A stretch of DNA of 64,000 bases from an uncultured Gemmatimonadales bacterium (GTDB lineage: Bacteria; Gemmatimonadota; Gemmatimonadetes; Gemmatimonadales; GWC2-71-9). Where the stretch lies: contig CAWGVB010000030.1 in assembly GCA_963825815.1 (NCBI GenBank), positions 10,287 through 74,286 on the forward strand, given 5' to 3'. A program made the position numbers and the translations under genes. The notes beneath the pieces were generated by a model. It made no database searches. It saw nothing but the letters and a program-made list of their open reading frames with translations, and was not told where the DNA came from. This document shows, piece by piece, positions 1 to 64,000 of this stretch. The first letter of the stretch is position 1. Each line of letters opens with the position of its first letter.

Positions 1-316
1 TCGTCCCACTTGACCTTGCCCTGGTCCACCAGCATCGCCACCGCCAGCGACGGTGAAGGCCTTGGAGGAAGACCCGATGGCGAACAGCGTGCGCTCGTCC
101 ACCCGGTCGCGGCTTGCCCAGCGTCCGCACGCCGTAGCCTTTGGCCAGGATCACCGAATCGTTCCGCACGATGGCGAGCGCCAGCCCGGGAATTTTCCAG
201 TCGGCCATGCTCTTGGTGACGTAGTCATCGAGGCCCTGCAGCGGCTTGGACTGGGCCGCGGCCGCGGTGGGCGCGACGAGTGCGAGGATGACAAGAAGAC
301 GGGAGAAGGTTCTCAT
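1..316 (-). pseudogene. Serine hydrolase, beta-lactamase/PBP-like fold (5' part only; gene continues past window start); two frame changes as sequenced
   Basis: Reverse-strand ATG at 316-314. Translation is MRTFSRLLVILALVAPTAAAAQSKPLQGLDDYVTKSMADWKIPGLALAIVRNDSVILAKGYGVR. After two 1-nt shifts it continues ERTLFAIGSSSKAFTV and LAVAMLVDQGKVKWDD. This gives a signal peptide plus an S-x-x-K motif (SSSK). Not listed in the ORF track. Confidence 0.7.
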
Positions 317-379
317 GGTCCGCTCCGGAACAGATCGGCGCTCTTGCGTGGGCGGCGAAGGAGGTTCATTGTTGAGGCC

Positions 380-392
380 AATGTATACAATT
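380..392. promoter_or_regulatory. Candidate GntR-type operator, core palindrome TGTATACA (382-389), in the divergent spacer between hydrolase (1-316, -) and racemase operon (+)
   Basis: AATGTATACAATT is seen directly. The same AT-rich 8-mer recurs at 11168-11175 and 13791-13798, each time at a promoter or start region of this island. It fits the generic GntR operator form GT-Nx-AC. Confidence 0.45.
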
Positions 393-1510
393 CTGAATCC
401 ACTGGCCAGAGATGGCAAGCCGCTGCGGCTGGAGCGCCTCACGCCTGCGCGAGATCCAGCTCCCGCTGAAGGAGCCGTTCCGGATCTCCTCCGGCACCCA
501 GACCAGCCGCCGCATCCTGCTGCTCGAGCTGGAGGACGCCGACGGCGCGACCGGCTGGAGCGAGTGCGTGGCGCCGGAGGAGCCCAACTACACCGCGAGA
601 CGATCGACACCGCCTGGCTCGCCCTCGAGCAGTGGGTGGCGCCGCGGGTGCTGGGCCGCGCGTTCGCCGGCCCGGCAGAGGTCTTCCCCGCCCTGCAGCA
701 CAACTTCCGCGGGACAACATGGCCAAGGCGGCGGTCGAGATGGGCATGTGGGCGCTCGGCGGCCGAGCAGCGGGGCGTCTCGCTCGCCCGCCTGCTCGGC
801 GGCACCCGGAGCCGATCGAGGTCGGGATCTCGCTCGGCATCCAGGCGTCGCCCGGCGGCGCTGGTCGAGAGGGCCCGGCGCGCGCTGGAGGAGGGCTACC
901 GCAAGGTGAAGATCAAGATCGAGCCGGGCGCCGACGTCGAGTACGTGCGCGCGGTGCGCGAGGCGCTGGGGCCCGAGGCGCCGCTCATGGCCGACGCCAA
1001 CAACGCCTACACCCTGGACGACATGCCGAACCGCTGCTCGAGCTCGACGAGCTCGGACCTGATGATGATCGAGCAGCCGCTCGCCTGGGACGACCTCGGC
1101 AGCACGCCGAGCTGCAGCGGCGGCTCCAGACGCCGATCTGCCTCGACGAGTCGATCACCTCGCTCGACCGCGCCCAGGAGATGATCGCGCTGGGCAGCGG
1201 CCGGATCATCAACATCAAGCCGGGCCGGGTCGGCGGGTTCGCGCCGTCGATCGCGATCCACGACTTCTGCGCCGCGCACGGGATCCCGGTCTGGTGCGGC
1301 GGCATGCTGGAGAGCGGCGTGGGCCGGGCGTACAACGTCGCGCTCGCCTCGCTCCCCAACTTCACCAAGCCGGGCGACATCTCGCCCAGCGCGCGCTACT
1401 GGGAGCGGGACATCGTGTCGCCCGAGTGGACGATGGACGAGGGCATGATGACTGTGCCGGCGGGAACGGGGATCGGAGTGGAGGTGGATCGGGAGCGGGT
1501 TGAGCGTTAA
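381..1510 (+). pseudogene. Enolase-superfamily N-succinyl/N-acylamino-acid racemase (o-succinylbenzoate synthase-like); about 8 frame changes as sequenced
   Basis: Pieces come from ORFs 246..1184, 412..909 and 632..1510. They read [50 protein letters not shown] / [20 protein letters not shown] / [13 protein letters not shown] / [42 protein letters not shown] / [13 protein letters not shown] / [39 protein letters not shown]...[37 protein letters not shown]. This is the typical MR/MLE fold (KxK, D-E-D metal ligands). The start is either 381 (ATG inside the palindrome) or 412. Confidence 0.8.
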
Positions 1511-1648
1511 TGGTGAGGGAGCTGACGCTGGAGCGGGGAATAGGGAGCGCGGGACTGCAGCGGCGGGGCAGATGGGCACCGAAGCGGCGGGCGAAGCGAC
1601 GTCAGCGGGGCAGTAACAGAGCGGGCAGCGGGACGGCGGGCAGTCGTG
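1511..1648. repeat. G-rich degenerate short-period repeat (GCGGGGCAG / GCGGGCAG units) filling the racemase-permease spacer
   Basis: Seen directly: ...ggggaatagggagcgcgggactgcagcggcggggcagatgggcaccgaagcggcgggcgaagcgacgtcagcggggcagtaacagagcgggcagcgggacggcgggcagtcg. Purine/G-rich on the + strand only. Confidence 0.45.
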
Positions 1649-3020
1649 ATGAGTGAGCAAAGGAGCTGCCACGGCTGCTGGGCTTTCGCCAGCTGATCGC
1701 GATCACCATCGGCACGGTGATCGGGTCCGGGATCTTCATCGTCCCCGGCGCGGTGATGCGGCAGACGGGCGGCTCGGTGGCGCTCTCGCTCCTGGTGTGG
1801 GTGGCCGGCGGGGTGCTCTCGCTCCTCGGCGCGCTCACCTACGCCGAGATGGGGGCGATGAAGCCCGAGGCGGGCGGACTCTACATCTATATCCGCGACG
1901 GGTTCGGTCCCTTCCCCGCCTTCCTCTTCGGCTGGACCATGTTCTTCATCACCGGCAGCGGCACCATCGCCACGCTCGCCGTGGCGTTCACCGCCTACCT
2001 GGGACAATTCGTGCCGTTGACTCCGCTCACCGGCCGGCTGGCCGCGGTGGCAATGCTGGCGGTGGTCATGGTGGTGAACGTGCGGGGCACCGCGGCAGAG
2101 CGCCGGATTCCAGGGCTGGGCCACCTGCTCAAGGTGGCCGGCATCGTGCTGCTGAGCGTCACTGTTTCTGCTGCCGCGGCCACGGGCTCGGCGAGATCGG
2201 AGCTCCCATCGGCGACGCCGGTACCGGGCGGATCGCTCCTGGCCGGCTTCGGGCTGGCGATGATCGCGACCCTCTGGGCCTACGAGGGCTGGCAGTTCGT
2301 CACCTACTCCGCCGGCGAAGTGAAGAATCCGCAGCGCACCTTTCCTCGCGCGATCATCGCTCGGCACCGCCGCGCTGGTGGCGATCTATCTGCTCGCCTG
2401 CATCGGCTACATCGCGGCGCTGGGTCCCGCCGGCGTCGCGGGCTCGGACCGGGTGGCCGCGGAGGCCGACCACCGCCCTGTTCGGACCGGCGGCGGGGAA
2501 GTTGATCGCGGTCATGATCCTGATCTCCATCGTGAGCGCGACCAATGGAACAGTGCTCACCCTGCCGCGCGCGTTCTTCGCCATGGCGCGGGACGGGATC
2601 TTCTTCCGCCGGCTGGCCGAGGTTCATCCCCGCTACGGCACGCCGGCGGTGGCGATCGTGGCCTGCTCCATCTGGTCGATGGTGCTGGCCGTGAGCGGCA
2701 CCTTCGAGCAGCTCTTCACCTACGTGATCTTCGTGGGCTGGATCTTCTACGGCGTGGGCGCGCTCAGCATCTTCCGCTATCGCCGCCTGGAGCCGAACAC
2801 GCCCAGACCCTTCCGGGTGCCGGGCTACCCGGTGACGCCGATCCTCTTCGTCGCCTCGGCCGCGGCCATCGTGCTGAACACCATCGTGTCGCAGCCGGGG
2901 CGGGCCGCGGTGGGCCTCGGGGTGCTGCTGCTGGGCTCGCCGGCGTATCTGATCTGGCGCCGGCGTGGGGTCACTCCCGGCGGCAAAGGCGAGTGGCGGA
3001 ACGGCCGGGGCACCCTATGA
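1649..3020 (+). pseudogene. APC-family amino-acid permease; about 3 frame changes
   Basis: ORFs 1717..2505, 2378..3817 (short part) and 1653..3020 (3' part). Sequence: IGTVIGSGIFIVPGAVMRQTGGSVALSLLVWVAGGVLSLLGALTYAEMGAMKPEAGGLYIYIRDGFG...LWAYEGWQFVTYSAGEVKNPQRTFPRAI...ISIVSATNGTVLTLPRAFFAMARDGIFFRRLAEVHPRYGTPAVAI...FRYRRLEPNTPRPFRVPGYPVTP. Stop at 3018-3020. Confidence 0.85.
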
Positions 3021-3817
3021 CCGGTGAGGGAATCGTGATTCGCCGGGTGGAGACTCAGGCCGAATACGAAGAGTGCGTCCGGATCCAGGACGAGACCTGG
3101 GGCGCCGGCTTCAGCGAGCGGGTTCCCTCCGCGATTCTCAAGGTGGCGCAATACCTCGGTGGCGTCACCGCGGCGGCTTTCGACAGCGATGGAGCTGACG
3201 CAGGAATCCTGGGATTCGTCTTCGGAATGACCGGCGTTCGCGACGGCGCAGCTGGTGCACTGGTCGGACATGCTCGCGGTGCGGCCCGAGGCGCGAGACC
3301 ACGGGATCGGCCGCCGGCTCAAGCTGTACCAGCGCTCGCTGGTGGCGGAGCTGGGAGTGACCCAGATTCTCTGGACCTTCGATCCCCTGGTCTCCCGGAA
3401 CGCGCATCTGAACCTCAACGCGTTGGGTGCCCGGGTCACCGATTACGTGCCGGACATGTACGGCGCCGACACCGGAAGCGCGTTGCACCAGGGGATCGGG
3501 ACCGACAGGTTCGTGGTGGCGTGGGAGGTCAGCGGGGAAGCGGGAGGCGGGGAGGCGGGGACGACAACACCAGGGAAGCGGGGAGGCGGGGAGGCGGGGA
3601 TGGAAGAGCGGCAGCGGGCAGCAGCGGGACGGAGGTTGTGGTGGAGATTCCGCACGATATACAGGAGCTGATCGTGGCAGACCCGGCGGCCGCCCGGAAG
3701 TGGCGGGAGTCGACCCGACCTGCCTTCCTCCGCCTGCTGGCCGACGGATACCGCGTGGCCGGCTTCGAGCGTTCTCCCGCCGGCGGATTTTACCGGCTGA
3801 CCCGAGACAGCGATTGA
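3017..3817 (+). pseudogene. GNAT-like N-acyltransferase (candidate amino-acid N-acyl/succinyl transferase); about 2-3 frame changes plus a G-rich insert
   Basis: ATG at 3017 overlaps the permease stop (ATGA). Sequence: MTGEGIVIRRVETQAEYEECVRIQDETWGAGFSERVPSAILKVAQYLGGVTAAAF...HWSDMLAVRPEARDHGIGRRLKLYQRSLVAELGVTQILWTFDPLVSRNAHLNLNALGARV...GTDRFVVAWEV...VVEIPHDIQELIVADPAAARKWRESTRPAFLRLLADGYRVAGF. The family assignment rests on general GNAT-like features only. Confidence 0.55.
3531..3640. repeat. G-rich 8-nt-periodic array containing a 28-nt direct duplication spaced 39 nt, inside the GNAT gene
   Basis: GGGGAAGCGGGAGGCGGGGAGGCGGGGA (3534-3561) and GGGAAGCGGGGAGGCGGGGAGGCGGGGA (3573-3600), followed by agagcggcagcgggcagcagcgggacgg. 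It encodes a low-complexity stretch, GEAGGGEAGTTTPGKRGGGEAGMEE. Confidence 0.6.
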
Positions 3818-4989
3818 GCCTGGCGACGAAGCTCGGCTTCAGCAACGAAGCGGCCGCCCGGCTGACCGCGCTCCGGCGCGACCTGCACCGCAATCCGGAG
3901 CTGTCCTGGAAAGAGGAAAGGACCGCGGCCCGGCTGGAGGCCGAGCTGAAATCGCTCGGAGCTACCGATATCCGGCGGGTGGTGGGAACCGGAGTCGTGG
4001 GACGGATCCGCGGCCGGAAGAAAGGCCGCACGGTGGCGATCCGGGGCGACATCGACGCGCTGCCGATCGAGGAGGCGACCGGCCTGGACTTCGCCTCCAG
4101 CAACAGCGGCATCATGCACGCCTGCGGGCACGACGTGCACGCGAGCTGGGCAGTCGGCGCGGGGTTGCTGCTCAGCAACTCTCCCGCCGAAGGCGACGTG
4201 CTATTGGTGCTACAGCCCGCGGAGGAGGTGGGTGAGGGCGCCGCCGCGATTCTGGAGACCGGCGCACTGGACGAGGCGAAGGTGATCGTCGGCGCCCACG
4301 TGGACCGGCGTTACGAGCTGGGCCAAGTGGTGGCGCAGGAGGGGCCGGTCAACGCTTCGACCGATAACTTCAAGATCGAGCTGATCGGAGCGGGAGCTCA
4401 CGCCGCCCGTCCCCACGAGTCGGCCGATCCAATCGTGGGTGCGGCCGCGCTGATCACCGCGCTCCAGACGCTGGTGTCGCGCCGGCTCGATCCGTCGATT
4501 CCCGCGCGTAGTCACCGTGGGAACGGTGCACGCCGGCACCGCGGACAACATCATTCCCGATCGCGCCGAGCTGAGTGGGACGATTCGAGCGGTGACCCGC
4601 GCCTCGCGCGAGCTCCTGATGGAGGAGCTCAAGCGAGTGAGCACCCACGTGGCCCAGGCTCACCGGCTGAAGGCCCAGGTTCTGTTCGATCAGGGAACGC
4701 CGCCGGTGGTGAACCCGGCCGAGCCGATTGGCTGGGCCCGAGAGGCGGTGAAGAGCGTCCTGGGCGAGAGCGCGCTGGTGCCGCTGGCTGGAACCAACAT
4801 GGGCGGCGAGGACTTCGCCTTCTACCTGGAGAAGATTCCGGGCTGCTTTCTCCGGATCGGCGCGCGGGAGCCGGGAGGTCCCTGGCTGCCGGCGCACTCA
4901 CCCGGGTTCATCGTGGCGGAGGAAAGCATCTTCGTCGGGCGCGGCGGTTCTGGCGGAGACCGCGCGGCGAGCAGCACGATTGTCACCCT
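3814..4989 (+). pseudogene. M20-family amidohydrolase (N-acyl-L-amino-acid amidohydrolase / hippuricase type); 2 frame changes
   Basis: TTG at 3814 overlaps the GNAT stop (TTGA). ORFs 3427..5073 and 4517..5092. Sequence: LRRDLHRNPELSWKEERTAARLEAELKSLG...VAIRGDIDALPIEEATGLDFASSNSGIMHACGHDVHASW...LQPAEEVGEGAAAILETGAL...VGAHV...GTVHAGTADNIIPDRAELSGTIR...MGGEDFAFYLEKIPGCFLRIGA. The 3' end is approximate because of a shift near 4950. Confidence 0.85.
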
Positions 4990-5025
4990 GAGCGCCAGCG
5001 GCCCCTTCACTTCGTTCAGGGTGAC
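4982..5025. repeat. REP-like palindromic element (GTCACCCTGAGCG...CGTTCAGGGTGAC)
   Basis: Perfect 10-bp stem, GTCACCCTGA (4982-4991) / TCAGGGTGAC (5016-5025). It lies between convergent genes. It belongs to the same family as the elements at 6649-6726, 18265-18359, 29491-29554 and 30889-30912. Confidence 0.6.
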
Positions 5026-6653
5026 ACCGCACAACCACCCCGCAGCACCCGCCCTGCCTTGGCGCCGGTGTAGCCGCTCTGGTCCAGGGTGACCTCTCCG
5101 TTTACCACCACGTAGTCGATACCCGCCGGCGCGGCTGTGGGCCGCTCCCAGGTGGCGTTGTCCTGGATCCGGTCGTAGTCGAACACGGTGATGTCGGCCC
5201 GCATGCCTTCCCGGATCACTCCCCGGTCGGCAAACCCCATCCGGGCGGCCGGCCAGGAGGTCATCTTCCTGACCGCCTCCTCCAGAGTGAGCAGATGCCG
5301 CTTGCGCACGTACTCGGCGATGATCCGGGGGAAGGTGCCGTAGGCCCGGGGGTGCGGCAGGCCCAGCGCGTCGACCTCGCCGAACTTCACGGCCGACGCC
5401 GCGTCGGTGCCGATGCTGGTCCACGGCCGGCGCAGCGCGAGCGCGATGTCGCCCTCGTCCATCATGAAGAAGAGCGCCATCGCCCGGTTGGGCAGAGCCT
5501 CGAGCACGATGTCCCAGGCCACGTCGGCGGGGTCCCGTCCCAGAGCAGTGGCGATGGCCGCGATGCTCTTCATCTGGTAGGCGGCGTACTTCTTGTTGAA
5601 CGGATTGGCCAGCACGACGTGGTCCCAGCCGCCCGACGCCTGCACCAGGTTGGACCAGCCCGGCTGGGATCCCGCCGCCACCTCGCGCTTGAGCCGCTCG
5701 CGCACCGCCGGGTCGCGCAGGCGGGCGTAGCCCTTCTCCTCTCCCTCGGCAAAGACCCAGTTGGGCACCGTGATGCTGAGGCCGGTCCCGCCGGCCGGAT
5801 AGGGATAAAGATCCGCGGCCACGTCGACGCCTCTGCCCCGGGCCGAATCGATCTCGGCGAGAGCCTGGGGCATGAGCCGGCCCCAGCCGGGCGCGAACGC
5901 CGCCTTCAGGTGGAAGATCTCGACCTTCACGCCTCCCTTCTCACCGATCTCCACCGCCTCACGGATTCCGGAGACGAGGTTTTCGCTCTCGTCCCGCATG
6001 TGGGTGGCGTAGAAGCCGCCGCAGGGCGACACGACCTTGGCCAGCTCGATCAGGTCGGCGGTGGACTGGTAGCTGTCGGGCGGATAGATGAGCGCGCTGC
6101 TGATGCCGAGGGCACCGGCCTGCATGGCGAGGGCTGACATCGGATTTCATTTTCGCCAGCTGCGCCGGCGTGGGGGTGCCGGCGCCGTCACCCATCACGT
6201 GGACCCGGGCCTGGGCCGCACTGTAATAGCTGCCGAAGTTGACGGCGATACCCTGCCGCTCCAGCCGGGAGAAGTAGATGCTGATGCTCTCCGCCGGCAC
6301 CGGCGTGCCGCCTTCCCCGCCGATGAGAGTAGTGACACCCATGCGCAGCTTGTTCTCCGCGGCGGGACTCTCGAGCAGGACTTCGCCCGAGTGGTCCATC
6401 ATGTCGATCCAGCCGGGTGAGACGTAGCGGCCGCCGGCGTCGATCTCCCGGCGGCCCTTCCCGGTCACCAGACCGAGCTTCGCGATTCTTCCCTTACTGA
6501 TGCCGACGTCGGCGCGCACCCAGGGATTGCCGGCGCCGTCGAGCACCCGCCCGTTCCGGATGACGAGGTCGTACTCCGTCCCGGACGGGGTGGGCTGAGG
6601 AGATGAGGTCGGACTCGCGCACGCCGCGGAGAGCGCGAGGAGAATGCTGTCAC
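5016..6653 (-). pseudogene. N-acyl-D-amino-acid deacylase (D-aminoacylase), amidohydrolase superfamily; about 2 frame changes
   Basis: ORFs 5016..6140 and 5959..6546. Sequence: YDLVIRNGRVLDGAGNPWVRADVGISKGRIAKLG...IDAGGRYVSPGWIDMMDHSG...GVTTLIGGEGG...YATHMRDESENLVSGIREAVEIGEKGGVKVEIFHLKA...SIGTDAAS...PHPRAYGTFPRIIAEYVRKRHLLTLEEAVRKMTSWPAARMGFADRGVIREGMRADITVFD. The N-terminus, ILLALSAACASPTSSPQ, is lipoprotein-like and abuts a REP element, so the exact start is uncertain. Confidence 0.85.
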
Positions 6654-6726
6654 CCTGAGCGCAAGCGAAGTCGGTATCTGAGAGCCTTGCAGCGAAGAGT
6701 ATGCCGCTCGCTGCGCTCAGCGTGAC
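6649..6726. repeat. REP-like palindromic element
   Basis: GTCACCCTGAGCGCAAGCGAAG (6649-6670) pairs with CTCGCTGCGCTCAGCGTGAC (6707-6726). It lies between the hydrolase stop (6739) and the D-aminoacylase start. Confidence 0.6.
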
Positions 6727-6738
6727 ACGGTCCGCTCA

Positions 6739-8735
6739 TCAGTAGTTGATGTCGAACGCGACGAGCTTGAACACCACCGCGATGTAGAGCAGCGTCACCG
6801 TGGCCAGCACGAGCAGTCCGCTCCAGAGCTGTGAGCTCCACGGCCGCTTGCCGCTCCGGGCCAGCCGGGCATTCCAGAGCGCCACGCCTGCGGCGCCCAG
6901 GAACACCACCAGGCCGAGCAGCTGGAGCAGCCAGAGCCAGGGATCGCTCTTCGAGGTGAGCGCCGAGACCTCCGTGCTCATCCGCTGGATCTGCCAGGTC
7001 CAGCCGGCCAGCAGGAGCAGCAGACCCAGGCCGCAGCAATGCGAACCCAACGGTAGGCTGACCGGGCCCGGCCTTGCAGCGGAAAGGTGGCGCCGATACC
7101 GCCGGCGAGCCAGCGCGGCCAGCGGCCAGGCGATCAGAGTCAGGACCAGCACGGCCAGGCTGAACTCGGCCAGCGGCAGCAGCCACGAAGGCGACTTCCA
7201 CCACCGGGTGGGCCGAAACACGATGAAGGGGGAGATCTCGTCCCCGCTCAACATCTCGACCCGTCCGTTCTCCACCTTGGCCCCCGCCACGTTCTTGCCG
7301 TCGACCTCCTGCCAGACGAAGGGCTTGATCTCGCGCCAATGCTTCGGCTCGCCGTTGAGCGCCGTGAGGTATGGCAGGGTGATCGTCGTATCGGGATTGA
7401 CGGTGACCTTGCTGGGGCTGATCAGATCGGTCAGGCCGAAGAAGTTGGAGACGGAATGGCGCGAGCTCTCGTACTGACCGGCCACCTGCTGCGCATGGGC
7501 GTAGGCGGTCGGCCCGGTCCAGCGGCGTGGCGGTATCGGGAGCCGGCAGATAGCGGTCGGCGAACTGCTCGAACACCGCGGTCCGGATGGGGCCCGCCGC
7601 GCCATCCTTACCGGGGCTGTTCATCGAGATGAAGATGCCGATGCCATCGTCGATGAAGAGGTGCAGATCGCTGTGGAACCAGAAGGTGTCGCCCCCGTGG
7701 GCGATGGCCCGGTGACCGTTGCGGTTGGTCTCGTAGAAGCCGAGCAGCATCCGGTTCACCGCCGGCATGAGCGTGAGCGCGGTCGTGTGCATCAGCCTGG
7801 CCGTCTCCGGGCGAAGGATGCTGGCCTGGCCGAAGCGGCCGTTCTGCAGGTGGGCGATCATGAATCGCGCCCATGTCGGCGCCGGACGCGGAGAGGGCTC
7901 CCGCCGGGGCGCCCACCACCATCTCGAAGGGCTTGGGCTCTCCGGAGGAGGCGCTCTCGTAGCCCTCTGACATGTCTTTGCGGAGTGACGCCGGCAGCGG
8001 CTGGCGGAAGGTCGCGTGCTCCATGCCGAGCGGCTGGAAGATGTGGTGCTCGATGTACTGCTCGAACGGCTCGCCCGACACCCGCTGGACGATGTACCCG
8101 GCCAGGGCCGTGGCGTAGTTGGAGTACGCGGGCACCGTTCCCGGCGGGTAGATCCGGGTCGGGGTCCAGGATTTCAGCCAGTCGCCATTCGGCTGCACCT
8201 TGGTGGTATCGTCGGAGAAGAGGTTGCGGCCCACCTCCTCGAATCCCGGCGTGTGGGTCATGACGTTGCGCAGGGTGATCGGCTTGCCGAAGGCCGCGGG
8301 AATCTTGAAGTCGAGGTAGGTGTTGACGTCCTCGTCCAGGTCGAGCTTGCCCTGCTCGACCAGCTGCATCACCGCGGTCCAGGTGAAGAGCTTGGAGACC
8401 GAGCCGGGCCGGAACAGCGTGCGGTCGGGATCGACCGGCTTCTTCCGTTTGAGGTCGGCGTAGCCATAGCCCTTCTTGAAGAGCACCTCGCCGTCCTTGA
8501 CCACCGCCACCACCGCGCCGGCGATATCGCCCCGCTGGAGCGCGTAGGGAAGGAAGCCGTCGAGCCAGGCCTGCACGTCGGCCCGGGTGAGCTGCGCCGC
8601 GCCCGCCGGAGGACCCTCCGGCCCGGCTCGCTCGATCGAAGGCGCGGGCGGCCTCTGCGCCGGGCGCTGGGCTGCCAGATCATTCCGGCCGAGAGTCAAC
8701 GCCGCGAGGAACAGTCCCACCAGGAATCGTGTCAT
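6739..8735 (-). pseudogene. Serine hydrolase, beta-lactamase/D-peptidase fold, with C-terminal multi-TM region; about 2-3 frame changes
   Basis: ATG at 8735 overlaps the ddpX stop (ATGA). ORFs 7608..9482 (lower part), 6650..7861 and 6739..7605. Sequence: MTRFLVGLFLAALTLG...GAVVAVVKDGEVLFKKGYGYADLKRKKPVDPDRTLFRPGSVSKLFTWTAVMQLVEQGKLDLDEDVNTYL...YSNYATALAGYIVQRVSGEPFEQYIEHHIFQPLGM...HGGDTFWFHSDLHLF. The tail holds about 4 hydrophobic helices and ends ...VVFKLVAFDINY. Confidence 0.85.
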
Positions 8736-9428
8736 GCGCTCACCTGTCGGTTTAGGGGTGATTCTGCTGGGCGTCCGGAACCAAGCTGCTCGAAGGTGAG
8801 GTTCTGGATCCGGTAGCGCCGCCAGTCCTGATAGTCGAAGTGCCACCACTCCGCCTCGTAGACGGTGAAGCCCTCCGCCTCCATCGCGTGGCGCAGCAGG
8901 TCGCGGTGCCAGCGCTGGAGCGACGTGCCGCCGGGGTAGAGCGGATAGGAGCGGTCGGACATCTCGTCGTAGCCGCCGGTCATCCGAATCGGCTTGCCGG
9001 TCTTCAGGTCGTAGAGCGTGAGGTCGACCGCGCAGCCGCGGTTGTGCCGCGAGCCCTCGGCGGGATCGGCGACGAACAGGTGCTTGTCCGCCGGCGTGGC
9101 GTCCCAGAACATCTTGGTCACGTACCACGGCCGATAGGAGTCGTGCACCAGCAGGCCGTAGCCCAGCGGCCGGAGCCGCCGGGCAGCGCGGACGACCGCC
9201 TCGGCCGCCGGCCGCTGCATGAAGGCGTGCGCCGAGGTGTAGAACGGCGTGCCCATGAAGTTGTTCGCCGTGGCGTAGCGGATGTCGTAGGCGATGCGTG
9301 GGGTCGAGAGTCCGTAGCTCGACCAGATCGGTGGGCCGGAAGTCTCCCGTCTCCTCGGGCGGGCTGGCCGCCAGCGCTTCGGTGCGGAGCTCGGCGACCG
9401 GGTCGACCGGCGTGATCCGGAAGCTCAC
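8732..9428 (-). CDS. ddpX: D-alanyl-D-alanine dipeptidase (VanX/DdpX, peptidase M15D); one frame change; may be fused to the upstream hydrolase
   Basis: TDLVELRTLDP / RIAYDIRYATANNFMGTPFYTSAHAFMQRPAAEAVVRAARRLRPLGYGLLVHDSYRPWYVTKMFWD...FVADPAEGSRHNRGCAVDLTLYDLKTGKPIRMTGGYDEMSDRSYP...FTVYEAEWWHFDY. This matches my recollection of E. coli DdpX (SxHxxGxAxD and EWWH motifs). GTG at 9428 is a possible start, but the frame is open further upstream. Confidence 0.8.
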
Positions 9429-9429
9429 C

Positions 9430-11176
9430 CGGTCGTCGTCGCCGGCCAGGGCTCGCCGCTTGAAGGGAACGATCGCCGCCACGGCAACGGTCGCCCTGCC
9501 CGTCTGGCGTCGCGCCGGAAGACGATCTGCTCGCTCGTCGTACAGTCCCCAGTCGCGGGAAGCGATAGACGTCGCGCGACACCCGCTCGAGCGGATACTC
9601 GAAGAACCACTCGATCAGCGCGTTGAGCTTGCCGTCCTTCTCGCGGATGTACAGCACGTCGTGGTCCCAGCCGTACTCGCCGATGAGCCCGGCGAATTCG
9701 TCGCGCGGCCGCCGCCGGCTTCGGCTCGCGCCATGGCCACGTTCTCGGATCCCGGCGTGGGAAGCCGCTTCAGCGTGTCCTTGCCGACGGCGATCCGTCC
9801 GGGCGCAGCGGGACAATGCCTGCCGTGCTGACTCGAGCTGGTCGGCGAGCGACCACGGCCTGCAGTCCGAGCCGGCCACCGCAGCTCGACGCGCATGCCT
9901 CCCTGCACCGGCGTCAGGTAGAGTCTGCCTTCGTACTCCTCCAGGTCCACGCCGGTGTCGCCCTTCGCGTACCGGCCCATGAGCGCGATGGCCTGCGACC
10001 GGGTCAGCGGAGCCGGAGTGGGACGGTGGGAAGCGGCTTCGCCCGCGCGGGCCGCCAGCAGCATGCGGAGCGCCGCGTCGGCGATGGCATCGGTCACCGG
10101 CATTGACCACGTCGAGCGTCGCGACCACGACCACGCCGAGCGAATCGTCGGGCAGCGCCCGAGCGAGGTGGCGAAGCCGTAAATGGCGCCGCCGTGTCCG
10201 ACGGTGCGATGGCCGTCCAGCGTATCGATACCGAAGCCGATGCCGAACCCGGTGGTGGCACCGGCGTCGGCGAACTGCGGAGTCCACATCGAGTCCAGCG
10301 TGGCCCGGGCCAGGAGTCGCTTGCCGCCGGGGAGCGCGCCGCCGGCGAACAGGACCGACATGAAGCGGCCGAGGTCGAGGACGGTGGTGTAGAGGCTGCC
10401 GGCCGGACCTATGCCGAGCTGGAACGTCGGCGCCTCGAAGCGTCGGCCGTCGAGCGGTCCACATGTAGCCCTTGGCCAGGCCGGCCCGGACCTCGGCAGT
10501 CGGCTGGAAGGCGCTGGCCCGCATGCCGAGCGGCTCGAGCACCGCGTGCTGGAGGTAGGGATAGAAGGACTCACCCTGGGTCCGCTCCAGCACGTAGCCC
10601 AGCACCGCGATGCCGGCGTTGGAGTACTTGGTCTGCGTGCCCGGTTGATAGATCAGGCTGGTCCGATTGAGGCTGGCGACGGTGGCCGCGAGCGTCGGCT
10701 CGGTGTCGTCGAAGTAGTGGCCGACCGGCGGCTCCCGGGTGAGGCCGGAGCGATGGGAGGTGAGCTGCCGGAGCGTGATCTCCCCGCCGAACGGATTTCG
10801 GGGATGGAAGTCGGGGAGATAGCGGGTAACCGGAGCGTCGAGGCTCAGCTTGCCCCGCTCGACCAGCTGCATCACCGCGATGTCGGTGAAGAGCTTGGAG
10901 ACCGATCCCACGCGATACACCGTGGCCGCGGTGGCGGGAACTCCGGCGGCGGAGTCGGCCCAGCCGAATCCGCGGGCCCACACCACTCGGCTGCCGTCCA
11001 CCAGCGCCACCGAGACGGCGGGAATCCCGTGCTCCGCCCGCTGCTGCTCTATCACCGCGGTGAGCGCCCGGGCCACGCTCCTGATAGCGAGGGTCCGGCT
11101 CCACGGTGGCCTGGGCCCCGGCGGCGCGGGGAAGCAGACCGGCCAGGATGGCCGCGAGTGCCAGCAGTGTATACAT
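9430..11176 (-). pseudogene. Serine hydrolase, beta-lactamase/D-peptidase fold, with extra C-terminal domain; about 6 frame changes
   Basis: ORFs 10571..11389, 9118..11076, 9615..10574 and 9425..9610. Sequence: MYTLLALAAILAGLLPRAAGAQA...EQQRAEHGIPAVSVALVDGSRVVWARGFGWADSAAGVPATAATVYRVGSVSKLFTDIAVMQLVERGKLSLDAPVTRYLPDF...YSNAGIAVLGYVLERTQGESFYPYLQHAVLEPLGM...HGGAIYGFAT...EYGWDHDVLYIREKDGKLNALIEWFFEYPLERVSRDVYRFP. The start ATG (11176-11174) lies inside the TGTATACA palindrome. An alternative ATG at 11230 would overlap the divergent gene. Confidence 0.8.
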
Positions 11177-11177
11177 T
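11166..11177. promoter_or_regulatory. Candidate GntR-type operator, core TGTATACA (11168-11175), in the 34-bp divergent spacer
   Basis: AGTGTATACATT is seen directly. It overlaps the start codon of the minus-strand hydrolase and lies 36 nt upstream of the plus-strand hydrolase ATG (11211). Confidence 0.45.
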
Positions 11178-11210
11178 CTCGGATACACTTTACGCGGGCG
11201 GCCGCCGGAT

Positions 11211-12946
11211 ATGAACTGCAGATATGCCATCTTCACTCTCGTGCTGGTTGGGTTCGCCTCTGCCAGCGGTGTCCTCGAGGCCCAGAGCGCGGTGCCGGAC
11301 AGCGTGGCCCGCCGGATCGATGCGGTCTTCACCAAGTTCGGCCCGGATTCGCCCGGCTGTGCTCTGGGCGTGTACCGCGACGGCCGCATCGTCTACGACC
11401 GGGGCTACGGCAGCGCCGACCTCGAGCGGAAGGTGCCGCTCTCGCCGGCCTCGGTGCTCGACATCGGCTCGACCTCGAAGCAGTTCACCGCGATGAGCAT
11501 TCTGCTCCTGCAACAGGACGGCAAGCTCAGCCTGAACGACGACATCCGCACCTACCTCCCCGAGCTGCCGGACTACGGTACCCGGATCACCATCGGGGAC
11601 ATGCTGCACCACATCAGCGGCCTGAGGGACTACACCACGCTACTGGTGCTGGCCGGAAATCCCACGGAGAACTGGACCACCGACCAGGACGCCCTCGACA
11701 TCCTGGCTCGGCAGCGGGGGCTCAACTTCAAGCCCGGCAGCGAATGGCAGTACAGCAACTCGGGCTTCTTCCTGCTCTCGATCATCGTGAAGCGGGTGAG
11801 CGGGCAGTCGATCCGCCGCTTTGCCCAGAGCCGGATCTTCGGGCCGCTGGGCATGACCCACACCCACATCCACGACGACCATACGATGGTGGTTCCCAAC
11901 CGCGCCATCGGCTACATCCCGAGCGACAGCGGTGGACCCTTCCGGATCGAGATGTCGGACTGGGAGCAGGCCGGTGACGGCTCGGTGCTCACGACGGTGG
12001 AAGACCTGGTCAAGTGGGACGAGAACTTCTACACCGGTCGGGTGGGCGGTCCGAGCGTGCTGGCTGAAATGGTGAAACCGGGTAAGCTCGCAACCGGGAA
12101 GGTGCTGGACTACGCCTCCGGTCTCTTCCTGGGCGAGTACCGCGGACTCAAGATCGTGGAGCACGGCGGCGCCTGGGCCGGCTACCGGGCTCAGCTCATG
12201 CGGTTTCCCACCGAGCACGTCTCGGTGGCCTGCCTCTGCAATCTGGGGACCGCCGGACCCACCGAACTGGTGCAGCGGGTGGCGGACGTCTACCTGGCCG
12301 ACCGGCTCCAGCCTGCGCCGAAACAGGCGGCGACGGCCTCGGACACCGTAGCCGGCGCCGGCTCGCCCGTCCTGCCGCCCGAGCGGCTGCAGGACGCGGT
12401 GGGCACCTATCGCAATGCCAAGCTGGGCGAGGTGGGGCGCATCGCCCTGCTCGACGGGCAAGCTCACCCTCAAGTACGGCGGCGGGTCCTTCGCGTTGCA
12501 GCCGGTCAGCGCCACCGAGTTCCGTCTGGCCGATCTCGACGTCCGCCTCCGGTTCAACCCCGCGCAGGGCGGCCGTCCGCGCAGCATCCAGCTCATCGGC
12601 GCGGGACTCGACCAGCCGGTACTCGAGGCAGTGCCTCCGTTCCATCCTTCCGCCGAGGCTCTGCGCGAGTTTGCGGGCGAGTATTTCAGCCCCGAGCTGG
12701 CGAGTACCTACGGGGTGGCTCTGGAGAAACAGGCGCTGGTGCTCCATGCCCGCAATCTTCCGGCGACTCCGCTCGAGCCCACCATCCGGGACGAGTTCGA
12801 ATACGCCGAGCATGGGGCTGACCCTGCACTTCACCCGCACCGGTGGGAAGGTCAGCGGCTTCACGCTGGCCTCGGGCAGAACTCAGGGCATTCGCTTCGA
12901 GCGGCGGCAGGCTACCAGCTCCCTCTCTCGCCCGCCCGGCCGATGA
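11211..12946 (+). pseudogene. Serine hydrolase, beta-lactamase/D-peptidase fold; 2 frame changes
   Basis: ORFs 11106..12821, 12415..13092 and 12671..12946. Sequence: MNCRYAIFTLVLVGFASASGVLEAQS...GCALGVYRDGRIVYDRGYGSADLERKVPLSPASVLDIGSTSKQFTAMSILLLQQDGKLSLNDDIRTYLPEL...YSNSGFFLLSIIVKRVSGQSIRRFAQSRIFGPLGM...HGGAWAGYRAQLMRFP. S-x-x-K motif = STSK. Confidence 0.85.
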
Positions 12947-13660
12947 CCCGCTCGAGCCGCTCGGCGGCGTTGCGCCAGTTGGTCTGCACCGCGCGCTGGG
13001 CGACATCGGCGTTCCCCTTGTCGATGGCGGCGACGATCGCGTCGTGCTCGGCGGCGGAGGTCCTGAGATCGCTCACCAGCAGGCTGAGGTAGAGCCGCTC
13101 GTAGCGCTCCGCCTGGGGCTTGATCGTGGTGTGAAGGGCCAGCAGGCGGCGTCCGGCGCCGGCGTCGACGTAGGTGCGGTGAAAGGTGCTGTCGAGGTCG
13201 TGCAGCCGATTGTAGTCGGGCCGGCGCACGTCGGCCTCGCGGCGGAAGTCGGCGTTGATGGCGCGGAGCGAGCGGGCCAACGCCGCCGCTCGGTCCGAGG
13301 AAGCATCGCGGCCCACCGCGCCGGCCAATCCCTCGATCTCCGCCACGATATGGAACACCTCGCGGGCATCGTCGCTGGTGAGCGGGGCCACCGTCGGGCG
13401 GGCCAGCCGGCCCCCCGAGGGGTCCACGATGTAGCCCTCCTGCTGCAGCCGCTGCAGGGCTCCCCGCACCGGGGTGCGGCTCACGCCCGAGCCGGGCGGC
13501 GACATCGCTCTCGACGATCCGGCTACCGGGCGCCATCACGCCGTGGACGATGAGGTGCCGGAGCCGCTCGTACACCACCAGCGGACGCTCGCCCCGGACC
13601 ATCTCTGCCGCGCGGCGGGGCCGGGAGTTCCGGGGCGACGCAGGAGCTTTCACGGGCCAT
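12912..13660 (-). pseudogene. GntR-family transcriptional regulator (FadR/FCD-type C-terminal domain); about 2 frame changes
   Basis: ORFs 12912..13505, 12883..14271 (part) and 13523..13774. Sequence: RPLVVYERLRHLIVHGVMAPGSRIVESDVAARLG / VSRTPVRGALQRLQQEGYIV (winged HTH), then ...FHIVAEIEGLAGAVG...LHDLDSTFHRTYVDAGAGRRLLALHTTIKPQAERYERLYL...EHDAIVAAIDKGNADVAQRAVQTNW. The 3' end overlaps the convergent hydrolase by about 35 nt. Confidence 0.8.
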
Positions 13661-13788
13661 GCCGTCTCCGAGCTGGATGAGTTGGGCAACGATACTACTC
13701 CCGGGAGAGGATTGTCGAGCGGCGGCCGGCGGTTTCCGCGAGGACGTCTTGCGCAATCCCGTCGCGGCATCCATTGTTGTGCCGTGAA

Positions 13789-13800
13789 ACTGTATACAGT
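13789..13800. promoter_or_regulatory. Candidate GntR autoregulatory/SusC operator: perfect 12-nt palindrome ACTGTATACAGT
   Basis: Seen directly at 13789-13800, in the divergent spacer between gntR (-) and the SusC-like receptor (+). Confidence 0.5.
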
Positions 13801-13869
13801 GAAGCTATGCCGGCTCCATCCGTTCGCAAGACACTGTTCACCGCCCACGACCTCCCGCGGAATCGGACC

Positions 13870-16851
13870 ATGGCCAAGCATCCTGCCTCGCACGCCGTCT
13901 TTCTGCTCGGCATCCTCCTGCTCGGACCGACCGGTCTGGCCCGAGCCCAGGACTCGGTGCTGGCCGGCGTCGTCCTCAGCGCCACCAGCTCCCTGCCCCT
14001 GGAAGGCGCCCGGCTGACCATCGACGGCAGCCCGCTGATCCAGACCACCGACGCCAACGGCGATTTCGATTTGCCGGCGTCGCGGCACCCCAGGTGACGC
14101 TGCGGGTCGTCCGGGTCGGCTATCAGCCCGCGACCGTCGGTGGCGCCGGGCGGGCGACACCGACATCCAGATCCGGCTCCGGGAGGCGGCGGTCCAGCTG
14201 GACGAGATCGTGGTGACCGGCCAGGCGGAGGGGACCGAGCGCCGGGCGGTGGGCAACTCGATCGTGACCATCGATGCCCCGGCGGCGCTGGAGCTGTCCG
14301 GCGCGGAGCGACGTCACCCGGCTGCATCAACGGGCGAGCTCCCGGCGTCACCGTCGTACCGAACTCGGGTCGAATCGGGCGCCGGCCCCAGCCATCACCG
14401 TGCGCGGCCTCGGGTCGCTCTCGCTCAACACCCAGCCGCTGGTCTACATCGACGGCGTGCGGGTCAACAACGACGTGAGCAGCGGCCCGCAGTCGCCGCC
14501 GGCGGCCTGGTGGTCTCCCGGCTCAACGACATCGCCCCGGAAGACATCGAGAGCATGGAGATCATCAAGGGCCCCGCCGCCGCGACGCTCTACGGGACCG
14601 AGGCCTCCAACGGCGTCATCCAGATCATCACCAAGAAGGGCCGGGCCGGCAGCCAGTCCCCAGATCAGCTTCACCATCCGGCAGGGCACCAACTGGTTCC
14701 AGAACCCCGAGGGCCGGATCCCGACGAACTTCGGCCTCGATCCGGTGACCGGCGCCGTCGTGTCCCAGAACCTGGTGCAGCAGGAGAGCGACCGGGGCAC
14801 GCCGATCTGGAAGAACGGCTACAGCGGGAGCTACAGCCTCTCGGCCACGCGGCGGCTCCAACGCGGTGCAGTACTATCTCTCGGGCAACTACGATGACGA
14901 CCACGGCATCGACCCGACCAACAAGGCCCGCCGGTTTGCCGGGCACGCCAATCTTTCGTTTCCGATCAGCCAGAAGCTCGACGTCAGCACCAGCTTCAAC
15001 TACGTAAAGGCGAAGTACCACCTGGGCGTCGACTACGGCGACGGCGTCCTGTTCAATACCCTGTACGGCCTGCCGATCCTGCCAGGTCACGCCCACTCGC
15101 GGGTTCCTGCAGACCCCGCCCGAAGCGTTCTACTCCGGCGTGTTCGACAACACCCAGGATCTCGCCCGCTTCACCGGCAGCGTCACCGCGAATCATCGTC
15201 CGTCGCAGCTGGTTCAGTCACCGGCTGACCCTGGGATTCGACCAGACCGGCGAGGACAACCAGGCGCTGACCCAGTTCATGCCTCCGGACGTGGCGCAGT
15301 TCTACGATCCGATCATCGGCCCGCGGGCCAGATCACGCTCAACCGCCAGGACATCTCGTTCTACACCGCGGATTACACCGCCACCGGCCGCTTCAACCTG
15401 TCCTCCAAGATCAGCTCCGCGACCTCGGTCGGCGCCCAGTACTACCAGCGGCGGGTCGACTCGATCTCGGCGTGACAGGGACAGCAGTTCCCTGCCCCGG
15501 GGTTCGTGACCGGCAACTCCACCGCGACCATTGCTCTCGGCAGCCAGGAGTTCGTCACCAACAAGACGATCGGCCTCTTTGCCCAGCAGCAGTTCGGGCT
15601 CAGTGACCGGGCTCTTCCTCACCGGCGCGGTCCGGGTCGACAACAACAGCGCCTTCGGCGACAACTTCGATTTCGCCAGCTATCCCAAGGTGAGCGGCAC
15701 CTGGGTGGTGAGCGAGGAGGCGTTCTGGGGGCTCGGACTTCGTCAACGCGCTCAAGCTGCGGGCGGCGTACGGCGCCTCGGGCGAGCAGCCCCAGACCTT
15801 CGCCGCCCTCCGGACCTACCAGCCGAGCACCGGGCCGAACGACGAGCCGACCGTGACGCCGCAGTTCGTCGGCAATCCCGACCTCAAGCCGGAGCGGGGA
15901 GAGGAGGTCGAGCTGGGCTTCGAGGCCGGTCTCTTCAACCGCGTCGGCATCGACTTCACCGTGTACTCCAAGCAGACCAAGGACGCGATCCTGCTGCGGG
16001 GCACCCCACCGTCCGGCGGATTTCCCGGAGAGCAGTTCGTCAACATCGGCCAGGTGAGCAACAAGGGCATCGAGCTGCAGGTGAACGCCCAGGCGATCAC
16101 CAAGCCGAATTTCAGCTGGGACCTGGGGTTCAACGTGGCGACCGCCTCCAACTAGATCGTGGATCTGGGCGGAATTCCCAGCATCAGCACGTTCCCGCCC
16201 CAGAGCAGCGTGGAAGGCTTTCCCATCGCCTCGTACTTCATCAAGAAGGTGGTGAGCGCCACGGCGGATCCCGACGGGACGCTGACCAGCGCGCTCTGCG
16301 ACGGCGGGCCGGGGCAGGCTCCGGTCGACTGCTCGGCGGCGCCGCTGGTGTTCGCGGGCACGCCGATCCCCAAGGTCGCCGGCGCCTTCACCACCACGCT
16401 GACCCTGTTCCGCAACCTCCGGCTCTATGGCCTGGTGGACTTCAAGCAGGGGCACAAGCGCTTCAATACCGACAAGTGGATCCGGTGCGACGTCTTTGCC
16501 AACTGCGAGGAGGCGGTGACGCCGGCGGGCCGCGATCCCCTGCTGCTGGCCGACATGGCACTGGGCGCCGATCTGCAGACGATCAACTCGTTCATCGAGG
16601 ACGCCGGTTTCTTCAAGCTGCGGGAGATCTCGGCCAGCTACACCCTGCCGGATCGTTGGGCCGCAGCGATCGGGGCCCAGCGCGCGGTCGTCACCGCCAC
16701 CGGACGTAACCTGCACACCTGGACCAGCTATACCGGGCTCGACCCGGACCGGCAGAGCCCCCAGGGACAGGCGGCCCCGCTCGACTTCTTTGATCAGGCG
16801 GTGACGCCACCGCTGGCCCAGTTCCTGATGACCATCAGCCTCAACTTCTAG
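13870..16851 (+). pseudogene. SusC/RagA-type TonB-dependent outer-membrane receptor; about 10 frame changes plus two in-frame stops
   Basis: Fragments come from 13774..14097, 14210..15007, 14274..14897, 14866..15228, 15140..15475, 15506..15856, 15853..16155 and 16159..16851. Features in order: MAKHPASHAVFLLGILLLGPTGLARAQDSVLAGVV (signal + CarboxypepD_reg-like region), [24 protein letters not shown] (plug), [74 protein letters not shown], and C-terminal ...LMTISLNF. In-frame TGA at 15473-15475 and TAG at 16153-16155. An alternative start is ATG 13807. Confidence 0.85.
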
Positions 16852-16876
16852 CGCGCGGCGAACGGAGAAGACGACC

Positions 16877-18209
16877 ATGAGACAGAAATCGTCAGCGTGG
16901 CTGGACTGGTTCCTGGGTGTGGCCTGTGCCGGCATGCTCTGCCTGATTCTCGCCGCCTGTCACGACATCACGTCGCTGGAGCAGGAGTCGCCCAGCCGGG
17001 TCAAGGCCAGCGATCTGGAGAAACCGGAGAACGCAACGCTGCTGGTAAAAAGCGCGGTGGGCGACTTCGAGTGCGCCCTGAACGACTACATCGTGGCCGC
17101 GGGCGCGGTGAGCGACGAGCTGGCCAACGCCAATCTGGGGAACATCCTCTGGGACTTCGACCGGCGCACCATCGTTCCGACCCTCACCAACTACTCGACC
17201 GATACCTGCGACGACGGCAATCCCACCGTCTACACCGTGCTGTCCATCGCGCGCTACGACGCCGACAAGGCGCTCCAGCTGCTCGACGGCTGGACCGACG
17301 AGCAGGTGCCGGACCGGACCGCGCTGATCAGCGTCGCCGCCACCTATGCCGGGTACAGCCTGGTGCTCCTGGGCGAAGGCATGTGCTCGGCGGCGCTCGA
17401 TGTCGGCCCGGAGCTGACGCCCGGCACAGATCCTGACCGAGGCGGAGGCGCGATTCACCCGGGCGATCGACGCGGCAACGGCAGCGCTCACCACGGCGCA
17501 ACAGCGGATGACAGTCTCAGCCTCAACTCGGGCCTGAACCTGGCCCTGGTCGGCCGAGCCCGAGCGCGCTTGGATCTCGGCAACAAGCCGGGCGCGGGAG
17601 CCGACGCCGCGCTGGTTCCGGCCGGATTCCTGGTAACGGCGACCCGATCCAGCACCAAGACCCAGCGAGAGAACCTGATCTTCACCTCCATGTATCGGGA
17701 TCTCACCTTTACGGTGGACGTTCCCTTCCGGGATCTCACCTTCGGTGGCGTGCCCGATCCCCGGGTGACGGTAACCGATTTGGGCACTACCGGCGCCGAC
17801 AATGCCACCGAGATCTTTGCTCCGGCCAAGTACACCAGCATCGACGCGCCGATCGTGGTCGGCAAATGGGAAGAGGCCCAGCTGATCCTGGCGGAGGCAG
17901 ACCTGGCGGCGGGTGACGTGGGTGGCGCAGTCAGCATCATCAACACGCTGCACACCAATGCCGGACTTCCGGCCTACGGCGGAGGAACTCCGGAGGAAGT
18001 GCTGGCCCAAATCATCGACGAGCGGAGCCGGGAGCTGTTTCTCGAGGGCCAGCGCCTGGGCGACATCATCCGGTACGGGGTGCCGCTCTATCCGGCCCCG
18101 GGTACGCCCTTCGCAGTGGGTGCGGGAACGCTCGGGCGAGTACGGGACGCAGGTGTGCTTCCCCCTTCCGACAGTGGAGCGGAACAACAACCCGAATATC
18201 CCGGATTGA
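16877..18209 (+). pseudogene. SusD/RagB-family outer-membrane lipoprotein; about 3 frame changes (two compensating)
   Basis: ORFs 16877..18358 and 17913..18209. Sequence: MRQKSSAWLDWFLGVACAGMLCLILAACHD (lipobox), ...LLVKSAVGDFECALNDYIVAAGAVSDELAN...YAGYSLVLLGEGMCSAA...WEEAQLILAEADLAAG...IIDERSRELFLEGQRLGDIIRYG...VCFPLPTVERNNNPNIPD (typical SusD C-terminus). A locally shifted stretch near 17420-17500 reads AQILTEAEARFTRAIDAATAAL in another frame. Confidence 0.8.
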
Positions 18210-18428
18210 ACGACGGAAGGACGGAACGGGGGAACGACGGAACGACGGAAGGCGTAGGCAGGAAGCTACTCATCCCGAGGGCGACGGACGATCGAGGGAT
18301 CTACTCCAAGCCTTGCTTCAGGTGGAATGGATCCCTCGCTTCGCTCGGGATGAGGTAGCTCGCTTACAGCCTATCCGTCCGTTCCGTCCTTCCGTCGTTC
18401 CGTCGTTCCCACGTTCCTCCCGTTCAGT
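18209..18428. mobile_element. MITE-like composite palindromic element: 8-nt-periodic outer inverted arms around a REP-like inner palindrome
   Basis: The outer arms share a perfect 23-nt inverted repeat, GGGAACGACGGAACGACGGAAGG (left ~18232-18254; right as its complement within ~18380-18410). The termini are TGAACG...CGTTCA. The inner arms are GCTACTCATCCCGAG...GAGGGATC (18265-18301) and GGATCCCTCGCTTCGCTCGGGATGAGGTAGC (18329-18359). It fills the susD to next-gene spacer and carries no coding capacity for a transposase. Confidence 0.5.
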
Positions 18429-18438
18429 ATCTTCTGGC

Positions 18439-19265
18439 ATGACTTCCCTCGCAGAACGACGGCAGCGCTTTCGCGAGCTGCACCAATCCGGCTGCTTCGT
18501 TATCCCCAACCCCTGGGATATCGGCAGCGCCCGGATCCTCGCCCGGCTCGGCTTCCCCGCCCTCGCCACCACCAGCTCCGGATTCGCCTGGTCGCAGGGA
18601 CGGCGGGACAACCACATCACGCTGGACCAGGCCCTCGCCCACATGCAGGAGATCTCCTCGGCAGTGGATCTTCCGATCAACGCCGACTTCGAGGGCGGGT
18701 TCGCCGTCGAGCCCGAGGACGTCGCGCTCAACGTCTCGGCGGCAACGCAGACCGGGGTCTCCGGGCTCTCGATCGAGGACTCCACCGGCGACTCGGATAA
18801 GCCGCTGTTCGACTTCGAGCTCGCGGTCGAGCGGATCCGGGCCGCGCGCCGGGCATTGACCAGAGCCGCAGCGGGATCCTGCTGGTGGGCCGGTCGGAGG
18901 GATTCATCGTGGGGCGGCCGGATCTCCGGGAGACGATTCGGCGGCTCACGGCGTACGCCGAGGCGGGAGCGGACTGTCTCTATCCGCCGGGGATCCGGAG
19001 TCGAGAGGAGATCTCGGCGGTGGTGAAGGCGGTGTCGCCCAAGCCGGTGAACGTGCTGGTCGGGAGCGACTTCACCACGGTAGAGCAGCTGGCCGAGCTG
19101 GGAGTGCGGCGGATCAGCGTGGGTGGTGCGCTGGCGCGGGCGGCATGGGGCGGGTTCCTCCAGGCGGCCAAGGAAATCGCGAGCGAAGGGAAGTTCACCG
19201 GACTGGCGAAGGCGGCGCCGTGGGATGAGGTGGAAGGATTGTTTGATTGGGCAGCGCGGCGGTGA
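18439..19265 (+). CDS. Isocitrate lyase / PEP mutase-family enzyme (2-methylisocitrate lyase-like); one frame change near 18860-18890
   Basis: ORFs 18313..19026 and 18885..19265. Sequence: MTSLAERRQRFRELHQSGCFVIPNPWDIGSARILARLGFPALATTSSGFAWSQGRRDNHITLDQALAHMQEISSAVDLPINADFEGGFA...GVSGLSIEDSTGD...GRSEGFIVGRPDLRETIRRLTAYAEAGADCLYPPGI...RRISVGGALARAAW. Confidence 0.75.
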
Positions 19266-19274
19266 CAGACGGCC

Positions 19275-20675
19275 TCAGTGTGACAATGTGGCAACCCTCC
19301 ACACGCTGATCGATCCCCCGCGATAAGGCTGGTGAAAGACGGCGCCGACGGTGTCACTCGGCGACCGAGTGGAACGAATCAGAAGACCGGTGGGATGATC
19401 CCGAGCCCATTGGGGAAGCTGCGCCCAACTCAGCTGGGCAATCGGGCGCTCCAGCCGACCCAGGAAGTGGAACGTACCGGAATACTGCCCCTTGAATGCG
19501 ATCGGCCGGCCGGAGGCCTCAGCCTGATGGAGATAGCTCGACACCGGCCGAAGATCGGAGCGGTCGAGATATCCCTTACCGGCAGTCTCCACCAGAATCA
19601 CCAGCAGCGGGCTCACCAGACTCAGCGCGATCACTGTCTGTCGCCGGTCTGACGGCAGCGCCTTCGCCGCGAGCAGCGCGACACCCGGCAACAGCGGAAA
19701 CAGGTAGTGCGGCTGCTTTCCGCTGATCAGCGACAGAATGACAAATCCGGGAACGACCCAGGCCAGCGCGAACCGAATGACGACACTCTCCCGCGCGCGA
19801 ACCGCACCTGCCAGCGAGCGCCACCAGGGAAGCCAGAGGCTCCAGGGAAGCAGCACGAGCGGAAACGCCGCGATGTACCACCACCAAGGGTGGCGGTGGG
19901 CAAACGACTTGGTGACCCGGCCCGCTGTCTGGCCCCATAGTATGGCGTCGCGATAGGCTCCGCCCTGGTGGGCCGAGGCGGTGAGAGCCCAGGCGAGACC
20001 TAACGCGGCGCCGAGTGCGAGCGCCGCGACCAGTCCGAGATACCAACTACTCCAGCGACGCGGTGAGGCATCCCGAGTCCACCACGGCGCCAGCACCGCC
20101 GCGGGGAGCACGTGGATAAGGACTACCGGACCCTTCGCCAGAAGACCGAGTCCCAGTCCGGCGCCGTATGCCATCCATCCCCTGAGTGCCCGTCCCCGCC
20201 AGACCTCCACCAGGCCGAGCAGCGCCAGCAGCACGCAGGCGGTGAGCAGGGTGTCGAACAGTACCAGCGTCGAGTAGGTCACCCAGAGCAGCCCACTCAG
20301 GAACGGGAGCGTTCGATCCGCCGCGTCGGGCAGCTCCGGCTCGAGCCTGCGCGTCAGTCTCACCAGCAGCAGCGCGCTGACCACAGCAAAAATTGGTTGC
20401 AGCAGGCGAGGCCACCACTGATTCACTCCGAAGAGGCGCCAGCCGAGCAGCATGCCCCAGAAGAGAAGCGGCGGCTTGTCGGGATAGGGATTGCCGTTGA
20501 GGTAGGGGACCAGCCAGTCGTGGCGAAGCCACATCTCCCACGCCACCGACAGGTAGCGGGTTTCGTCGATCGCGAGTAACGGGCGCAGCGCGAGAGCCAG
20601 AGCAACCGCCAGGCCCCAGAGAATCAACCAGCTCCAACCGCTCAGGAATTTCGGTAGCCGGTCAGGCCTCGGCAC
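19275..20675 (-). CDS. ArnT-like GT-C membrane glycosyltransferase (GT83/GT39-type, polyprenyl-phosphate-sugar dependent)
   Basis: Intact 466-aa ORF. The sequence AIDETRYLSVAWEMWLRHDWLVPYLNGNPYPDKPPLLFW is the classic ArnT/PMT first-loop motif. Many TM helices follow. Confidence 0.8.
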   Translation of the reverse strand: MPRPDRLPKFLSGWSWLILWGLAVALALALRPLLAIDETRYLSVAWEMWLRHDWLVPYLNGNPYPDKPPLLFWGMLLGWRLFGVNQWWPRLLQPIFAVVSALLLVRLTRRLEPELPDAADRTLPFLSGLLWVTYSTLVLFDTLLTACVLLALLGLVEVWRGRALRGWMAYGAGLGLGLLAKGPVVLIHVLPAAVLAPWWTRDASPRRWSSWYLGLVAALALGAALGLAWALTASAHQGGAYRDAILWGQTAGRVTKSFAHRHPWWWYIAAFPLVLLPWSLWLPWWRSLAGAVRARESVVIRFALAWVVPGFVILSLISGKQPHYLFPLLPGVALLAAKALPSDRRQTVIALSLVSPLLVILVETAGKGYLDRSDLRPVSSYLHQAEASGRPIAFKGQYSGTFHFLGRLERPIAQLSWAQLPQWARDHPTGLLIRSTRSPSDTVGAVFHQPYRGGSISVWRVATLSH

Positions 20676-20934
20676 GACGGGGCCGGTGGATCAGCTGCAG
20701 GTTGCGCAGATACACCACGAAGCCGCTGAGCTGGCCCACGAAGAACACCGGGTCATGCCGGTGAATGGCATAGAACAGAAGCAGGAGCGAGCCGCCGAGG
20801 CTGAAGTACCAGAACTCGACCGGCACCACACTCGCGCCGACCCGCTCGCTGCGCCACCACTGGAACAGGAAGCGCATGGCGAACAGGGCCTGGCCGAGGA
20901 AGCCGAGCGCAAGCCAGAGCTGGTCATGTGTCAT
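20662..20934 (-). CDS. Small membrane protein with lipid-A-biosynthesis N-terminal (LAB_N) domain
   Basis: MTHDQLWLALGFLGQALFAMRFLFQWWRSERVGASVVPVEFWYFSLGGSLLLLFYAIHRHDPVFFVGQLSGFVVYLRNLQLI. The ATG at 20934 overlaps the upstream GT2 stop by 11 nt. Confidence 0.6.
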   Translation of the reverse strand: MTHDQLWLALGFLGQALFAMRFLFQWWRSERVGASVVPVEFWYFSLGGSLLLLFYAIHRHDPVFFVGQLSGFVVYLRNLQLIHRPRRAEA

Positions 20935-21688
20935 CGGAATTCTCCGCGATTGCCGGCCGAATCTGCCGGCGCATGAGCCACCACACCCCGGGCAGGTCGA
21001 GCAGGCCGACCCAGAGCCGGTCGAACACCCCGTAATGGGAGCGGCCGGAGCCACGAGGCCGGTGATTGACCGGAACCGAGGCGACCCCCCACCCGCTCCT
21101 GAGGAACAGGGCGGGAAGATAGCGATGCATGTGATCGAAGTGCGGCACCGACATGAAAGCGGACCGCTCGAACAGTTTGAGGCCGCAGCCGGTGTCCGGA
21201 GTTCCGTCGCCCAGCACCCGGCTCCGAACGGCATTGGCGATCCGGCCCGCCATCCGCTTGTCCCAGCGGTCTCGGCGTTGGCGGCGGTTGCCGATGATCA
21301 GGCGGAGGGGAGGACCGGCGGAGGGGCGGAGCGGGCGGAGGGGCGGACGGAGGTTCCGCACCATGTCCAACATGGGGAGGATGTCGGCGGGGTCGTTCTG
21401 GCCGTCGCCGTCGAGGGTGGCGATCCAGGGAGCGCGGGCCGCACGCACTCCGCTCGCGATCGCGGCGCTCTGGCCCGTCCGCTTCCCCTGCCGGACCACT
21501 TTGATCCGCGGCTCCTCTCCCGCCAGCCGCGCCAGACCTTCGGCGCTGCCGTCGTCGCTACCGTCGTCGACGTAGACGATCTCGTAGTCCACCCTGCCCT
21601 CGAGCGCGCGGCGGATCTCGCCGGTGAGCCGGCTCAGGTTGTCGGCCTCGTTGTGCACCGGAACTACGACGGACAGCTCGGGGGGCAT
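20924..21688 (-). CDS. GT2 polyprenyl-phosphate glycosyltransferase (ArnC/DPM-synthase-like)
   Basis: Intact 254-aa ORF: LSVVVPVHNEADNLSRLTGEI...YEIVYVDDGSDDGS...QSAAIASGVRAARAPWIATLDGDGQNDPADI...RDRWDKRMAGRIAN. Confidence 0.8.
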   Translation of the reverse strand: MPPELSVVVPVHNEADNLSRLTGEIRRALEGRVDYEIVYVDDGSDDGSAEGLARLAGEEPRIKVVRQGKRTGQSAAIASGVRAARAPWIATLDGDGQNDPADILPMLDMVRNLRPPLRPLRPSAGPPLRLIIGNRRQRRDRWDKRMAGRIANAVRSRVLGDGTPDTGCGLKLFERSAFMSVPHFDHMHRYLPALFLRSGWGVASVPVNHRPRGSGRSHYGVFDRLWVGLLDLPGVWWLMRRQIRPAIAENSDDT

Positions 21689-21692
21689 AGTG

Positions 21693-21730
21693 CTGAGTCT
21701 AGGGTCTAAACGTCTGGAGTCTAGACTCTA
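21693..21730. repeat. Heptad-periodic GTCT/GAGTC repeat with 12-nt palindrome GAGTCTAGACTC (21717-21728)
   Basis: gtgctGAGTCTAGGGTCTAAACGTCTGGAGTCTAGACTCTAcgg, between the asmA stop and the GT2 start. It shares the exact 13-mer GTCTAGGGTCTAA (21697-21709) with 60272-60284. Confidence 0.6.
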
Positions 21731-24451
21731 CGGTTTGGCGGTGGCTTGCCTCCGGGCGGCGGCGACCAGGCTGTCGGCCCGCTTGCTCGCCTCGCCCACG
21801 ATGCCCGCGGCCTTGGTGTCGGTCTCCTGCCGCAGCTTGTCGGCCGCGACCTTGGCCCCGGCCTGCAGCAGCGGATTGTCGCCCGCCCTCCCCATCAGCG
21901 AGTCGGCCTGCTGATAGCCGGTCTGCTTCACCTGCGCGGCCAGCGACTCCGCCTTGCTGCCGGATGGCCGCCGCCTGCTTCTCCGCCTCCGCCACCGCCC
22001 GAAGCGCCACCGAGTCCACCTTCTGGGTGACGGCCTGGGTCACCGCCTGCTGCGCGCCCGACGCCACCGTCGAGGTGACGCTGCCGAGGCCGACCTTGAC
22101 GATGGGGTCGGTGATCTTGCCGGTGAGCCCGATGTTGAGCGGTACCTCGGACGCCGCCCCGAGATTGAAGCCCGCCTTCGACGCCAGCCCCGCGATCGCC
22201 TGATCGGCACCGCCTACCAGCGACTTCGGCAGCCTCAGCCCCAGAGTGTAGTCCATGGTCTGGTCGATGCCGTTGGAGCCGGCCACGCTCATGCTGGTGC
22301 CGGCCAGCTTCACGGTGAACGGCTGGGTGACCAGGCGGCCCGTCCTTGATCTGAAATCCGGTCTTGATCGCCTGCATGGTGGGGTTGTTGAGGATCTGGA
22401 GCTTGGTGACGTCCACCAGCTTCTCCATCCCGGGGAAATTTCGCAGGGCGACATTTTGGCTCTGAAGGATTCCTTTGCCGGTGAGGGCGCTGAACAGCGG
22501 CATCATGTTCTTGCCCAGGGCGCCGCTCAGGTTGATATCGGTGTTCACCGTGCCCGAGGCGTACTTGGCCACCGGGGCGAACATCTGCACCGTGGTGAAG
22601 GCCTGGAAGGCGGAGGGGATGTCGATCTTGACCATCTTGAGGCCGACATCGAACGCCGGCTTGGCCAGGATCTTGGTGTCGTACGACCCGTTCAGGACGA
22701 TCTGCCCGCCCAGCGTGTTCATCCGGAAGTCCTGCAGCGTCGCCCGCTGGTCCTTGATCCGGAGCTTTCCGGTCGCGCCGGTCATCTTGAGCTTGTCGTA
22801 GGTCAGCTCTTTCACCGTCGCGTTGAGCCCGAAGTCGATCTTGGGCGGCACCGGGATGATCTGCAGGTCGCCCTCGCCCGAGCGCCACTCGTCCAGATCG
22901 AAGTGGTTGCTCTGGACCGTCGCGCTGCCCTTGAGGGTGTCGTCCCGGAAGGCGTAGGAGATCAGGTTGTCGATCGAGCCGGTCGCCCGGAGATCGCTGC
23001 TGCCGACCGTGCCGGTGAACTGGGTGAGCTGGGCCCGTTCGGGGCGCGAGCTGTGAGTGACGCCTGCTGGATCGCGCAGGGGATGCGGGCAGCGCCTTCG
23101 CCGCTTCAGCGTGAGATCGGTCGACGTCCATCGTGCCGCTGGCCGCGACCCGGTCGTACTGCTGCTTGTCGATCGCCGACATCCGGGTCTTCACCGCCGC
23201 GTCTGCGGCGATGGTGCCGGTGAGCTGGTCCACCTTGTCCAGCTTGACCGTGCGGCGCACGTCGGCCAGGTCCACCTTGCCCTTCATCCTGAGATCCACG
23301 TTGGGATCGGACACCGGCGTCCGCACCACCAGCGACGCGTCCACCGGGTTCGCGCCCATCCGCAGGTGGAAGCGGTCTCAGGTTGACCACCGTGCTGTCG
23401 GCGCTGCCGCCGGGATTGGTGAGCGCCAGGTCCATCACGATGTCGCGCGCCGGGCAGCGGGAGATCGGGATACTGGAACGCGGCGTTGTCGACCTTGGCG
23501 TTGAGGCGAACGCCGGGGAAGGCGCTGTCGCCGTACTCACCCTTGATCCGGCCGTCCAGGGTGAAGCCGCCCGAGGTCTTCACCTTGTCGAAGTCGTGGG
23601 CGTAGACCGCCGGCACCAGCGACAGGATGCTGAGGAACTTGGTGCTGGGCGCCTTGAAGGCGAGATCGAGCCCGAGGAGCTTGCCGGTCGAGCGGGCTGA
23701 GCCGGTGACGCCGAGCTTGAGGTCGTTGAGACTGAGGTCGGTGGTCTTGAGGGTGTAGACCTTGTTGGCCAGATCGGCGGCGACGTCGGCGTCGAGACCC
23801 AGCCGAACCCGGTTGAGATAGGGGATGCCGGCAAAGCTCACGCTCACGGTATCGGCGTCGGCCTTGGTCTTGACTGCGACCTGCTTCTGGCTGAAGTCGC
23901 CGCTGAGCGACTGGTCGTAGCCCTTGAGGGTCGCCTTGAGCCTGGCTCGGCGGTTGTCGAAGGCAATGTCGCCATTCTTGATCTCGAACCGCCGCAGGCT
24001 CAAGTCCATCGGCTTCGACGACTGGCGACTGGCGTCTGCCGTCTGCCGACTGATATCCCAATTGGCGGTTCCGTCCTCCAGCGCGATCAGGTTGAGCCTC
24101 GGCTGATCCAGCTCGACTCCCCGCACCACGATCGGCTTGCCGCTCAGGGCATAGCTCACCACGCTGGGAAGGCTCAGCACCACCCCGAGGTGGCGAACGG
24201 CGGCCAGGGTGTCGCCCTGGAAGCGGTCCGGCGTTGGCGACGGTGAGGTCGTCCAGCCGCAGGGTCAGGTTGGGGAAGTGGCGGAAGAAGCTGAGCCCGG
24301 CGTCGCGCCAGTCGACCCTGGCGTTGACGTTCCGGTTGGCCGCCTCCTTGGCCTTGGCGGCGATCTGGTTCTTGAAGAGGAGGGGGAGAACCAGGAGCAG
24401 GACCAGCAGGAGTGCGAACAGGCCGCCCAGGAGGACGAGGATCCGTTTCAT
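21728..24451 (-). pseudogene. AsmA-family outer-membrane biogenesis protein; about 7 frame changes
   Basis: ORFs 23537..24487, 23284..24183, 22310..23359, 21928..22851, 21699..22454 and 21728..21931. Sequence: MKRILVLLGGLFALLLVLLLVLPLLFKNQIAAKAKEAANRNVNARVDWRDAGLSFFRHFPNLTLRLDDLTV...IVVRGVELDQPRLNLIALEDGTANWDI...LSLRRFEIKNGDIAFDN...LKMTGATGKLRIKDQRATLQDFRMNTLGGQIVLNGSYD. N-terminal anchor plus a long beta-rich body. Confidence 0.75.
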
Positions 24452-24560
24452 ACCTTTTAGGCTCTCCGGGCAGGAGCCCGGAGTCAAGCTTCCGGTCGGT
24501 CAACTAGAGCGATCGCCTCGCTGGCGCGTTAGGGTTCGCAGCACCAGATTCTGAATCGCC

Positions 24561-25430
24561 ATGACCACACCCACCCTCGCGGGCCCGCAGCGCAAGCCCT
24601 ACGACGAGGAGATCGATGTCTACGGTCTCACCCATGCGGGAAAGGTCCGGAAGGAGAATCAGGACCACTTCCTCATCTGTGCCCTGAAGAAGCAGCTGGT
24701 GGTCCGCCAGACCAGCCTTCCCGAGCTCCGCAGCATTTCGCCGGAGCCTGAGCGGCTCGCCTTTTTAATGATGGTGGCCGACGGGGTCGGCGGCGGGGTC
24801 AAAGGCGAAGCGGCGAGCCGGACGGCGGTCGAGGCGGTAACTCAGTACTTCGAGCACACCATGCGCTGCTACTATGCCGCCCGGGTGGACGATCGAGAGT
24901 TCTATGAGGCACTCAAGGAAGGGGCATTCCTGACCCATGTGGAGCTGTTGCGGCGGGGCGAGATCGACCCCGCATACCGCGGCATGGCCACGACGCTCAC
25001 GCTCTATCTCGGCGTGTGGCCCCGGGCCTACCTGCTCCAGGTGGGAGACAGCCGCTGCTACCTTCTGGAAAACGGAGAGTTGTCCCAGATCACCCGCGAC
25101 CAGACGATGGCGCAGGAGCTGATCGATCTCGGTGCAATGTCTCAGGGCGATGCGGCCAACACCCGGCTGGCCCACACCCTTTCGAGCTCGATCGGTGGAC
25201 GCCAGACGGCGCCGGTGGTCACCCGGCTCGATGCCAAGTGGGGCAACGTCGTCCTGCTCTGCAGCGATGGACTCACCAACCACGTCTCCGACGAGCGCAT
25301 CCGCGACCGGCTCCGCTCCATGACCTCGGCGCAACAGGTGTGTGAGGATCTGTTGGAGGAGGCACTGGCCGGGGGCGGGACAGACAACATCACGCTGATC
25401 GTTGCGAGGGCCGTGGCGCGGGAGAGCTAG
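24561..25430 (+). CDS. PP2C-family Ser/Thr protein phosphatase
   Basis: Intact 289-aa ORF: YGLTHAGKVRKENQDHF...MVADGVGGGVKGEAASR...TTLTLYLGVWPRAYLLQVGDSRCYLL...VLLCSDGLTNHVSD...GGTDNITLIV. Confidence 0.85.
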   Translation: MTTPTLAGPQRKPYDEEIDVYGLTHAGKVRKENQDHFLICALKKQLVVRQTSLPELRSISPEPERLAFLMMVADGVGGGVKGEAASRTAVEAVTQYFEHTMRCYYAARVDDREFYEALKEGAFLTHVELLRRGEIDPAYRGMATTLTLYLGVWPRAYLLQVGDSRCYLLENGELSQITRDQTMAQELIDLGAMSQGDAANTRLAHTLSSSIGGRQTAPVVTRLDAKWGNVVLLCSDGLTNHVSDERIRDRLRSMTSAQQVCEDLLEEALAGGGTDNITLIVARAVARES

Positions 25431-25501
25431 GGCTAGGACAATTTAAGCTTCCTTTATCCACCCCCTACGCCCACATTCCGTCGTCCCTAACCCCGTCCAT
25501 C

Positions 25502-28174
25502 GTGACCGCTGGCAGCTCACCCGTCGCGGATGCCCTGCGTGATCGCTACCTGCTCGAGCGCGAGCTGGGGAGCGGCGGCATGGCCATCGTGTACCTGGCC
25601 GAGGACGTGAAGCACCGGCGCAAAGTCGCCGTGAAGGTGCTGCGCGGCGAGCTGGCGGCGACCATGGGTCCGGAGCGCTTCCTCCGGGAGATCGAGGTCG
25701 CGGCCCGGCTGCAGCATCCGCACATCCTGCCGCTGCACGACTCGGGCGAGGCCCAGGGCTTTCTCTACTACGTGATGCCCTCCGTCGACGGGCACAATCT
25801 CCGTCACCGGATCAGCCGCCAGGGCGAGCTGCCGATCCACGAGGCCGTGAAGATCCTGATCGAGGTGACCGACGCGCTGGCCTACGCCCACGCCCAGAAC
25901 GTGGTGCACCGCGACATCAAGCCGGAGAACATTCTGCTCTCGGGCCGGCACGCGCTGGTCACCGACTTCGGCGTCGCCAAGGCGGTGAGCGAGGCCACCG
26001 GGCGCCAGGCAGCTCACCACCGCCGGCGTCGCGCTCGGCACGCCGGCCTACATGGCGCCGGAACAGGCGGCGGGCGAGCCCAACATCGACCAGCGGGTGG
26101 ACATCTACGCCCTCGGGGTGCTGGGCTACGAGCTGATCACGGGGCGGACTCCGTTCAGCGGACGCACCTCCCAGGAGGTGCTCGCGGCGCACGTCACCCA
26201 GCCGCCGGTTCCGCTCGGCCAGCATCGCCCCGCCTGCCCGGCCGAGCTCGAGGCCGTGATCATGAAGTGCCTGGCGAAGCGGCCGGCCGACCGGTGGCAG
26301 ACGGCCGACGAGCTGCTGGCTCAGCTCGAGCCGCTGGCGCACGCCGAGCGGGGGAACGACGCCGACGACGACTCGGCCGATGAAGTCGGTGAGCACCAGC
26401 CCCGGTCGCTTCCGGTTCCAAGCCGCTGGCTCGTCGTCGCGGCGCTGCTCCTCGTCGTCGTCGGGATCGCTGCTCTTCGCCTTGAACCATCGCTCGCGAG
26501 AGATCCGGCTGGGCCGGCGGCTGCAGCTCACGCTGGCCACCGGGACTGGAGCTGGATCCCGCGCTCTCTTCCGACGGAAGCTGGTGGCGTTCGTCACCGG
26601 TCCGCTGGTCCGAACCCGGCTCTACGTGCGGCAGGTGGAGGGGGCGGCAATCCGGTGGCGATCACGCCGGAGGGCCAGGGCTTCGCCCGGATGCCGCGGT
26701 GGTCGCCCGACGGCCAGCGGCTGGTCTTCAGCTCCGACCGGGGGATCGAGCTGATTCCGGCACTGGGCGGGACACCTCGCCTGCTGGTGCCGCTGCCGGC
26801 CGGTGGCTGGCTGGATGCGGCCTGGTCGCCCGACGGAAAGTCGATCGTCTACGCCTCGGGCGACTCGGTGCTGGTGCGAGCGGTGGACGGCAGCACGAGT
26901 CCGAGGCCTGGCCCGGCTGACCGAGGCGCACTCCTGCAGCTGGTCGCCCGACGGGCGCTGGATCGCCTGCGTCTCGGGCAACCGCCAGTTCGTGCGCAAC
27001 GAGGACTTCGGCAACATCGCCACCAGCAGCATCTGGGTGATCCCATCCGCGGGCGGGAGCGCCGGTCAGGGTGACCGACGACGAGTGGCTCAACACCAGC
27101 CCCGCCTGGCTCCCCGGCGGATCTTCCCTGCTCTACGTCTCGAACCGGGAAGGCGGACGCGACCTGTATCAGGTCGAGCTCGGCCGTTCGGGACGGCCGG
27201 CGCACGAGGCGGTCCGGCTCAGCACCGGCCTCAACGCCGCGACGGTGAGCGTAGCGGCCGACGGGGAACCGGCTGGCCTACGCGACCTTCTCCCGGATCG
27301 CGAACGTCTGGTCGATGCCGATTCCCCGCTCCGGTACCGTGAGCCTGAGCCGGGCGCAGCCGGTGACGACCGGCAGCCAGGAGATCGAGGGGTTCGATCC
27401 ATCGCCCGACGGCGGTGGCTGGCGTTCGATTCCAATCGGGGCGGGGTCCAGCAGATCTATCGGATGCCGATGCCGGGTGGCGACGTGGAGCAGCTGACCA
27501 GCGGCGACTCGCCGTCTCTCGCGCCCGCATTCTCGTTCGATGGCCGGGAAGTGGTGTTTCACAGCTTTCGGGACGGTGTGCGCCAGATCTTCGTGATGCC
27601 GGTGGAAGGTGGCACGCCGGTCCAGGTCACGGCGGAAAAGACCCACTCCAGGATCGCCAACTGGTCACCCGATGGGCGCTCGATCGTATTACGTGAGGAA
27701 CGCGCTCTCGCCCGAACAGGAGACCGCGATCGTGAGCCGGGACGCAGAGTGGACGCTGGGGCGCCCCGCGAACACTGCTCAAGGGAGGTGCCGCCGGGAT
27801 CTGGAGTCCCGACGGGACCAAGATCGCGACCCAGATGCCGATCGACCGGGGGAAGTTCGCGGTGGCAGTGGTGCCGGCTCGAGGCGGAACACCCAGGGTA
27901 TTGGGCACGCCGCAGGATCAAGCGGACGGAGGAACTCGGCTGGGCGTTCTCTCGCGACAGCAAGTTCGTCTACTACATCCCGAATAAATCCGCCGGTGAG
28001 AGGGCGGGATCTGGCGGGTCCCGGTGGATGGAGGCCCATCCCAGCCGGTGGCGTGGTACGACGGGGGTCCGGGCGGCCTCAGCCGTTCGACGTGTGAGAG
28101 TGCGAGGAGACCGGCTTTACATCAACATCGGTGATCCGCAGAGCGATGTGTGGGTGACGGAGATAGTGAAGTAG
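25502..28174 (+). pseudogene. Ser/Thr protein kinase with TM segment and C-terminal TolB-like beta-propeller; about 7 frame changes
   Basis: ORFs 25502..26383, 26052..27074, 26803..27342 and 27071..28174. Sequence: YLLERELGSGGMAIVYLAEDVKHRRKVAVKVL...HRDIKPENILL...VTDFGVAKA...GTPAYMAPEQ, then TM WLVVAALLLVVVGIAAL, then repeated WSPDG motifs (PRWSPDGQRLVFSS, AAWSPDGKSIVYAS, CSWSPDGRWIAC, IANWSPDGRSIV). Confidence 0.85.
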
Positions 28175-28178
28175 TCCC

Positions 28179-28213
28179 CAGTCCGCAGACGCCAGACGCC
28201 AGACGTCAGCCTG
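28179..28213. repeat. Heptanucleotide tandem array CAGTCCG-CAGACGC-CAGACGC-CAGACGT-CAGCCTG
   Basis: Seen directly, immediately after the kinase stop (28172-28174). Confidence 0.6.
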
Positions 28214-28223
28214 AGTGAAAAGA

Positions 28224-28241
28224 GGGGGCCCTGAGGCCCCC
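28224..28241 (-). terminator. Intrinsic terminator hairpin for the Kelch gene (possibly bidirectional)
   Basis: GGGGGCC-ctga-GGCCCCC. On the minus strand it is followed by TCTTTTCAC. It lies between convergent stops (28174 and 28266). Confidence 0.6.
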
Positions 28242-28265
28242 GCTTCGTTCCCACTTCAGAAATCC

Positions 28266-29296
28266 TCACGGTTGATACGACAGGTTGTTGCCCGGCGCAG
28301 GACCACCCACCACTTCGATCCGTGACACGCCGTTGAGCACCACTCGGCTCGCACTGATATCGACTCGAGCGGTGGGCAGAGGCGCTCCCGTGGTCCATTG
28401 CTTGGTGGCAGGATTGTAGATGTTCGTGGCGCGGACCGGCGTCGCTTCCGTCGGCATCAGTCATAGCCGCCGATCAGATACAGCTTCGCGTTGTACGCCA
28501 GTCCGGCCATGTAGGTACGGCCACTGCCAAACGGCGACTCCGAGCTCCATTGATTGGTTGCCGGATTGTACACGTCGACCTGCTTGGGATCGCCGATCCC
28601 GATGCCCCCGGTCACATATAACTTCCCGCCGATGAACCCGGCTGCGCCGTGCTCGTGATCGTTGGGCGGAGTGGGCAGCGTGGCCCAGGTGTCGGTGACA
28701 GGGTCGTAACGATAGAAGCGAGGGATGTCGTTGCTCGGGTTGCAGCCCTCACCCTGACAGTCGGTCACCACGTACAGCTTGTTATTGGACACCGCACTCA
28801 TCCCGCCGGAGGTTTCCTCTGGCATGTCGTGCTTTCGGGTCCATCGGTTGGTGGCCGGATCGAACATGAAGAGGGCATTCGTCCAAGTGTTTTCACCGAC
28901 CTTCCCGCCAGAGACGTAGACCTTGCCGTTAATCGTTGCCCCACCGTTGGTCTCAAACAACGGCAGCGGTAGGTTCGGGTGATAAGTCCAGGTATTGCTG
29001 GCGACGTGATAGGCCTGAACCCTGCTCAGGCTGGCACCGGACGCCGTCTTGCCGCCGATGACGTACATGACATACTGTCCGCCTTGGTTGACGGCTGCCG
29101 TAGCGACAGAACTGCGGGTTCCGCCCGGCATGTCGCGTCGGGCTACCCACCCGGTCGCCGCTGCGGCGAGCTCGGGAGTGTCACTCGCCTCGGAGACCGC
29201 TTCCGGACCCATGGGCGTGCTATCGTCAGGCTGGCAGCCGAAAGCGGCGGCCAGAAAAGCCGTGGTAAGCAAATATGGTAGTCTGGACTGCTGCAT
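28266..29296 (-). CDS. Kelch-repeat beta-propeller lipoprotein; one frame change at 28455-28459
   Basis: ORFs 28457..29335 and 28266..28457. Sequence: MQQSRLPYLLTTAFLAAAFGCQPDD (lipobox), then repeats such as YVIGGKTASGASLSRVQAYHVASNTW, KVYVSGGK...LFMFDPATNRW, LYVTGGIG...VDVYNPATNQW, LYLIGGYD...IYNPATKQW. Confidence 0.7.
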
Positions 29297-29490
29297 TATC
29301 TCTATCCTCCATAGCTGGAACAGGTTAATACCCAACTGGCCTTCCCGAATCGGAAGGCTTGACGGGAACCTGCCCCGAGCACCTCAAGTGACAGTCAAGA
29401 TCTTACAGCTTAGTACTTGCGGGATTTGTCCCGTGACGGGCATCACAGAGACAGCTGCGAGGGAAAAAAGCTGATTAGATGCTGCAGAGG

Positions 29491-29554
29491 GTGCTTCCCC
29501 GGGGCGGAGCGAAGGCGCGTAGTAGCTTCTGCTCCTTCGCTCGCTCTGGATGAC
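29491..29554. repeat. REP-like palindromic element (degenerate left arm)
   Basis: gtgcttccccggggCGGAGCGAAGGcg...GCTCCTTCGCTCGCTCTGGATGAC. The right arm is the complement of GTCATCCAGAGCGAGCGAAGGAGC. Confidence 0.5.
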
Positions 29555-29564
29555 AACCAGCGGA

Positions 29565-30032
29565 TTACTTCTGGGAGACCTTCTGGCTCCCCTTCTGGAA
29601 TAGCGCCGCGTACTGGCCGTAGCCCTCCGCCTCCAGCTTGTCCGCCGGGATGAACCGGAGCGCCGCCGAGTTCATGCAGTAGCGGAGACCGGTGGGCGCG
29701 GGACCGTCGTCGAACACGTGGCCCAGGTGGGAGTCGGCGTGCTTCGACCGCACCTCGGTCCGCTCGGCGAAGAGCTGGTGGTCGGTCTTGGTCTCGATGT
29801 TGGCCGGCTCCAGGGGACGGGTGAAGCTGGGCCAGCCGGTGCCCGAGTCGTACTTGTCGAGCGAGCTGAACAACGGCTCGCCGGAGACGACATCCACGTA
29901 GATCCCCGCCTCATGGTTGTCCCAGTAGGCATTGCCGAACGGACGCTCGGTGCCCTCGTGCTGGGTCACCTGGTACTGCTCCGGACTGAGCTTCTGCTTG
30001 AGCTCGGCGTCGCTGGGCTTCTTGAAGGTCAC
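29565..30032 (-). CDS. msrB: Peptide-methionine (R)-S-oxide reductase MsrB
   Basis: [74 protein letters not shown]...[27 protein letters not shown] at 30032 overlaps the msrA stop (GTGA). The ORF-track frame stays open upstream through the repeat. Confidence 0.85.
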
Positions 30033-30811
30033 GGGGTTCCATCCTGTTGGTTTGGTTGTGGAGTCGAAGGTCTGCGAGTCAGGAGTCGCCAGTCGGCAGT
30101 CGGAGTATCGAGCACGTGCTCGTCGACTCCTGACTCCTGACTGCGCTGACATCTGGCATCCCCCCACAACTCCTTGATCCTCTCCTCCCGCCCACAGCCG
30201 ATCACGTAGGCCCGGTACCGCTCGGGGTTCTTCTTGTAGAACTGCTGGTGGTACTCCTCCGCGGGATAGAACTTCGTCGCCCGCTGGACCTCGGTGACCA
30301 CCGGAGTCTTGAAACGGTGCGAGCGGTCGAGCGCCTGCTTCGACGCTTCCGCCGCGCGCTGCTGAGCCGAGTCGCGGTAGAAGATGATCGAGCGGTACTG
30401 GGGACCGGTGTCGCAGAAGGCCCGGTTGACCGTGGTCGGATCGATGTGGTGCCAATAGATGTCGAGCAGCCCGTCGTACGAGATCCGGGCCGGCTCATAA
30501 ATCACCTGCACCGACTCGGCGTAGCCGGTCTTTCCGGTCTCGACGAATTCGTAGTCCGGATTAGGCTGGGAGCCACCGGCGTAACCCGCCGTCACCTCGA
30601 CCACGCCGGGCACCCCATCGAACGCCTTCTGCATCGACCAGAAGCAGCCGCCGGCAAAGATCGCAATCTTCTGGGCGCCGGTGGGAACCGGCAGAACGGC
30701 CAGCTGGGCGTGGCCAGCCCGAGCGGTGCCCGGCAGCTTCAGGCCCAGGAGGGTCAAACCCAGCAATGACAAGGCGATAAGACTGGCGAATCGGATGGTG
30801 GGACGGGTCAT
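30029..30811 (-). CDS. msrA: Peptide-methionine (S)-S-oxide reductase MsrA with N-terminal signal peptide and a repeat-encoded C-terminal tail
   Basis: [35 protein letters not shown]...[59 protein letters not shown]...[13 protein letters not shown]. The last ~45 codons ([28 protein letters not shown]...) are read through the heptad array at 30061-30150. Confidence 0.85.
30061..30150. repeat. Palindromic heptad array (xxAGTCx units) centred on the perfect 14-nt palindrome CGAGCACGTGCTCG (30109-30122)
   Basis: GAGTCGA AGGTCTG CGAGTCA GGAGTCG CCAGTCG GCAGTCG GAGTATC GAGCACG TGCTCGT CGACTCC TGACTCC TGACTGC. The left and right arms are inverted copies. Confidence 0.65.
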
Positions 30812-30888
30812 GACCGCGGTACTCCAGTGGGGGACGTCAGCATAACGCTCCAAACGGCCGATTTGATCCCAATGCCAATCAGGTTCGG

Positions 30889-30912
30889 CTCCTTCGCTGC
30901 GCTCAGGATGAC
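30889..30912. repeat. Solo REP-like half element (complement of GTCATCCTGAGCGCAGCGAAGGAG)
   Basis: CTCCTTCGCTGCGCTCAGGATGAC is seen directly between the kinase stop (30903) and the msrA start (30811). Confidence 0.5.
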
Positions 30913-32955
30913 AAGGTGCCACGAAGCGATGACGAGGCATGCGTTTCGACTGCCTCCAGCGCTCGCAAGAAGTCGGATGCCGAGGACCAGCGGGCCTCGG
31001 GCTTTCGAGCCAGCGCCTTGACGATGGCTCGGCTGAACGAATCCGGCACCTCGGGATTGAGCTCGGCCGGACTGGTCGGTTGAGACTCCTCCTGCTTTAA
31101 ATGATGCGCCACAAGTGCCAGGGTTCCGCTGGCTTCGAAGACCCGGCGGCCGGTGACGCATTCGAACAGCACCGCACCGGTCGCATAGATGTCGGTCCGA
31201 CCGTCCACCGGCTCGCCCAGCAGCTGCTCCGGCGCCATGTATGCCGGAGTGCCCACGACCACCCCTTCCACCGTGAGCGCCTTGCCATCGGTCTGGGCTC
31301 CAGCCAATCGCGCGATCCCGAAGTCGGTCACCTTCAGAAAACCGGTGGGATCCACCAGCAGGTTCTGCGGCTTGATGTCGCGGTGCACGATGCCCGCCTC
31401 GTGCGCCACCTCCAGCGCCCGACAAACCTGCTTGCCGATGGTGAGCGCCGCAGCGGCATCGAGTCGCCCTGCTTCCTTGATCAGCGACGCGACGGTCGTG
31501 CCCCGGACGTATTCCATAGTGATGTAGTAGATCCCGTCGGCCTCGCCCAGGTCGAAGGTGCGTACCACGTTCCGGTGGGTGATCCGCCGGGCCAGCCGAA
31601 GCTCCTGCTTGAAGCGCTCCAGCAGAGTGGGATCGAGCTGCCCGACGTCGGGCCGGATCGCCTTGATCGCCAGGGTCTCGCCCACCTGCCGGTCGAATGC
31701 GCGGTAGACCACGCCCATTCCACCAGCGCCGAGCGATTCCTGGATCTCGTAGCGTCCGGCGAAGAGGCGGCCGGTAGCGAGGAGTCCCTGACCATCTCGC
31801 CTGCCGTCGCTCACCACCTCGGTTGCAGCGGCGCCGGTCCGGAGATACTGGACCAGGCGATCCTTCTCCCGCAGCTCCTCCACCATCGTTCCGAAGGCGT
31901 GGGCCAGGTCGCCGATTTCGTCCCTGGTGCCCACATCGATCGGGCCGGTGTACTCGCCCTGGGTGACCTTGCGGGTTGCGGCGACCAGGCGCTGAACCGG
32001 ACGGACGATGTGCCGCGCGGCGAGAAGGGAGAACCCCACCGCAAGCAGCAGCCCGACAACGAAGGCCCATCGGATGGTCCGGCGGAGCTGCTGGTAGGCG
32101 GCGAGGTCGGCATTGCGGGAGTGAAGTCCCAGGTATCCGCCGACCGGAACGCTGTCGGCGGTGGTGAGCGAGCCGACAGTGCCCTCGTACTCGGTGTTGT
32201 CCAGGGTGAGATGGATGCGCGAGTCCGAGCGGGGACCAGTCCCCATGCGAAGACCGCGAAGGGCCTCGCTGAGTCGGCTGCGGGATTGGTTCGCCATAAC
32301 AGTAGTGGCCGCGACATAGGGCAGCCCTAGCGTATCGAGCGAGAAGAACACGATCTCCGAGTTGGTGTTTCGCCGGAGCCGGGCGGCAAAGGTACTGTCG
32401 ATCCTGAGCGCGGCGGCAACCACCGCCAGCGGGGTGGCCGACCCCGGGCTCAACACCGGCATAGCCACCGCCTGGTACAGCTGGTCACCCGCCTCACTCG
32501 GCTCGATCCACAGTCCCGATGTGGTCTTCCCCTCCAGCGCTCGGCCGATCAAGGCGCCGCGGGAGAAGTCCTGGTCGAACAGATCGCGCTCGGCGGTCCA
32601 GGCCCGAAGCACGCCGCTGGGGTCGGTGATCAGCACCCAATCGGCGCCGGTCTGACTCCGCAGCTCGTCGGCCTGGTCGAGGAGGTCGGCCCGGTTCCCG
32701 ATTCTCACCGACTCACCGATGCGGGAGACGTAGACCGGCACCTGCACCAGGCGCGGCGGTGAGCTGGCTCAGGGTCTGGCTCCGGCCCCCCAGGGCGTCG
32801 CGGATCGTGGCCTGAGTCGCCCGCAGAGCCTGGAGGGCGGCGGAATCGGCGGCGCGGTCGGCCTGGCGCTTGGTGATGAGCAGTGCGATACCGAGCACAG
32901 CGGTGACCACCAGGGCGGTGCCCAGAAAGATCCGGGTGCCGAGGGGGAGGCGCAT
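30903..32955 (-). CDS. Membrane Ser/Thr protein kinase with periplasmic sensor domain and HAMP linker; one frame change near 32740-32760
   Basis: ORFs 32713..33108 (N-terminus MRLPLGTRIFLGTALVVTAVLGIALLI) and 30903..32747 (614 aa intact). There is a second TM (WAFVVGLLLAVGFSLLAA), then HAMP (RHIVRPVQRLVAATRKVTQGEYTGPIDVGTRDEIGDLAHAFGTMVEEL), then the kinase (LGAGGMGVVYRAFD...AIKAI...HRDIKPQNLLV...VTDFGIA...GTPAYMAPEQ). Confidence 0.85.
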
Positions 32956-32956
32956 C

Positions 32957-33729
32957 TCAGTACCGGCGCCCCTGCTGGGGATAGGGCCGGCCGAACTTGT
33001 TGAGGTGGGGCTTGAACTGGTAACCCCGGGCATCGAGCTGGAGCTCGAGCTTCGAGAGGCCGGCCGCGGGCACCTCGATTGGACGGGAGACGGCGGGCGC
33101 CCGCTCATGCCAGGCGTGGAGGGTGTAATGCCCCGGCGGCACCGCCGGGATGGTGAACGAGCCGTCGCTCGCCGGCTGGGCGTACCAGGGATTGTCCCGC
33201 ACCACCACCAGCGCGCTCATCTGCGAATGGACGTTGCAGTAGACCCGCACGATTCCGGCCCGCTCGAACTTGACTGCCGGCGTCTCGCCCCGGCCATAGA
33301 GCCCCAGGTCGAAAGGATTCTCCTCGGAGAGGGAGAAGACGTTGTGATTGAAGGGATCGTGGTTGGGAAAGCTGATGCTGGAGCCGACCGGGACCACCAG
33401 GACATGGGGAGAGAACTGCTTCTCCGCGGTGGTGATCTCAGCGCGCACCGGGGCCGGCGGAACCGGCTTGTCCGCCGTCAGCCAGATGACCGCCTGCCCC
33501 ACGTCCTCGGCCTGTTTGTCGGATTTGTCGAGGAGGGTGAGATGGCCGGTGACAGAGTCGCGCAGTCACCAGTCCGCGAGCTCGGCGCAGAGAGTCTGGA
33601 GAGTCGCTCGAGACGTCGGCGACTGACGTCTGAGGGCTGGCGACTGAGGACTGGCGACTGCGAGAGACAGAACTCCCGCCACTCCCAGGACGGAGCGGAG
33701 TGGCAAAACGCGACTTATCTTGGCTCGCA
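32957..33729 (-). CDS. Secreted cupredoxin-like (type-1 copper site) protein with C-terminal beta-sandwich domain; one frame change/stop near 33560
   Basis: ORF 32957..33502 plus an unlisted upstream piece, MRAKISRVLPLRSVLGVAGVLSLAVAS... (ATG 33729). Putative Cu ligands: FPNHDPFNHNVFS and VYCNVHSQM. Then DGSFTIPAVPPGHYTLHAW (CarboxypepD_reg-like). The stop lies 1 nt from the kinase ATG (TGAgATG). Confidence 0.6.
33553..33670. repeat. Heptad array (GGCGACT / GAGGACT units, complement CAGTCGC) inside the 5' part of the cupredoxin gene
   Basis: ...GAGAGTC TGGAGAG TCGCTCG AGACGTC GGCGACT GACGTCT GAGGGCT GGCGACT GAGGACT GGCGACT GCGAGAG. It contains the hairpin AGACGTC-ggcgact-GACGTCT (33611-33631). 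Confidence 0.6.
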
Positions 33730-33764
33730 TGCCGGAACGGTACCGTCCGCTCCAGAGGGCGTCA

Positions 33765-33850
33765 ACGAGGCACGAGGCGAGAGTCGCGAGTCACGAGAGA
33801 TGAGTCACGAGTCACGAGTCGCGAGACATGGGTCGCGAGTCGCGAGAGGC
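33765..33850. repeat. Heptad array, about 12 units of ACGAGGC/GCGAGTC/ACGAGTC, spanning the divergent spacer and the porin start codon
   Basis: ACGAGGC ACGAGGC GAGAGTC GCGAGTC ACGAGAG ATGAGTC ACGAGTC ACGAGTC GCGAGAC ATGGGTC GCGAGTC GCGAGAG. There are six GAGTC pentamers. Its orientation is opposite to the 33553-33670 array. Confidence 0.7.
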
Positions 33851-34988
33851 GTGGCTGGTGGCGCTGCTCCTGCTGCCGCTGGGCAGCCGGCTCCTCGCCG
33901 CGCAGGAGCCGAAGCTCGAAGCCAGCGTGCACGGGCTGATCCTGATGAACGGGTTCTACACCAGCGACGACATGAACAACAGCGACGTGCCGCAGTTCGT
34001 GCTCCCGGCGGGAGAGCCGGCGCGGACCACGACCAGCGCTACGGTGCGGCAGTCGCGGGTGACGGTGACCGGCGTGGCCCAGGATTTCGCCGACGGCACG
34101 CTGACGGGCGAGCTGGACGTGGACTTCTTCGGCGGGCAGCAGCCCTCGACCGGCGGGCGGACGTTTCCACTGCTTCGAATCCGCCGGGCGTTCGCCGAGC
34201 TGGCCTGGGCCCGGTTCGCGGTTCTGGTGGGACAGGAGTCGCCCCCCATCGCGGAGGTGAGCCCGTCATCCATCGCGAGCATCGGCTTTCCCCTCTTCGC
34301 CGGGGCCGGCAACCTCTGGCTCTGGATCCCGCAGATCCGGCTGAGCGCCGATCTCGCCCCGATAGGCGGCGTTCGCCTTGGGATCGAGGGCGCGGCACTG
34401 GCGCCGACCTCGGGCGAGCCGCAGCAGACCTTCCTCACCCAACCCGATGCCGCGGAGCGGAGCGGCCGGCCCTATCTCCAGGGAAGACTGCGCGCCCGCT
34501 GGGGCGAGGGCGACCGGCTCGGCGAGATCAGCTTCGGCGGGCACTATGGCTGGCTGGAGGACAGCACCGGCGGCCGGATCGACTCGAAGGCGCTGGCGGT
34601 GAGCGTGTGGACGCCGATCGCCGGCGGCCTGGAGCTCCGGGGCGAAGCCTTCGTCGGGCAGGCGCTGGCCGGACTGGGCGGCGGCGGCATCGGGCAGAAC
34701 ATGGTGCGGAACGGCGTGCCGGTCGAAGCCAAGGGCGGATGGGTGCAGCTGAACTATCGAGCTGGGAGCTGGGAGCTGGGAGCCGGGGGTGGGATCGACG
34801 ATCCGGAAGATGAAGATCTGGTTGCGTCGTCCCGGCTTCGAAACCTGGCGTACGGCGGACACCTGATCTGGCGGCCCTTGCCGGCGGTGATCGGGCTGGA
34901 GGCACGGGAGATTCGCACGGACTATGCGCCGCCGGTGGATACGGAGTCGGGTGTTCAGGTCAATCTGGGTATCGGGATAGAATTTTAG
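33828..34988 (+). CDS. Outer-membrane beta-barrel porin-like protein
   Basis: Intact 386-aa ORF with signal peptide WLVALLLLPLGSRLLAAQEP and alternating beta-strand-like composition. The C-terminus ...VNLGIGIEF ends in an aromatic residue, as is typical of OMP beta-signals. No specific family recognised. Confidence 0.55.
   Translation: MGRESREAWLVALLLLPLGSRLLAAQEPKLEASVHGLILMNGFYTSDDMNNSDVPQFVLPAGEPARTTTSATVRQSRVTVTGVAQDFADGTLTGELDVDFFGGQQPSTGGRTFPLLRIRRAFAELAWARFAVLVGQESPPIAEVSPSSIASIGFPLFAGAGNLWLWIPQIRLSADLAPIGGVRLGIEGAALAPTSGEPQQTFLTQPDAAERSGRPYLQGRLRARWGEGDRLGEISFGGHYGWLEDSTGGRIDSKALAVSVWTPIAGGLELRGEAFVGQALAGLGGGGIGQNMVRNGVPVEAKGGWVQLNYRAGSWELGAGGGIDDPEDEDLVASSRLRNLAYGGHLIWRPLPAVIGLEAREIRTDYAPPVDTESGVQVNLGIGIEF
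34759..34793. repeat. Heptanucleotide tandem array GAGCTGG x3 - GAGCCGG - GGGTGGG inside the porin gene
   Basis: Seen directly. It encodes ...AGSWELGAGGG... in the open frame. Confidence 0.55.
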
Positions 34989-34998
34989 AGCCTGGCCC

Positions 34999-35528
34999 TC
35001 ATGGGCCGGGCAGACGATGTTCCCAGCGCCACACCGGCCCGTCCTCAGGATCCACAACCTCACCCAGCAGGCGAAAGCCACACTTCTCCAGCACCCGGGC
35101 TGAAGCGTTGCGCTCGGGCAGCGTGTGGGCGCGGACCAGCCGAACCTCGCCGCTGGCACTGGCGAACTCCACCAGCGCACCCGCGGCCTCGGTGGCGTAG
35201 CCTCTGCCCTCGAAGGCGGGCACAATGCCGTAGGCGATCTCGACTGTGTCGGCCCCATCCGGCGGTCCCTTGAAACCGGCGGTCCCGATGGCCGTGTGGC
35301 TCTCCCGTTCCAGCACGAAGAAGCCGTAGCGCCAGGGATCGGGACGGAGGATTTCTCGAGCTGGGCCAGCCATTCGGGAGACACCTCACCCGAGACGAAG
35401 AAGTTTCTCAGGCCTTCCGCACCGGGAATCCGGTGAGCTCGGCAAATCTTTCCGGATGTTGAATCAAGCCGAGCAGATGCTCGGTGCGTGCAGGGAATCA
35501 GGCTGAGACGAGGAGTGTCCGGCGACAT
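34999..35528 (-). pseudogene. GNAT-family N-acetyltransferase (RimJ/RimL-like); about 3 frame changes
   Basis: ORF 34999..35373: WRYGFFVLERESHTAIGTAGFKGPPDGADTVEIAYGIVPAFEGRGYATEAAGALVEFASASGEVRLVRAHTLPERNASARVLEKCGFRLLGEV. Upstream pieces (TEHLLGLIQHPERFAELTGFPV, AEGLRNFFVSGEVSPEWLAQLE) are in other frames. Confidence 0.7.
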
Positions 35529-35591
35529 AGGACTGGAGTATAAGAGTTTCTCGTCCGGAAACCCCGCTCCATCGCGCTGCGTATTGCCCCG

Positions 35592-36642
35592 ATGCTTCAT
35601 CTGCTTTTGCTCGCAGCGATTCTCCCGTTTCAGAATGACAGTGCAGAGGGGCTCGAGCTGGTCCGGCTCGGTTCCGATGTGTACGCCGCCATTCGCAAGG
35701 ATCCGCTCAGTCTCGCGGTCAACTCCAATTCACATGATCGTCGTGCGTGACAGGGACGTGGTCGTGGTGGACGCCCAGTTCACCCGCACCGCGACGCAGG
35801 AGACTATCGCGGCGATTCGGAGGATCACGGGCAAGCCGGTGGCTTACGTGATCAACACCCACTGGCACGACGATCACCTGGCCGGTGATCAGGTGTATCG
35901 GGACAGCTTTCCCGGCGTGCGCTTCGTGATGCAGGAGAACACCGCGGCGGATCTGGTGACGCTGGGGGCGCCCAACCGAAAGCAACAGGTCGAGGGCGCT
36001 CCGCCCGTGGCCGACCGGCTCGAGCGGCTGTTGTCCATGGGTCTTGGCCTCGACAGCACTCCGGCGACGCCGATGGAGCGCTCGGCGCTGGAGAGTGCGA
36101 TTCGGATTGCCCGGCAGTATGTGAAAGAAGCGCCGGGCTTCAGCCCAGTGGCGGCGACTGACACCGTGCACCAGCGGATGACACTGGGCGCGGGTCAAGA
36201 CCGAATCGAGTTGATCTGGTTCGGCCAGGGGAACACCCGAGGAGACCTGGTGGTATATCTGCCCGAGCGGGGGATCCTGGCCAGCGGAGATCTGGTGGTG
36301 GCGCCGGTGCCGTTCGCATTCAATTCCCATCCCACGTCCTGGGTCGAAGTGCTGGATTCGCTGGTCGCGCTGAAGCCGCGTGTCATCGTGCCGGGACACG
36401 GACCGGTACTGCGCGATCTGGGGTACATTCGCTCGGTCCGGGGCTGGCTGGCCCGAATCGACCGGGAGACGTCAGCCGCCGCGGCCAGGGGTGATTCGCT
36501 GGGCGCCGTCTTGAAGACGGTCACCCTGGACGAGGTTCGTCGGTCCGTCACCCGGGACGAGAAGTGGATGAACTTCTTGTTCCGTAGCTTCTTCGTGAGA
36601 CCGGCCGTGCAGGCGGCGTATGACGAGGCGGACGGAACGTGA
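35592..36642 (+). CDS. Secreted MBL-fold metallo-hydrolase; one frame change near 35725
   Basis: MLHLLLLAAILPF..., then ORF 35488..36642: VVVVDAQFTRTATQETIAAIRRITGKPVAYVINTHWHDDHLAGDQVY (HxHxDH motif)...GNTRGDLVVYLPERGILASGDLVV...VIVPGHGPV. Confidence 0.75.
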
Positions 36643-39600
36643 GGGACGACGGAACGTCAGGAATCCGTTTGGCTCTCTCCCTCCTCCATGTACCTTATAG
36701 CTGGAGCCCATAGCCTAGAGCCCATACCACAGCGAGACCCACCATCCCGCTCGATCTGCGCCGGTCCATTACCACGCTCACTCCTCTTCTCCGCTCGGAT
36801 GCCCGCGAGGATCTCCTGGCCGGCCCGATCCGGGGCGAGCTGCTCGGCGCCGAGCACCTGGCCGAGCGGGCCCAGGAGGTGGCCGCGGCACAGCGGCTCT
36901 CGGTCAGACGGCGGCGGCCGCCGGACCCCGCTGCTGGCCCGGCTGAACGGAACCCGGAAGATCCTGGAGGACGCCTATGCCCGGCTCACCGCCGCCGCCG
37001 ACGGCGGCGTCGACGTCGGCCCCGCCGGCGAGTGGCTGCTGGACAACTACCACGTGGTCCAGGAGCACATCGGCGAGGTGCGGGAGAGCCTGCCGAGCGG
37101 CTACTACCGCGAGCTGCCGGTGCTGGCCGGCGGCCCGCTGGCCGGCTATCCCCGGGTCTACGAGCTGGCCATCACGCTGATCTCCCACACCGAAGGGCGG
37201 ATCGACCTCGACAACGTGAGCGGCTTCGTCGACGCGTTCCAGCAGGTCTCGGTGCTCACCATCGGCGAGCTGTGGGCGATGCCCGCCATGCTCCGGCTGG
37301 GGCTGATCGAGAACGTCCGCCGGATGGCGCTCCGCACGGTGCAGCGGCTGGACGAGATCGAGGCGGCCGACTCGGCCGCGGCCGCGGCTCGCCGCCGCGC
37401 GCCGTCGAAGGGACAGGCGCGCTCGACGCCGAGCTCGACCGATTCGCCTCCGACCCGCCGCCGCTCACCCCGACCTTCGTCTCCCGCTTCCTGCAGCAGC
37501 TCCGGGTCGAGGGCGGCGCGCTCCCCGCCGTCGTGCGGCTGGAGCAGTGGATCGCCGAGGAGGCGCTGAGCGCGGAGGAGGCCACCGCCCGCGCCACCCA
37601 GCGGCTGGCCCTCACGCAGGTGGTGATGGCCAACAGCATCACCAGCCTCCGCGCCATCGGCCGGATGGAGTGGCGCACCTTCGTCGAGGCGGCAGAGCCG
37701 GATCGAGCGGTGCTGCGCGAAGGATCCGTCCGGGCTTCTACGGCCAGCATGACCTTCGCCACCCGGGACCGCTATCGCCACGCGGTGGAGCGGATCGCCA
37801 AGCGGACCCGGCTCAGCGAGGAGAGCCGTGGCCCGGCACGCGATCGAGTGCGCCCGCTCCGGCCTGGAGACGAGCACCCGGACGACCAGCGCCGCGCGCA
37901 CGTGGGCTACTACCTGGTCGACGAGGGTCTGGCCGAGCTGGAGCGCCTGGCCCGGCTACACGTCCGGCGCCCGGCGAGAGCGGTTGACCGCTGGGTGCGG
38001 CGCCATCCCAACGTCGTGTTCGTCGGCGGCATCGTCCTGGCCACGCATCGCGCGCTCTGGCCGCGGTGCTCTGGCTCGGCGGGCCGGCGGCCCGCGCGGT
38101 CTGGCCGCTGGGTGCTGCTGCTGGGCCTGATCCCGGCCAACGACATCGCGGTCAACGTGGTGAACCAGCTGGTCACCGCGTTCCTCCCGCCGCGCCCGCT
38201 CCCCAAGCTCGACCTGCACGAGCACGGCGTGCCGCCCGAGTACCGCACCGCGGTGGTGATCCCCACCCTCTTCGGCAGCGTGGACGCGGTGCGACGAGGC
38301 GCTGGAGAACCTGGAGGTCCAGTTCCTGGCCAACCGGGAAGCCCATCTCCACTTCGCCGTGCTGAGCGACTTCACCGACTCGACCAGCCGAGACCCGGGA
38401 AGACGACGCCGCGATCCTGGAGGCCGCGGTCGACGGCGTCAACGCACTCAACGCCCGCTACGCCGCCGGACGGCGAGGACGCGTTCTACCTCTTCCACCG
38501 CCCCCGCCGCTGGAATCCGCACGAGGGCGTCTGGATGGGATGGGAGCGGAAGCGGGGCAAGCTCGCCGAGTTCAACCGGTTCGTGCTGACCGGCGAGGAG
38601 ACGCGCTTCTCCGTCATCGTGGGCGACAAGAGCCGCTCCGATGCGGTGCGCGTACGTGATCACGCTCGACTCCGACACCGTGCTGCCGCCCGACGCGGCG
38701 CCCGCTGCTGGTCGGCGCGCTGGCCCACCCGCTCAACCGCGCGGTGTACGATCGACAAGCTGGGCCGGGTGGTACGCGGGCTACGGCATCCTCCAGCCGC
38801 GGGTCGGCGTCTCGCTGCCCAGCGCGCACCGCTCGCTCTTCGCCTCGATCCACTCGGGCCACCCCGGCGTGGACCCTTACACCACCGCGGTCTCCGACGT
38901 CTACCAGGACCTCTACGGCGAGGGGAGCTTCACCGGCAAGGGGGTCTACGACGTCGAGGCGTTCGAGCGCGCCACCCACGGCCGCTTCCCCGAGAACACG
39001 CTGCTGTCGCACGACCTGATCGAGGGCAACTACGCCCGCGCCGGTCTGGCCACCGACGTGATCGTCTACGACGACTACCCGACCCGCTACCTCACCTATC
39101 ACCCGCCGCAAGCACCGCTGGATCCGGGGCGACTGGCAGCTGCTGCCCTGGCTCCGGCGCGGGTGCCGGGCCCCGAGGGGCGCGAGCGCAACCGGCTGTC
39201 GATCCTCTCGCGCTGGAAGATCATCGACAACCTCCGGCGCAGCACGGTGGAGCTGGCCCAGCTGGTCTTCCTGGTGGCCGGCTGGACGCTGCTTCCCGGC
39301 TCGCCGATCCGCTGGACGCTGCTCGGGCATCGGCGCCATCGCCGCGCCCTGGATCGTCTCGCTCCTGCTCGCGCTGGTGCGTCCGCCGCTGGACAAGTCC
39401 TGGCGGGCCTACTATGCGGCGGTGGGGCACGATTTCGTCACCAGCATTCAGCAGATCGCGCTGGCGGTCGGCGTTCCTGCCCCACCAGGCCTGGGTCTCG
39501 GCCGACGCGATCGTCCGCACCCTCTGGCGGATGAAGGTGAGCCACCGGCACCTGCTGCGAGTGGCAGACCGCGTCGCAGATCGAGCGCGGGACCGGGACG

Positions 39601-40516
39601 CACGACCGGAGCGGTGTGGCGCCAGATGTGGCCGGCGGTCGCCCTGGCGGCGCTCATCATCGCGCTGGTGGCCTGGCGCGCGGTGCCGAGCCTGAGCGCG
39701 TGCCAGACTGGGAGATACGTGGTGGGCGTGCTGCCGCTGGGACTCGCCTGGATCGCCTCGCCCGCTGATCGCGCAGGCGCTTGCGGCGCCGGCCCTGCCC
39801 AGGGAGCTGCGGCTGCGCGGGAGAGGGCCGGCGGCAGATGCACCGCTATGCCCTGCTCCACTGGCGTTTCTTCGACCGGTTCGTCAGCGAGCAGACCAAC
39901 TGGCTCGCGCCGGACAACTTCCAGGAGGATCCCAAGCCGGTCGTGGCGCTGCGCACTTCGCCCACCAACATCGGCCTCCAGCTGCTGGCCACGGTCAGCG
40001 CCTACGACCTGGGCTTCATCACTCTCGATGATATGGCCCGCCGGCTGGAGCTCGCGTTCCGCACTCTGGAGCGGATGCGGCGGCTGCAGGGCCACTTCTA
40101 CAACTGGTACGACCTGACCGACCTCCGGGTGCTGGAGCCGGCCTACGTGTCCACGGTGGACAGCGGCAATCTGGCCGGCCACCTCATCGCGCTGCGGCAG
40201 GCGTGCCTGGCGCTGATCGAGCAGCCGCTGGATGGACGGGTCGGCCGGGCGCTGGACACGGCGCTGCCGCTGGCCGACGAGCGGCGGAAGCAGCTGATCC
40301 CCAATCACTCCGCGGGAAAGCAGCTGCGGGCCGGCGCTCAAGCTGGTATCACAGTTCGGGCGGCATACGCCGTCTACCTCCAGGCTGGCCCGGCGTCAGG
40401 CGACGCACTCCGGCAGTACGAACGGAGGTCAACTCGGCGGGACTCGGGGCCGGGTCTGGCGGAGGCGCTGACGGAATGGACCTCGTGGAGTCTGCGGCTG
40501 ATTGAGCGCACCAGGC

Positions 40517-40570
40517 GAGTGGATCGGCGAAGTCGGGAGTCGCGGAGTCAGCGAATCGCGCGTCAGCTAG
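40517..40570. repeat. Short-period (7-8 nt) AGTC-type array inside the glucan synthase gene
   Basis: gagtggatcggcGAAGTCG GGAGTCG CGGAGTC AGCGAATC GCGCGTC AGCtagc. It encodes RRSRESRSQRIARQ in the locally open frame. Confidence 0.5.
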
Positions 40571-43500
40571 CCGCTCCCCGCTGGCGGCCGAGGTGCTCCG
40601 CCGGCTGGAGGCGATCGCCGACCGGGCCTACGCTACGCCATGGAGATGGACTTCCGGTTTCTGTTCGACAAGCAGCGGAAGCTGTTCGCCATCGGCTTGC
40701 AGGCCAACACCCACACTCTCGACGCTCGTACTACGACCTGCTCGCCTCGGAGGCGCGGCTGGCGAGCTTCTCGCCGTGGCCAAGAACGACGTGCCGGTGG
40801 ACCACTGGTTCCGCCTGGGCCGCACCCTGACCTACGCCGCCGGGCAAGCCGGCGCTGGTGTCGTGGAGCGGGAGCATGTTCGAGTATCTGATGCCGATGC
40901 TGGTGATGCGCTCGTTTCCCAGCACGGTGCTGGCGCAGACGTACCAAGGGCGCGCTGGTGCGGCAGGTGGCCTACGGCGGCGAGCGCGGCGTGCCCTGGG
41001 GCGTGAGCGAGAGCGCCTACAACGTGCGCGACCGGCACCACACCTATCAGTACCGCCCCTTCGGCGTACCCGACCTGGCGCTCAAGCGTGGCCTGGGCCG
41101 GGAGCTGGTGGTGGCGCCCTACGCTTCGCTGCTGGCCGCGATGATCGATCCCCAGCGGGCGCTGGCCAACCTGCGGGAGCTGGAGCGGCTCGGCGCACTG
41201 GGGCCGTACGGCTTCCGGGAATCGCTGGACTATACCCGGCCCGATCCCGAGATGAGCTACGCCCTGGTGGGCGCGTTCTTCGCCCACCACATCGGGATGA
41301 GCCTGGTCGCGATGACCAACGTGCTCAGCAACAACATCTGGCAGCGCCGGTTTCACGCCGACCCGATGGTCCGCTCCGCCGAGTTGCTGCTGCACGAGCG
41401 GATCCCCCGCCGGCTGGTGGTGCAGGAGGCGCAGGACCTCCGGCCCGACGAGGCGATGCCCGAGGCCGACACCGAGCGTCCGTCGGTTCGGGAGCTGGAC
41501 ACGCCCGACACGGCGCAGCCCCACATCGCGCTGCTGGGTCACGTCCCCTATACCATCATGGTGAGCCACTGTGGCGCCGGGTACAGCCGCTACGAGGAGC
41601 TGGCGGTGAGCCGCTGGCAGTCGGACGGCACCCGCGACTTCACCGGCCAGTTCTGCTATCTCAAGGATCTTTCCACCGGCCGCATCTGGTCGGCGGCGCA
41701 CCAGCCGGTATGCGCGCCGGCGGACAGCTACCAGGCCCTGCTCGCCACCGACCGGGTGACCTTCCACCGGATCGATGGCTCGATCGAGACCAGCACCGAG
41801 ATCGCAGTGGTGCCGGAGGACGCCGCCGAGGTTCGGCGGGTCACCATCACCAACCACAGCGACGAGACTCGAGAGATCGAGCTGACCAGCTACGGCGAGA
41901 TCGTGCTGGCGCCTCCGGAGAGCGACCGGGCCCATCCGGCGTTCGGCAATCTCTTCGTGGAGACCGAATGGCACGACTGGTGTAACGCCATCAGCGCCAC
42001 CCGTCGCGCCCGCTCGTCCAAGGAACAGCCGCTCTGGTGCGTGCACGTGGTGGACGATGCGGGACCGGAGCGGGTCGGCCCGGTGAGCTACGAGACCGAC
42101 CGGGCCAGGTTCATCGGCCGGGGACGCACGACTCGCGATCCAGTGGCCCTGGCAGCCGAGAGCCCGCTCTCCGGCAGCATCGGCTCGGTGCTGGATCCGA
42201 TCTTTGCTCTTCGGACCAGGGTGCGGCTCCGGCCGGGGCGATCGGCTTCGGTCGAGCTTCACCACATTGGTGGCGACCAGCCGGGAGCGGGCCTTCGAGC
42301 TGGCCGACCGGTACCGCGATCCGCACTCCTCGCAGCGGGCGCTCGACCTGGCCTGGACCTCGAGCCAGGTGGAGCTCAGGGAGTTCAATCTCACCCCCAG
42401 CGATGCGGCGGTGTTTCAGGAGCTGGCCGCGATCCTGCTCTACGGCAGCCCGTCGCTCCGCGCGCCCCAGTCGGAGCTCCGGAGAAACCGCGGCTCACAG
42501 CAACTGCTCTGGGCTATCGGGGTGAGCGGCGACTGGCCCATCCTGCTGGCGACCATCGATTCGGACGAAGGACTTCCGACGTCTGCGGCAGGTGCTCCAG
42601 GCCCACCACTACTGGCGGCGCCGGGGAATGAAGATCGACCTGGTGGTGCTGAACACCCATCCGCCGAGCTACATCCAGGATATGGCCGACCGGATCACCT
42701 CCACCGCCTTCTCGGCCAGTGATCCCACGTTCGTGGATGTTCCCGGCGGCGTCTTCGTGCGGCGGCAGGACCTGCTCAACGCCCGACCAGCTGCAGATGC
42801 TCCGGGCCACCGCGCGAATGCATTTCTCCTGTCAGGGGCAGACGCTGGGCCGGGTGCTCGCCACCGCGCTGCCCGATGAATCGCTGGATGAGGAGCTGGA
42901 GGAGATCTCTCCCCCGCTCCGGACGCCGGCACGGAGCGACTCGCGCATGGCCCGGGTGGTTCGCCGGATTGGCGCCACCCTGCCCTCCCTGCTGGTGCCG
43001 ACAGCTTCGCCACCCCAGCGCCGGCCCCATGTTCCGGACCGGCGCGCGGCGGTGGACTGGCGCTGGACAACGGCTATGGCGGGATCGGTCGCGACGGCGA
43101 CTATCACATTCGGGTGAACGGGAATCGCGTACCGCCGGCTCCCTGGTCCAACGTCATAGCCAACCAGCCATGGCGGATTCATGGTCACCGAGAGGGGCGG
43201 CGGGTGCACCTGGGCCGAGAACAGCTACTTCTTCCGGCTGACGCCCTGGCACAACGATCCAGTGTCAGACCCCGTGAGCGAGGTGATCTATCTCCAGGAC
43301 GAGGAGAGCGGCGAGCTGTGGTGCGCCACTCCGGGTCCGATCGGAGGAGATCATTTCACTGTCCGGCACGCACCGGGCACCAGCTCCTTTTCTCACCGGC
43401 ACGGCGATATCGCCAGCGACCTGATTCTGGGCCTGGCCCCGGACGCGGCAGTCAAGCTTTCGGTGCTGCGTCTGAGCAACCTGGGCGACAGGGTCCGCCG

Positions 43501-44796
43501 GCTCCGGATCACCACATATATGGAATGGGCTCTGGGGGTGCTCCGGGAGCACACCCAGCACCAGGTGCAAACCCGATTCGATCGGGAGCGGGAGACGCTG
43601 CGGGCCACCAACTACTTCGACCCCAGCTTTGCCGGTTGGACCGGATTCCATTGCATCAGCGAGCCGGTGATTGCCTACACGGCCGGCCGCCGGGACTTCA
43701 TCGGCCGGAACCGTTCAGTCGCAAACCCCGCCGCGTTGCTGGATGGCGGGAATCTCTCCGGTGTTACCGGCGCCGGGATCGATCCGTGCGCGGCGCTGCA
43801 GTGCTCGATCGAGCTCGCGCCGGGCCAAGACCGGGAGATCGCCATCATACTGGGCGCGGCGGAAACCGAGCTCAAGACTCAGGGGTTGACTGAGGAGTAT
43901 CGCGACCCGGCCCGAGCGAAGGCCGCGATCGATGAAACGATTGCCGGCTGGAGCGAGCGGCTCTCGGTCATCACGGTGAAGACACCGGAGCCCACCTTCG
44001 ACGCGATGATCAACCGCTGGACCTTGTACCAGGCGCTCTCCTGCCGGATGTGGGGCCGCTCGGCGTTGTATCAGAGCAGCGGCGCGTACGGCTTTCGCGA
44101 TCAACTACAGGATGTGATGGCGTTCCTCTATGCCGAGCCCGCACTGGCGCGGGAGCACATACTCCGGGCCTCCGGCTCGCCAGTTCGTGGAAGGCGACGT
44201 GCAGCACTGGTGGCATCCCCACAGCGGCCGGGGAGTGCGCACCCGGTTTTCCGACGATCTGGCCTGGCTGCCCTACGTGGTGGACCAGTATGTCCGGGTC
44301 ACCGGCGATACGTCGGTGCTGGATGAGCCGGTTCCGTTCCTGACCATGCGTCAGCTGGGTCCGGAGGAGCACGAGATTTACGACTTGCCCGAGGTGAGCT
44401 CAGAGGTGGCGAGCGTGTACCAGCACTGCGTTCGGGCCCTCCGCCGGGCCTGCACTACGGGCGAGCACGGCCTGCCTTTGATCGGCATCGGCGACTGGAA
44501 CGACGGGTTGAACCGGGTCGGGGTTCACGGTCAGGGTGAGAGCGTGTGGCTGGCATGGTTCCTGGCCACTACGCTCAAGGCCTTTGCCGAGCAGGCCGAC
44601 TCTCGGGGAGACGTGGCTATCGCGGCGGAGTTCAGGGGTCAGGCCGTCACCTATCTGATGGCGGTGGAGCAGCACGGGTGGGACGGAGAGTGGTATCGCC
44701 GGGCCTACTTTGACGACGGAACGCCGCTTGGCTCGCGGACGAACGAGGAATGCCGAATCGATTCGATCGCGCAGAGCTGGAGTGTAATTGCAGGCG

Positions 44797-44880
44797 GGCA
44801 GGCGGCCAGTCGGTCAGGCGGGAAGACCAGTGGAAGGACGGATCTTCAGACCGCCCGACAGCCCGACCGCCCGACCACCG
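44797..44880. repeat. In-frame repeat insertion (8-nt period: GACCGCCC GACAGCCC GACCGCCC GACCACCG plus an inverted-like left half) inside the GH94 domain
   Basis: ORF 44130..45560 stays open across it and reads ...[51 protein letters not shown].... The flanks are conserved-looking and the middle is low complexity. Confidence 0.6.
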
Positions 44881-45745
44881 CAATGAAGTCGCTGGAGAAG
44901 TATTTGGTGCGCGAGGATGCCCGGCTGCTCATGCTGCTGACTCCCCCATTCGACAAGACCGAGAAAGATCCCGGATACATCAAGGGCTACCTGCCGGGCG
45001 TCCGGGAGAATGGGGCGCAATACACGCACGCCGCGCTCTGGGCCGTGCTGGCCACCGCTCTCCAGGGCAACGGAAACCGGGCCTTCGAGCTGTATCAGAT
45101 GATCAACCCGCTGACTCACGCGCGCACGCCGGAGGAGGTAGAGGTCTACAAGGTCGAGCCGTATGTCGTGGCGGCCGATGTGTACACGGCAGACGGCCAG
45201 TTGGGACGGGGCGGGTGGACCTGGTACACCGGTTCTGCGAGCTGGATGTACCGGGTGGGACTCGAGGGCATTCTCGGCTTCACCAAGCGGGGTGACCGGC
45301 TGTACATCGAGCCGAGAGTCCCCACCTCCTGGTCAGCCTATACCATCGAATACCGATACGGTGCGAGCGTCTATGTGATCGCGGTGCGCAACGAGGAGGG
45401 AATATCCGGCGGAGCGGTCGAGGTCATCATTGACGGAGCTCCGTCAGCCGACGGCTGGGTTCGCCTGGTCGATGACGGCGCTCGGCACGAGGTGAGCGTA
45501 CAGCGGGTGAGTAGCGATGTATCGCAGAGGGAGGAGGTCGCCGCGGACGATAATAGATAAAGCGGACGAACCACCTCCGCCTGCGTCTCGACCCCGTCGG
45601 GCAGGCTTCTTGCGACCCCGCCACACTGCAGTGAGTTGCCGCACTCCCTAAACAAGACATTGACCGTTTCCAGGTAAGCTGGAGCCTCTGCCGGCTCCTT
45701 ATCGGATGGTTACGCAGTCTGACAGTCAACCTGCCGAGGCGTGCC

Positions 45746-47038
45746 GTGAAGCTGGTTGCCGGACATGCTGTTACCGGTGCACTTCTCCAAGCCGCGGAAC
45801 CGGCGAAAGCCACCGCAGCTCCCGTCCTGAAGAGCCGTCCGTCCGCTCCTGCCTACCGCCGGGTGCTAATTGTCGCACCCCAGCCATTCTACGAGGATCG
45901 GGGGACCCCGATTGCGGTTCGCCAGGTGGTTGAGGGGCTCAGCCAGCTCGGATATTCGGTCGATCTCCTCGCGTATCCTGTTGGCAGCGACATTCAAGTA
46001 CCGGGCGTGCGCCTGATGCGGACGGCAAATCCGCTTCGATTCAAGAGCGTTCCGGTAGGCCTTTCGGTGAAGAAGGTCCTGCTGGACATCCCACTCACAT
46101 TGGCGCTTCTGTCTCGCCTTCGCACCGGTGCATACTCTTGCATTCATGCCGTCGAAGAGGCGGCTTTCCCCGCTGTTCTGTTGGGTCGGCACTACAGAGT
46201 GCCGGTGATCTACGACATGCAGTCCAGCCTTCCCGAGCAGCTCGCCACACATCCCGGGTTAGGTGCCACACCCGTCCGATACCTATTGGAGCAGCTGGAA
46301 TCCTGGCTTCTGCGACGAGCCGACTTGGTCGTCAGCAGCGCCGGTCTGGCGAGCCGGGTACGCGAAGTCGCTCCTCAGACTCCGCTACATGAGTGGCAGT
46401 ATCCGAGCGTCATGGTTCCAGCCGCACGAGGCGACGCGGAGCGGCTTCGCCGGCGTCTCGCTATTCCACCGGGCCGGCCGGTTGTGCTCTATGGCGGGAC
46501 CTTTCAGAGCTATCAGGGACTGGGACAGCTGATCGAGGCCATCCCGGCGGTACGGGCGGTGGTACCGGACGCCACCTTCGTGCTGGTAGGAGCGGAGAAC
46601 GGAACTGGTGCGGCGGTTCGGGCTCAAGGAGCTGCGCTCCTCCAGTCGGGAGCCTTGCATGTCATCGATCGTCAACCACGGCACGAAATACCCGGCTACC
46701 TTGGTCTCGCCGACGTGTTGGTCTCGCCCCGCTCCTACGGCGGCAACCTTCCACTCAAGGTCTTCGACTACCTGGCGGCAGGCCGCCCCATCGTTGCCAC
46801 CGATATCCCGACGCATCGTACGGTGCTCAACGAAGACCGGGCGGTGCTCGTTCCCACCCAGAGCAGCGAGCTCGCGCGAGGAATCCTGAGTCTGCTGCTG
46901 GACCCGTCGCGCGCCGACCGCTTGGCTCGTGCCGGCCGCCGGTACGCGGAAGAGCACCTCGGGTGGGCGAGATTCGTCGACTCTCTGGGTAAGCTGTACG
47001 AGGCCGTGCACCAGCATGCGCCTGCGAAATCGGCCTGA
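45746..47038 (+). CDS. GT4-family (Glycos_transf_1) glycosyltransferase
   Basis: Intact 430-aa ORF (GTG start): RVLIVAPQPFYEDRGTPIAVRQVVEGLSQLGYSVDLLAYP...VVLYGGTFQSYQGLGQLIEA...FVLVGAENG...GLADVLVSPRSYGGNLPLKVFDYLAAGRPIVATDIPTHRTVL (E-x7-E-like region). Confidence 0.8.
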   Translation: MKLVAGHAVTGALLQAAEPAKATAAPVLKSRPSAPAYRRVLIVAPQPFYEDRGTPIAVRQVVEGLSQLGYSVDLLAYPVGSDIQVPGVRLMRTANPLRFKSVPVGLSVKKVLLDIPLTLALLSRLRTGAYSCIHAVEEAAFPAVLLGRHYRVPVIYDMQSSLPEQLATHPGLGATPVRYLLEQLESWLLRRADLVVSSAGLASRVREVAPQTPLHEWQYPSVMVPAARGDAERLRRRLAIPPGRPVVLYGGTFQSYQGLGQLIEAIPAVRAVVPDATFVLVGAENGTGAAVRAQGAALLQSGALHVIDRQPRHEIPGYLGLADVLVSPRSYGGNLPLKVFDYLAAGRPIVATDIPTHRTVLNEDRAVLVPTQSSELARGILSLLLDPSRADRLARAGRRYAEEHLGWARFVDSLGKLYEAVHQHAPAKSA

Positions 47039-47999
47039 GCTGATCGTGCCCCGCGCCAATATCGTCTCCGTGATCATTCCGGCCCGCAATGAAGCCCGCG
47101 GTATTCCCGCGGTCATCCAGGCCGTCCAGGCACAGAGTCCTGCCGGCTGGGATCTCGAGATCATCGTCGTCGATGACGGGTCGTCCGACGGAACAGCGGA
47201 CAGGGCTCGGGCCGCCGGCGCACAAGCCTTGGTACTCGAGTCCGGGAGCGAGGGCGGAAATCCGGCACGAGCCAGGAATCTCGGAGCGGCCGCAGCCAAG
47301 GGCGATCCTATCGTTTTTCTCGACGCTGACTGCATTCCCGAGTCAGGCTGGCTCGCCCGCTTGCTGGTGGCCCACGACGGGGGAGCAGCGGTGGTCGGGG
47401 GTGCGTTGGATCTGCCGCAGGGTGTGCCCCTCACGGCCCGCTGCGACTACTACTGCGGGTGGTATCACGTCCACTCCAAGCGACCCTCAGGGGCCGTTCC
47501 GAACCATCCCCCCGGCAACTTGAGCGTGCGCCGCCAGGTGTTCGCCTTGAGTAGCGGCTTTACCGAGCAACAGCCGGTAGCCTATGCCCATGAGGAGCTG
47601 GCCTGGCAGGGAGAAGTGCAGCGATCGGGTGGTGCGATCGTCTTCGAGCCTGCCGCGGTGGTCCGGCACTACAACCGGCCGGGCTTCGCCAACCTGCTCA
47701 AACGGAACTACCGCTGGGGCTACAGCGCCATCGAGAGTAAGGCGGCAACCAAGGCGGCCCGCATGGCATGGCTCTATCGCTATCCCGGGCTCCTGGTGGC
47801 GGCCAGCATTCCTCTGGCAATCGCCAGCACCGGCTACATCGTCGGCTGCTGGCTGCGCGCCGGTGTCCTGGAGCCACTGCTGATGTTGCCCGCGGTACTC
47901 GCCGCCCGGCTGGCCTACTCGATGGGCCTCGCCGCGGGTGGGGTGCGATGGATTCGCTACGGAACGCTCGCTCCTGCTACCAGGGCTCGTTGGGAATGA
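47016..47999 (+). CDS. GT2-family glycosyltransferase with C-terminal TM helices
   Basis: MRLRNRPELIVPRANIVSVIIPARNEARGIPAVIQAVQAQS...EIIVVDDGSSDGT...NPARARNLGAAAAKGDPIVFLDADCIPE. It overlaps the GT4 3' end by 23 nt. Confidence 0.8.
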   Translation: MRLRNRPELIVPRANIVSVIIPARNEARGIPAVIQAVQAQSPAGWDLEIIVVDDGSSDGTADRARAAGAQALVLESGSEGGNPARARNLGAAAAKGDPIVFLDADCIPESGWLARLLVAHDGGAAVVGGALDLPQGVPLTARCDYYCGWYHVHSKRPSGAVPNHPPGNLSVRRQVFALSSGFTEQQPVAYAHEELAWQGEVQRSGGAIVFEPAAVVRHYNRPGFANLLKRNYRWGYSAIESKAATKAARMAWLYRYPGLLVAASIPLAIASTGYIVGCWLRAGVLEPLLMLPAVLAARLAYSMGLAAGGVRWIRYGTLAPATRARWE

Positions 48000-48976
48000 C
48001 GTCGCCCACCATCACGGCAGCGATCTGTACTCGGAACCGCCCCCTCCTGCTGGCGCGGGCCCTCGAGTCGCTGCTGGCTCAGTCCATGGCGCCAGCCGAG
48101 ATCATGGTGGTGGACAATGCGCCGTCTGATGAGGCGACAGCGCTGCTCGTGACCGAGCGCTTTTCCGGAGTCCGCTATCTGCGCGAGCCGGTGCCCGGAC
48201 TCGACTTTGCCCGCAATCGGGCACTGGGAGCGGCCACCGGCGAGATCGTTGCCTTTCTCGACGATGATGCCGTGGCGGACCGGGATTGGTGCCGGGCACT
48301 GAAGCGGGTGTTCGAGTCTGCTCCCGAGGTCGCGGTGTGCACCGGAAGGGTCGAGCCGCTGATTCTGGCGAGCCCGGGACAACTTCTGTTCGAGTTGAAC
48401 GGAGGGTTTTCCCGGGGTCGTCGCCGGATCCGGCTGCCCGACCATGCTGCCAAACGGCTCCATGGATGGCCGGTGCCGCTCATCGCGTGGGCCATCAGCG
48501 TTGGCTGCGGCTGCGCCTACGCGGTCCGGCGCAAGGTGGCCCTGCAATTGGGCGGCTTCGATGAGGCGCTCGACCTGGGCGGCGCATTGCCCGGAGGCGG
48601 AGACCACGATCTCCTGTGGCGCGCGCTGCAGTCCGGCTGGAGAGTCGAATATCAGCCGGAGGCCGTGGCCTGGCACGAGCACCGTCGCGAGGCCGAGGCC
48701 GCATATCAGCAAATCATCGGGCATCAACGAGCCCTACTCGCCTTTCTGTGCAAGCAGGTATCGCACTCTTCTCTCCGGGGCGCGCTGCCTCTGCTGGTGT
48801 ATCTGAGCTGGCGACTCCTGAAGCCAGGCGTACGGGTGGTGCGGCGCGGATTGGGTCGCGATCCGCTCCCCATCGGTGTGCTGCTGCGAATGTGGGGCAA
48901 CTGCTTCATGGGCCTGGGCGCCTATCCACTCGCCAGCCGGATCGCCAGAACCCGGCGGGAGCAATACGCCGCATGA
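47996..48976 (+). CDS. GT2-family glycosyltransferase
   Basis: The ATG overlaps the previous stop (ATGA). Sequence: MTSPTITAAICTRNRPLLLARALESLLAQSMAPAEIMVVDNAPSDEAT...FARNRALGAATGEIVAFLDDDAVAD...GGGDHDLLWRAL. Confidence 0.8.
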   Translation: MTSPTITAAICTRNRPLLLARALESLLAQSMAPAEIMVVDNAPSDEATALLVTERFSGVRYLREPVPGLDFARNRALGAATGEIVAFLDDDAVADRDWCRALKRVFESAPEVAVCTGRVEPLILASPGQLLFELNGGFSRGRRRIRLPDHAAKRLHGWPVPLIAWAISVGCGCAYAVRRKVALQLGGFDEALDLGGALPGGGDHDLLWRALQSGWRVEYQPEAVAWHEHRREAEAAYQQIIGHQRALLAFLCKQVSHSSLRGALPLLVYLSWRLLKPGVRVVRRGLGRDPLPIGVLLRMWGNCFMGLGAYPLASRIARTRREQYAA

Positions 48977-49797
48977 GCGTCCCGTTCCAATTGGCTCGTC
49001 CTGCCGCCTCGGCGGAGGCGCCGTTCCGGTTAGGGCAGCTGTGGAGGTTTCGTGAGCTGCTGCGGAGTCTGGTTATCCGCAATCTCAAGGTGAAATACCA
49101 GCGCTCACTGCTGGGCTTCGTCTGGACGATGCTGAATCCGCTCCTCACGGTCGGGATTCTGGTTCTGGTGTTCAGCCATGTGGTCCGAATTCCCCTGCCG
49201 GACTACTGGGCGTTCGTGCTCAGCGGATACTTCGTCTGGAACTGCGTGCTCCAGACCCTGAACACCGGCACCTACATCTTTGCGGAGCATTCACGGCTCA
49301 CCCGCAGCGTCGCCTTCCCCAGTGAGATCCTGGTGTTCGGGGCCGTCGGCTCCCGCTTGCTGGAGTTTATAGCGGAGATCATGCTGGTCATGGTCCTGCT
49401 GGTCGCGTTCCGTCATCACCATGTTCCCGCCAGCTTTGCCTTGCTTCCCTTGCTGCTGGTGATTCAGACGTTGTTGGTGATCGGCGTGGCTCTCCCCATC
49501 GCGACGCTCTCCGTTTTCTACTACGACGTCCAGCACGCGCTCCCGATTGCGTTGACCACGTTGTTCTATTTGTCGCCGGTTTTTTATCCGGCGGAGATGG
49601 TACCGGAGGCGGCCCGGGCCTTCTACTTCCTTAACCCTCTCGCCGGCCTGCTATCGCTTTACCACGAGATCCTCTACGCCGGCCACATCCCGTCTCCCAC
49701 GTGGCTTCTGGGGATGTTCGCTGCGGCCCTCCTGGTCTACCTCACCGGCTATGGCATCTTCCATCGCTACGCCAGCGTTTTTTCCGAGATCGTCTGA
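48973..49797 (+). CDS. ABC-2-type polysaccharide export permease (Wzm/TagG-like)
   Basis: ATGA overlap with the previous gene. Sequence: LWRFRELLRSLVIRNLKVKYQRSLLGFVWTMLNPLLTVGILVLVFSHV...YWAFVLSGYFVWNC...LFYLSPVFYPAEMVPE...FLNPLAGLL. Six predicted TM helices. Confidence 0.85.
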   Translation: MSVPFQLARPAASAEAPFRLGQLWRFRELLRSLVIRNLKVKYQRSLLGFVWTMLNPLLTVGILVLVFSHVVRIPLPDYWAFVLSGYFVWNCVLQTLNTGTYIFAEHSRLTRSVAFPSEILVFGAVGSRLLEFIAEIMLVMVLLVAFRHHHVPASFALLPLLLVIQTLLVIGVALPIATLSVFYYDVQHALPIALTTLFYLSPVFYPAEMVPEAARAFYFLNPLAGLLSLYHEILYAGHIPSPTWLLGMFAAALLVYLTGYGIFHRYASVFSEIV

Positions 49798-50569
49798 GCG
49801 CGCCGTTGCGGCCGCCGTCGAGCTTCGGGATGTCTCGAAGCGGTTCTACTATTACGAGCACCGCACGAGCAGCCTGCGCGAGTGGTTCATCCGCCGGGTT
49901 CTGCGCCGTCCCCTGCACATCCGCCGAGCGGAGTTCACCCTCCGCGACTTCAACCTTCGCATCGCGCCGGGCGAAGCGGTCGCGCTGATCGGCTCCAACG
50001 GCTCCGGCAAGAGCACGGCGCTTCGGCTCATCGCGGGGATTTACCAGCCGTCGAGTGGAGTGATCGAGACCAAGGGGCGTCTGACCGCGGTGATCGAGCT
50101 GGGAGCCGGGTTCCACCCTGAGCTTACCGGCGCCGATAACGTCGGTCTCTATGCCGCGGTGCTGGGCCTCGGCCGCAAGGAGCTGTTGGCCCGCTACGAC
50201 GAGATCGTCGACTTCGCTCAGACGCGGGAATTCATGGATACCCCGCTCAAGTACTACTCCTCCGGCATGGAGGCCCGGCTCGCCTTCGCGGTTGCGATTT
50301 GCCTGCAGCCGGACGTGCTCCTGCTGGACGAGGTGCTCGCGGTCGGAGATCAGGCGTTTCGCGAGCGATGCCTGGCCCGGCTCCGCGCCTATCACGCCCG
50401 GGGTGGGACGCTCATCCTGGTCTCGCACGAGATGGATCAGATACGGCAGCTCTGCTCCCGGGCCGTGTGGCTGGAGCAGGGAGCGATCCGGATGGACGGC
50501 GCCGTGGGCCCCGTGCTCGCGGCCTATTCTGCCAAGGATTCACCCAACCACAGACGAGGAGCCACGTGA
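49751..50569 (+). CDS. ABC transporter ATP-binding protein (Wzt/TagH-like, short form without C-terminal glycan-binding domain)
   Basis: VELRDVSKRF...GEAVALIGSNGSGKSTALRLIAG (Walker A)...YSSGMEARLAFAVAI (signature)...DVLLLDEVLAVGD (Walker B)...LILVSHEM. The start is uncertain; ATG 49751 overlaps the permease by 47 nt. Confidence 0.85.
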   Translation: MASSIATPAFFPRSSERAVAAAVELRDVSKRFYYYEHRTSSLREWFIRRVLRRPLHIRRAEFTLRDFNLRIAPGEAVALIGSNGSGKSTALRLIAGIYQPSSGVIETKGRLTAVIELGAGFHPELTGADNVGLYAAVLGLGRKELLARYDEIVDFAQTREFMDTPLKYYSSGMEARLAFAVAICLQPDVLLLDEVLAVGDQAFRERCLARLRAYHARGGTLILVSHEMDQIRQLCSRAVWLEQGAIRMDGAVGPVLAAYSAKDSPNHRRGAT

Positions 50570-51721
50570 CCGCCACGATGTCGCAGCCGCTGGTCTCGGT
50601 TGTGCTTCCCTGCCTCAACGAGGAAGCGGCGATCGGGGCCTGCATTCGAGAAGATTCAGGCCACCTTCGCCAAGGCGCAGATCGACGGGGAGATCGTGGT
50701 GTGCGACAACGGGTCTACCGATCAATCGGTGCCCATTGCCGAGCGCCTGGGGGCGCGGGTCGTACATCAGCCGTCGCGCGGCTACGGCAATGCGTACCTC
50801 AAGGGCTTCGCCAGCGCCCGCGGCCAGTACCTGATCATGGGCGACGCCGACGATACCTACGACTTTACGCTCATCCCCAGCCTGCTCGATCTGCTCACCA
50901 CGCAGGGGTACGACTTCGTGACCGGCAGCCGCTATCTGAATGGCGGGCACCGCAACATCACTCCGTTGCACCGGATATTCGGCAACCCGGCTCTGACCTC
51001 ACTTCTCAACGGCCTCTTCGGCACCCGATACACCGACGTGTACTGCGGGTTCCGGGGATTCAGCCGGCGAGCCTATGACGTGATTCGTCCACTGAGCCCG
51101 GGCATGGAGTTCAATCTCGAGCTGGCGATCAACGCCGGGCTGGCCGGTTTGCGGGTCACCGAGCTTCCCATCGAGCTCGCTCCCCGGAAGGGTGAATCGA
51201 AGCTGCGGACCTTCCGGGACGGGTGGCGGAGCCTCAGGATGATGTTGCTGTACTCGCCCAATCTGCTCTTTCTGCTGCCCGGCTCGCTGCTTCTCGTGCT
51301 GGGCTTCGCCATCCATCTGGCGGTGCTGCTTGGGCTCGTGCGGTGGGACGGACGTCCCGCGGCCGGGGTCACCGGTGTGTTCGCGACGATTCTGAGCGTG
51401 GTGGGCTTTCAGATCCTGAGCCTGGGCCTCCATACCAAGACCTATTCCTGGACTCGCCGCTTCGACCGGCACAACCGCTCTCTCGAGCGGTTCTATCGTC
51501 GGTTCAACCTGGAAACCGGGCTGTTACTGGGTGGAGCCCTTCTCCTCCTGGGAGGCGGCGTGTTGGCCGGAGTGGTCATTGAATGGCTGCGGGCCGCCAT
51601 GCTGCCGTTGCCCCGCCCGGAATGGGCGTCGCTGGGGGCCACGCTCTTTATCATCGGAGCGAGCACGCTCTTCTCGTCCCTGTTCATCTCCGCCATGTCG
51701 ATGCAGCGGCAGGAGCAATAG
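50566..51721 (+). CDS. GT2 polyprenyl-phosphate sugar synthase with four C-terminal TM helices (GtrB/Ppm1/ArnC-like); one frame change near 50647
   Basis: GTGA overlap with the wzt stop. Sequence: MSQPLVSVVLPCLNEEAAIGACI / EKIQATFAKAQIDGEIVVCDNGSTDQS...GYGNAYLKGFASARGQYLIMGDADDTYD...FVTGSRY...YCGFRGFSRRAY, then LLFLLPGSLLLVLGFAIHLAVLL etc. Confidence 0.8.
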
Positions 51722-51725
51722 TCCG

Positions 51726-53439
51726 ATGGCGCGAGGACATCGGGCATACCTGGCGATTCTCATCGCGCTGTCGGTGGCGCTGTGGCTTCCCCGCCTGCGG
51801 GGGCCGCTCGACCTCCGCTATGACGCCGGCGTGTACTACGTCCTCGGCACGTCGTTGGCCGAAGGGCGGGGCTACCGACTCCTCAGCGAGCCTGGAGCGA
51901 TCCAGGAAGTCCAGTACCCGCCACTACTCCCCCTCGTCGTTGCAGTACACCAGCGGCTGGCCGGGACCAGTGATCCGGCGATCGCCGGCCATTGGCTTCG
52001 AATCACCTACGCCGTCGTGTTCCTTGCCTACATCGCGGCCGTGTACCTTCTGGCCAGTCGTTTTCTGCCGGCCGGCTTTGCCTTCGTCGCCGGGCTGATT
52101 ACGCTGCTCCAGGTCCATACCACCTGGATGTCGGATCTGTTGTTCACCGAGATCCCCTTCGCTCTGACCACCGTGCTCTTCCTGCTCGCCGCCTCCAGCC
52201 GCGGCCGGGTCCGCACCGGTCTCCCAGGAGTACTCGCTGCCGCCGGTTATCTCCTCCGCAGCATCGGCATTGCCGCGCTGGTTGCCTGGGTTGCGGAAAG
52301 CTTCCTGCGGCGAAACCCCCGGCAGCTGATCGCGCGCGGAGTGGTGTCCCTGATTCCGTTACTCGGCTGGCAGCTCTACATCGGGCAGGTGCAGGCCAGT
52401 CCAGAGTACGCTCACCCGGCGTATGCGTATCAGCGGGCCCCCTACCAGTACTACAACGTCAGCTACCTGGAAAACCTCCGCTACGTCGATCCCTTCGCGC
52501 CTGAGCTCGGCACGGTATCGGCGGGCGCCATGGCTGTGAGAATGGGCGCCGCCCTGGTCAAGATGCCCGCCAGCCTGGGAGAAGCGGTGAGCTCCCGAGC
52601 GGAATGGTCAGACGTCTGAGATCAAGCGACTCAATGCCGAAGAGCTCCCCATCTCGATCCCGGTCTGGATCGTACAGGTCCCTCTGGTCTTACTGGGCAT
52701 ACTCTCGTTGAGCGGCCTGGTGCTGCTCGCCCAGCGCGGCGAGTGGCTGATCCCGCTGTACGTCCTCGGCTCAATCGTCTTGATGGGTCTGACGCCGTGG
52801 CCAGGTCAGTTCGAGAGGTACCTGGCCCCCCTCACGCCCATTCTCGCCCTGACGCTCCTCCTGAGTCTGCTGACCCTGCGGACACGGCTCTCTACGACCA
52901 GGTGGCCCTGGGCGGGTCGGCTGGGGAGACTGATGCTGGTAGCGGTGCTGGTGGGAGTCCTAGGCCAGGAAACGTTCGTGATTCACAAGGTGTACACCAA
53001 ACAACACCGCGAAGTCGATTACCAGGATCGCCAGGGCCGGCGCCATGAGCAGCGATACTTCTTTTATACCCAAGCCTGGCGAACCCACGACGCCGCACTG
53101 GACTGGCTGCGTCGGATCGCGCGACCCGAAGACGTCATCGCCACCTCCACTCCACACTGGGCGTACCTCAAGACCGGTTCCCGGGCGATCCTTCCGCCCT
53201 TCGAAGCGGATGTACGGGCCGCCCGGGATCTCCTCGACGCGGTGCCGGTCCGATACTTGGTCGTGGACGGCCTGGAGTTCCTCGACGTAACCCGACGCTA
53301 CGCCGCTCCCGTGGCACGGGAATATGCCCGGGAGTGGCAACTGATCTATTCGTCGCCGGACAGCACGTCCCGAATTTACCGGCGGGTGGACGCGGCGGCG
53401 GTCGCCACGAAGGTCGTACCCTCTTTGGGACCGAAGTAA
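51726..53439 (+). CDS. Putative GT-C-fold membrane glycosyltransferase (multi-TM N-terminal part + soluble C-terminal domain); one frame change near 52610
   Basis: ORFs 51531..52619 and 52708..53439. Sequence: MARGHRAYLAILIALSVALWLPRLRGPLDLRYDAGVYYVLGTSLAEGRGYRLL...YPPLLPLVVAV. An acidic first-loop motif is followed by >=9 hydrophobic helices. The family is not firmly recognised. Confidence 0.5.
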
Positions 53440-54988
53440 AGGATCTCGGTCGAGCTGGACCTTTCGTTGTCCCGAAAGTCTGCGCGTGACGGCGTAACCA
53501 ATCGTCCTCTGGCGCGGGCTCGCCGACCTCATGCACTCGAACCAGTACGACGCGGGTGTGGCCGGGAAGCAGAGCATCGAGGTCCTGGGGTATCTGGCGT
53601 CGATCGAGCTGACCGACCCAAGCGGCAAGTGGCACGCTGGCCGTCATGTAGCGAGCGACCCCGATCACTCCCGAAGGGATGGAGTGCACGATCACCAGGT
53701 CTCCTGGGAGGGCTTCGGCGGACAGGATGTGGCCGATTTGTACGTAGGGCTCCCACGCCCGGGGATGGTGAAACACCGCCCGGATGCCGGGCAGCCAGGC
53801 AACGATGATGAGACCGAGGAATCCCAATTGTTGGCGGGGACGAAGGCGGCTCAGCGCAAAGCCAAGGAGCAGGATCGCGGCGGGCAGACCCGCCAGAGCA
53901 TAGCGACCGATCAGGGAGGCAAAGGTGCCTCGCAGCAGGTCGAACGCGAGGGGCCCAAAGCAGGCGGCGAGCAGCCACAGCCAGAGCAACTGAACCGGAG
54001 TTGAGAAGAGGGGTCGAAGACCGCGCCGCCACACCGCCCAGGCCAGTACCAGCAGCAGCGCGGCGAGAAAACGGTCTGACCAGCGGGAGCCGCCCCAGAC
54101 CCCTCGGCCCGCCAGCAGGTTCCAGCCCAGGAGTACGGGGGCGCTCAGTGCCTGGGCGAAGGAGAGCGGTCCGTTCAGCCAGGACCCTGTCACCCGCCAG
54201 CGGCTGAGACTCTCGGGAAGCTGCGCGTACCAGGGCAGCACCGCGGCAATGGTGACGAGAACGGCCGCGGCCAGGTGAGAGCGGAAGAAGCGCCCGGGAT
54301 GAAGCACCAGCCAGAGCACACCGGCGCACCAGACGAACGCAAAGAAGTAGTGGGTAAGAAACCCGGCCGCGCCGCCAAGGATCCACAAGGCGAGAGTTGC
54401 GCGACGGGTGCCGAGCTCATGCAGTCTCAAGGTGAGCCAGATGAATGCAACGGCCAGGAACCAGAGCATGGCGTACATTCGCCCTTCGACCGAGTAGTAC
54501 AGGCTGAGTGGCGCCACGGCATACAAGAGCGCCGACGAGAACGCGGCCGGTCGACCGCCGATTCGTTCGGCGAGCAGCCAGATCAGGGGAAAGGCTGCCA
54601 GAGCCCAGAGCACCGAAAAGAGACGCAGGGCCAGGTCGGAGGTACCGGCCACCCGGGTCCACAGGTTCAGCAGCAAGTAGTAGAGTGGCGGGCTCGTGTC
54701 GGAGAGCTGGACGGCCCGGATGACGCGGCGGGCGCCGGCCGGCGGGCTCTCATGCTCCAGGTACCGAGCGTACGCGGCTGGCGGCTGAGCCTCGCGCTGC
54801 TCGACGAAGTCGCCGCGGGCGGGGTCAGCGTCAGCCGCCGGATGCTCCAGACTGTGACCTGTGGCCATGGCGAGGGAGAACAGCTCGTCGGCCCAGAGGC
54901 CCCGCTCGCCGGCGAGGACCAAACGCAGCACGACGGCCACGCCGAACAGGAGAAGAGCCGAAAGCATGCGCCTCGACCGAGGACTCAA
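53376..54988 (-). CDS. GT-C membrane glycosyltransferase, GT39/PMT_2 (ArnT-like) type; one frame change near 53470
   Basis: ORF 53168..54988: LLFGVAVVLRLVLAGERGLWADELFSLAMA...SPPLYYLLLNLWTRVAG...LFSVLWALAAFPLIWLL. Many TM helices. The true C-terminus probably reads ...DNERSSSTEILYFGPKEGTTF in another frame (stop ~53376). The P/R-rich tail of the listed ORF looks like out-of-frame read-through. The start is TTG 54988 or ATG 54967. Confidence 0.7.
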
Positions 54989-55081
54989 GCGATCGGCTCC
55001 GAATCAACTGGGAGATTCATTGACCGGGAAAATAGGGAGAGAGCCAGAGGTCAACCAGACGCTGGAGCCAGCGCTCTAGCC

Positions 55082-56461
55082 ATGGGGACTCCTCGAGTGG
55101 TGGTCCTGGGAGGCGGGCTTTCGGGTATGGCGGCAGCCTATACCCTGGCGCGCGCCGGGGTCGGCGACGTCACCCTGCTCGAAGCCGGCGCCACCCTCGG
55201 TGGTCTGGCCGGGAGCTTCGAGCGGGAGGATCACTTTTACCCCCTGGGGTATCATCACATCCTTCACCGCGACCGGGCGCTGCTCTATTTCCTGGAATTG
55301 ATCGGTGCCCTTCCCGACGTCGTGTGGCGCCGGATTCAGATGCTGTTCCATCTCGGTGGGCAGGCGTATGATCTCGCCAGCCCGAGCGGCTTTCTTCGCT
55401 TTCCCATGAGCCTGGCCGACAAAGCGCGGTTCATCCGCCTCATGGTGAAGACCTTCAGCCAACCCGACTGGACCGGCTGGCAGGATCGAAGTGCCGCCGA
55501 ACTGGTGGATCACTACGGCAGTGCCGGCGTGCGCGAAGCACTCTTCGAGCGTCTCACTCGCCTGAAGTTCGACTTGCCCTGCCGGGACGTCAGCGGGGCG
55601 TGGCTCGGTGCCCGGCTCCATTTCCGCGAAGGCTCCGCTCCCCTGGGCTACATCCCTCACGCCAACTGGACCAAGGTGCTGTGCGATGGAGTGACCCAGC
55701 TGCTCCAAGAGGCTGGCATCCAGATCCGACTCCGGGCGCCAGTTGCCCGCCTCCACACCAGCCAGGCTCGGGTGGTAGAAGCGGAACTGGAGAGCGGGGA
55801 GCGTATTTCCGGTGATGTCTTCATCAGTACCGTTCCTACCCGCATCTACCTGGGGCTGGTGCCGGAGGATACCACTCCGCAGCTGAGCCGCATTCGCTAC
55901 ACCGCTCTGATCTCCGCCATCTGTGCAACTCGTCAGGCAGTGACGCCGCAGGCATACTGGAACAACCTGGCATCATTGGACCGAACGGCGGGAGCGATCT
56001 TCCTGCTCAGTGCGCTCAATCCCACCATAGGCCGGGAGGGTGATACCTGCGTCAATTTCGTGACCCACCTCCCCGGATGTGACCACCCGCTCTTCAGGCT
56101 CCCCAAGGACCAGCTGATGGCCCGATATGCCGATGATTTTCGCGAGGTGTTCGGATTCGAGCTGCAGCCGTTCTGGACCCACATATCCAGAGTGCCGATG
56201 TATTCGCCCGTGTTCGATCGTGGGTTCCGCAATCCGCCGATGATGAGCACATCATGGGGCAACGTGTACTTCGCCGGCAACTACCGCACGTTTCCTTCCA
56301 TCGTATCGACCGGCACCGCCCTGGGCTCCGGCGTAGCCACCGCGAGCGCACTGCTCGGGGAGCTGGGCCGGGCGTCGGCCTTGTCCGAGTCGATCGCGAA
56401 CTTTCGCCTGCGCTCCATGCCCCGTGCGAACCCGTTAAAGGACGCGAGAGCCCTGCTATGA
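55082..56461 (+). CDS. FAD-dependent oxidoreductase (amine-oxidase / phytoene-desaturase-like fold)
   Basis: MGTPRVVVLGGGLSGMAAAYTLARAGVGDVTLLEAGATLGGLAGSF (GxGxxG dinucleotide fold)...VYFAGNYRTFPSIVSTGTALGSGVATA. Intact within ORF 54275..56461. Confidence 0.7.
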   Translation: MGTPRVVVLGGGLSGMAAAYTLARAGVGDVTLLEAGATLGGLAGSFEREDHFYPLGYHHILHRDRALLYFLELIGALPDVVWRRIQMLFHLGGQAYDLASPSGFLRFPMSLADKARFIRLMVKTFSQPDWTGWQDRSAAELVDHYGSAGVREALFERLTRLKFDLPCRDVSGAWLGARLHFREGSAPLGYIPHANWTKVLCDGVTQLLQEAGIQIRLRAPVARLHTSQARVVEAELESGERISGDVFISTVPTRIYLGLVPEDTTPQLSRIRYTALISAICATRQAVTPQAYWNNLASLDRTAGAIFLLSALNPTIGREGDTCVNFVTHLPGCDHPLFRLPKDQLMARYADDFREVFGFELQPFWTHISRVPMYSPVFDRGFRNPPMMSTSWGNVYFAGNYRTFPSIVSTGTALGSGVATASALLGELGRASALSESIANFRLRSMPRANPLKDARALL

Positions 56462-57375
56462 CCACACTCGATCTCAGAGCGCCCGCACGATCCCAGTGGT
56501 TCGCACTTGCCGATGCTCTCAGGATCCACCAATGGGTCAAGAATCTTCTGGTATTGGTGCCTGTGTTGTTGGACCACAAGGTGTCGGACCCTGCTGTGGT
56601 GCTCAAAGCCCTGATCGCCTTTGCCGCATTCTGCTTCGCGGCGTCGGGCGCGTACATCATGAACGATCTGTTCGACCATAGGGCCGACCGCCATCATCCG
56701 ACCAAACGGCACCGTCCATTCGCGGCGGAGACCCTCAGCCGTCCCTTCGGGGTGCTGATGGTGCCACTGCTGTTCGCTGGAGCCCTGCTGTGTTCTCTGG
56801 CGCTGGCACCCAAATTCGTCATGCTGCTCACGCTGTATGTGGTACTGACCACAGCCTACTCCGTCTTTCTCAAGCGGGTCGCGATCCTGGACGTTCTCCT
56901 CCTGGCCGGACTCTACAGCTTACGGGTGCTGGCCGGCGTGGCCGCCACCCATGTACGGTTCTCGACCTGGCTCCTGGCCTTTTCGATGTTTCTCTTCCTG
57001 AGTCTCGCATTCCTGAAACGGTATGCCGAGCTGAGCCAGCTTCAGGAAGGAGCGGAGGAGTCTGTGGCTCGTCGCGGGTATCTCCGTGGTGACCGCGAGT
57101 GGCTCGCCTCGATGGGTGGCTCCAGTGGCTACATATCGGTTCTGGTCCTGGCGCTCTATATCAATAGCGATCAGGTCGTGGCGCTGTACCATCGTCCATT
57201 GCTGCTCTGGTTGATCTGTCCACTGCTCCTTCTCTGGATCAGCCGGATGTGGCTCCTGGCTCACCGGGGCCGAATCCATCAGGATCCCATCGTCGCGGCG
57301 GTTCGCGATCCCGCCAGTTATGGCATCGGAACGTTGGTTGCCCTGATCATGTACGTTGCAGCCTATCCCCTCTAA
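56458..57375 (+). CDS. UbiA-family polyprenyl-phosphate 5-phosphoribosyltransferase-like enzyme (Rv3806c/DPPR synthase homologue)
   Basis: ATGA overlap with the previous gene. The sequence IHQWVKNLLVLVPVLL...ASGAYIMNDLFDHRADRHHPTKRHRPFAA closely parallels my recollection of Rv3806c (RQWVKNVLVL...YLVNDVRDVEADREHPTKRFRPIAA). About 8 TM helices. Intact. Confidence 0.8.
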   Translation: MTTLDLRAPARSQWFALADALRIHQWVKNLLVLVPVLLDHKVSDPAVVLKALIAFAAFCFAASGAYIMNDLFDHRADRHHPTKRHRPFAAETLSRPFGVLMVPLLFAGALLCSLALAPKFVMLLTLYVVLTTAYSVFLKRVAILDVLLLAGLYSLRVLAGVAATHVRFSTWLLAFSMFLFLSLAFLKRYAELSQLQEGAEESVARRGYLRGDREWLASMGGSSGYISVLVLALYINSDQVVALYHRPLLLWLICPLLLLWISRMWLLAHRGRIHQDPIVAAVRDPASYGIGTLVALIMYVAAYPL

Positions 57376-57385
57376 CTCACCGACC

Positions 57386-58692
57386 GTGCCCGTACACCAG
57401 TCCTGGGGACGGTACCCCCGCGCCGAACACACCAGTGTCGTCCCGGTGCTCTGGCGTTCCGACCCGCTCGCGCTGTCTGAGGTGTCCGGGAAGCTGCTGC
57501 CATTCGCCTACGGACGCAGCTACGGCGACAGCTGCCTGAATGCCGGAGGCGCCCTGCTGGATGTCTCCGGATTACGCAGGTTCATCAGCTTCGATGACGC
57601 TCGCGGAGTTCTGCGCTGCGAGGCGGGGGCCACCTTGGCAGAAGTTCTGGCACTGATCGTCCCCCGGGGCTGGTTCGTTCCCGTGGTCCCCGGTACCAAG
57701 AGGGTATCGGTCGGCGGGGCAATCGCCAATGACGTTCACGGGAAAAATCACCACCGGGCCGGAACCTTCGGGGCGCATGTGACGTGCTTCGAGCTGCTGC
57801 GATCCACGGGCGAGCGACTTCTTTGCTCGCCGGAGCGCAACGTGGAGTTGTTCCGGGCCACGATCGGCGGGCTGGGCCTGACCGGCCTCATTCTCTGGGC
57901 CGAGTTCCGGCTCAAGAGAATACCCGGACCCCGGATCACCATGGATCGGATTCGGTTTTCCTGCCTGAGCGAGTTCCTACCAGCTCTCCCGCGACGACCA
58001 GGAATACGAATACACCGTTGCGTGGATCGACTGCCTGGCGCGGGGAAGAGCTCTGGGGCGGGGATTGTTCCTGCGGGGTGACCATGTCGCCGGAGCCGGC
58101 CGGGCGCAGCGCGACGACCGTCCGGCGATCACCGTTCCAGTCGATCTCCCTTCAGGCCTGATCGGCCGGGCCGCGACGAGGTTCTTCAATACGTTGTATT
58201 ATCACGCCCAGCTCCGAAGCACGCAGCGTAGAACGCTGTTCTACGAGCCGTTTTTCTTTCCGCTGGACGGTATCGGAGCCTGGAACCGGCTCTATGGAGA
58301 GAAGGGATTTCTGCAGTACCAATGTGTGACGGCGGGAAGACTCGGAGAGCGCGGTCGTGGACTTGCTGGAGCAGGTGGCGCGCTCGGGTGAAACTCCGTC
58401 GCTCGCCGTCCTCAAGAAGTTCGGCCGAATTCCCTCCCCCGGAATGCTCTCATTCCCCCGGCCAGGCATAACCCTCGCCATCGATTTTGCGATGCGGGGC
58501 TCCACCACCCTGAAGCTCCTCGAGCGACTCGATCATATTGTGGCCCAAGCCGGCGGAGCGGTCTACCCCGCCAAGGATGCGCGAATGAGTGGCCCAAGCT
58601 TTCAGCGCTTCTTTCCCAACTGGGAGTCATTCGCGTCGCAGATCGACCCCAAATTCTCCTCCTCGTTCTGGCGCCGTGTCTCTGCGGCATGA
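57386..58692 (+). pseudogene. dprE1: DprE1-like FAD-dependent decaprenylphosphoryl-beta-D-ribose 2'-oxidase homologue; about 3 frame changes
   Basis: ORFs 57356..58081, 58065..58391 and 58357..58692. Sequence: SWGRYPRAEH...LPFAYGRSYGDSCLNAGGALLDVSGL...[37 protein letters not shown]...ELFRATIGGLGLTGLILWAEF...YEYTVAWIDC...FFFPLDGIGAWNRLYGEKGFLQYQCV...SLAVLKKFG...GGAVYPAKDARM. It parallels Rv3790 motifs ([38 protein letters not shown]). Confidence 0.8.
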
Positions 58693-59435
58693 CGCGCCCG
58701 CCAGGGTGCTCATCGTGGGCGCGACCTCGGCCATCGCGGGTGAAACGGCAAAGGAATTCGCCAAGAACGGGGCCCACCTTTTCCTGACCGGTCGGAATGC
58801 CGGCCGCCTGGCCGCGGTTGCAGACGACCTTCGAGTCCGGGGAGCGGCTCGGGTCGAGACAGCTATCCTGGATGTTGCCGATCTTGCCACCCAGGGCCCC
58901 ACGATCGAAGCGGCGTTCGCCACCCTTGGGGAGATTGACGTGGCACTGGTTGCGCATGGGACTCTTCCGAATCAGGAGCGTTGCCAGGAGCAGGTAGAGG
59001 AGACAGTGAAAGCGCTGCACGTCAATTTCACGGGGACCATCGCTCTGCTTACGCTGCTCGCAAATCGGCTGGAATCCCAGCGGCACGGCTGCCTTGCCGT
59101 CATCGGTTCCGTGGCCGGCAGCCGGGGCAGGCGGACGAACTATGTCTATGGTGCAGCCAAGGGAGGGGTCGAGATCTTCCTTCAGGGTCTCCGCGGCCGT
59201 TTGTTCCCGTGCAACGTGACTGTCCTGACGGTCAAACCGGGGTTCGTTGATACCCCGATGACCGCGGGAGCTAAGAAAGAATTTGCTCTTTGCCGATGCC
59301 GGACGCATTGGGCGCGGTATCCACCGTGCAATCGTGCGGCGCAAAGATGTCGTCTACCTACCCTGGTTCTGGCGTCCGATCATGGGCGTGCTTACCAGCC
59401 TACCGGAAATGGTGCTTAAACGGCTTCCCCTGTAG
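58689..59435 (+). pseudogene. dprE2: DprE2-like short-chain dehydrogenase/reductase (decaprenylphospho-2'-keto-ribose reductase homologue); 2 frame changes
   Basis: ATGA overlap with the dprE1-like stop. Sequence: RVLIVGATSAIAGETAKEFAKNGAHLFLTGRN...DVALVAHG...AVIGSVAGSRGRRTNYVYGAAKGGV...TVKPGFVDTPMT, with tail ...VVYLPWFWRPIMGVLTSLPEMVLKRLPL in a shifted frame. Compare the Rv3791 end ...VLRHIPRSIFRKLPI. Confidence 0.75.
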
Positions 59436-59479
59436 GATTTCGCATGCGAGCTATCTGTCCTCGTAACCTGTCGCCCCGC

Positions 59480-60255
59480 TCACCAGCGCACAGAGAGACA
59501 GCTCAGGCCCCCATCCATTTTCCGGTACTCCGACATATCGATCGGCAGGATGTCGTAGCCCAGATCGCCCAGCCGAGTCGCGGTCTTGGGAAACCCCTTG
59601 GCGACCAGCACTGTATCGTTCACCCGGATGCAGTTGGCCGCGTACTCCTCGCCTTGCGGCACCTCCACCACCTCCCACCCCCGAAACGCCTCGTGTCCAG
59701 CGATTCCGCGCCACGCCAGCAGCCGGCGACCGCCCAGCCAGGAGATCCCGGTCTTGTGGTGCAGCATCCCTGAAATCTCCCGGATATCGATCAGACTCGA
59801 CCCGAAGCCGCGCTGCTCGAGCCACCCCGCCAGTTGAGCGGCCCCCTCTTCGTTGGTGCGGTGCGATACGCCGATGAAGAAGTGGTCGCCCGCCTCGCAG
59901 ACATCGCCGCCGTCGAGTGTGCCCGGCGGAGTAATCCGGTCCAGCTCGAGGAAACCACCGGCCCAGCGCCTCGCCCAGCGCCGTGCACCTCTCCCGCTCG
60001 AGTCGGAGCACCGGGACGGGTGAGGATCGCACCCTCGGCGGTGACGATGGCGGCATCCTCGACAAAGGTGGAGTCGGGGAACTCGGGATCGGCCGGAAGC
60101 CGGGTCAGCGCGAGACCGAGGGCTTCCAGGGCCCGGCAGTAGCTCTCGTGCTGCTGCAACGCGAGCGAGAGATCGGGACGGCCGAGGTCGGAGGAGGTGA
60201 TCCCGTCGGCAAAGGTTGATGCCGGGGGACGGACTATGGCATGGGTGAAATGCAT
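59480..60255 (-). pseudogene. ddaH: N(G),N(G)-dimethylarginine dimethylaminohydrolase (DDAH, amidinotransferase fold); about 3 frame changes
   Basis: ORFs 59791..60255, 59451..60065 and 59480..59767. Sequence: MHFTHAIVRPPASTFADGITSSDLGRPDLSLALQQHESYCRALEALGL...FPDSTFVEDAAIV...ILTRPGAP...GGDVCEAGDHFFIGVSHRTNEEGAAQL...LHHKTGISWLG...EEYAANCIRVNDTVLVAKGFPKTATRLGDLGYDILPIDMSEYRKMDGGLSCLSVRW. This matches my memory of P. aeruginosa DDAH closely. Confidence 0.85.
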
Positions 60256-60257
60256 GG

Positions 60258-60345
60258 GTGGTCCGGTCTAGGTCTAGGGTCTAAGTCTAGACTAGGGTCT
60301 GCCGTCTGGTGTCTGGGGTCTGGTGTCTGCCATCTGGCGCCTGGC
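60258..60345. repeat. Heptad array (GGTCTAG / TCTGGNG units) with palindrome GTCTAGAC (60285-60292); covers the ddaH-permease spacer and the permease 3' end
   Basis: GGTCCGG TCTAGG TCTAGGG TCTAAG TCTAGAC TAGGG TCTGCCG TCTGGTG TCTGGGG TCTGGTG TCTGCCA TCTGGCG CCTGGCA. The 13-mer GTCTAGGGTCTAA (60272-60284) is identical to 21697-21709. Confidence 0.65.
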
Positions 60346-61623
60346 AACGGCCATGCGATACACCGGGTAGCTGAGCGCCAGCAGGATCACCGACCTCCAG
60401 CTGTTGGTCCAGTCGCTGACCAGCGAGCCGCCGATGAAAGCCAGCGACCCCACCAAAGCCACCGCGGTGGTCACCGGGTATCCCGGCACCCGGAACGGTC
60501 TGGGCGTATCGGGCTCCTTTCGCCGGAGCGCGAACACGCTGAGGAACGACATGGTGTAGTTGAAGACGAAGAAGAAGGCGCAGAGCGCGAGCACCGTCGC
60601 CACCGTTCCCGAAATGATGAACCCCGCCGCAACCCCGATGGTGGTCCAGTGGGCCACCGTCGGGGTGCCGCCCGGGTTGATGGTCTGGAGGCGTGAGGGA
60701 AGCAGCCGGTCCCGGCTCATCGACAGCAGGACCCTGGCCGCCATCAGCGTGCAGGCGTTCATGCCGCTCAGGATGGAAATCAGCACGATCAAGCGGATCA
60801 CGAGGTCGCCCCGCGCACCGAACAAGACTTTGCCTGCACTGGCGGCCACGAAGGGATCGCCGGCCATCCGGCACGGGCCAAGCACCCGTACGAAGGCGAT
60901 GTTGATCATGACGTAGATCAGAATCACCAGCAGCACTCCCATCACCATGGAGCGCGGGATGTCGCGGCCCGGATTCTTCGTCTCCTCACCAAAGTAGAGC
61001 GGTCCGGTCCAGCCATCGTAGGTATAGATGACGGATTGAAGTGCGAGCAGGATCGCTGTGACCAGGGTAATACCAGAGGGCAACGTTCCGACCGTGCCGG
61101 GCACCCCCGGCACGGGGGCGAGAAGACAGACCGCGATCAGGCATCCGAACGCGAGTGCTTTGGCCGCGCTCAGGACCTGCTGCGAGAGGTCGCCGATCCG
61201 GATCCCGCGCCAGAGCAGCAGTCCAAAGAGCAGCACCAGTCCTACGCCGGCCGGCACTCTTCGACCGGCCAACGCTGGAATCAGCGGCTCGAGATATTCC
61301 ATGAAGACCATGCCGCCGAGGGCGATCGGTCCGCAGGTGGAGATCCAATCACTCCAGCCCACCACGAACGCAGGATACTCTCCCAGTCCTCGGCGTACGA
61401 TTACGTACTGACCGGCGGATCGGGCGAGCATGGCGCCCGGTTCGGCCAGGGAGATGGCCCCAATCAGGGCATACACGCCGCCGATGATCCAGATCCCGAT
61501 GATGAGCGCAGGATGGGGCAGCTGTGCGGCCACGTCACCGGGTGTCCGCAGAATGCCTATGAGAATGGTATTGCCGACCAGCAGCGCGATACCGAAGGAG
61601 AGGCCGAGGACTCGGCGCAGCAT
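60292..61623 (-). CDS. APC-family amino-acid permease
   Basis: Intact 443-aa ORF: LLVGNTILIGILRTPGDVAAQL...YALIGAISLAEPGAMLARSAGQYVIVRRGLG...YTYDGWTGPLYFGEETKNPGRDIPRSMV...RRKEPDTPRPFRVPGYPVT. The last ~14 aa (QMADTRPQTPDGRP) are encoded by the heptad array. Confidence 0.85.
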   Translation of the reverse strand: MLRRVLGLSFGIALLVGNTILIGILRTPGDVAAQLPHPALIIGIWIIGGVYALIGAISLAEPGAMLARSAGQYVIVRRGLGEYPAFVVGWSDWISTCGPIALGGMVFMEYLEPLIPALAGRRVPAGVGLVLLFGLLLWRGIRIGDLSQQVLSAAKALAFGCLIAVCLLAPVPGVPGTVGTLPSGITLVTAILLALQSVIYTYDGWTGPLYFGEETKNPGRDIPRSMVMGVLLVILIYVMINIAFVRVLGPCRMAGDPFVAASAGKVLFGARGDLVIRLIVLISILSGMNACTLMAARVLLSMSRDRLLPSRLQTINPGGTPTVAHWTTIGVAAGFIISGTVATVLALCAFFFVFNYTMSFLSVFALRRKEPDTPRPFRVPGYPVTTAVALVGSLAFIGGSLVSDWTNSWRSVILLALSYPVYRMAVARRQMADTRPQTPDGRP

Positions 61624-61740
61624 GCCTGTACCGGTGGCGCGTTCCCGGCGAATGACGGTATCGGTCAGCTGGAATTCCTGCGAGGGGTGGCCTCTAGGCT
61701 ACAGGCCCAGAGGCGGAAGTGCTAGTGCTGCAGAATACGA

Positions 61741-61968
61741 TCAGCGAACGGCGAGCGTGTCTCCTGCCGCTACATCGATGAGATTGCTGTCGGCGTTCGC
61801 GGTCGCCACGTCGCCATAGGCCCGGTAACCCCTTTCCTCGCCCGATGAGATCCAGGAGTCCTGCACCACGATACGCTGCTCCCCTATCCGGTTGACCAGG
61901 TAGGTCAGACCCGCCCCGGCCAGCGACATCGCAACGGCAAACGAGAGCACTACGCTGAGTATTCGCAT
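61741..61968 (-). CDS. Small membrane-anchored hypothetical protein (75 aa)
   Basis: MRILSVVLSFAVAMSLAGAGLTYLVNRIGEQRIVVQDSWISSGEERGYRAYGDVATANADSNLIDVAAGDTLAVR, within ORF 61741..62040. One N-terminal TM or signal anchor. No family recognised. Confidence 0.4.
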   Translation of the reverse strand: MRILSVVLSFAVAMSLAGAGLTYLVNRIGEQRIVVQDSWISSGEERGYRAYGDVATANADSNLIDVAAGDTLAVR

Positions 61969-62177
61969 TGGCTTAGCCTCCAAATCGTTGGCGGCAGGAT
62001 AGGCAAGGTGAGTCAAGCACCAGTCAAGCGCGCCACACACTCGCCTCCAAGCCCCGCCTCGTCAGCGACTTGGGTCACAAGTGACCGGAGCCGGTCCGAA
62101 CGCGGTGACCCCGCCCACAACGCCCTTCGGTACCGCGATCCATACTGTATCGGGATCTACTCAGCGCTGGAGGCGGG

Positions 62178-62835
62178 ATGGCCATTCGGGCGACGCTGCT
62201 TGGGACGAGAGTTCAGTGGCTGCTGCTCCTCGGGGCCGCAGCCGGCCTGATCTCCGCCTCTGCCGTCCCGCTCGAAGCCCAGCAAATCGAAGTTCGACCC
62301 ATCGCCAAATTCTCCCTCCCCACCAAGTTCTCGCTCCACGACGGCACCCTCCACGTGAGCCAGCGCGTGGGTTTCCGGTTTGGCGCCCAGATGAACGTCA
62401 GGCTTCAACGAGCGCTTCGATGTGACCAGCGCTGTCACGTATAGTCCGGGTTACGCTACGGTGAGCGGTTCCACGAAACGGGTCCAGGTGAGCTCCGGGG
62501 CGCAGTCGCTGGCCGGGGCCACGGCGGCGCGCTACTGGATCCGGCCGCGGGATCTGCCACTCGCCTGGGAGGTGCATTCCGGGGTGGGACTCGTCTTCGG
62601 CGGGCAGCCGTCCTATATGGAGCTGCTCGACGGGTCCACCATGACGGCCTCGGTGGGCACCAGCGTTCGGTACCGGTTCCGCCAACTGGTGAGCCTCTCG
62701 GTCAGGGTGGAGCAGCGCGTCCTGCGCCTCCAATTCGGCGACCAGCTGGGCGGAAGCTCACGTCCCTTCCGAGTCGCGTTTGGCGTGGGGCTGCCCGTTC
62801 CTGGAGCGGATTTCGATCCGGCAGCTGATCAGTAG
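62178..62835 (+). CDS. Secreted hypothetical protein, possibly a small beta-barrel OMP; one frame change near 62400
   Basis: ORFs 62178..62444 and 62422..62835. Sequence: MAIRATLLGTRVQWLLLLGAAAGLISASAVPLEAQQ (signal), then alternating-pattern strands (FDVTSAVTYSPGYATVSG, AARYWIRP, WEVHSGVGLVFGG, SVGTSVRYRF, VSLSVRVEQRVLRLQFG). No family recognised. Confidence 0.35.
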
Positions 62836-62862
62836 CCTGCCGTTCTAAGTGACTTCACTCAG

Positions 62863-64000
62863 CTAACGGGGAAAGGCTTCGGGCAGTCCTCCGTCCACAG
62901 TGAGGATGTCTCCCGTAGTGAAGCGGAACCGCGTGCTGGCGAGCAGTACCGCCAGATCCGCCACCGCTTCCGGCGGGATCAGCGTGGCTCCCATCAGGTT
63001 TCGGCTCCGGTATGCCTCCAGCTGCTGCTCGACGGAAACGCCGCGGCTGGCGGCGCGCTCCCGCACGAACTGCATGAACAGCGGAGTCTCGATCTGGTCG
63101 GCGTTGATGGCGTTCACCCGGATGTTGTGCGGCGCCCAGCTCCACCGCCGCGACCCGGAGGGCCTGGAGCAGCGCGGCCTTGCTCCCGGCGTACGCCACC
63201 GCGTCTCGACCCGGCACCAGCGCGGCCTTGGAGACCGACGCCACGATCGAGCCGCCCAGCTCCTGGCGCTGCATGATCGCCGCCGCCCGGCCGATCGCCC
63301 GGACAGCGCCGAGGTAGTGGACCTCGAGCTGCCGCTGGAGATCGTCCCGGCTGATCTCGGTGATTGGAGCGAAACGCGGCGGCAGGCCGGCGGTGTAGAA
63401 CAGGCAGTCCAGCCCGCCGAACTCGAGCACCGTCCTTCGGAACAGCGCGTCGAGACTGGCGTCGTCCCGCACGTCGGCCGGCACCGCTATGGCGCGCCCG
63501 GGAAATTTTGCGCCCGACCTCCATCCGCAACCCGCTCGCACTGCTCGCCATCCAGGTCCGCCACCACCACGTGGGCGCCCTCTTCGGCAAAGCGCTCCGC
63601 CGCCGACTTTCCGATGCCGCTGCCCCCACCGATGATCACGACGATGTGCCGAGCCAGGAGTTTGGTGCGCGCGGTCCCTCGCGATCTGCTCCTCGATCTT
63701 GCGGCGCTCCAGCGGCCAGTGCTCGAACTCGAACACGTCCGCTTCGGGAATGAACTCGAAGCGATCGATCGCCTCCGCATTCTCGATGCTCTCGAGCACC
63801 GCCCGATAGCAGACGTTCGCGGTGACCGCGCCGCGCTTGTCGGCGAAGGCCGTAACCATGCCGAGGCCGGGGAGGAGGATGACCTTGGCCCAGTCGTCGA
63901 GCGGGGGCTCGCCGCTTTTGGCGTGTCTCCGGTGGTAGGCCTCGTACTCGGTGCGGGCGGTGGTGAGCTGCGGCGCGGATGGCGGCGAGATCCTTCGCTT
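62863..64000 (-). pseudogene. Bifunctional aldolase / short-chain dehydrogenase (rhamnulose-1-phosphate aldolase/alcohol dehydrogenase-like), 3' part; several frame changes; continues past window end
   Basis: ORFs 62863..63117, 62855..63859, 63487..63780 and others. Sequence: GMVTAFADKRGAVTANVCYRAVLESIENAEAIDRFEFIPEADVFEFEHWPLERRKI / LARHIVVIIGGGSGIGKSAAERFAEEGAHVVVADLD / AIAVPADVRDDASLDALF...LFYTAG...IVASVSKAALVPGRDAVAYAGSKAAL / IRVNAINADQIETPLF...TTGDILTVDGGLPEAFPR. Confidence 0.7.

Follow-up and report, generated by a model that had tools for sequence, protein, structure and literature searches.

RagAB of Porphyromonas gingivalis is a SusCD-type importer of oligopeptides. The "CubicO" S12 peptidase Pab87 of Pyrococcus abyssi degrades D-peptides and a muropeptide pentapeptide; genes for a D-aminoacylase and a dipeptide transporter adjoin its own, and the authors who described it suggested that D-peptides from the environment and muropeptide debris are scavenged. 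RagAB and the Pab87 cluster are thus precedents for the island described here. In addition, a GNAT acyltransferase, an N-succinyl/N-acylamino-acid racemase (NSAR) and an M20 amidohydrolase together form a published pathway from D- to L-amino acids. In Escherichia coli, ddpX reportedly belongs to an operon that is induced by starvation and also encodes a dipeptide transporter; Lessard and Walsh are said to have proposed in 1999 that D-Ala-D-Ala is salvaged as a nutrient.

Judged by its sequence, a gene island in a soil Gemmatimonadales bacterium appears to provide for the uptake of D-amino-acid-containing peptides, their cleavage in the periplasm and the conversion of D- to L-amino acids. With moderate confidence, we regard the island as one GntR/FCD-controlled regulon for the uptake and catabolism of such peptides, and we favour peptidoglycan stem-peptide debris as their natural source. 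The first-pass annotation had likewise proposed D-peptide import, trimming and D- to L-conversion, and synteny, a shared palindrome, the affinities of the hydrolases to D-peptidases and the match to the published pathway largely support it. All domains that it named were found with Pfam and NCBIfam at roughly the positions it gave. The window, i.e. the whole stretch of 64 kb that was analysed, truncates the island at position 1 and holds the following features:

1..316, minus strand: bla0, exported S12 serine hydrolase, N-terminal part, cut by the edge (PF00144 23.5 bits, signal peptide MRTFSRLLVILALVAPTAAAAQ, GSSSK)
380..391, unstranded: predicted GntR/FCD operator site 1, AATGTATACAAT, in the divergent bla0/NSAR-operon promoter region
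421..1504, plus strand: NSAR, MenC-like, enolase superfamily (TIGR01928 272 bits)
1660..2963, plus strand: APC-family amino-acid permease (PF13520 6.7e-49)
3017..3805, plus strand: GNAT-like acyltransferase, weak domain call (PF13508 21.6 bits, conserved gene order)
3812..4989, plus strand: M20 amidohydrolase, aminoacylase family (TIGR01891 333 bits; PF01546, PF07687)
5016..6653, minus strand: exported D-aminoacylase-like amidohydrolase, Amidohydro_3 (best PDB matches D-aminoacylases, YPY motif)
6739..8735, minus strand: blaA, S12 hydrolase with signal peptide and about four C-terminal hydrophobic helices (PF00144)
8732..11176, minus strand: exported fusion of S12, two beta modules and C-terminal M15 (PF00144 at ~9300-11176, PF01427 at 8735-9317)
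11166..11177, unstranded: predicted operator site 2, AGTGTATACATT, overlapping the fusion start codon, 34 nt upstream of blaC
11211..12946, plus strand: blaC, exported S12 hydrolase with DUF3471-like C-terminal domain (PF00144; NF009622 167 bits; 1ei5 9.7e-33)
12915..13661, minus strand: GntR-family regulator with FCD ligand-binding domain (PF00392 and PF07729)
13789..13800, unstranded: predicted operator site 3, perfect 12-bp palindrome ACTGTATACAGT, 70 nt upstream of the SusC ATG
13870..16851, plus strand: SusC/RagA-family TonB-dependent outer-membrane transporter, heavily frameshifted copy (Plug and TonB_dep_Rec)
16877..18209, plus strand: SusD/RagB-family surface lipoprotein, lipobox LILAAC

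None of the island genes is intact as an open reading frame in the window, and these coordinates are valid only with frameshifts read through. A frame-aware Viterbi path over the whole window contains 59 same-strand frame switches in 64 kb, about one per kb. Compared with short-read contigs of relatives (identity of at least 90%), the window carries 1-nt indels at 8772, 9297, 9475-9589 (six places), 9704, 9727, 10159 (three runs) and 11078 (two runs). Because of these indels we attribute the frameshifts to assembly errors and not to pseudogenes, and all island genes therefore needed stitching across frames.

The DdpX/VanX dipeptidase, annotated in the first pass as a separate gene (8732-9428) beside a hydrolase (9430-11176), is present as a PF01427 domain at 8735-9317 on the minus strand, but it is the C-terminus of a fusion. 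Two genes are ruled out by the continuous frame and by the single open reading frame of 800-860 aa in relatives: neither a stop nor a start was found in frame between the S12 and M15 parts, and the reading runs through ...PTDLVELRTLDP, one extra base at ~9297 and then IAYDIRYATANNF. The island thus has four S12 genes, one of them bearing the DdpX domain. Of the translational coupling postulated for hydrolase, ddpX and hydrolase, the ATGA at 8735-8732 is real, the blaA ATG overlapping the stop of the upstream fusion gene, whereas the two upstream partners are a single gene. In 65 of 80 genome loci, drawn from several phyla, S12 and M15 are encoded in a single open frame. At E ≤ 1e-30 the fusion has more than 4,500 matches among database proteins, with both domains present in 120/120 among the matches listed, and some relatives have triple fusions with an Amidohydro_3 (D-aminoacylase) domain. 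The M15 catalytic residues, read from the sequence, are kept in SYRP, SRHNRGCAVD and EWWH, and the domain misses both NCBIfam equivalog cutoffs (138 vs 176; 99 vs 320).

PF00144 was found in all four predicted beta-lactamase-fold hydrolases, with S-x-x-K, Y-S-N and H-G-G wherever sequence is available. The score of bla0 lies under the cutoff because bla0 is a fragment; its S-x-x-K is seen in a three-frame read, and it is 54-63% identical to DUF3471-type S12 paralogues of the related locus L013. All S12 genes including the fusion encode signal peptides, and blaA, with its additional hydrophobic helices, is therefore predicted to be anchored in the membrane, with its catalytic domain in the periplasm. 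As to a possible grouping with esterases or class C beta-lactamases, the closest solved relatives are D-stereospecific S12 peptidases: Pab87 (2qmi) for the fusion (4.6e-45) and blaA (8.8e-30), and the O. anthropi D-aminopeptidase (1ei5) for blaC (9.7e-33). Next come alkaline D-peptidase, R61 DD-peptidase and ClbP, and class C beta-lactamases and family VIII esterases match at ~1e-17 to 1e-21. The D-aminopeptidase equivalog cutoff is missed by every S12 gene (≤167 vs 443), yet the 167 bits of blaC with NF009622 are far above the next family.

Pfam matches to the beta-lactamase fold and the VanX family could suggest an island for beta-lactam or glycopeptide resistance, with class C-like beta-lactamases and a VanX-like dipeptidase. 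This is hardly credible: no S12 gene comes near the class C NCBIfam cutoffs (≤100 vs 415), motif III is HGG and not KTG, and VanH, VanA and a ligase are missing from the island. Being exported, the VanX-like domain is unable to deplete the cytoplasmic D-Ala-D-Ala pool. It is more conceivable, if still unlikely, that the same machinery acts on non-ribosomal peptides or lipopeptides with D-residues (antibiotics, surfactants), which the S12 enzymes would detoxify as D-stereospecific resistance or DL-peptidases of the BogQ/TriF/Lip3 type before the pieces are consumed. The DL-peptidase Lip3 (9sn1), which according to the literature cuts D-L bonds in lipopeptides, is among the best fold matches (630 columns), S12 D-stereospecific peptidases are documented to hydrolyse gramicidin and other non-ribosomal peptides, and published accounts of the NSAR pathway concern D-amino acids in general. 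However, D-Ala-D-Ala is a signature of the cell wall, and the M15 domain, conserved and fused, is a member of the family of D-Ala-D-Ala dipeptidases; M23 peptidases are found repeatedly near the SusD clade, the active TonB-dependent import of a toxin would be an odd resistance strategy, and the island is devoid of NRPS and efflux genes.

The D-aminoacylase expected at 5016-6653 on the minus strand was recovered as an Amidohydro_3 protein. It keeps His220, His250, Asp366 and the YPY motif, a family hallmark, and lacks three canonical metal ligands of the solved D-aminoacylase, namely the H-x-H pair (His67, His69) and Cys96; its orthologue in locus L013 carries a signal peptide. The proposed module of racemase, permease, GNAT and M20 (~421-4989, plus strand) stands for MR_MLE/NSAR, APC and M20, whereas the GNAT call is weak (21.6 bits, below the cutoff of 27). 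NSAR exceeds its TIGR01928 cutoff of 200.65 and matches the N-acylamino acid racemases 1sja, 2zc8 and 1r0m with E-values of 1e-78 to 1e-80; its window copy is frameshifted, and the motifs KxK, D (MADAN), E (IEQP), D (LDES) and K (IKPG) are legible in the stitched sequence. M20 surpasses its TIGR01891 cutoff of 153.75, and a frameshift leaves its 3' end uncertain. The order GNAT-NSAR(-M20) is kept in five related loci (L013, L058, L118, L126 and L136), and GNAT and NSAR have no signal peptide. The three families together match the published D-to-L pathway, with the GNAT-like protein as candidate D-amino-acid N-succinyltransferase and the M20 amidohydrolase as candidate N-succinyl-L-amino-acid desuccinylase.

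The regulator (12915-13661, minus strand) and the SusC/SusD pair (13870-16851 and 16877-18209, plus strand) were found as annotated. The palindrome TGTATACA occurs three times in the 64 kb (0.03 expected), once in each island promoter region, and nowhere in the window outside the SusC, S12/fusion and NSAR-operon promoters. In 22 related loci, the 12 exact sites all fall into island promoter zones, with 0 outside them (Fisher p = 3e-13), and GntR orthologues adjoin SusC, S12 or GNAT genes in 22 loci. Site 3 has identical counterparts in loci L006 and L084. Site 2 overlaps the fusion start (ATG-TAT-ACA, minus strand), an arrangement with a like in L006, and its conservation could therefore partly be coding. 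We take the palindrome to be the probable operator of the GntR/FCD protein, a predicted local repressor. On the question of whether SusCD belongs to an unrelated regulon, the three promoters have the palindrome in common, and it is conserved in orthologous loci.

The neighbourhood is conserved from both the DdpX and the SusD anchor, and fusions tie S12, M15 and D-aminoacylase. In 10 Gemmatimonadota loci the fusion has SusCD as a neighbour, with at least three arrangements, one of them co-directional SusC-SusD-S12-...-fusion; about half of the long-flank Gemmatimonadota fusion loci lack SusCD nearby. NSAR, GNAT and APC adjoin the fusion in Acidobacteriota, Ignavibacteria and Gemmatimonadota. 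The SusC orthologue of L006 (75% identical) scores 447 bits with TIGR04056 (cutoff 368), and SusD belongs to a short (~430-450 aa) Gemmatimonadota clade. Of 32 SusD-anchored loci flanked by 4 kb or more, 23 contain island enzymes and 8 no island homologue; island-enzyme density drops about four-fold past 6 kb from SusD.

Could the enzymes instead serve the remodelling or recycling of the cell's own peptidoglycan in the periplasm, as AmpH/PBP4B-like DD-peptidases plus a dipeptidase, with SusCD a mere neighbour? AmpH and PBP4B are among the NCBIfam matches and all these enzymes are periplasmic, but we consider this very improbable: the AmpH cutoff is not reached (92 vs 266), the enzymes have their operator in common with SusCD, the SusCD linkage recurs in differing gene orders, and GntR/FCD control with a D-to-L module is typical of nutrient catabolism, not of housekeeping wall synthesis.

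The remaining neighbours of the SusD clade are mostly peptidases (DPP-IV, M23, Tricorn/S41, S15, M28, M19 and M20), with no recurrent glycoside hydrolase family. The ordinary L-peptidases among them (DPP-IV, S15, M28, Tricorn) would fit general L-peptide foraging, with SusCD importing ordinary oligopeptides like RagAB and the S12 proteins being broad serine hydrolases or esterases whose D-labels are over-read. IS11, deposited as a thermophilic esterase, is one of the two best fold matches, and the S12 genes and the DdpX domain miss all equivalog cutoffs. The IS11 esterase is promiscuous. We nevertheless judge L-peptide foraging distinctly unlikely: three independent D-specific families (M15 of DdpX type, D-aminoacylase-like, NSAR with GNAT and M20) are fused or adjacent and have an operator in common with SusCD, and a D-to-L conversion module would be needless for L-peptides. 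The recurrent neighbours include no muramoyl-L-alanine amidase, NagZ or MurNAc-processing gene; should the peptides come from peptidoglycan, the island would handle only the peptide part of it.

For the favoured D-peptide regulon, we infer the substrate of every enzyme and the order of the steps as follows. SusC/SusD would bring oligopeptides through the outer membrane, and the four exported S12 peptidases would cut bonds beside D-residues in the periplasm. The fused M15 domain of DdpX type could complete the breakdown of D-Ala-D-Ala-type dipeptides, while the exported D-aminoacylase-like amidohydrolase may free C-terminal or N-acylated D-amino acids. The APC permease, the predicted inner-membrane uptake step, would move the freed amino acids to the cytoplasm, where GNAT, NSAR and M20 would convert D- into L-amino acids by succinylation, racemisation and desuccinylation. 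The regulator would sit on nTGTATACAn operators in three promoter regions, presumably to be released by a pathway intermediate.

Like the island pair, RagAB consists of a SusC/RagA TonB-dependent barrel and a SusD/RagB lipoprotein lid encoded in a locus without CAZymes. RagAB is used for peptides and not glycans, whereas for the island pair we infer peptide transport. The first-pass view of SusCD with D-peptidases as an unusual substrate class is somewhat overstated, because RagAB is already known as a SusCD-type peptide importer. The island pair is not orthologous to RagAB: SusC is no closer to RagA (5e-37) than to glycan SusCs (4e-53 and 3e-41), from which it is equally remote, and SusD has no sequence match to RagB. 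RagAB belongs to Bacteroidota, whereas in the Gemmatimonadota island SusCD is tied to D-specific enzymes and a GntR operator. Bacteroidota PULs resemble the island in their SusC/SusD pair, exported degradative enzymes and local regulator, but the island has peptidases and amidohydrolases instead of CAZymes, and a GntR/FCD regulator in place of a hybrid two-component system, SusR or an ECF/anti-sigma pair. Pab87, the solved protein closest to the fusion's S12 domain, also joins S12 to a beta module (a lipocalin-like beta-barrel); it is a cytoplasmic, self-compartmentalising octamer of an archaeon with an ABC importer, whereas the island has exported enzymes, with an M15 dipeptidase attached to one of them, and would rely on SusCD and an APC permease for uptake. 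DdpX/VanX (M15D) and the island M15 domain have PF01427 in common and keep the catalytic and zinc residues Arg, H-x6-D and E-x-x-H, but DdpX/VanX are stand-alone cytoplasmic proteins of ~190-200 aa and the island domain forms the C-terminal end of an exported ~810-aa protein. The three families of the published D-to-L pathway are adjacent in the island too, with an APC permease inserted in the operon and a weak GNAT assignment; unlike the published pathway, the island module is part of a larger regulon that also covers outer-membrane import and D-peptidases of the periplasm.

The genes at positions 1–18209 of the window probably form one functional unit. Four independent lines argue for this, namely forward synteny, reverse synteny, a shared predicted operator and compartment logic. 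The left side of the island runs off the window edge, and the right side ends after SusD. Every domain named in the first-pass annotation, which had proposed an island dedicated to D-amino-acid-containing peptides, was recovered in Pfam and NCBIfam searches.

Predicted genes of the island
1–316 (−): bla0, S12 hydrolase, fragment at the window edge
421–1504 (+): NSAR, N-acylamino-acid racemase-type protein
1660–2963 (+): APC permease
3017–3805 (+): putative GNAT protein
3812–4989 (+): M20 protein
5016–6653 (−): D-acylase-like protein
6739–8735 (−): blaA, S12 hydrolase
8732–11176 (−): fusion of an S12 domain (blaB), two beta modules and an M15 domain of the DdpX/VanX type
11211–12946 (+): blaC, S12 hydrolase
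12915–13661 (−): GntR/FCD regulator
13870–16851 (+): SusC
16877–18209 (+): SusD

Because the closest matches of the DdpX (M15) domain are Gemmatimonadales MAGs (87–94% identity), we assign the window to a Gemmatimonadales bacterium; its GC content is 66–70%. Owing to frameshifts, plain ORF calling did not reproduce the genes of the first-pass annotation. Genes were read from a GC3 phase profile, a six-frame Viterbi path with window-trained codon usage and the mapping of intact orthologues. In the Viterbi path the coding phase changes about once per kb, with 59 same-strand switches in 64 kb spread across the whole window. Short-read contigs of four soil and rhizosphere metagenomes were mapped to positions 8000–12000, and pieces with at least 90% identity were accepted. 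They differ from the window by 1-nt indels at 8772, 9297, 9475–9589 (six places), 9704, 9727, 10159 (three runs agree) and 11078 (two runs), which are the positions of the frame switches in this region. Since the short-read contigs lack the indels at exactly these sites, the frameshifts most probably reflect indel errors in the assembly, which was probably derived from error-prone long reads. Pseudogenisation was rejected as their cause because the independent short-read contigs are free of the indels between 8 and 12 kb and because the errors extend over all 64 kb. ORF-level claims on the window require frameshift-aware reading, and the proteins analysed here are stitched conceptual translations of the window or intact orthologues from related loci.

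The main correction to the first-pass annotation concerns the S12-M15 fusion. The ATGA overlap at 8735–8732, previously read as translational coupling in a run of separate hydrolase and ddpX genes, is real, but blaB and ddpX are not two genes: neither a stop nor a start codon separates them in the window, and they share one frame in relatives. In the related loci L006 and L013 a single ORF of ~850 codons covers S12 and DdpX, and in the window the frame between the two domains is broken solely by one extra base at ~9297, which a short-read contig lacks. Of the 80 genome loci found in a search with the DdpX domain, 65 have an S12 match upstream of DdpX in the same open frame, which is ~790–920 codons long in most full-length cases. 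These loci belong to Gemmatimonadota, Acidobacteriota, Planctomycetota, Ignavibacteria, Neomarinimicrobiota, Bacteroidota and Eisenbacteria. The family comprises more than 4,557 proteins at E ≤ 1e-30, with both domains present in all 120 matches listed, and is automatically annotated by JGI as “CubicO group peptidase / D-alanyl-D-alanine dipeptidase”. We found no paper characterizing it in the open-access literature.

The fusion consists of a signal peptide, PF00144, a stretch of ~260 residues that matches nothing in Pfam, and PF01427. In an AlphaFold2 model (mean pLDDT 82, pTM 0.78) the middle region folds into two all-beta modules, and Foldseek matches that reach into these modules include Pab87, IS11, the D-aminopeptidase of O. 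anthropi (576 columns), the Lip3 DL-peptidase (630 columns) and SurE. As modelled, the S12 plus beta-barrel architecture is that of enzymes acting on peptides with D-residues. The M15 domain scores 121 bits for PF01427 against a cutoff of 27, and its zinc ligands and catalytic Glu are readable along with the Arg in SYRP (H-x6-D in SRHNRGCAVD, E-x-x-H in EWWH). It stays below the NCBIfam equivalogs NF007557 and NF033115 (138.6 bits against 176, and 99 against 320). The VanX/DdpX equivalogs are stand-alone cytoplasmic enzymes, whereas the M15 domain of the island is fused behind an exported S12 domain. Some relatives carry a third domain: S12, M15 and a D-aminoacylase-type Amidohydro_3 domain are joined in proteins of ~1,320–1,380 aa (P0028, P0047, P0059 and P0077, the last encoded at L007 10001–13980), and others combine a DUF3471-type S12, a second S12 and M15 (~1,280–1,380 aa; P0111, P0113, P0114, P0116). 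As Rosetta-stone evidence, these fusions suggest that S12, M15 and D-acylase-like enzymes serve one pathway. About a dozen loci encode short-form DdpX ORFs of ~340–400 aa with ~160–220 residues before M15 and no S12 domain (L019, L022, L024, L032, L038, L040, L046, L051, L054, L058, L071). In L019 and L022 this stretch matches the C-terminal part of blaB, and in the short forms it may be a beta module.

Besides the edge fragment, which contains GSSSK, there are three full PF00144 genes, all with the motifs S-x-x-K, Y-x-N and H-x-G. Their affinities, taken from phmmer against all PDB chains, NCBIfam and Foldseek, are score rankings and not a phylogeny. The best PDB match of the fusion S12 domain is Pab87 (4.6e-45), followed by IS11, Lip3, ClbP, alkaline D-peptidase and R61; blaC is closest to the O. 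anthropi D-aminopeptidase (9.7e-33), then Pab87, Flp and R61; and blaA to Pab87 (8.8e-30), then IS11, Flp and alkaline D-peptidase. The closest characterized relatives are hence D-stereospecific S12 peptidases (DAP, Pab87, ADP, R61), and family VIII esterases and AmpC enzymes score ~1e-17 to 1e-21. A grouping of the hydrolases with esterases or class C beta-lactamases, the outcome that the first-pass annotation had set against its D-peptide reading, was not found in the score rankings from PDB, NCBIfam and Foldseek. Class C NCBIfam models are missed widely (at most 100 bits against the NF033085 cutoff of 415), and motif III reads H-G-G in all three complete genes in contrast to K-T-G of class C (AmpC). 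Neither the D-aminopeptidase equivalog of NCBIfam (at most 167 against 443) nor the AmpH cutoff is reached, and by these rankings the S12 enzymes are putative D-stereospecific peptidases. Pab87 itself has been shown to act on D-Ala-pNA and to remove the terminal D-Ala from a muropeptide pentapeptide. Its gene adjoins those of a D-aminoacylase and a dipeptide transporter, and a role in processing environmental cell-wall debris was proposed for Pab87. Every S12 protein, the fusion included, carries a signal peptide, as does the D-acylase orthologue; GNAT and NSAR have none. BlaA additionally has about four C-terminal hydrophobic helices.

The D-acylase-like protein, analysed as the intact L013 orthologue, has its best PDB matches in A. 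faecalis D-aminoacylase (1m7j/1rjp, ~1e-62) and an N-acyl-D-Glu deacylase (3gip, 1e-59). The YPY substrate-binding motif of D-aminoacylases is present in the window copy as LYPYPAGG and reads YVY in the L013 orthologue. The metal ligands of the A. faecalis enzyme (His67, His69, Cys96, His220, His250 and Asp366) are kept in part: His220, His250 and Asp366 align, but H-x-H is changed to M-x-(Q/H) and Cys96 to Gly, and the full set is not conserved. By sequence, the protein is a divergent D-aminoacylase subfamily member. NSAR scores 272 bits for TIGR01928 (the MenC/NSAR model, cutoff 200.65) and matches solved N-acylamino-acid racemases at ~1e-80 in the PDB; the catalytic Lys pair and metal ligands are readable (KVKIK, MADAN, IEQP, LDES, IKPG). 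Its class is assigned by sequence, which cannot separate OSBS from NSAR activity, and no men genes lie nearby. The APC permease matches PF13520 and the M20 protein scores above the TIGR01891 cutoff. The GNAT call is weak (21.6 bits against a Pfam cutoff of 27, no NCBIfam match), the NSAR and M20 calls are solid, and the triad of putative GNAT, NSAR and M20 is kept in L058, L118 and other loci. Conversion of D- to L-amino acids by such a triad has been published for Geobacillus kaustophilus.

The predicted importer is a SusCD pair. The L006 orthologue of SusC (75% identical) scores 447 bits for TIGR04056 against a cutoff of 368, and the window SusC, with Plug and TonB_dep_Rec domains, is colinear with it through the frameshifts. 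SusD lies directly downstream after a gap of ~25 nt, matches PF07980 (41.4 and 46.2 bits against a cutoff of 23.1) and has the lipobox LILAAC. No GH, PL or CE family is encoded in the island or recurs among the neighbours of the SusD clade; since its SusCD lacks co-localized carbohydrate-active enzymes, the island is not a PUL in the strict sense. RagAB has been described as a SusCD-type pair that imports peptides. No orthology to RagAB was found: two glycan SusCs match more strongly than RagA (5e-37), and RagB does not match at all. The likeness to RagAB would be one of function, judged from context, and not of sequence orthology. Open-access papers yielded nothing relevant that ties SusC/SusD to DdpX, D-aminopeptidases, peptidoglycan, D-amino acids or Gemmatimonadota peptides.

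Conservation of the neighbourhood, proposed earlier as a check, holds from both the DdpX anchor and the SusD anchor. Ten Gemmatimonadota loci have SusC and/or SusD homologues next to the fusion, and at least three layouts occur among them: as in the window (L006), co-directional SusC-SusD-...-fusion (L008, L013, L014, L074, L075) and convergent (L003, L009, L011). The NSAR/GNAT/APC/M20 module adjoins the DdpX gene in Acidobacteriota (L018, L024, L037–L039, L064, L069), Ignavibacteria (L058) and Gemmatimonadota (L008, L013, L017). For reverse synteny, the SusD-clade alignment retrieved 80 metagenome loci, of which 32 have flanks of 4 kb or more and were counted. Homologues of island enzymes occur in 23 of these 32 (S12 in 16, GntR in 13, D-acylase-like in 11), at a density of 2.5–2.9 per 10 kb up to 4 kb away from SusCD against 0.6 per 10 kb past 6 kb. 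The linkage is frequent and not universal. Other SusD-clade neighbours are mostly peptidases (DPP-IV 6, M23 6, Tricorn/S41 4, S15 3, M28 3, M19 2, M20 2), together with two DAO-type oxidoreductases, and no glycoside hydrolase family recurs among them. In L006, the closest relative with the gene order of the window, SusD is followed by an S9 prolyl-oligopeptidase/DPP-IV-type peptidase (384–2522, −). In the window it is followed by a PEP-mutase/isocitrate-lyase-family gene (18496–19250) that is not kept in relatives, and then by envelope genes on the opposite strand; the right border of the island thus varies between strains. The remaining 45 kb of the window hold a single island paralogue, a second APC permease.

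Other features of the window
24555–25427: putative PP2C-like phosphatase (read from translation), adjoining the following kinase
25490–27873: Ser/Thr protein kinase, followed by TolB-like beta-propeller repeats (read from translation)
30954–32750 (−): second Ser/Thr protein kinase, Pfam HAMP and Pkinase
35734–36633: metallo-beta-lactamase-fold gene before the GH94 gene
~36700–45554 (+): very large frameshifted gene with GH94 supersandwich, GH94 catalytic and glucoamylase-like domains; looks like a cyclic beta-1,2-glucan synthase or a cellobionic-acid-phosphorylase-type protein
46484–59266: cell-envelope glycan cluster with several GT2 glycosyltransferases, an ABC-2-type exporter pair (by eye), an ArnT-like membrane protein (opposite strand), a flavin amine-oxidase-family gene (55097–56410) and a UbiA prenyltransferase (56572–57354), then putative FAD-oxidase-like and SDR-like segments
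59501–60216: amidinotransferase/DDAH-like fragment (by-eye reading), adjoining the second APC permease
60352–61620 (−): second APC permease, sharing 33% identity with the island permease's L013 orthologue

The regulator has GntR wHTH and FCD domains (Pfam). There are three copies of the palindromic core TGTATACA in the 64-kb window against 0.03 expected, and 0 of 100 shuffles reached three.

Predicted operator sites with the core TGTATACA
382–389: site 1, between bla0 and the NSAR operon
11168–11175: site 2, overlapping the fusion start, 34 nt upstream of blaC
13791–13798: site 3, 70 nt upstream of SusC, inside the perfect 12-mer ACTGTATACAGT

The core is thus found in the promoter regions of SusC, the fusion and the NSAR operon, which speaks against the possibility, raised in the first-pass annotation, that SusCD belongs to an unrelated regulon. 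A GntR orthologue is present in 22 related loci. Their 12 exact sites all fall within the island promoter zones (24 kb), and the remaining 243 kb contain none (Fisher p = 3e-13); when one mismatch is tolerated, sites are enriched 12-fold. What is enriched is position only, as the total in all 160 loci, 14 against ~10 expected by composition, is not. A GT-N-AC palindrome is the type used by FadR/FCD-subfamily GntR regulators. We predict that TGTATACA is an operator common to the target promoters of the island, consistent with a GntR/FadR-subfamily regulon. Site 2 (11166–11177; L006 7996–8010) coincides in the window and L006 with codons 1–3 of the fusion, ATG-TAT-ACA (M-Y-T), and its overlap with coding sequence is a caveat on its conservation. 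A repressor bound there would directly cover the translation start of the fusion. No paper describing an operator of an S12-M15 fusion was found in the open-access literature.

We propose that SusCD imports oligopeptides containing D-residues, at which the periplasmic S12 enzymes would cut or which they would remove, while the M15 domain of the fusion would hydrolyse dipeptides of the D-Ala-D-Ala type. The D-acylase-like enzyme could release D-amino acids with an acylated amino group. Formally, peptides with a C-terminal D-residue are N-acyl-D-amino acids, and Cummings and colleagues (2009) are reported to have found relatives that hydrolyse L-Xaa-D-Xaa. Free amino acids would be taken in by the APC permease and converted from D to L by GNAT, NSAR and M20, as in G. 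kaustophilus. The GntR/FCD protein might repress all three promoters until an intermediate of the pathway binds it.

We favour peptidoglycan stem peptides as the substrate, because the D-Ala-D-Ala-dipeptidase domain is conserved, Pab87 acts on a muropeptide and M23 peptidases occur near the SusD clade. Non-ribosomal D-peptides are a live alternative, to which the relatedness to Lip3, SurE and D-stereospecific peptidases points. Muramoyl-L-alanine amidase, NagZ and MurNAc enzymes are absent among the recurrent neighbours, which suggests that stem peptides would be handled as free peptides and not as glycan-linked muropeptides.

In soil, dead bacteria make up a major pool of organic nitrogen, and the D-amino acids in this necromass withstand ordinary peptidases; to our knowledge, their uptake and recycling are known for a few model pathways only. 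Gemmatimonadota are an abundant and poorly cultured soil phylum. We tentatively speculate, at less than even odds, that the large exported S12-M15 and S12-M15-D-aminoacylase family is the core of a widespread soil-bacterial pathway that consumes D-amino-acid peptides from the walls of dead bacteria, and that in Gemmatimonadota a dedicated SusCD clade feeds this pathway. If so, this would be the first D-peptide-specific SusCD system, and the recycling of peptidoglycan-derived nitrogen in soil would have a defined molecular route. The locus offers a complete and testable parts list of transporter, periplasmic D-peptidases, permease, D-to-L converter, regulator and predicted operator. It points to more than 4,500 S12-M15 fusion proteins over several phyla, and its enzymes might find use as D-stereospecific biocatalysts.

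No paper describing a SusCD locus wired to D-peptidases was found in the open-access literature, and the locus widens the substrate range proposed for SusCD past glycans and L-peptides. Each element nevertheless has a precedent: RagAB for peptide import, the Pab87 neighbourhood for scavenging of D-peptides, DdpX for D-Ala-D-Ala salvage and the NSAR pathway.

What the first reader, a model, noticed from the sequence alone, without database searches (positions are those of the whole stretch)
33553..33850. Two oppositely oriented heptanucleotide arrays bracket a divergent promoter and invade both 5' coding ends (type locus of a dispersed heptad-repeat family)
Array A (33553-33670) is built from GGCGACT/GAGGACT units, the complement of CAGTCGC. 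It lies inside the cupredoxin gene just after its signal peptide, where it encodes PQSPALRRQSPTSRATLQ.
Array B (33765-33850) has ~12 units of GCGAGTC/ACGAGTC, including six GAGTC pentamers. It covers the spacer and supplies the porin ATG (33828).
The arrays are inverted relative to each other around a ~95-nt core, forming a large imperfect palindrome over the control region of the cupredoxin-kinase operon and the porin gene.
Related 7-nt or 8-nt periodic arrays occur at 1511-1648, 3531-3640, 18209-18262/18368-18428, 21693-21730, 28179-28213, 30061-30150, 34759-34793, 36643-36660, 40517-40570, 44797-44880 and 60258-60345.
A 7-nt unit is not a multiple of 3, so a change in copy number would shift frame or alter promoter spacing. 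That gives contingency-locus potential, although the units are degenerate.
The closest described analogue I know is the heptameric STRR repeats of heterocystous cyanobacteria. The enrichment of GANTC-type words (GAGTC/GACTC) also invites a methylation or DNA-binding-array hypothesis.
Basis: seen in the sequence. Interest (0 to 1): 0.65.

Follow-up and report, generated by a model that had tools for sequence, protein, structure and literature searches.

The report
Hairpin-forming heptamer microsatellites at gene starts
Two runs of a 7-base repeat around the shared control region of two soil-bacterium genes are real members of a genome-wide, fast-changing repeat family, but they behave as tolerated spacer and protein-linker sequence rather than as a gene on/off switch.

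Summary
The arrays are real. Array B has a strong 7-nt period (72% match at lag 7, z 7.6). Only the right half of array A is periodic. A is a palindrome in itself, so there is no large A-B palindrome.

The genome is a soil Gemmatimonadales MAG. It holds 111 period-7 and 199 period-8 arrays, against 0 and 2 in a Markov control. About 65% lie outside genes and 40-50% occur as inverted pairs.

Pairs have strict polarity. All 31 octamer pairs put the G-rich arm first. AGTC-first heptad pairs occur in 28 of 61 genomes of the genus; the reverse order occurs in none.

Array A lies just after the signal peptide of a cupredoxin-like protein. Twelve relatives and strains carry an array at that same site, with different length, unit and architecture. 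All twelve are in frame without stops, so this is not a contingency switch.

The window's in-frame TGA is unique to it, and this assembly is rich in errors.

The closest known kind is the heptamer repeats of Xanthomonas and Nostoc. My best reading is arrays made by slippage and fold-back copying, kept only where insertions are tolerated. Genome-specific units and the polarity remain unexplained.

The parts
33553..33612 (.). Array A, left arm: degenerate AGTC-type heptads (AGAGTCGC, GCAGTCAC, CAGTCCGC ...). It pairs with the right arm.
   Evidence: Fold and duplex results. Its own periodicity is not significant. Its nature is clear from the ortholog L016, which has a clean (CAGTCAC)n arm.
33613..33670 (.). 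Array A, right arm: GACT-type heptads (GGCGACT/GAGGACT). Together with the left arm it forms an AGTC-first palindrome of about 110 nt inside the cupredoxin ORF.
   Evidence: TRF 33620-33660, period 7/14. Lag-7 match 51%, z 3.3. Duplex with the left arm -33.7 kcal/mol, z -5.5.
33566..33568 (-). In-frame TGA inside array A (unit GACTGGT where relatives have GACTGGC, that is CGA to TGA). It is either a real nonsense mutation or an assembly error.
   Evidence: Translation. Absent from 12 orthologous alleles. The assembly carries many errors.
32957..33730 (-). Cupredoxin-like secreted protein gene. ATG at 33730. The signal peptide is MRAKISRVLPLRSVLGVAGVLSLAVA. A tail of about 30 aa encoded by array A follows, then the conserved TGHLTLLDK... 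mature domain.
   Evidence: Pfam Copper-bind PF00127, 25.7 bits. N-terminal comparison with relatives.
33737..33765 (-). Conserved promoter of the cupredoxin gene: TTGACG (33765-33760), a 17-nt spacer, then TACCGT (33742-33737). The ATG lies 6 nt downstream, so the mRNA is probably leaderless.
   Evidence: The motif is conserved in about 25 orthologous loci. The E. coli-type consensus scan does not call it, so this is an inference from conservation.
33765..33850 (.). Array B: about 12 GAGTC-type heptads (GCGAGTC/ACGAGTC) in a single orientation. It abuts the -35 hexamer, fills the divergent spacer and encodes the Arg-rich start of the porin-like protein's signal peptide.
   Evidence: TRF 33765-33846, period 7, 11.7 copies, with a higher-order period of 28. 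Autocorrelation z 7.6. Orthologs compared.
33800..33830 (+). Two candidate start codons of the porin-like gene, both inside array B: ATG 33800 (the frame used by relatives L018 and L014: MSHESRVARHGSRVARG...) and ATG 33828 (the frame of this assembly).
   Evidence: The window has one extra C at 33855 relative to G278. That shifts the frame between the two ATGs.
33828..34988 (+). Putative outer-membrane beta-barrel ('porin') gene. It has a signal peptide and a C-terminal ...NLGIGIEF. No family assignment was obtained.
   Evidence: ORF. No Pfam or NCBIfam hit. The 'porin' label is an inference.
30903..32747 (-). HAMP-coupled Ser/Thr protein kinase gene downstream of the cupredoxin gene (context only).
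   Evidence: Pfam Pkinase 7.9e-51 and HAMP 3.2e-16.

Best explanation
Arrays A and B are two ordinary members of a lineage-specific family of 7- and 8-nt microsatellites that fills tolerant positions in many soil Gemmatimonadales genomes.

Inferred mechanism:
1. Arrays grow, shrink and homogenise by replication slippage of whole units.
2. A second, inverted arm is made by fold-back (intra-strand template switching). This gives hairpin-capable palindromes.
3. Either arm can later be lost, which explains single arms and orientation flips.
4. Selection then removes arrays wherever they do harm. They therefore persist in intergenic spacers, at gene termini and in disordered linkers.

Shown at this locus:
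- An array has been resident since the common ancestor of a clade of relatives. It sits at the signal-peptide/mature-protein junction of the cupredoxin-like protein, and another sits in the spacer and 5' end of the divergent porin-like gene.
- Length, unit sequence and architecture have turned over completely between species, while the reading frame has been kept.

In practice A encodes a variable, low-complexity N-terminal tail of the secreted protein. B is a variable spacer next to the -35 element and also encodes the charged start of the porin signal peptide. Neither works as a frameshift switch. Nothing shows a conserved regulatory structure.
For: Family is real:
- 111 and 199 arrays of period 7 and 8, against 0 and 2 in a Markov genome.
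- 65% and 63% lie fully outside genes in a genome called 79% coding.
- 49% and 39% have an inverted partner array within 250 nt, against 0 in random controls.

Resident and hypervariable:
- Orthologs L013-L019, L021 and L022 (77-94% aa identity) all carry a heptad array at the same codon position.
- ATG-to-DVGQA distance is 159-273 nt in them, against 126-153 nt in about 17 more distant relatives without an array.
- In three syntenic genomes at about 91% identity, arrays sit at the same 15 sites but differ in length, unit and orientation, while flanks stay 88-96% identical.

Frame selection:
- All 12 other alleles are in frame without stops. Strain-level indels are 18 nt and 3 nt.

Unit turnover by small steps with homogenisation:
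- GACTCCC, GACTCGC, GACTGGC and GACTCAC occur across orthologs, and L018 holds a mixture.

Fold-back copying:
- A and its orthologs form strong hairpins (L016 -121.5 kcal/mol, z -12).
- The order of unit variants tends to be mirrored between arms (mean z 1.07 over 16 informative pairs).
- Orientation flips at fixed sites fit loss of one arm from a palindrome (window 24015 against G278; G272 at the G000 C3:39501 site).

Loops between arms are locus-specific, with no shared internal sequence and no target-site duplication.

The same class is described in Xanthomonas: heptamer arrays, 70-75 convergent inverted pairs, same gene context but different length and sequence between species (PMC4692102).
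Against: Slippage plus fold-back alone does not predict these observations:
- Absolute polarity of pairs: 31 of 31 octamer pairs are G-rich-first, and about 275 AGTC-first matches stand against 0 GACT-first across 61 genomes.
- The same few units recur at 10-40 loci in one genome.
- Dominant units are genome-specific: G272 uses GACTGGY and G274 uses GACTCCY. The orthologous cupredoxin-site array follows its genome's unit.
- Whole elements of about 160 nt are absent from clean empty sites in relatives.
- The unit class is replaced at one fixed site (44788).
- The period distribution peaks sharply at 7-8 nt.

The mirrored-order signal is weak. My gene calls are home-made and the assembly is noisy, so the genome-wide context figures are approximate.
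Confidence: 0.55

Rival explanations
1. A dedicated, trans-acting system writes, spreads or homogenises the arrays. It could be a mobile-element-like or enzyme- or template-driven process. It would impose the AGTC-first or G-first polarity and a genome-specific unit. A and B would be products of that system rather than of passive slippage.
For: - Strict polarity.
- Genome-specific dominant units, shared by many loci and by the orthologous cupredoxin-site array.
- Patchy distribution even within the genus: 28 of 61 genomes, and 47 of 251 in the phylum.
- Empty sites against full palindromes of about 160 nt.
- Cassette-like replacement of the unit class at a fixed site.
- In-frame occupation of coding sequence, as in Rickettsia palindromic elements.
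Against: - No candidate gene was found.
- The IS200/RAYT-type Y1 transposase is present in 11 of 11 array-bearing genomes of the genus, but also in 3 of 7 without arrays. It is absent from four array-rich genomes (G121, G175, G200, G222). The G000 copy is not flanked by arrays.
- No AlwI-family GAGTC nickase was found in 61 genomes.
- Loops and flanks share no sequence, and no target-site duplication is seen.
- At about 91% identity most sites keep their own unit class, so site predicts unit better than genome does.
- Some arrays are frozen and identical across distant genomes.
Confidence: 0.2
2. The arrays are selected cis-acting elements. As RNA or DNA hairpins or protein-binding arrays they would set transcription termination, mRNA stability, promoter strength (B lies in the UP-element position of the cupredoxin promoter) or translation pausing after the signal peptide (A).
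For: - In co-directional spacers the 5' arms start a median of 1-13 nt after the upstream stop codon.
- Paired octamers are nearly absent from divergent spacers: 1 of 48 intergenic pairs, whereas divergent spacers make up 23% of intergenic length.
- The A hairpin is stable in the mRNA sense (-54 kcal/mol, z -3.2).
- B abuts the -35 hexamer.
- GACT-type arms contain TGAC, the core of the -35 hexamer (seen directly in the sequence).
Against: - At this locus nothing but position is conserved.
- Six of the nine species-level orthologs have a single arm at the A site and no hairpin (z about 0).
- Length ranges from about 15 to 125 extra nt.
- B is short or decayed in L123/L125, and a different array lies further from the gene in L015.
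- About 17 relatives lack both arrays yet keep the same promoter and genes.
- No Rfam family matches.
- The locus lies in a divergent spacer, where the family is otherwise rare.
Confidence: 0.15
3. The locus is a contingency (phase-variable) locus. Gain or loss of 7-nt units would switch the cupredoxin-kinase operon or the porin on and off by frameshift or by promoter spacing. The in-frame stop in the window would be an OFF allele.
For: - The unit length is not a multiple of 3.
- Arrays lie in 5' coding regions and next to a promoter.
- The window allele carries a TGA, and the porin start differs in frame from relatives.
Against: - All 12 orthologous alleles are in frame and open, at more than ten different lengths.
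- Strain-level indels are 18 nt and 3 nt, not 7 nt.
- The window's defect is a substitution, not a unit change. It lies in an assembly with about 1 extra base per 500 nt.
- Array A is too degenerate (70-84% matches) for high-rate slippage.
- B lies upstream of the -35 hexamer, so it does not alter -35/-10 spacing.
Confidence: 0.03
4. The arrays are clusters of GANTC (GAGTC/GACTC) sites. They would serve as methylation targets or as a binding array for a GANTC-reading protein.
For: B holds six GAGTC. GAGTC and GACTC are 7-10 times denser inside arrays than in the genome as a whole.
Against: - The local density follows trivially from the unit sequence.
- Genome-wide O/E is 0.95-0.98 for all four GANTC words.
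- Many units of the same family (GACTGGC, CAGTCAC) and all the octamers lack GANTC.
- Orthologous arrays switch between GANTC and non-GANTC units.
Confidence: 0.04

Closest known systems
G-rich heptamer repeats of Xanthomonas (GGGAATC) and Nostoc PCC 7120 (GGGGA(C/T)T), Rehm et al. 2015, PMC4692102
   Same: - Hundreds of dispersed tandem 7-nt arrays, enriched outside genes.
- Many occur as convergent inverted pairs able to form stem-loops (70-75 pairs in Xanthomonas).
- Related species have them in the same gene context but with different length and sequence.
- There is no link to gene function and no known role.
- Units here (GGCGACT, GAGGACT, GGGGACT) resemble the Nostoc unit.
   Different: - The heptads here have no G3 tracts, so G-quadruplexes are not expected, and there is no preference for four units.
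- Several unit families, including many octamers, coexist in one genome.
- Units differ between genomes of one genus.
- Arrays are often translated in frame inside proteins.
- This locus lies between divergent genes, a context in which the Xanthomonas repeats are under-represented.
STRR (short tandemly repeated repetitive) heptanucleotides of heterocystous cyanobacteria (Calothrix/Anabaena; cited in PMC4692102)
   Same: Tandem heptanucleotides dispersed through the genome. STRR1 (CCCCAGT, which is GGGGACT on the other strand) is nearly the unit seen here.
   Different: - A different phylum.
- Few inverted pairs are reported in Nostoc.
- In-frame coding copies and genome-specific unit sets are not described there.
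Intergenic TAACTGA direct repeats of marine Beggiatoaceae (MacGregor 2015, PMC4679880)
   Same: Heptamer direct repeats at more than 100 loci, mostly just upstream of start codons. The phylogenetic distribution is patchy and the units contain ACTG.
   Different: There is a single fixed unit with 2-6 copies and only one inverted case. That work proposes a binding site for a translational regulator. The arrays here are palindromic and variable, and they also lie at 3' ends.
REP/REPIN elements with RAYT transposases; MITEs; Rickettsia palindromic elements
   Same: Short dispersed palindromes at gene boundaries. RPEs also sit in frame inside ORFs. Presence and absence differ between relatives.
   Different: - There is no conserved element sequence, because loops and units differ from locus to locus.
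- No target-site duplication is seen.
- The Y1 transposase gene is not flanked by arrays, and it is missing from several array-rich genomes.
Phase-variable simple sequence repeats (contingency loci) of host-adapted pathogens, e.g. heptanucleotide repeats of Haemophilus HMW1A (PMC8262952; title and abstract only)
   Same: A short tandem repeat near a promoter and a 5' coding end, with a unit that is not a multiple of 3.
   Different: Alleles here never break the frame. The repeats are degenerate, and the genes concerned are spread over all functions.

Membership tests
Dispersed heptameric SSRs with convergent inverted pairs (Xanthomonas/Nostoc type, PMC4692102) | Tandem 7-nt units at many loci, over-represented relative to other unit lengths | tested here: met
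   111 period-7 arrays against 4, 16 and 15 for periods 6, 10 and 11, and 0 in a Markov genome. In 469 kb from relatives there are 43 period-7 arrays against 1 and 2 for periods 6 and 10.
Dispersed heptameric SSRs with convergent inverted pairs (Xanthomonas/Nostoc type, PMC4692102) | Bias towards non-coding DNA | tested here: met
   65% of the heptamer arrays lie fully outside called genes, in a genome called 79% coding. The gene calls are approximate.
Dispersed heptameric SSRs with convergent inverted pairs (Xanthomonas/Nostoc type, PMC4692102) | Pairs of arrays in convergent orientation only | tested here: met
   AGTC-first pairs occur in 28 of 61 genomes and the opposite order in 0 of 61. 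All 31 octamer pairs are G-rich-first.
Dispersed heptameric SSRs with convergent inverted pairs (Xanthomonas/Nostoc type, PMC4692102) | Same gene context in related species, with variable length and sequence | tested here: met
   15 sites compared in three syntenic genomes; the cupredoxin site in 12 further alleles.
Dispersed heptameric SSRs with convergent inverted pairs (Xanthomonas/Nostoc type, PMC4692102) | G-tracts of three or more, able to form G-quadruplexes, with a preference for four units | tested here: not met
   Units at this locus (GCGAGTC, GGCGACT, GAGGACT) have no GGG, and B has about 12 units. Some of the octamer families (GCGGGGAA) do have G4 tracts.
Contingency (phase-variable) SSR locus | Copy-number variants among strains that switch the reading frame or promoter spacing | tested here: not met
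   All 12 alleles are in frame and open. Strain-level indels are 18 nt and 3 nt. B lies outside the -35/-10 spacer.
Contingency (phase-variable) SSR locus | Within-population length heterogeneity in reads | not testable with these tools
REP/REPIN mobilised by a RAYT | A RAYT (Y1 transposase) gene that is flanked by the repeats and co-occurs with them | tested here: not met
   The single PF01797 gene at G000 C2:269874-270212 has no arrays within 1.8 kb. Array-rich G121, G175, G200 and G222 lack the family.
REP/REPIN mobilised by a RAYT | A conserved repeat sequence shared by all copies in a genome | tested here: not met
   Several unit families coexist and the loops are locus-specific.
MITE | Terminal inverted repeats, a target-site duplication and a conserved internal sequence | tested here: not met
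   Inverted arms are present, but the 17 palindromic heptad elements of G000 show no duplication of flanking bases and share no loop sequence.
Known RNA families (Rfam 15) | A match to a curated covariance model | tested here: not met
   No match at E <= 1 in 33000-34300.

The most novel reading that the evidence does not exclude
Soil Gemmatimonadales may carry an unrecognised, polar, trans-acting process. Candidates are a fold-back copying activity, a hairpin-specific enzyme or a template-directed repeat writer. It would create inverted 7-8-nt arrays always in one orientation (AGTC-arm or G-rich arm first). It would keep them homogenised to a genome-specific unit. It would continually rewrite fixed 'cassette' positions, including translated protein linkers such as the N-terminal tail of this cupredoxin.
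Probability: 0.2. Interest if true: 0.85.

Novelty: new variant of a known kind. Interest (0 to 1): 0.5.

Why it matters
Heptamer microsatellites have been known to be over-represented in many bacterial genomes since 2007, and they remain unexplained. This clade offers an unusually rich natural experiment:
- Each genome has hundreds of arrays and several unit families.
- Pair polarity is absolute.
- Units are genome-specific.
- Array positions are fixed while the sequence turns over within a genus.

The cupredoxin locus adds a clean case in which a 7-nt repeat is translated, cycling through all three frames. At least 12 alleles keep it in frame. This shows that such arrays can build and remodel disordered protein segments without acting as switches.

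For annotation it is a warning. The arrays keep spurious ORFs open, shift apparent start codons and attract assembly errors.

Tried and rejected
1. A-B super-palindrome: rejected. A pairs with itself. The whole-region fold has z -1.5, and the polarity would be wrong.
2. Contingency switch: rejected on frame conservation.
3. RAYT/IS200-type transposase as mobiliser: suggestive within the genus (my hand calculation gives Fisher p about 0.011), but four array-rich genomes lack it and the gene is not flanked by arrays.
4. GAGTC-specific nickase or type IIS enzyme (AlwI family) driving repeat amplification: no hit in 61 genomes. The named control genomes gave no hit either, so sensitivity is unproven.
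5. GANTC methylation signal: all four words are at expectation.
6. Rfam: no match.
7. E. coli-type promoter scan: nothing. The promoter was instead inferred from conservation.
8. Selenocysteine or recoded TGA at 33566: considered and not pursued. All relatives have CGA or another sense codon there, and the assembly is noisy.
9. The G-U asymmetry of the L016 hairpin first looked like stop-codon avoidance in the coding strand (GTGACTG contains TGA). The same CAGTCAC/GGCGACT asymmetry recurs at many loci of that genome, so coding constraint is not a sufficient explanation.
11. The one metagenome scan returned only four contigs, none from a near-identical strain of the window genome.
Full report
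**Observation**

Array B (TRF 33765-33846) is a clear heptad array. It has 11.7 copies of ACGAGTC/GCGAGTC and six GAGTC. Its lag-7 self-match is 72% (z 7.6), and none of 500 dinucleotide shuffles reaches that value.

Array A is weaker. Its right half (33611-33670) is periodic (51% at lag 7, z 3.3). Its left half (33553-33610) is not significantly periodic on its own (z 1.4).

A folds on itself. The left half carries AGTC-type words and the right half GACT-type words. Their duplex is -33.7 kcal/mol (z -5.5). A-right against B gives -25.3 (z -2.6) with only 52% ungapped complementarity. The whole stretch 33540-33860 folds no better than shuffles (z -1.5). The A-B palindrome over the control region is therefore not supported.

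**Anatomy of the locus**

The minus-strand gene encodes a cupredoxin-like protein (Pfam Copper-bind). Its conserved start is the ATG at 33730. Upstream lies TTGACG, a 17-nt spacer, then TACCGT, with 6 nt to the ATG. About 25 orthologous loci share this arrangement, which suggests a leaderless mRNA.

Array A lies directly after the signal peptide (…LSLAVA) and before the conserved TGHLTLLDK. It adds about 30 residues.

Array B starts exactly at the upstream edge of the -35 hexamer. It runs into the divergent 'porin' gene. That gene has a signal peptide and a C-terminal GIGIEF but no family hit. Both candidate ATGs, at 33800 and 33828, lie inside B. Relatives L018 and L014 read MSHESRVARHGSRVARG… from the first one.

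**Comparison of the locus**

The window is from a soil Gemmatimonadales MAG. Nine species-level orthologs (77-94% protein identity) all carry a heptad array at the same position in the cupredoxin gene.
- Units differ: GACTCCC, GACTCGC/GACTCAC, GACTGGC, GCTCCCA.
- The ATG-to-DVGQA distance is 159-273 nt.
- Six have a single arm. Three (L013, L014, L016) are palindromic, as is the window.

About 17 more distant relatives have no array, and their distance is 126-153 nt.

Four metagenome contigs add strain-level pairs:
- L124 differs from L016 by one 18-nt block.
- L126 differs from L014 by 3 nt.
- L123 and L125 have identical array lengths.

All 12 alleles other than the window are in frame and free of stops. 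For a 7-nt repeat this means strong selection on the reading frame. It argues against a frameshift switch.

The window's TGA is a single CGA to TGA change in a GACTGGC unit. The assembly has about 175-185 extra single bases per ~58 kb relative to two syntenic relatives. Those two relatives differ from each other by only 63 and 34 such gaps. An extra C at 33855 changes the porin N-terminal frame. I therefore treat both defects as unresolved. They are either real lesions or assembly errors.

**The family in this genome**

TRF finds 111 period-7 and 199 period-8 arrays at score >=40. Periods 6, 10 and 11 give 4, 16 and 15. A 5th-order Markov genome gives 0 and 2.

A few units recur at many loci: GCGGGGAA 43, AGCGGGGC 39, GGCGGACG 21, GACTCGC 19, GACTGGC 14.

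I called genes with a home-made codon model that marks 79% of the genome as coding. On those% and 63% of the arrays lie fully outside genes. Most 'genic' arrays sit in the first or last 15% of a gene.

About half of the heptamer arrays and 39% of the octamer arrays have an inverted partner array within 250 nt. Random controls give none. Paired octamers are almost absent from divergent spacers (1 of 48 intergenic pairs). In co-directional spacers the first arm starts a median of 1-13 nt after the upstream stop codon.

**Polarity**

All 31 octamer pairs have the G-rich arm first. This property is the same on both strands.

Across 61 genomes of the genus, (AGTCNNN)x3…(GACTNNN)x3 occurs in 28 genomes, with about 275 forward matches. 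The reverse order occurs in none. Array A obeys this rule. An A-right/B pair would violate it, although the search covered only spacings of 3-60 nt and the A-B gap is 94 nt.

Loops between arms are locus-specific, and no target-site duplication is visible.

**Distribution and turnover**

(GACTSNN)x4 occurs in 47 of 251 genomes of the phylum. The distribution is patchy even within the genus.

Genomes have their own dominant units: G272 GACTGGC/T, G274 GACTCCC/T, G138 GACTCAC, G243 GACTCTA. The orthologous cupredoxin-site array uses its genome's dominant unit.

In three syntenic genomes at about 91% identity, 15 array sites are shared. The arrays differ far more than the flanks do:
- The unit class is replaced at 44788.
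- Orientation is flipped at 24015.
- The array is nearly absent at 30058 in G277.

At greater distance clean empty sites exist. An element of about 160 nt at G000 C2:178735 is absent from G273 and G274. Other arrays are frozen and identical across genomes.

**Mechanism**

The simplest account has four parts:
1. Slippage drives birth, growth and homogenisation of arrays.
2. Fold-back copying makes the second arm.
3. One arm is occasionally lost.
4. Selection filters by position and by reading frame.

Support comes from the stepwise relation between orthologous units, the hairpin strength, a weak mirrored order of unit variants between arms (mean z 1.07, n=16) and the orientation flips.

This account does not explain the absolute polarity, the recurrent genome-specific units, the empty sites or the 7-8-nt peak. 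I give it 0.55, and 0.2 to a dedicated trans-acting process.

Two candidates for such a process were tested:
- The Y1/RAYT transposase family is present in 11 of 11 array-bearing genomes of the genus but also in 3 of 7 without arrays. It is absent from four array-rich genomes. The G000 copy is not flanked by arrays.
- The AlwI family of GAGTC nickases gave no hit in 61 genomes.

GANTC words are at expectation genome-wide. Rfam has no match.

**Relation to what is known**

Rehm et al. 2015 (PMC4692102) describe the same class in Xanthomonas and Nostoc. Their account covers dispersed heptamers, non-coding bias, 70-75 convergent inverted pairs, and the same gene context with different length and sequence between species. 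The function is unknown there too. Their cited hypothesis (Mrazek 2007) is polymerase slippage.

The Gemmatimonadales arrays differ in several respects:
- The heptads lack G-tracts.
- Octamer families coexist with the heptamers.
- Units differ between genomes of one genus.
- Arrays are translated in frame.

I found no paper on such repeats in Gemmatimonadota.

Earlier notes of this scan on other Gemmatimonadales genomes describe the same class and the same G-first polarity. They are not independent evidence. Here I re-derived positional conservation, turnover, polarity and in-frame tolerance myself.

**Limits**

- The gene calls are approximate.
- The assembly is noisy.
- The evidence for genome-specific units rests on perfect-core pattern matches, which favour young arrays.

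Noticed in passing
window-wide, e.g. 37384-38800: The window has about 175-185 extra single bases (mostly C or G) per ~58 kb relative to two syntenic relatives. Those two differ from each other by only 63 and 34 such gaps. The assembly looks indel-rich, which explains broken ORFs such as 36879-39695 and makes frame-based claims in this genome unsafe.
   Followed up: partly
window 33728-33765 (- strand) and orthologous loci L003-L047: A conserved TTGACG-N17-TA(A/C)C(C/G)T-N6-ATG arrangement suggests a leaderless mRNA for the cupredoxin-like gene. In array-free relatives the divergent porin ATG lies only about 25 nt from the -35 hexamer, so the two promoters must overlap.
   Followed up: partly
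window 18205-18430: The loop of an octamer-arm palindrome holds a separate ~85-nt hairpin element (CTCATCCCGAG…CTCGGGATGAG). It is present in the window and in G277, apparently in a different internal arrangement, and absent from G278. It looks like a small mobile hairpin nested in the array.
   Followed up: partly
window 44788-44882: Inside the glucan-synthase-like ORF the window has a CAGGCGG…GACCGCCC palindrome. Both syntenic relatives have (GCGGGGCA)n at the same site. A different unit class occupies one fixed in-frame position.
   Followed up: partly
window 28176-28245: G278 has 276 nt at this site where the window has 70 nt. Only the first part of the heptad array is shared.
   Followed up: no
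G000 C34:5468-5501 and C22:5113-5151 (outside the window): Two heptad arrays are almost identical, including an internal variant unit, in genomes whose flanks are only 72-80% identical. They look frozen, probably as coding sequence, in contrast to the usual rapid turnover.
   Followed up: partly
G000 C2:269874-270212 (outside the window): A single-copy IS200/RAYT-like Y1 transposase gene with no repeats nearby. Single-copy homologs are common across the family.
   Followed up: partly
G000 C2:204592-204684, C16:9756-9832, C16:11592-11667, C15:62988-63092 (outside the window): Several palindromic heptad elements end a few bases from a start codon or a -10-like box of the neighbouring gene. Outward-facing GACT-type arms carry TGAC, the core of the -35 hexamer, every 7 nt. 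This could let arrays supply promoter elements.
   Followed up: no
window 21690-21732 and 60255-60347: Heptads of the GTCTAGN/GTCTAAN type contain TAG or TAA, and so place stops in all three frames. They are kept with the same unit class in both syntenic relatives.
   Followed up: no
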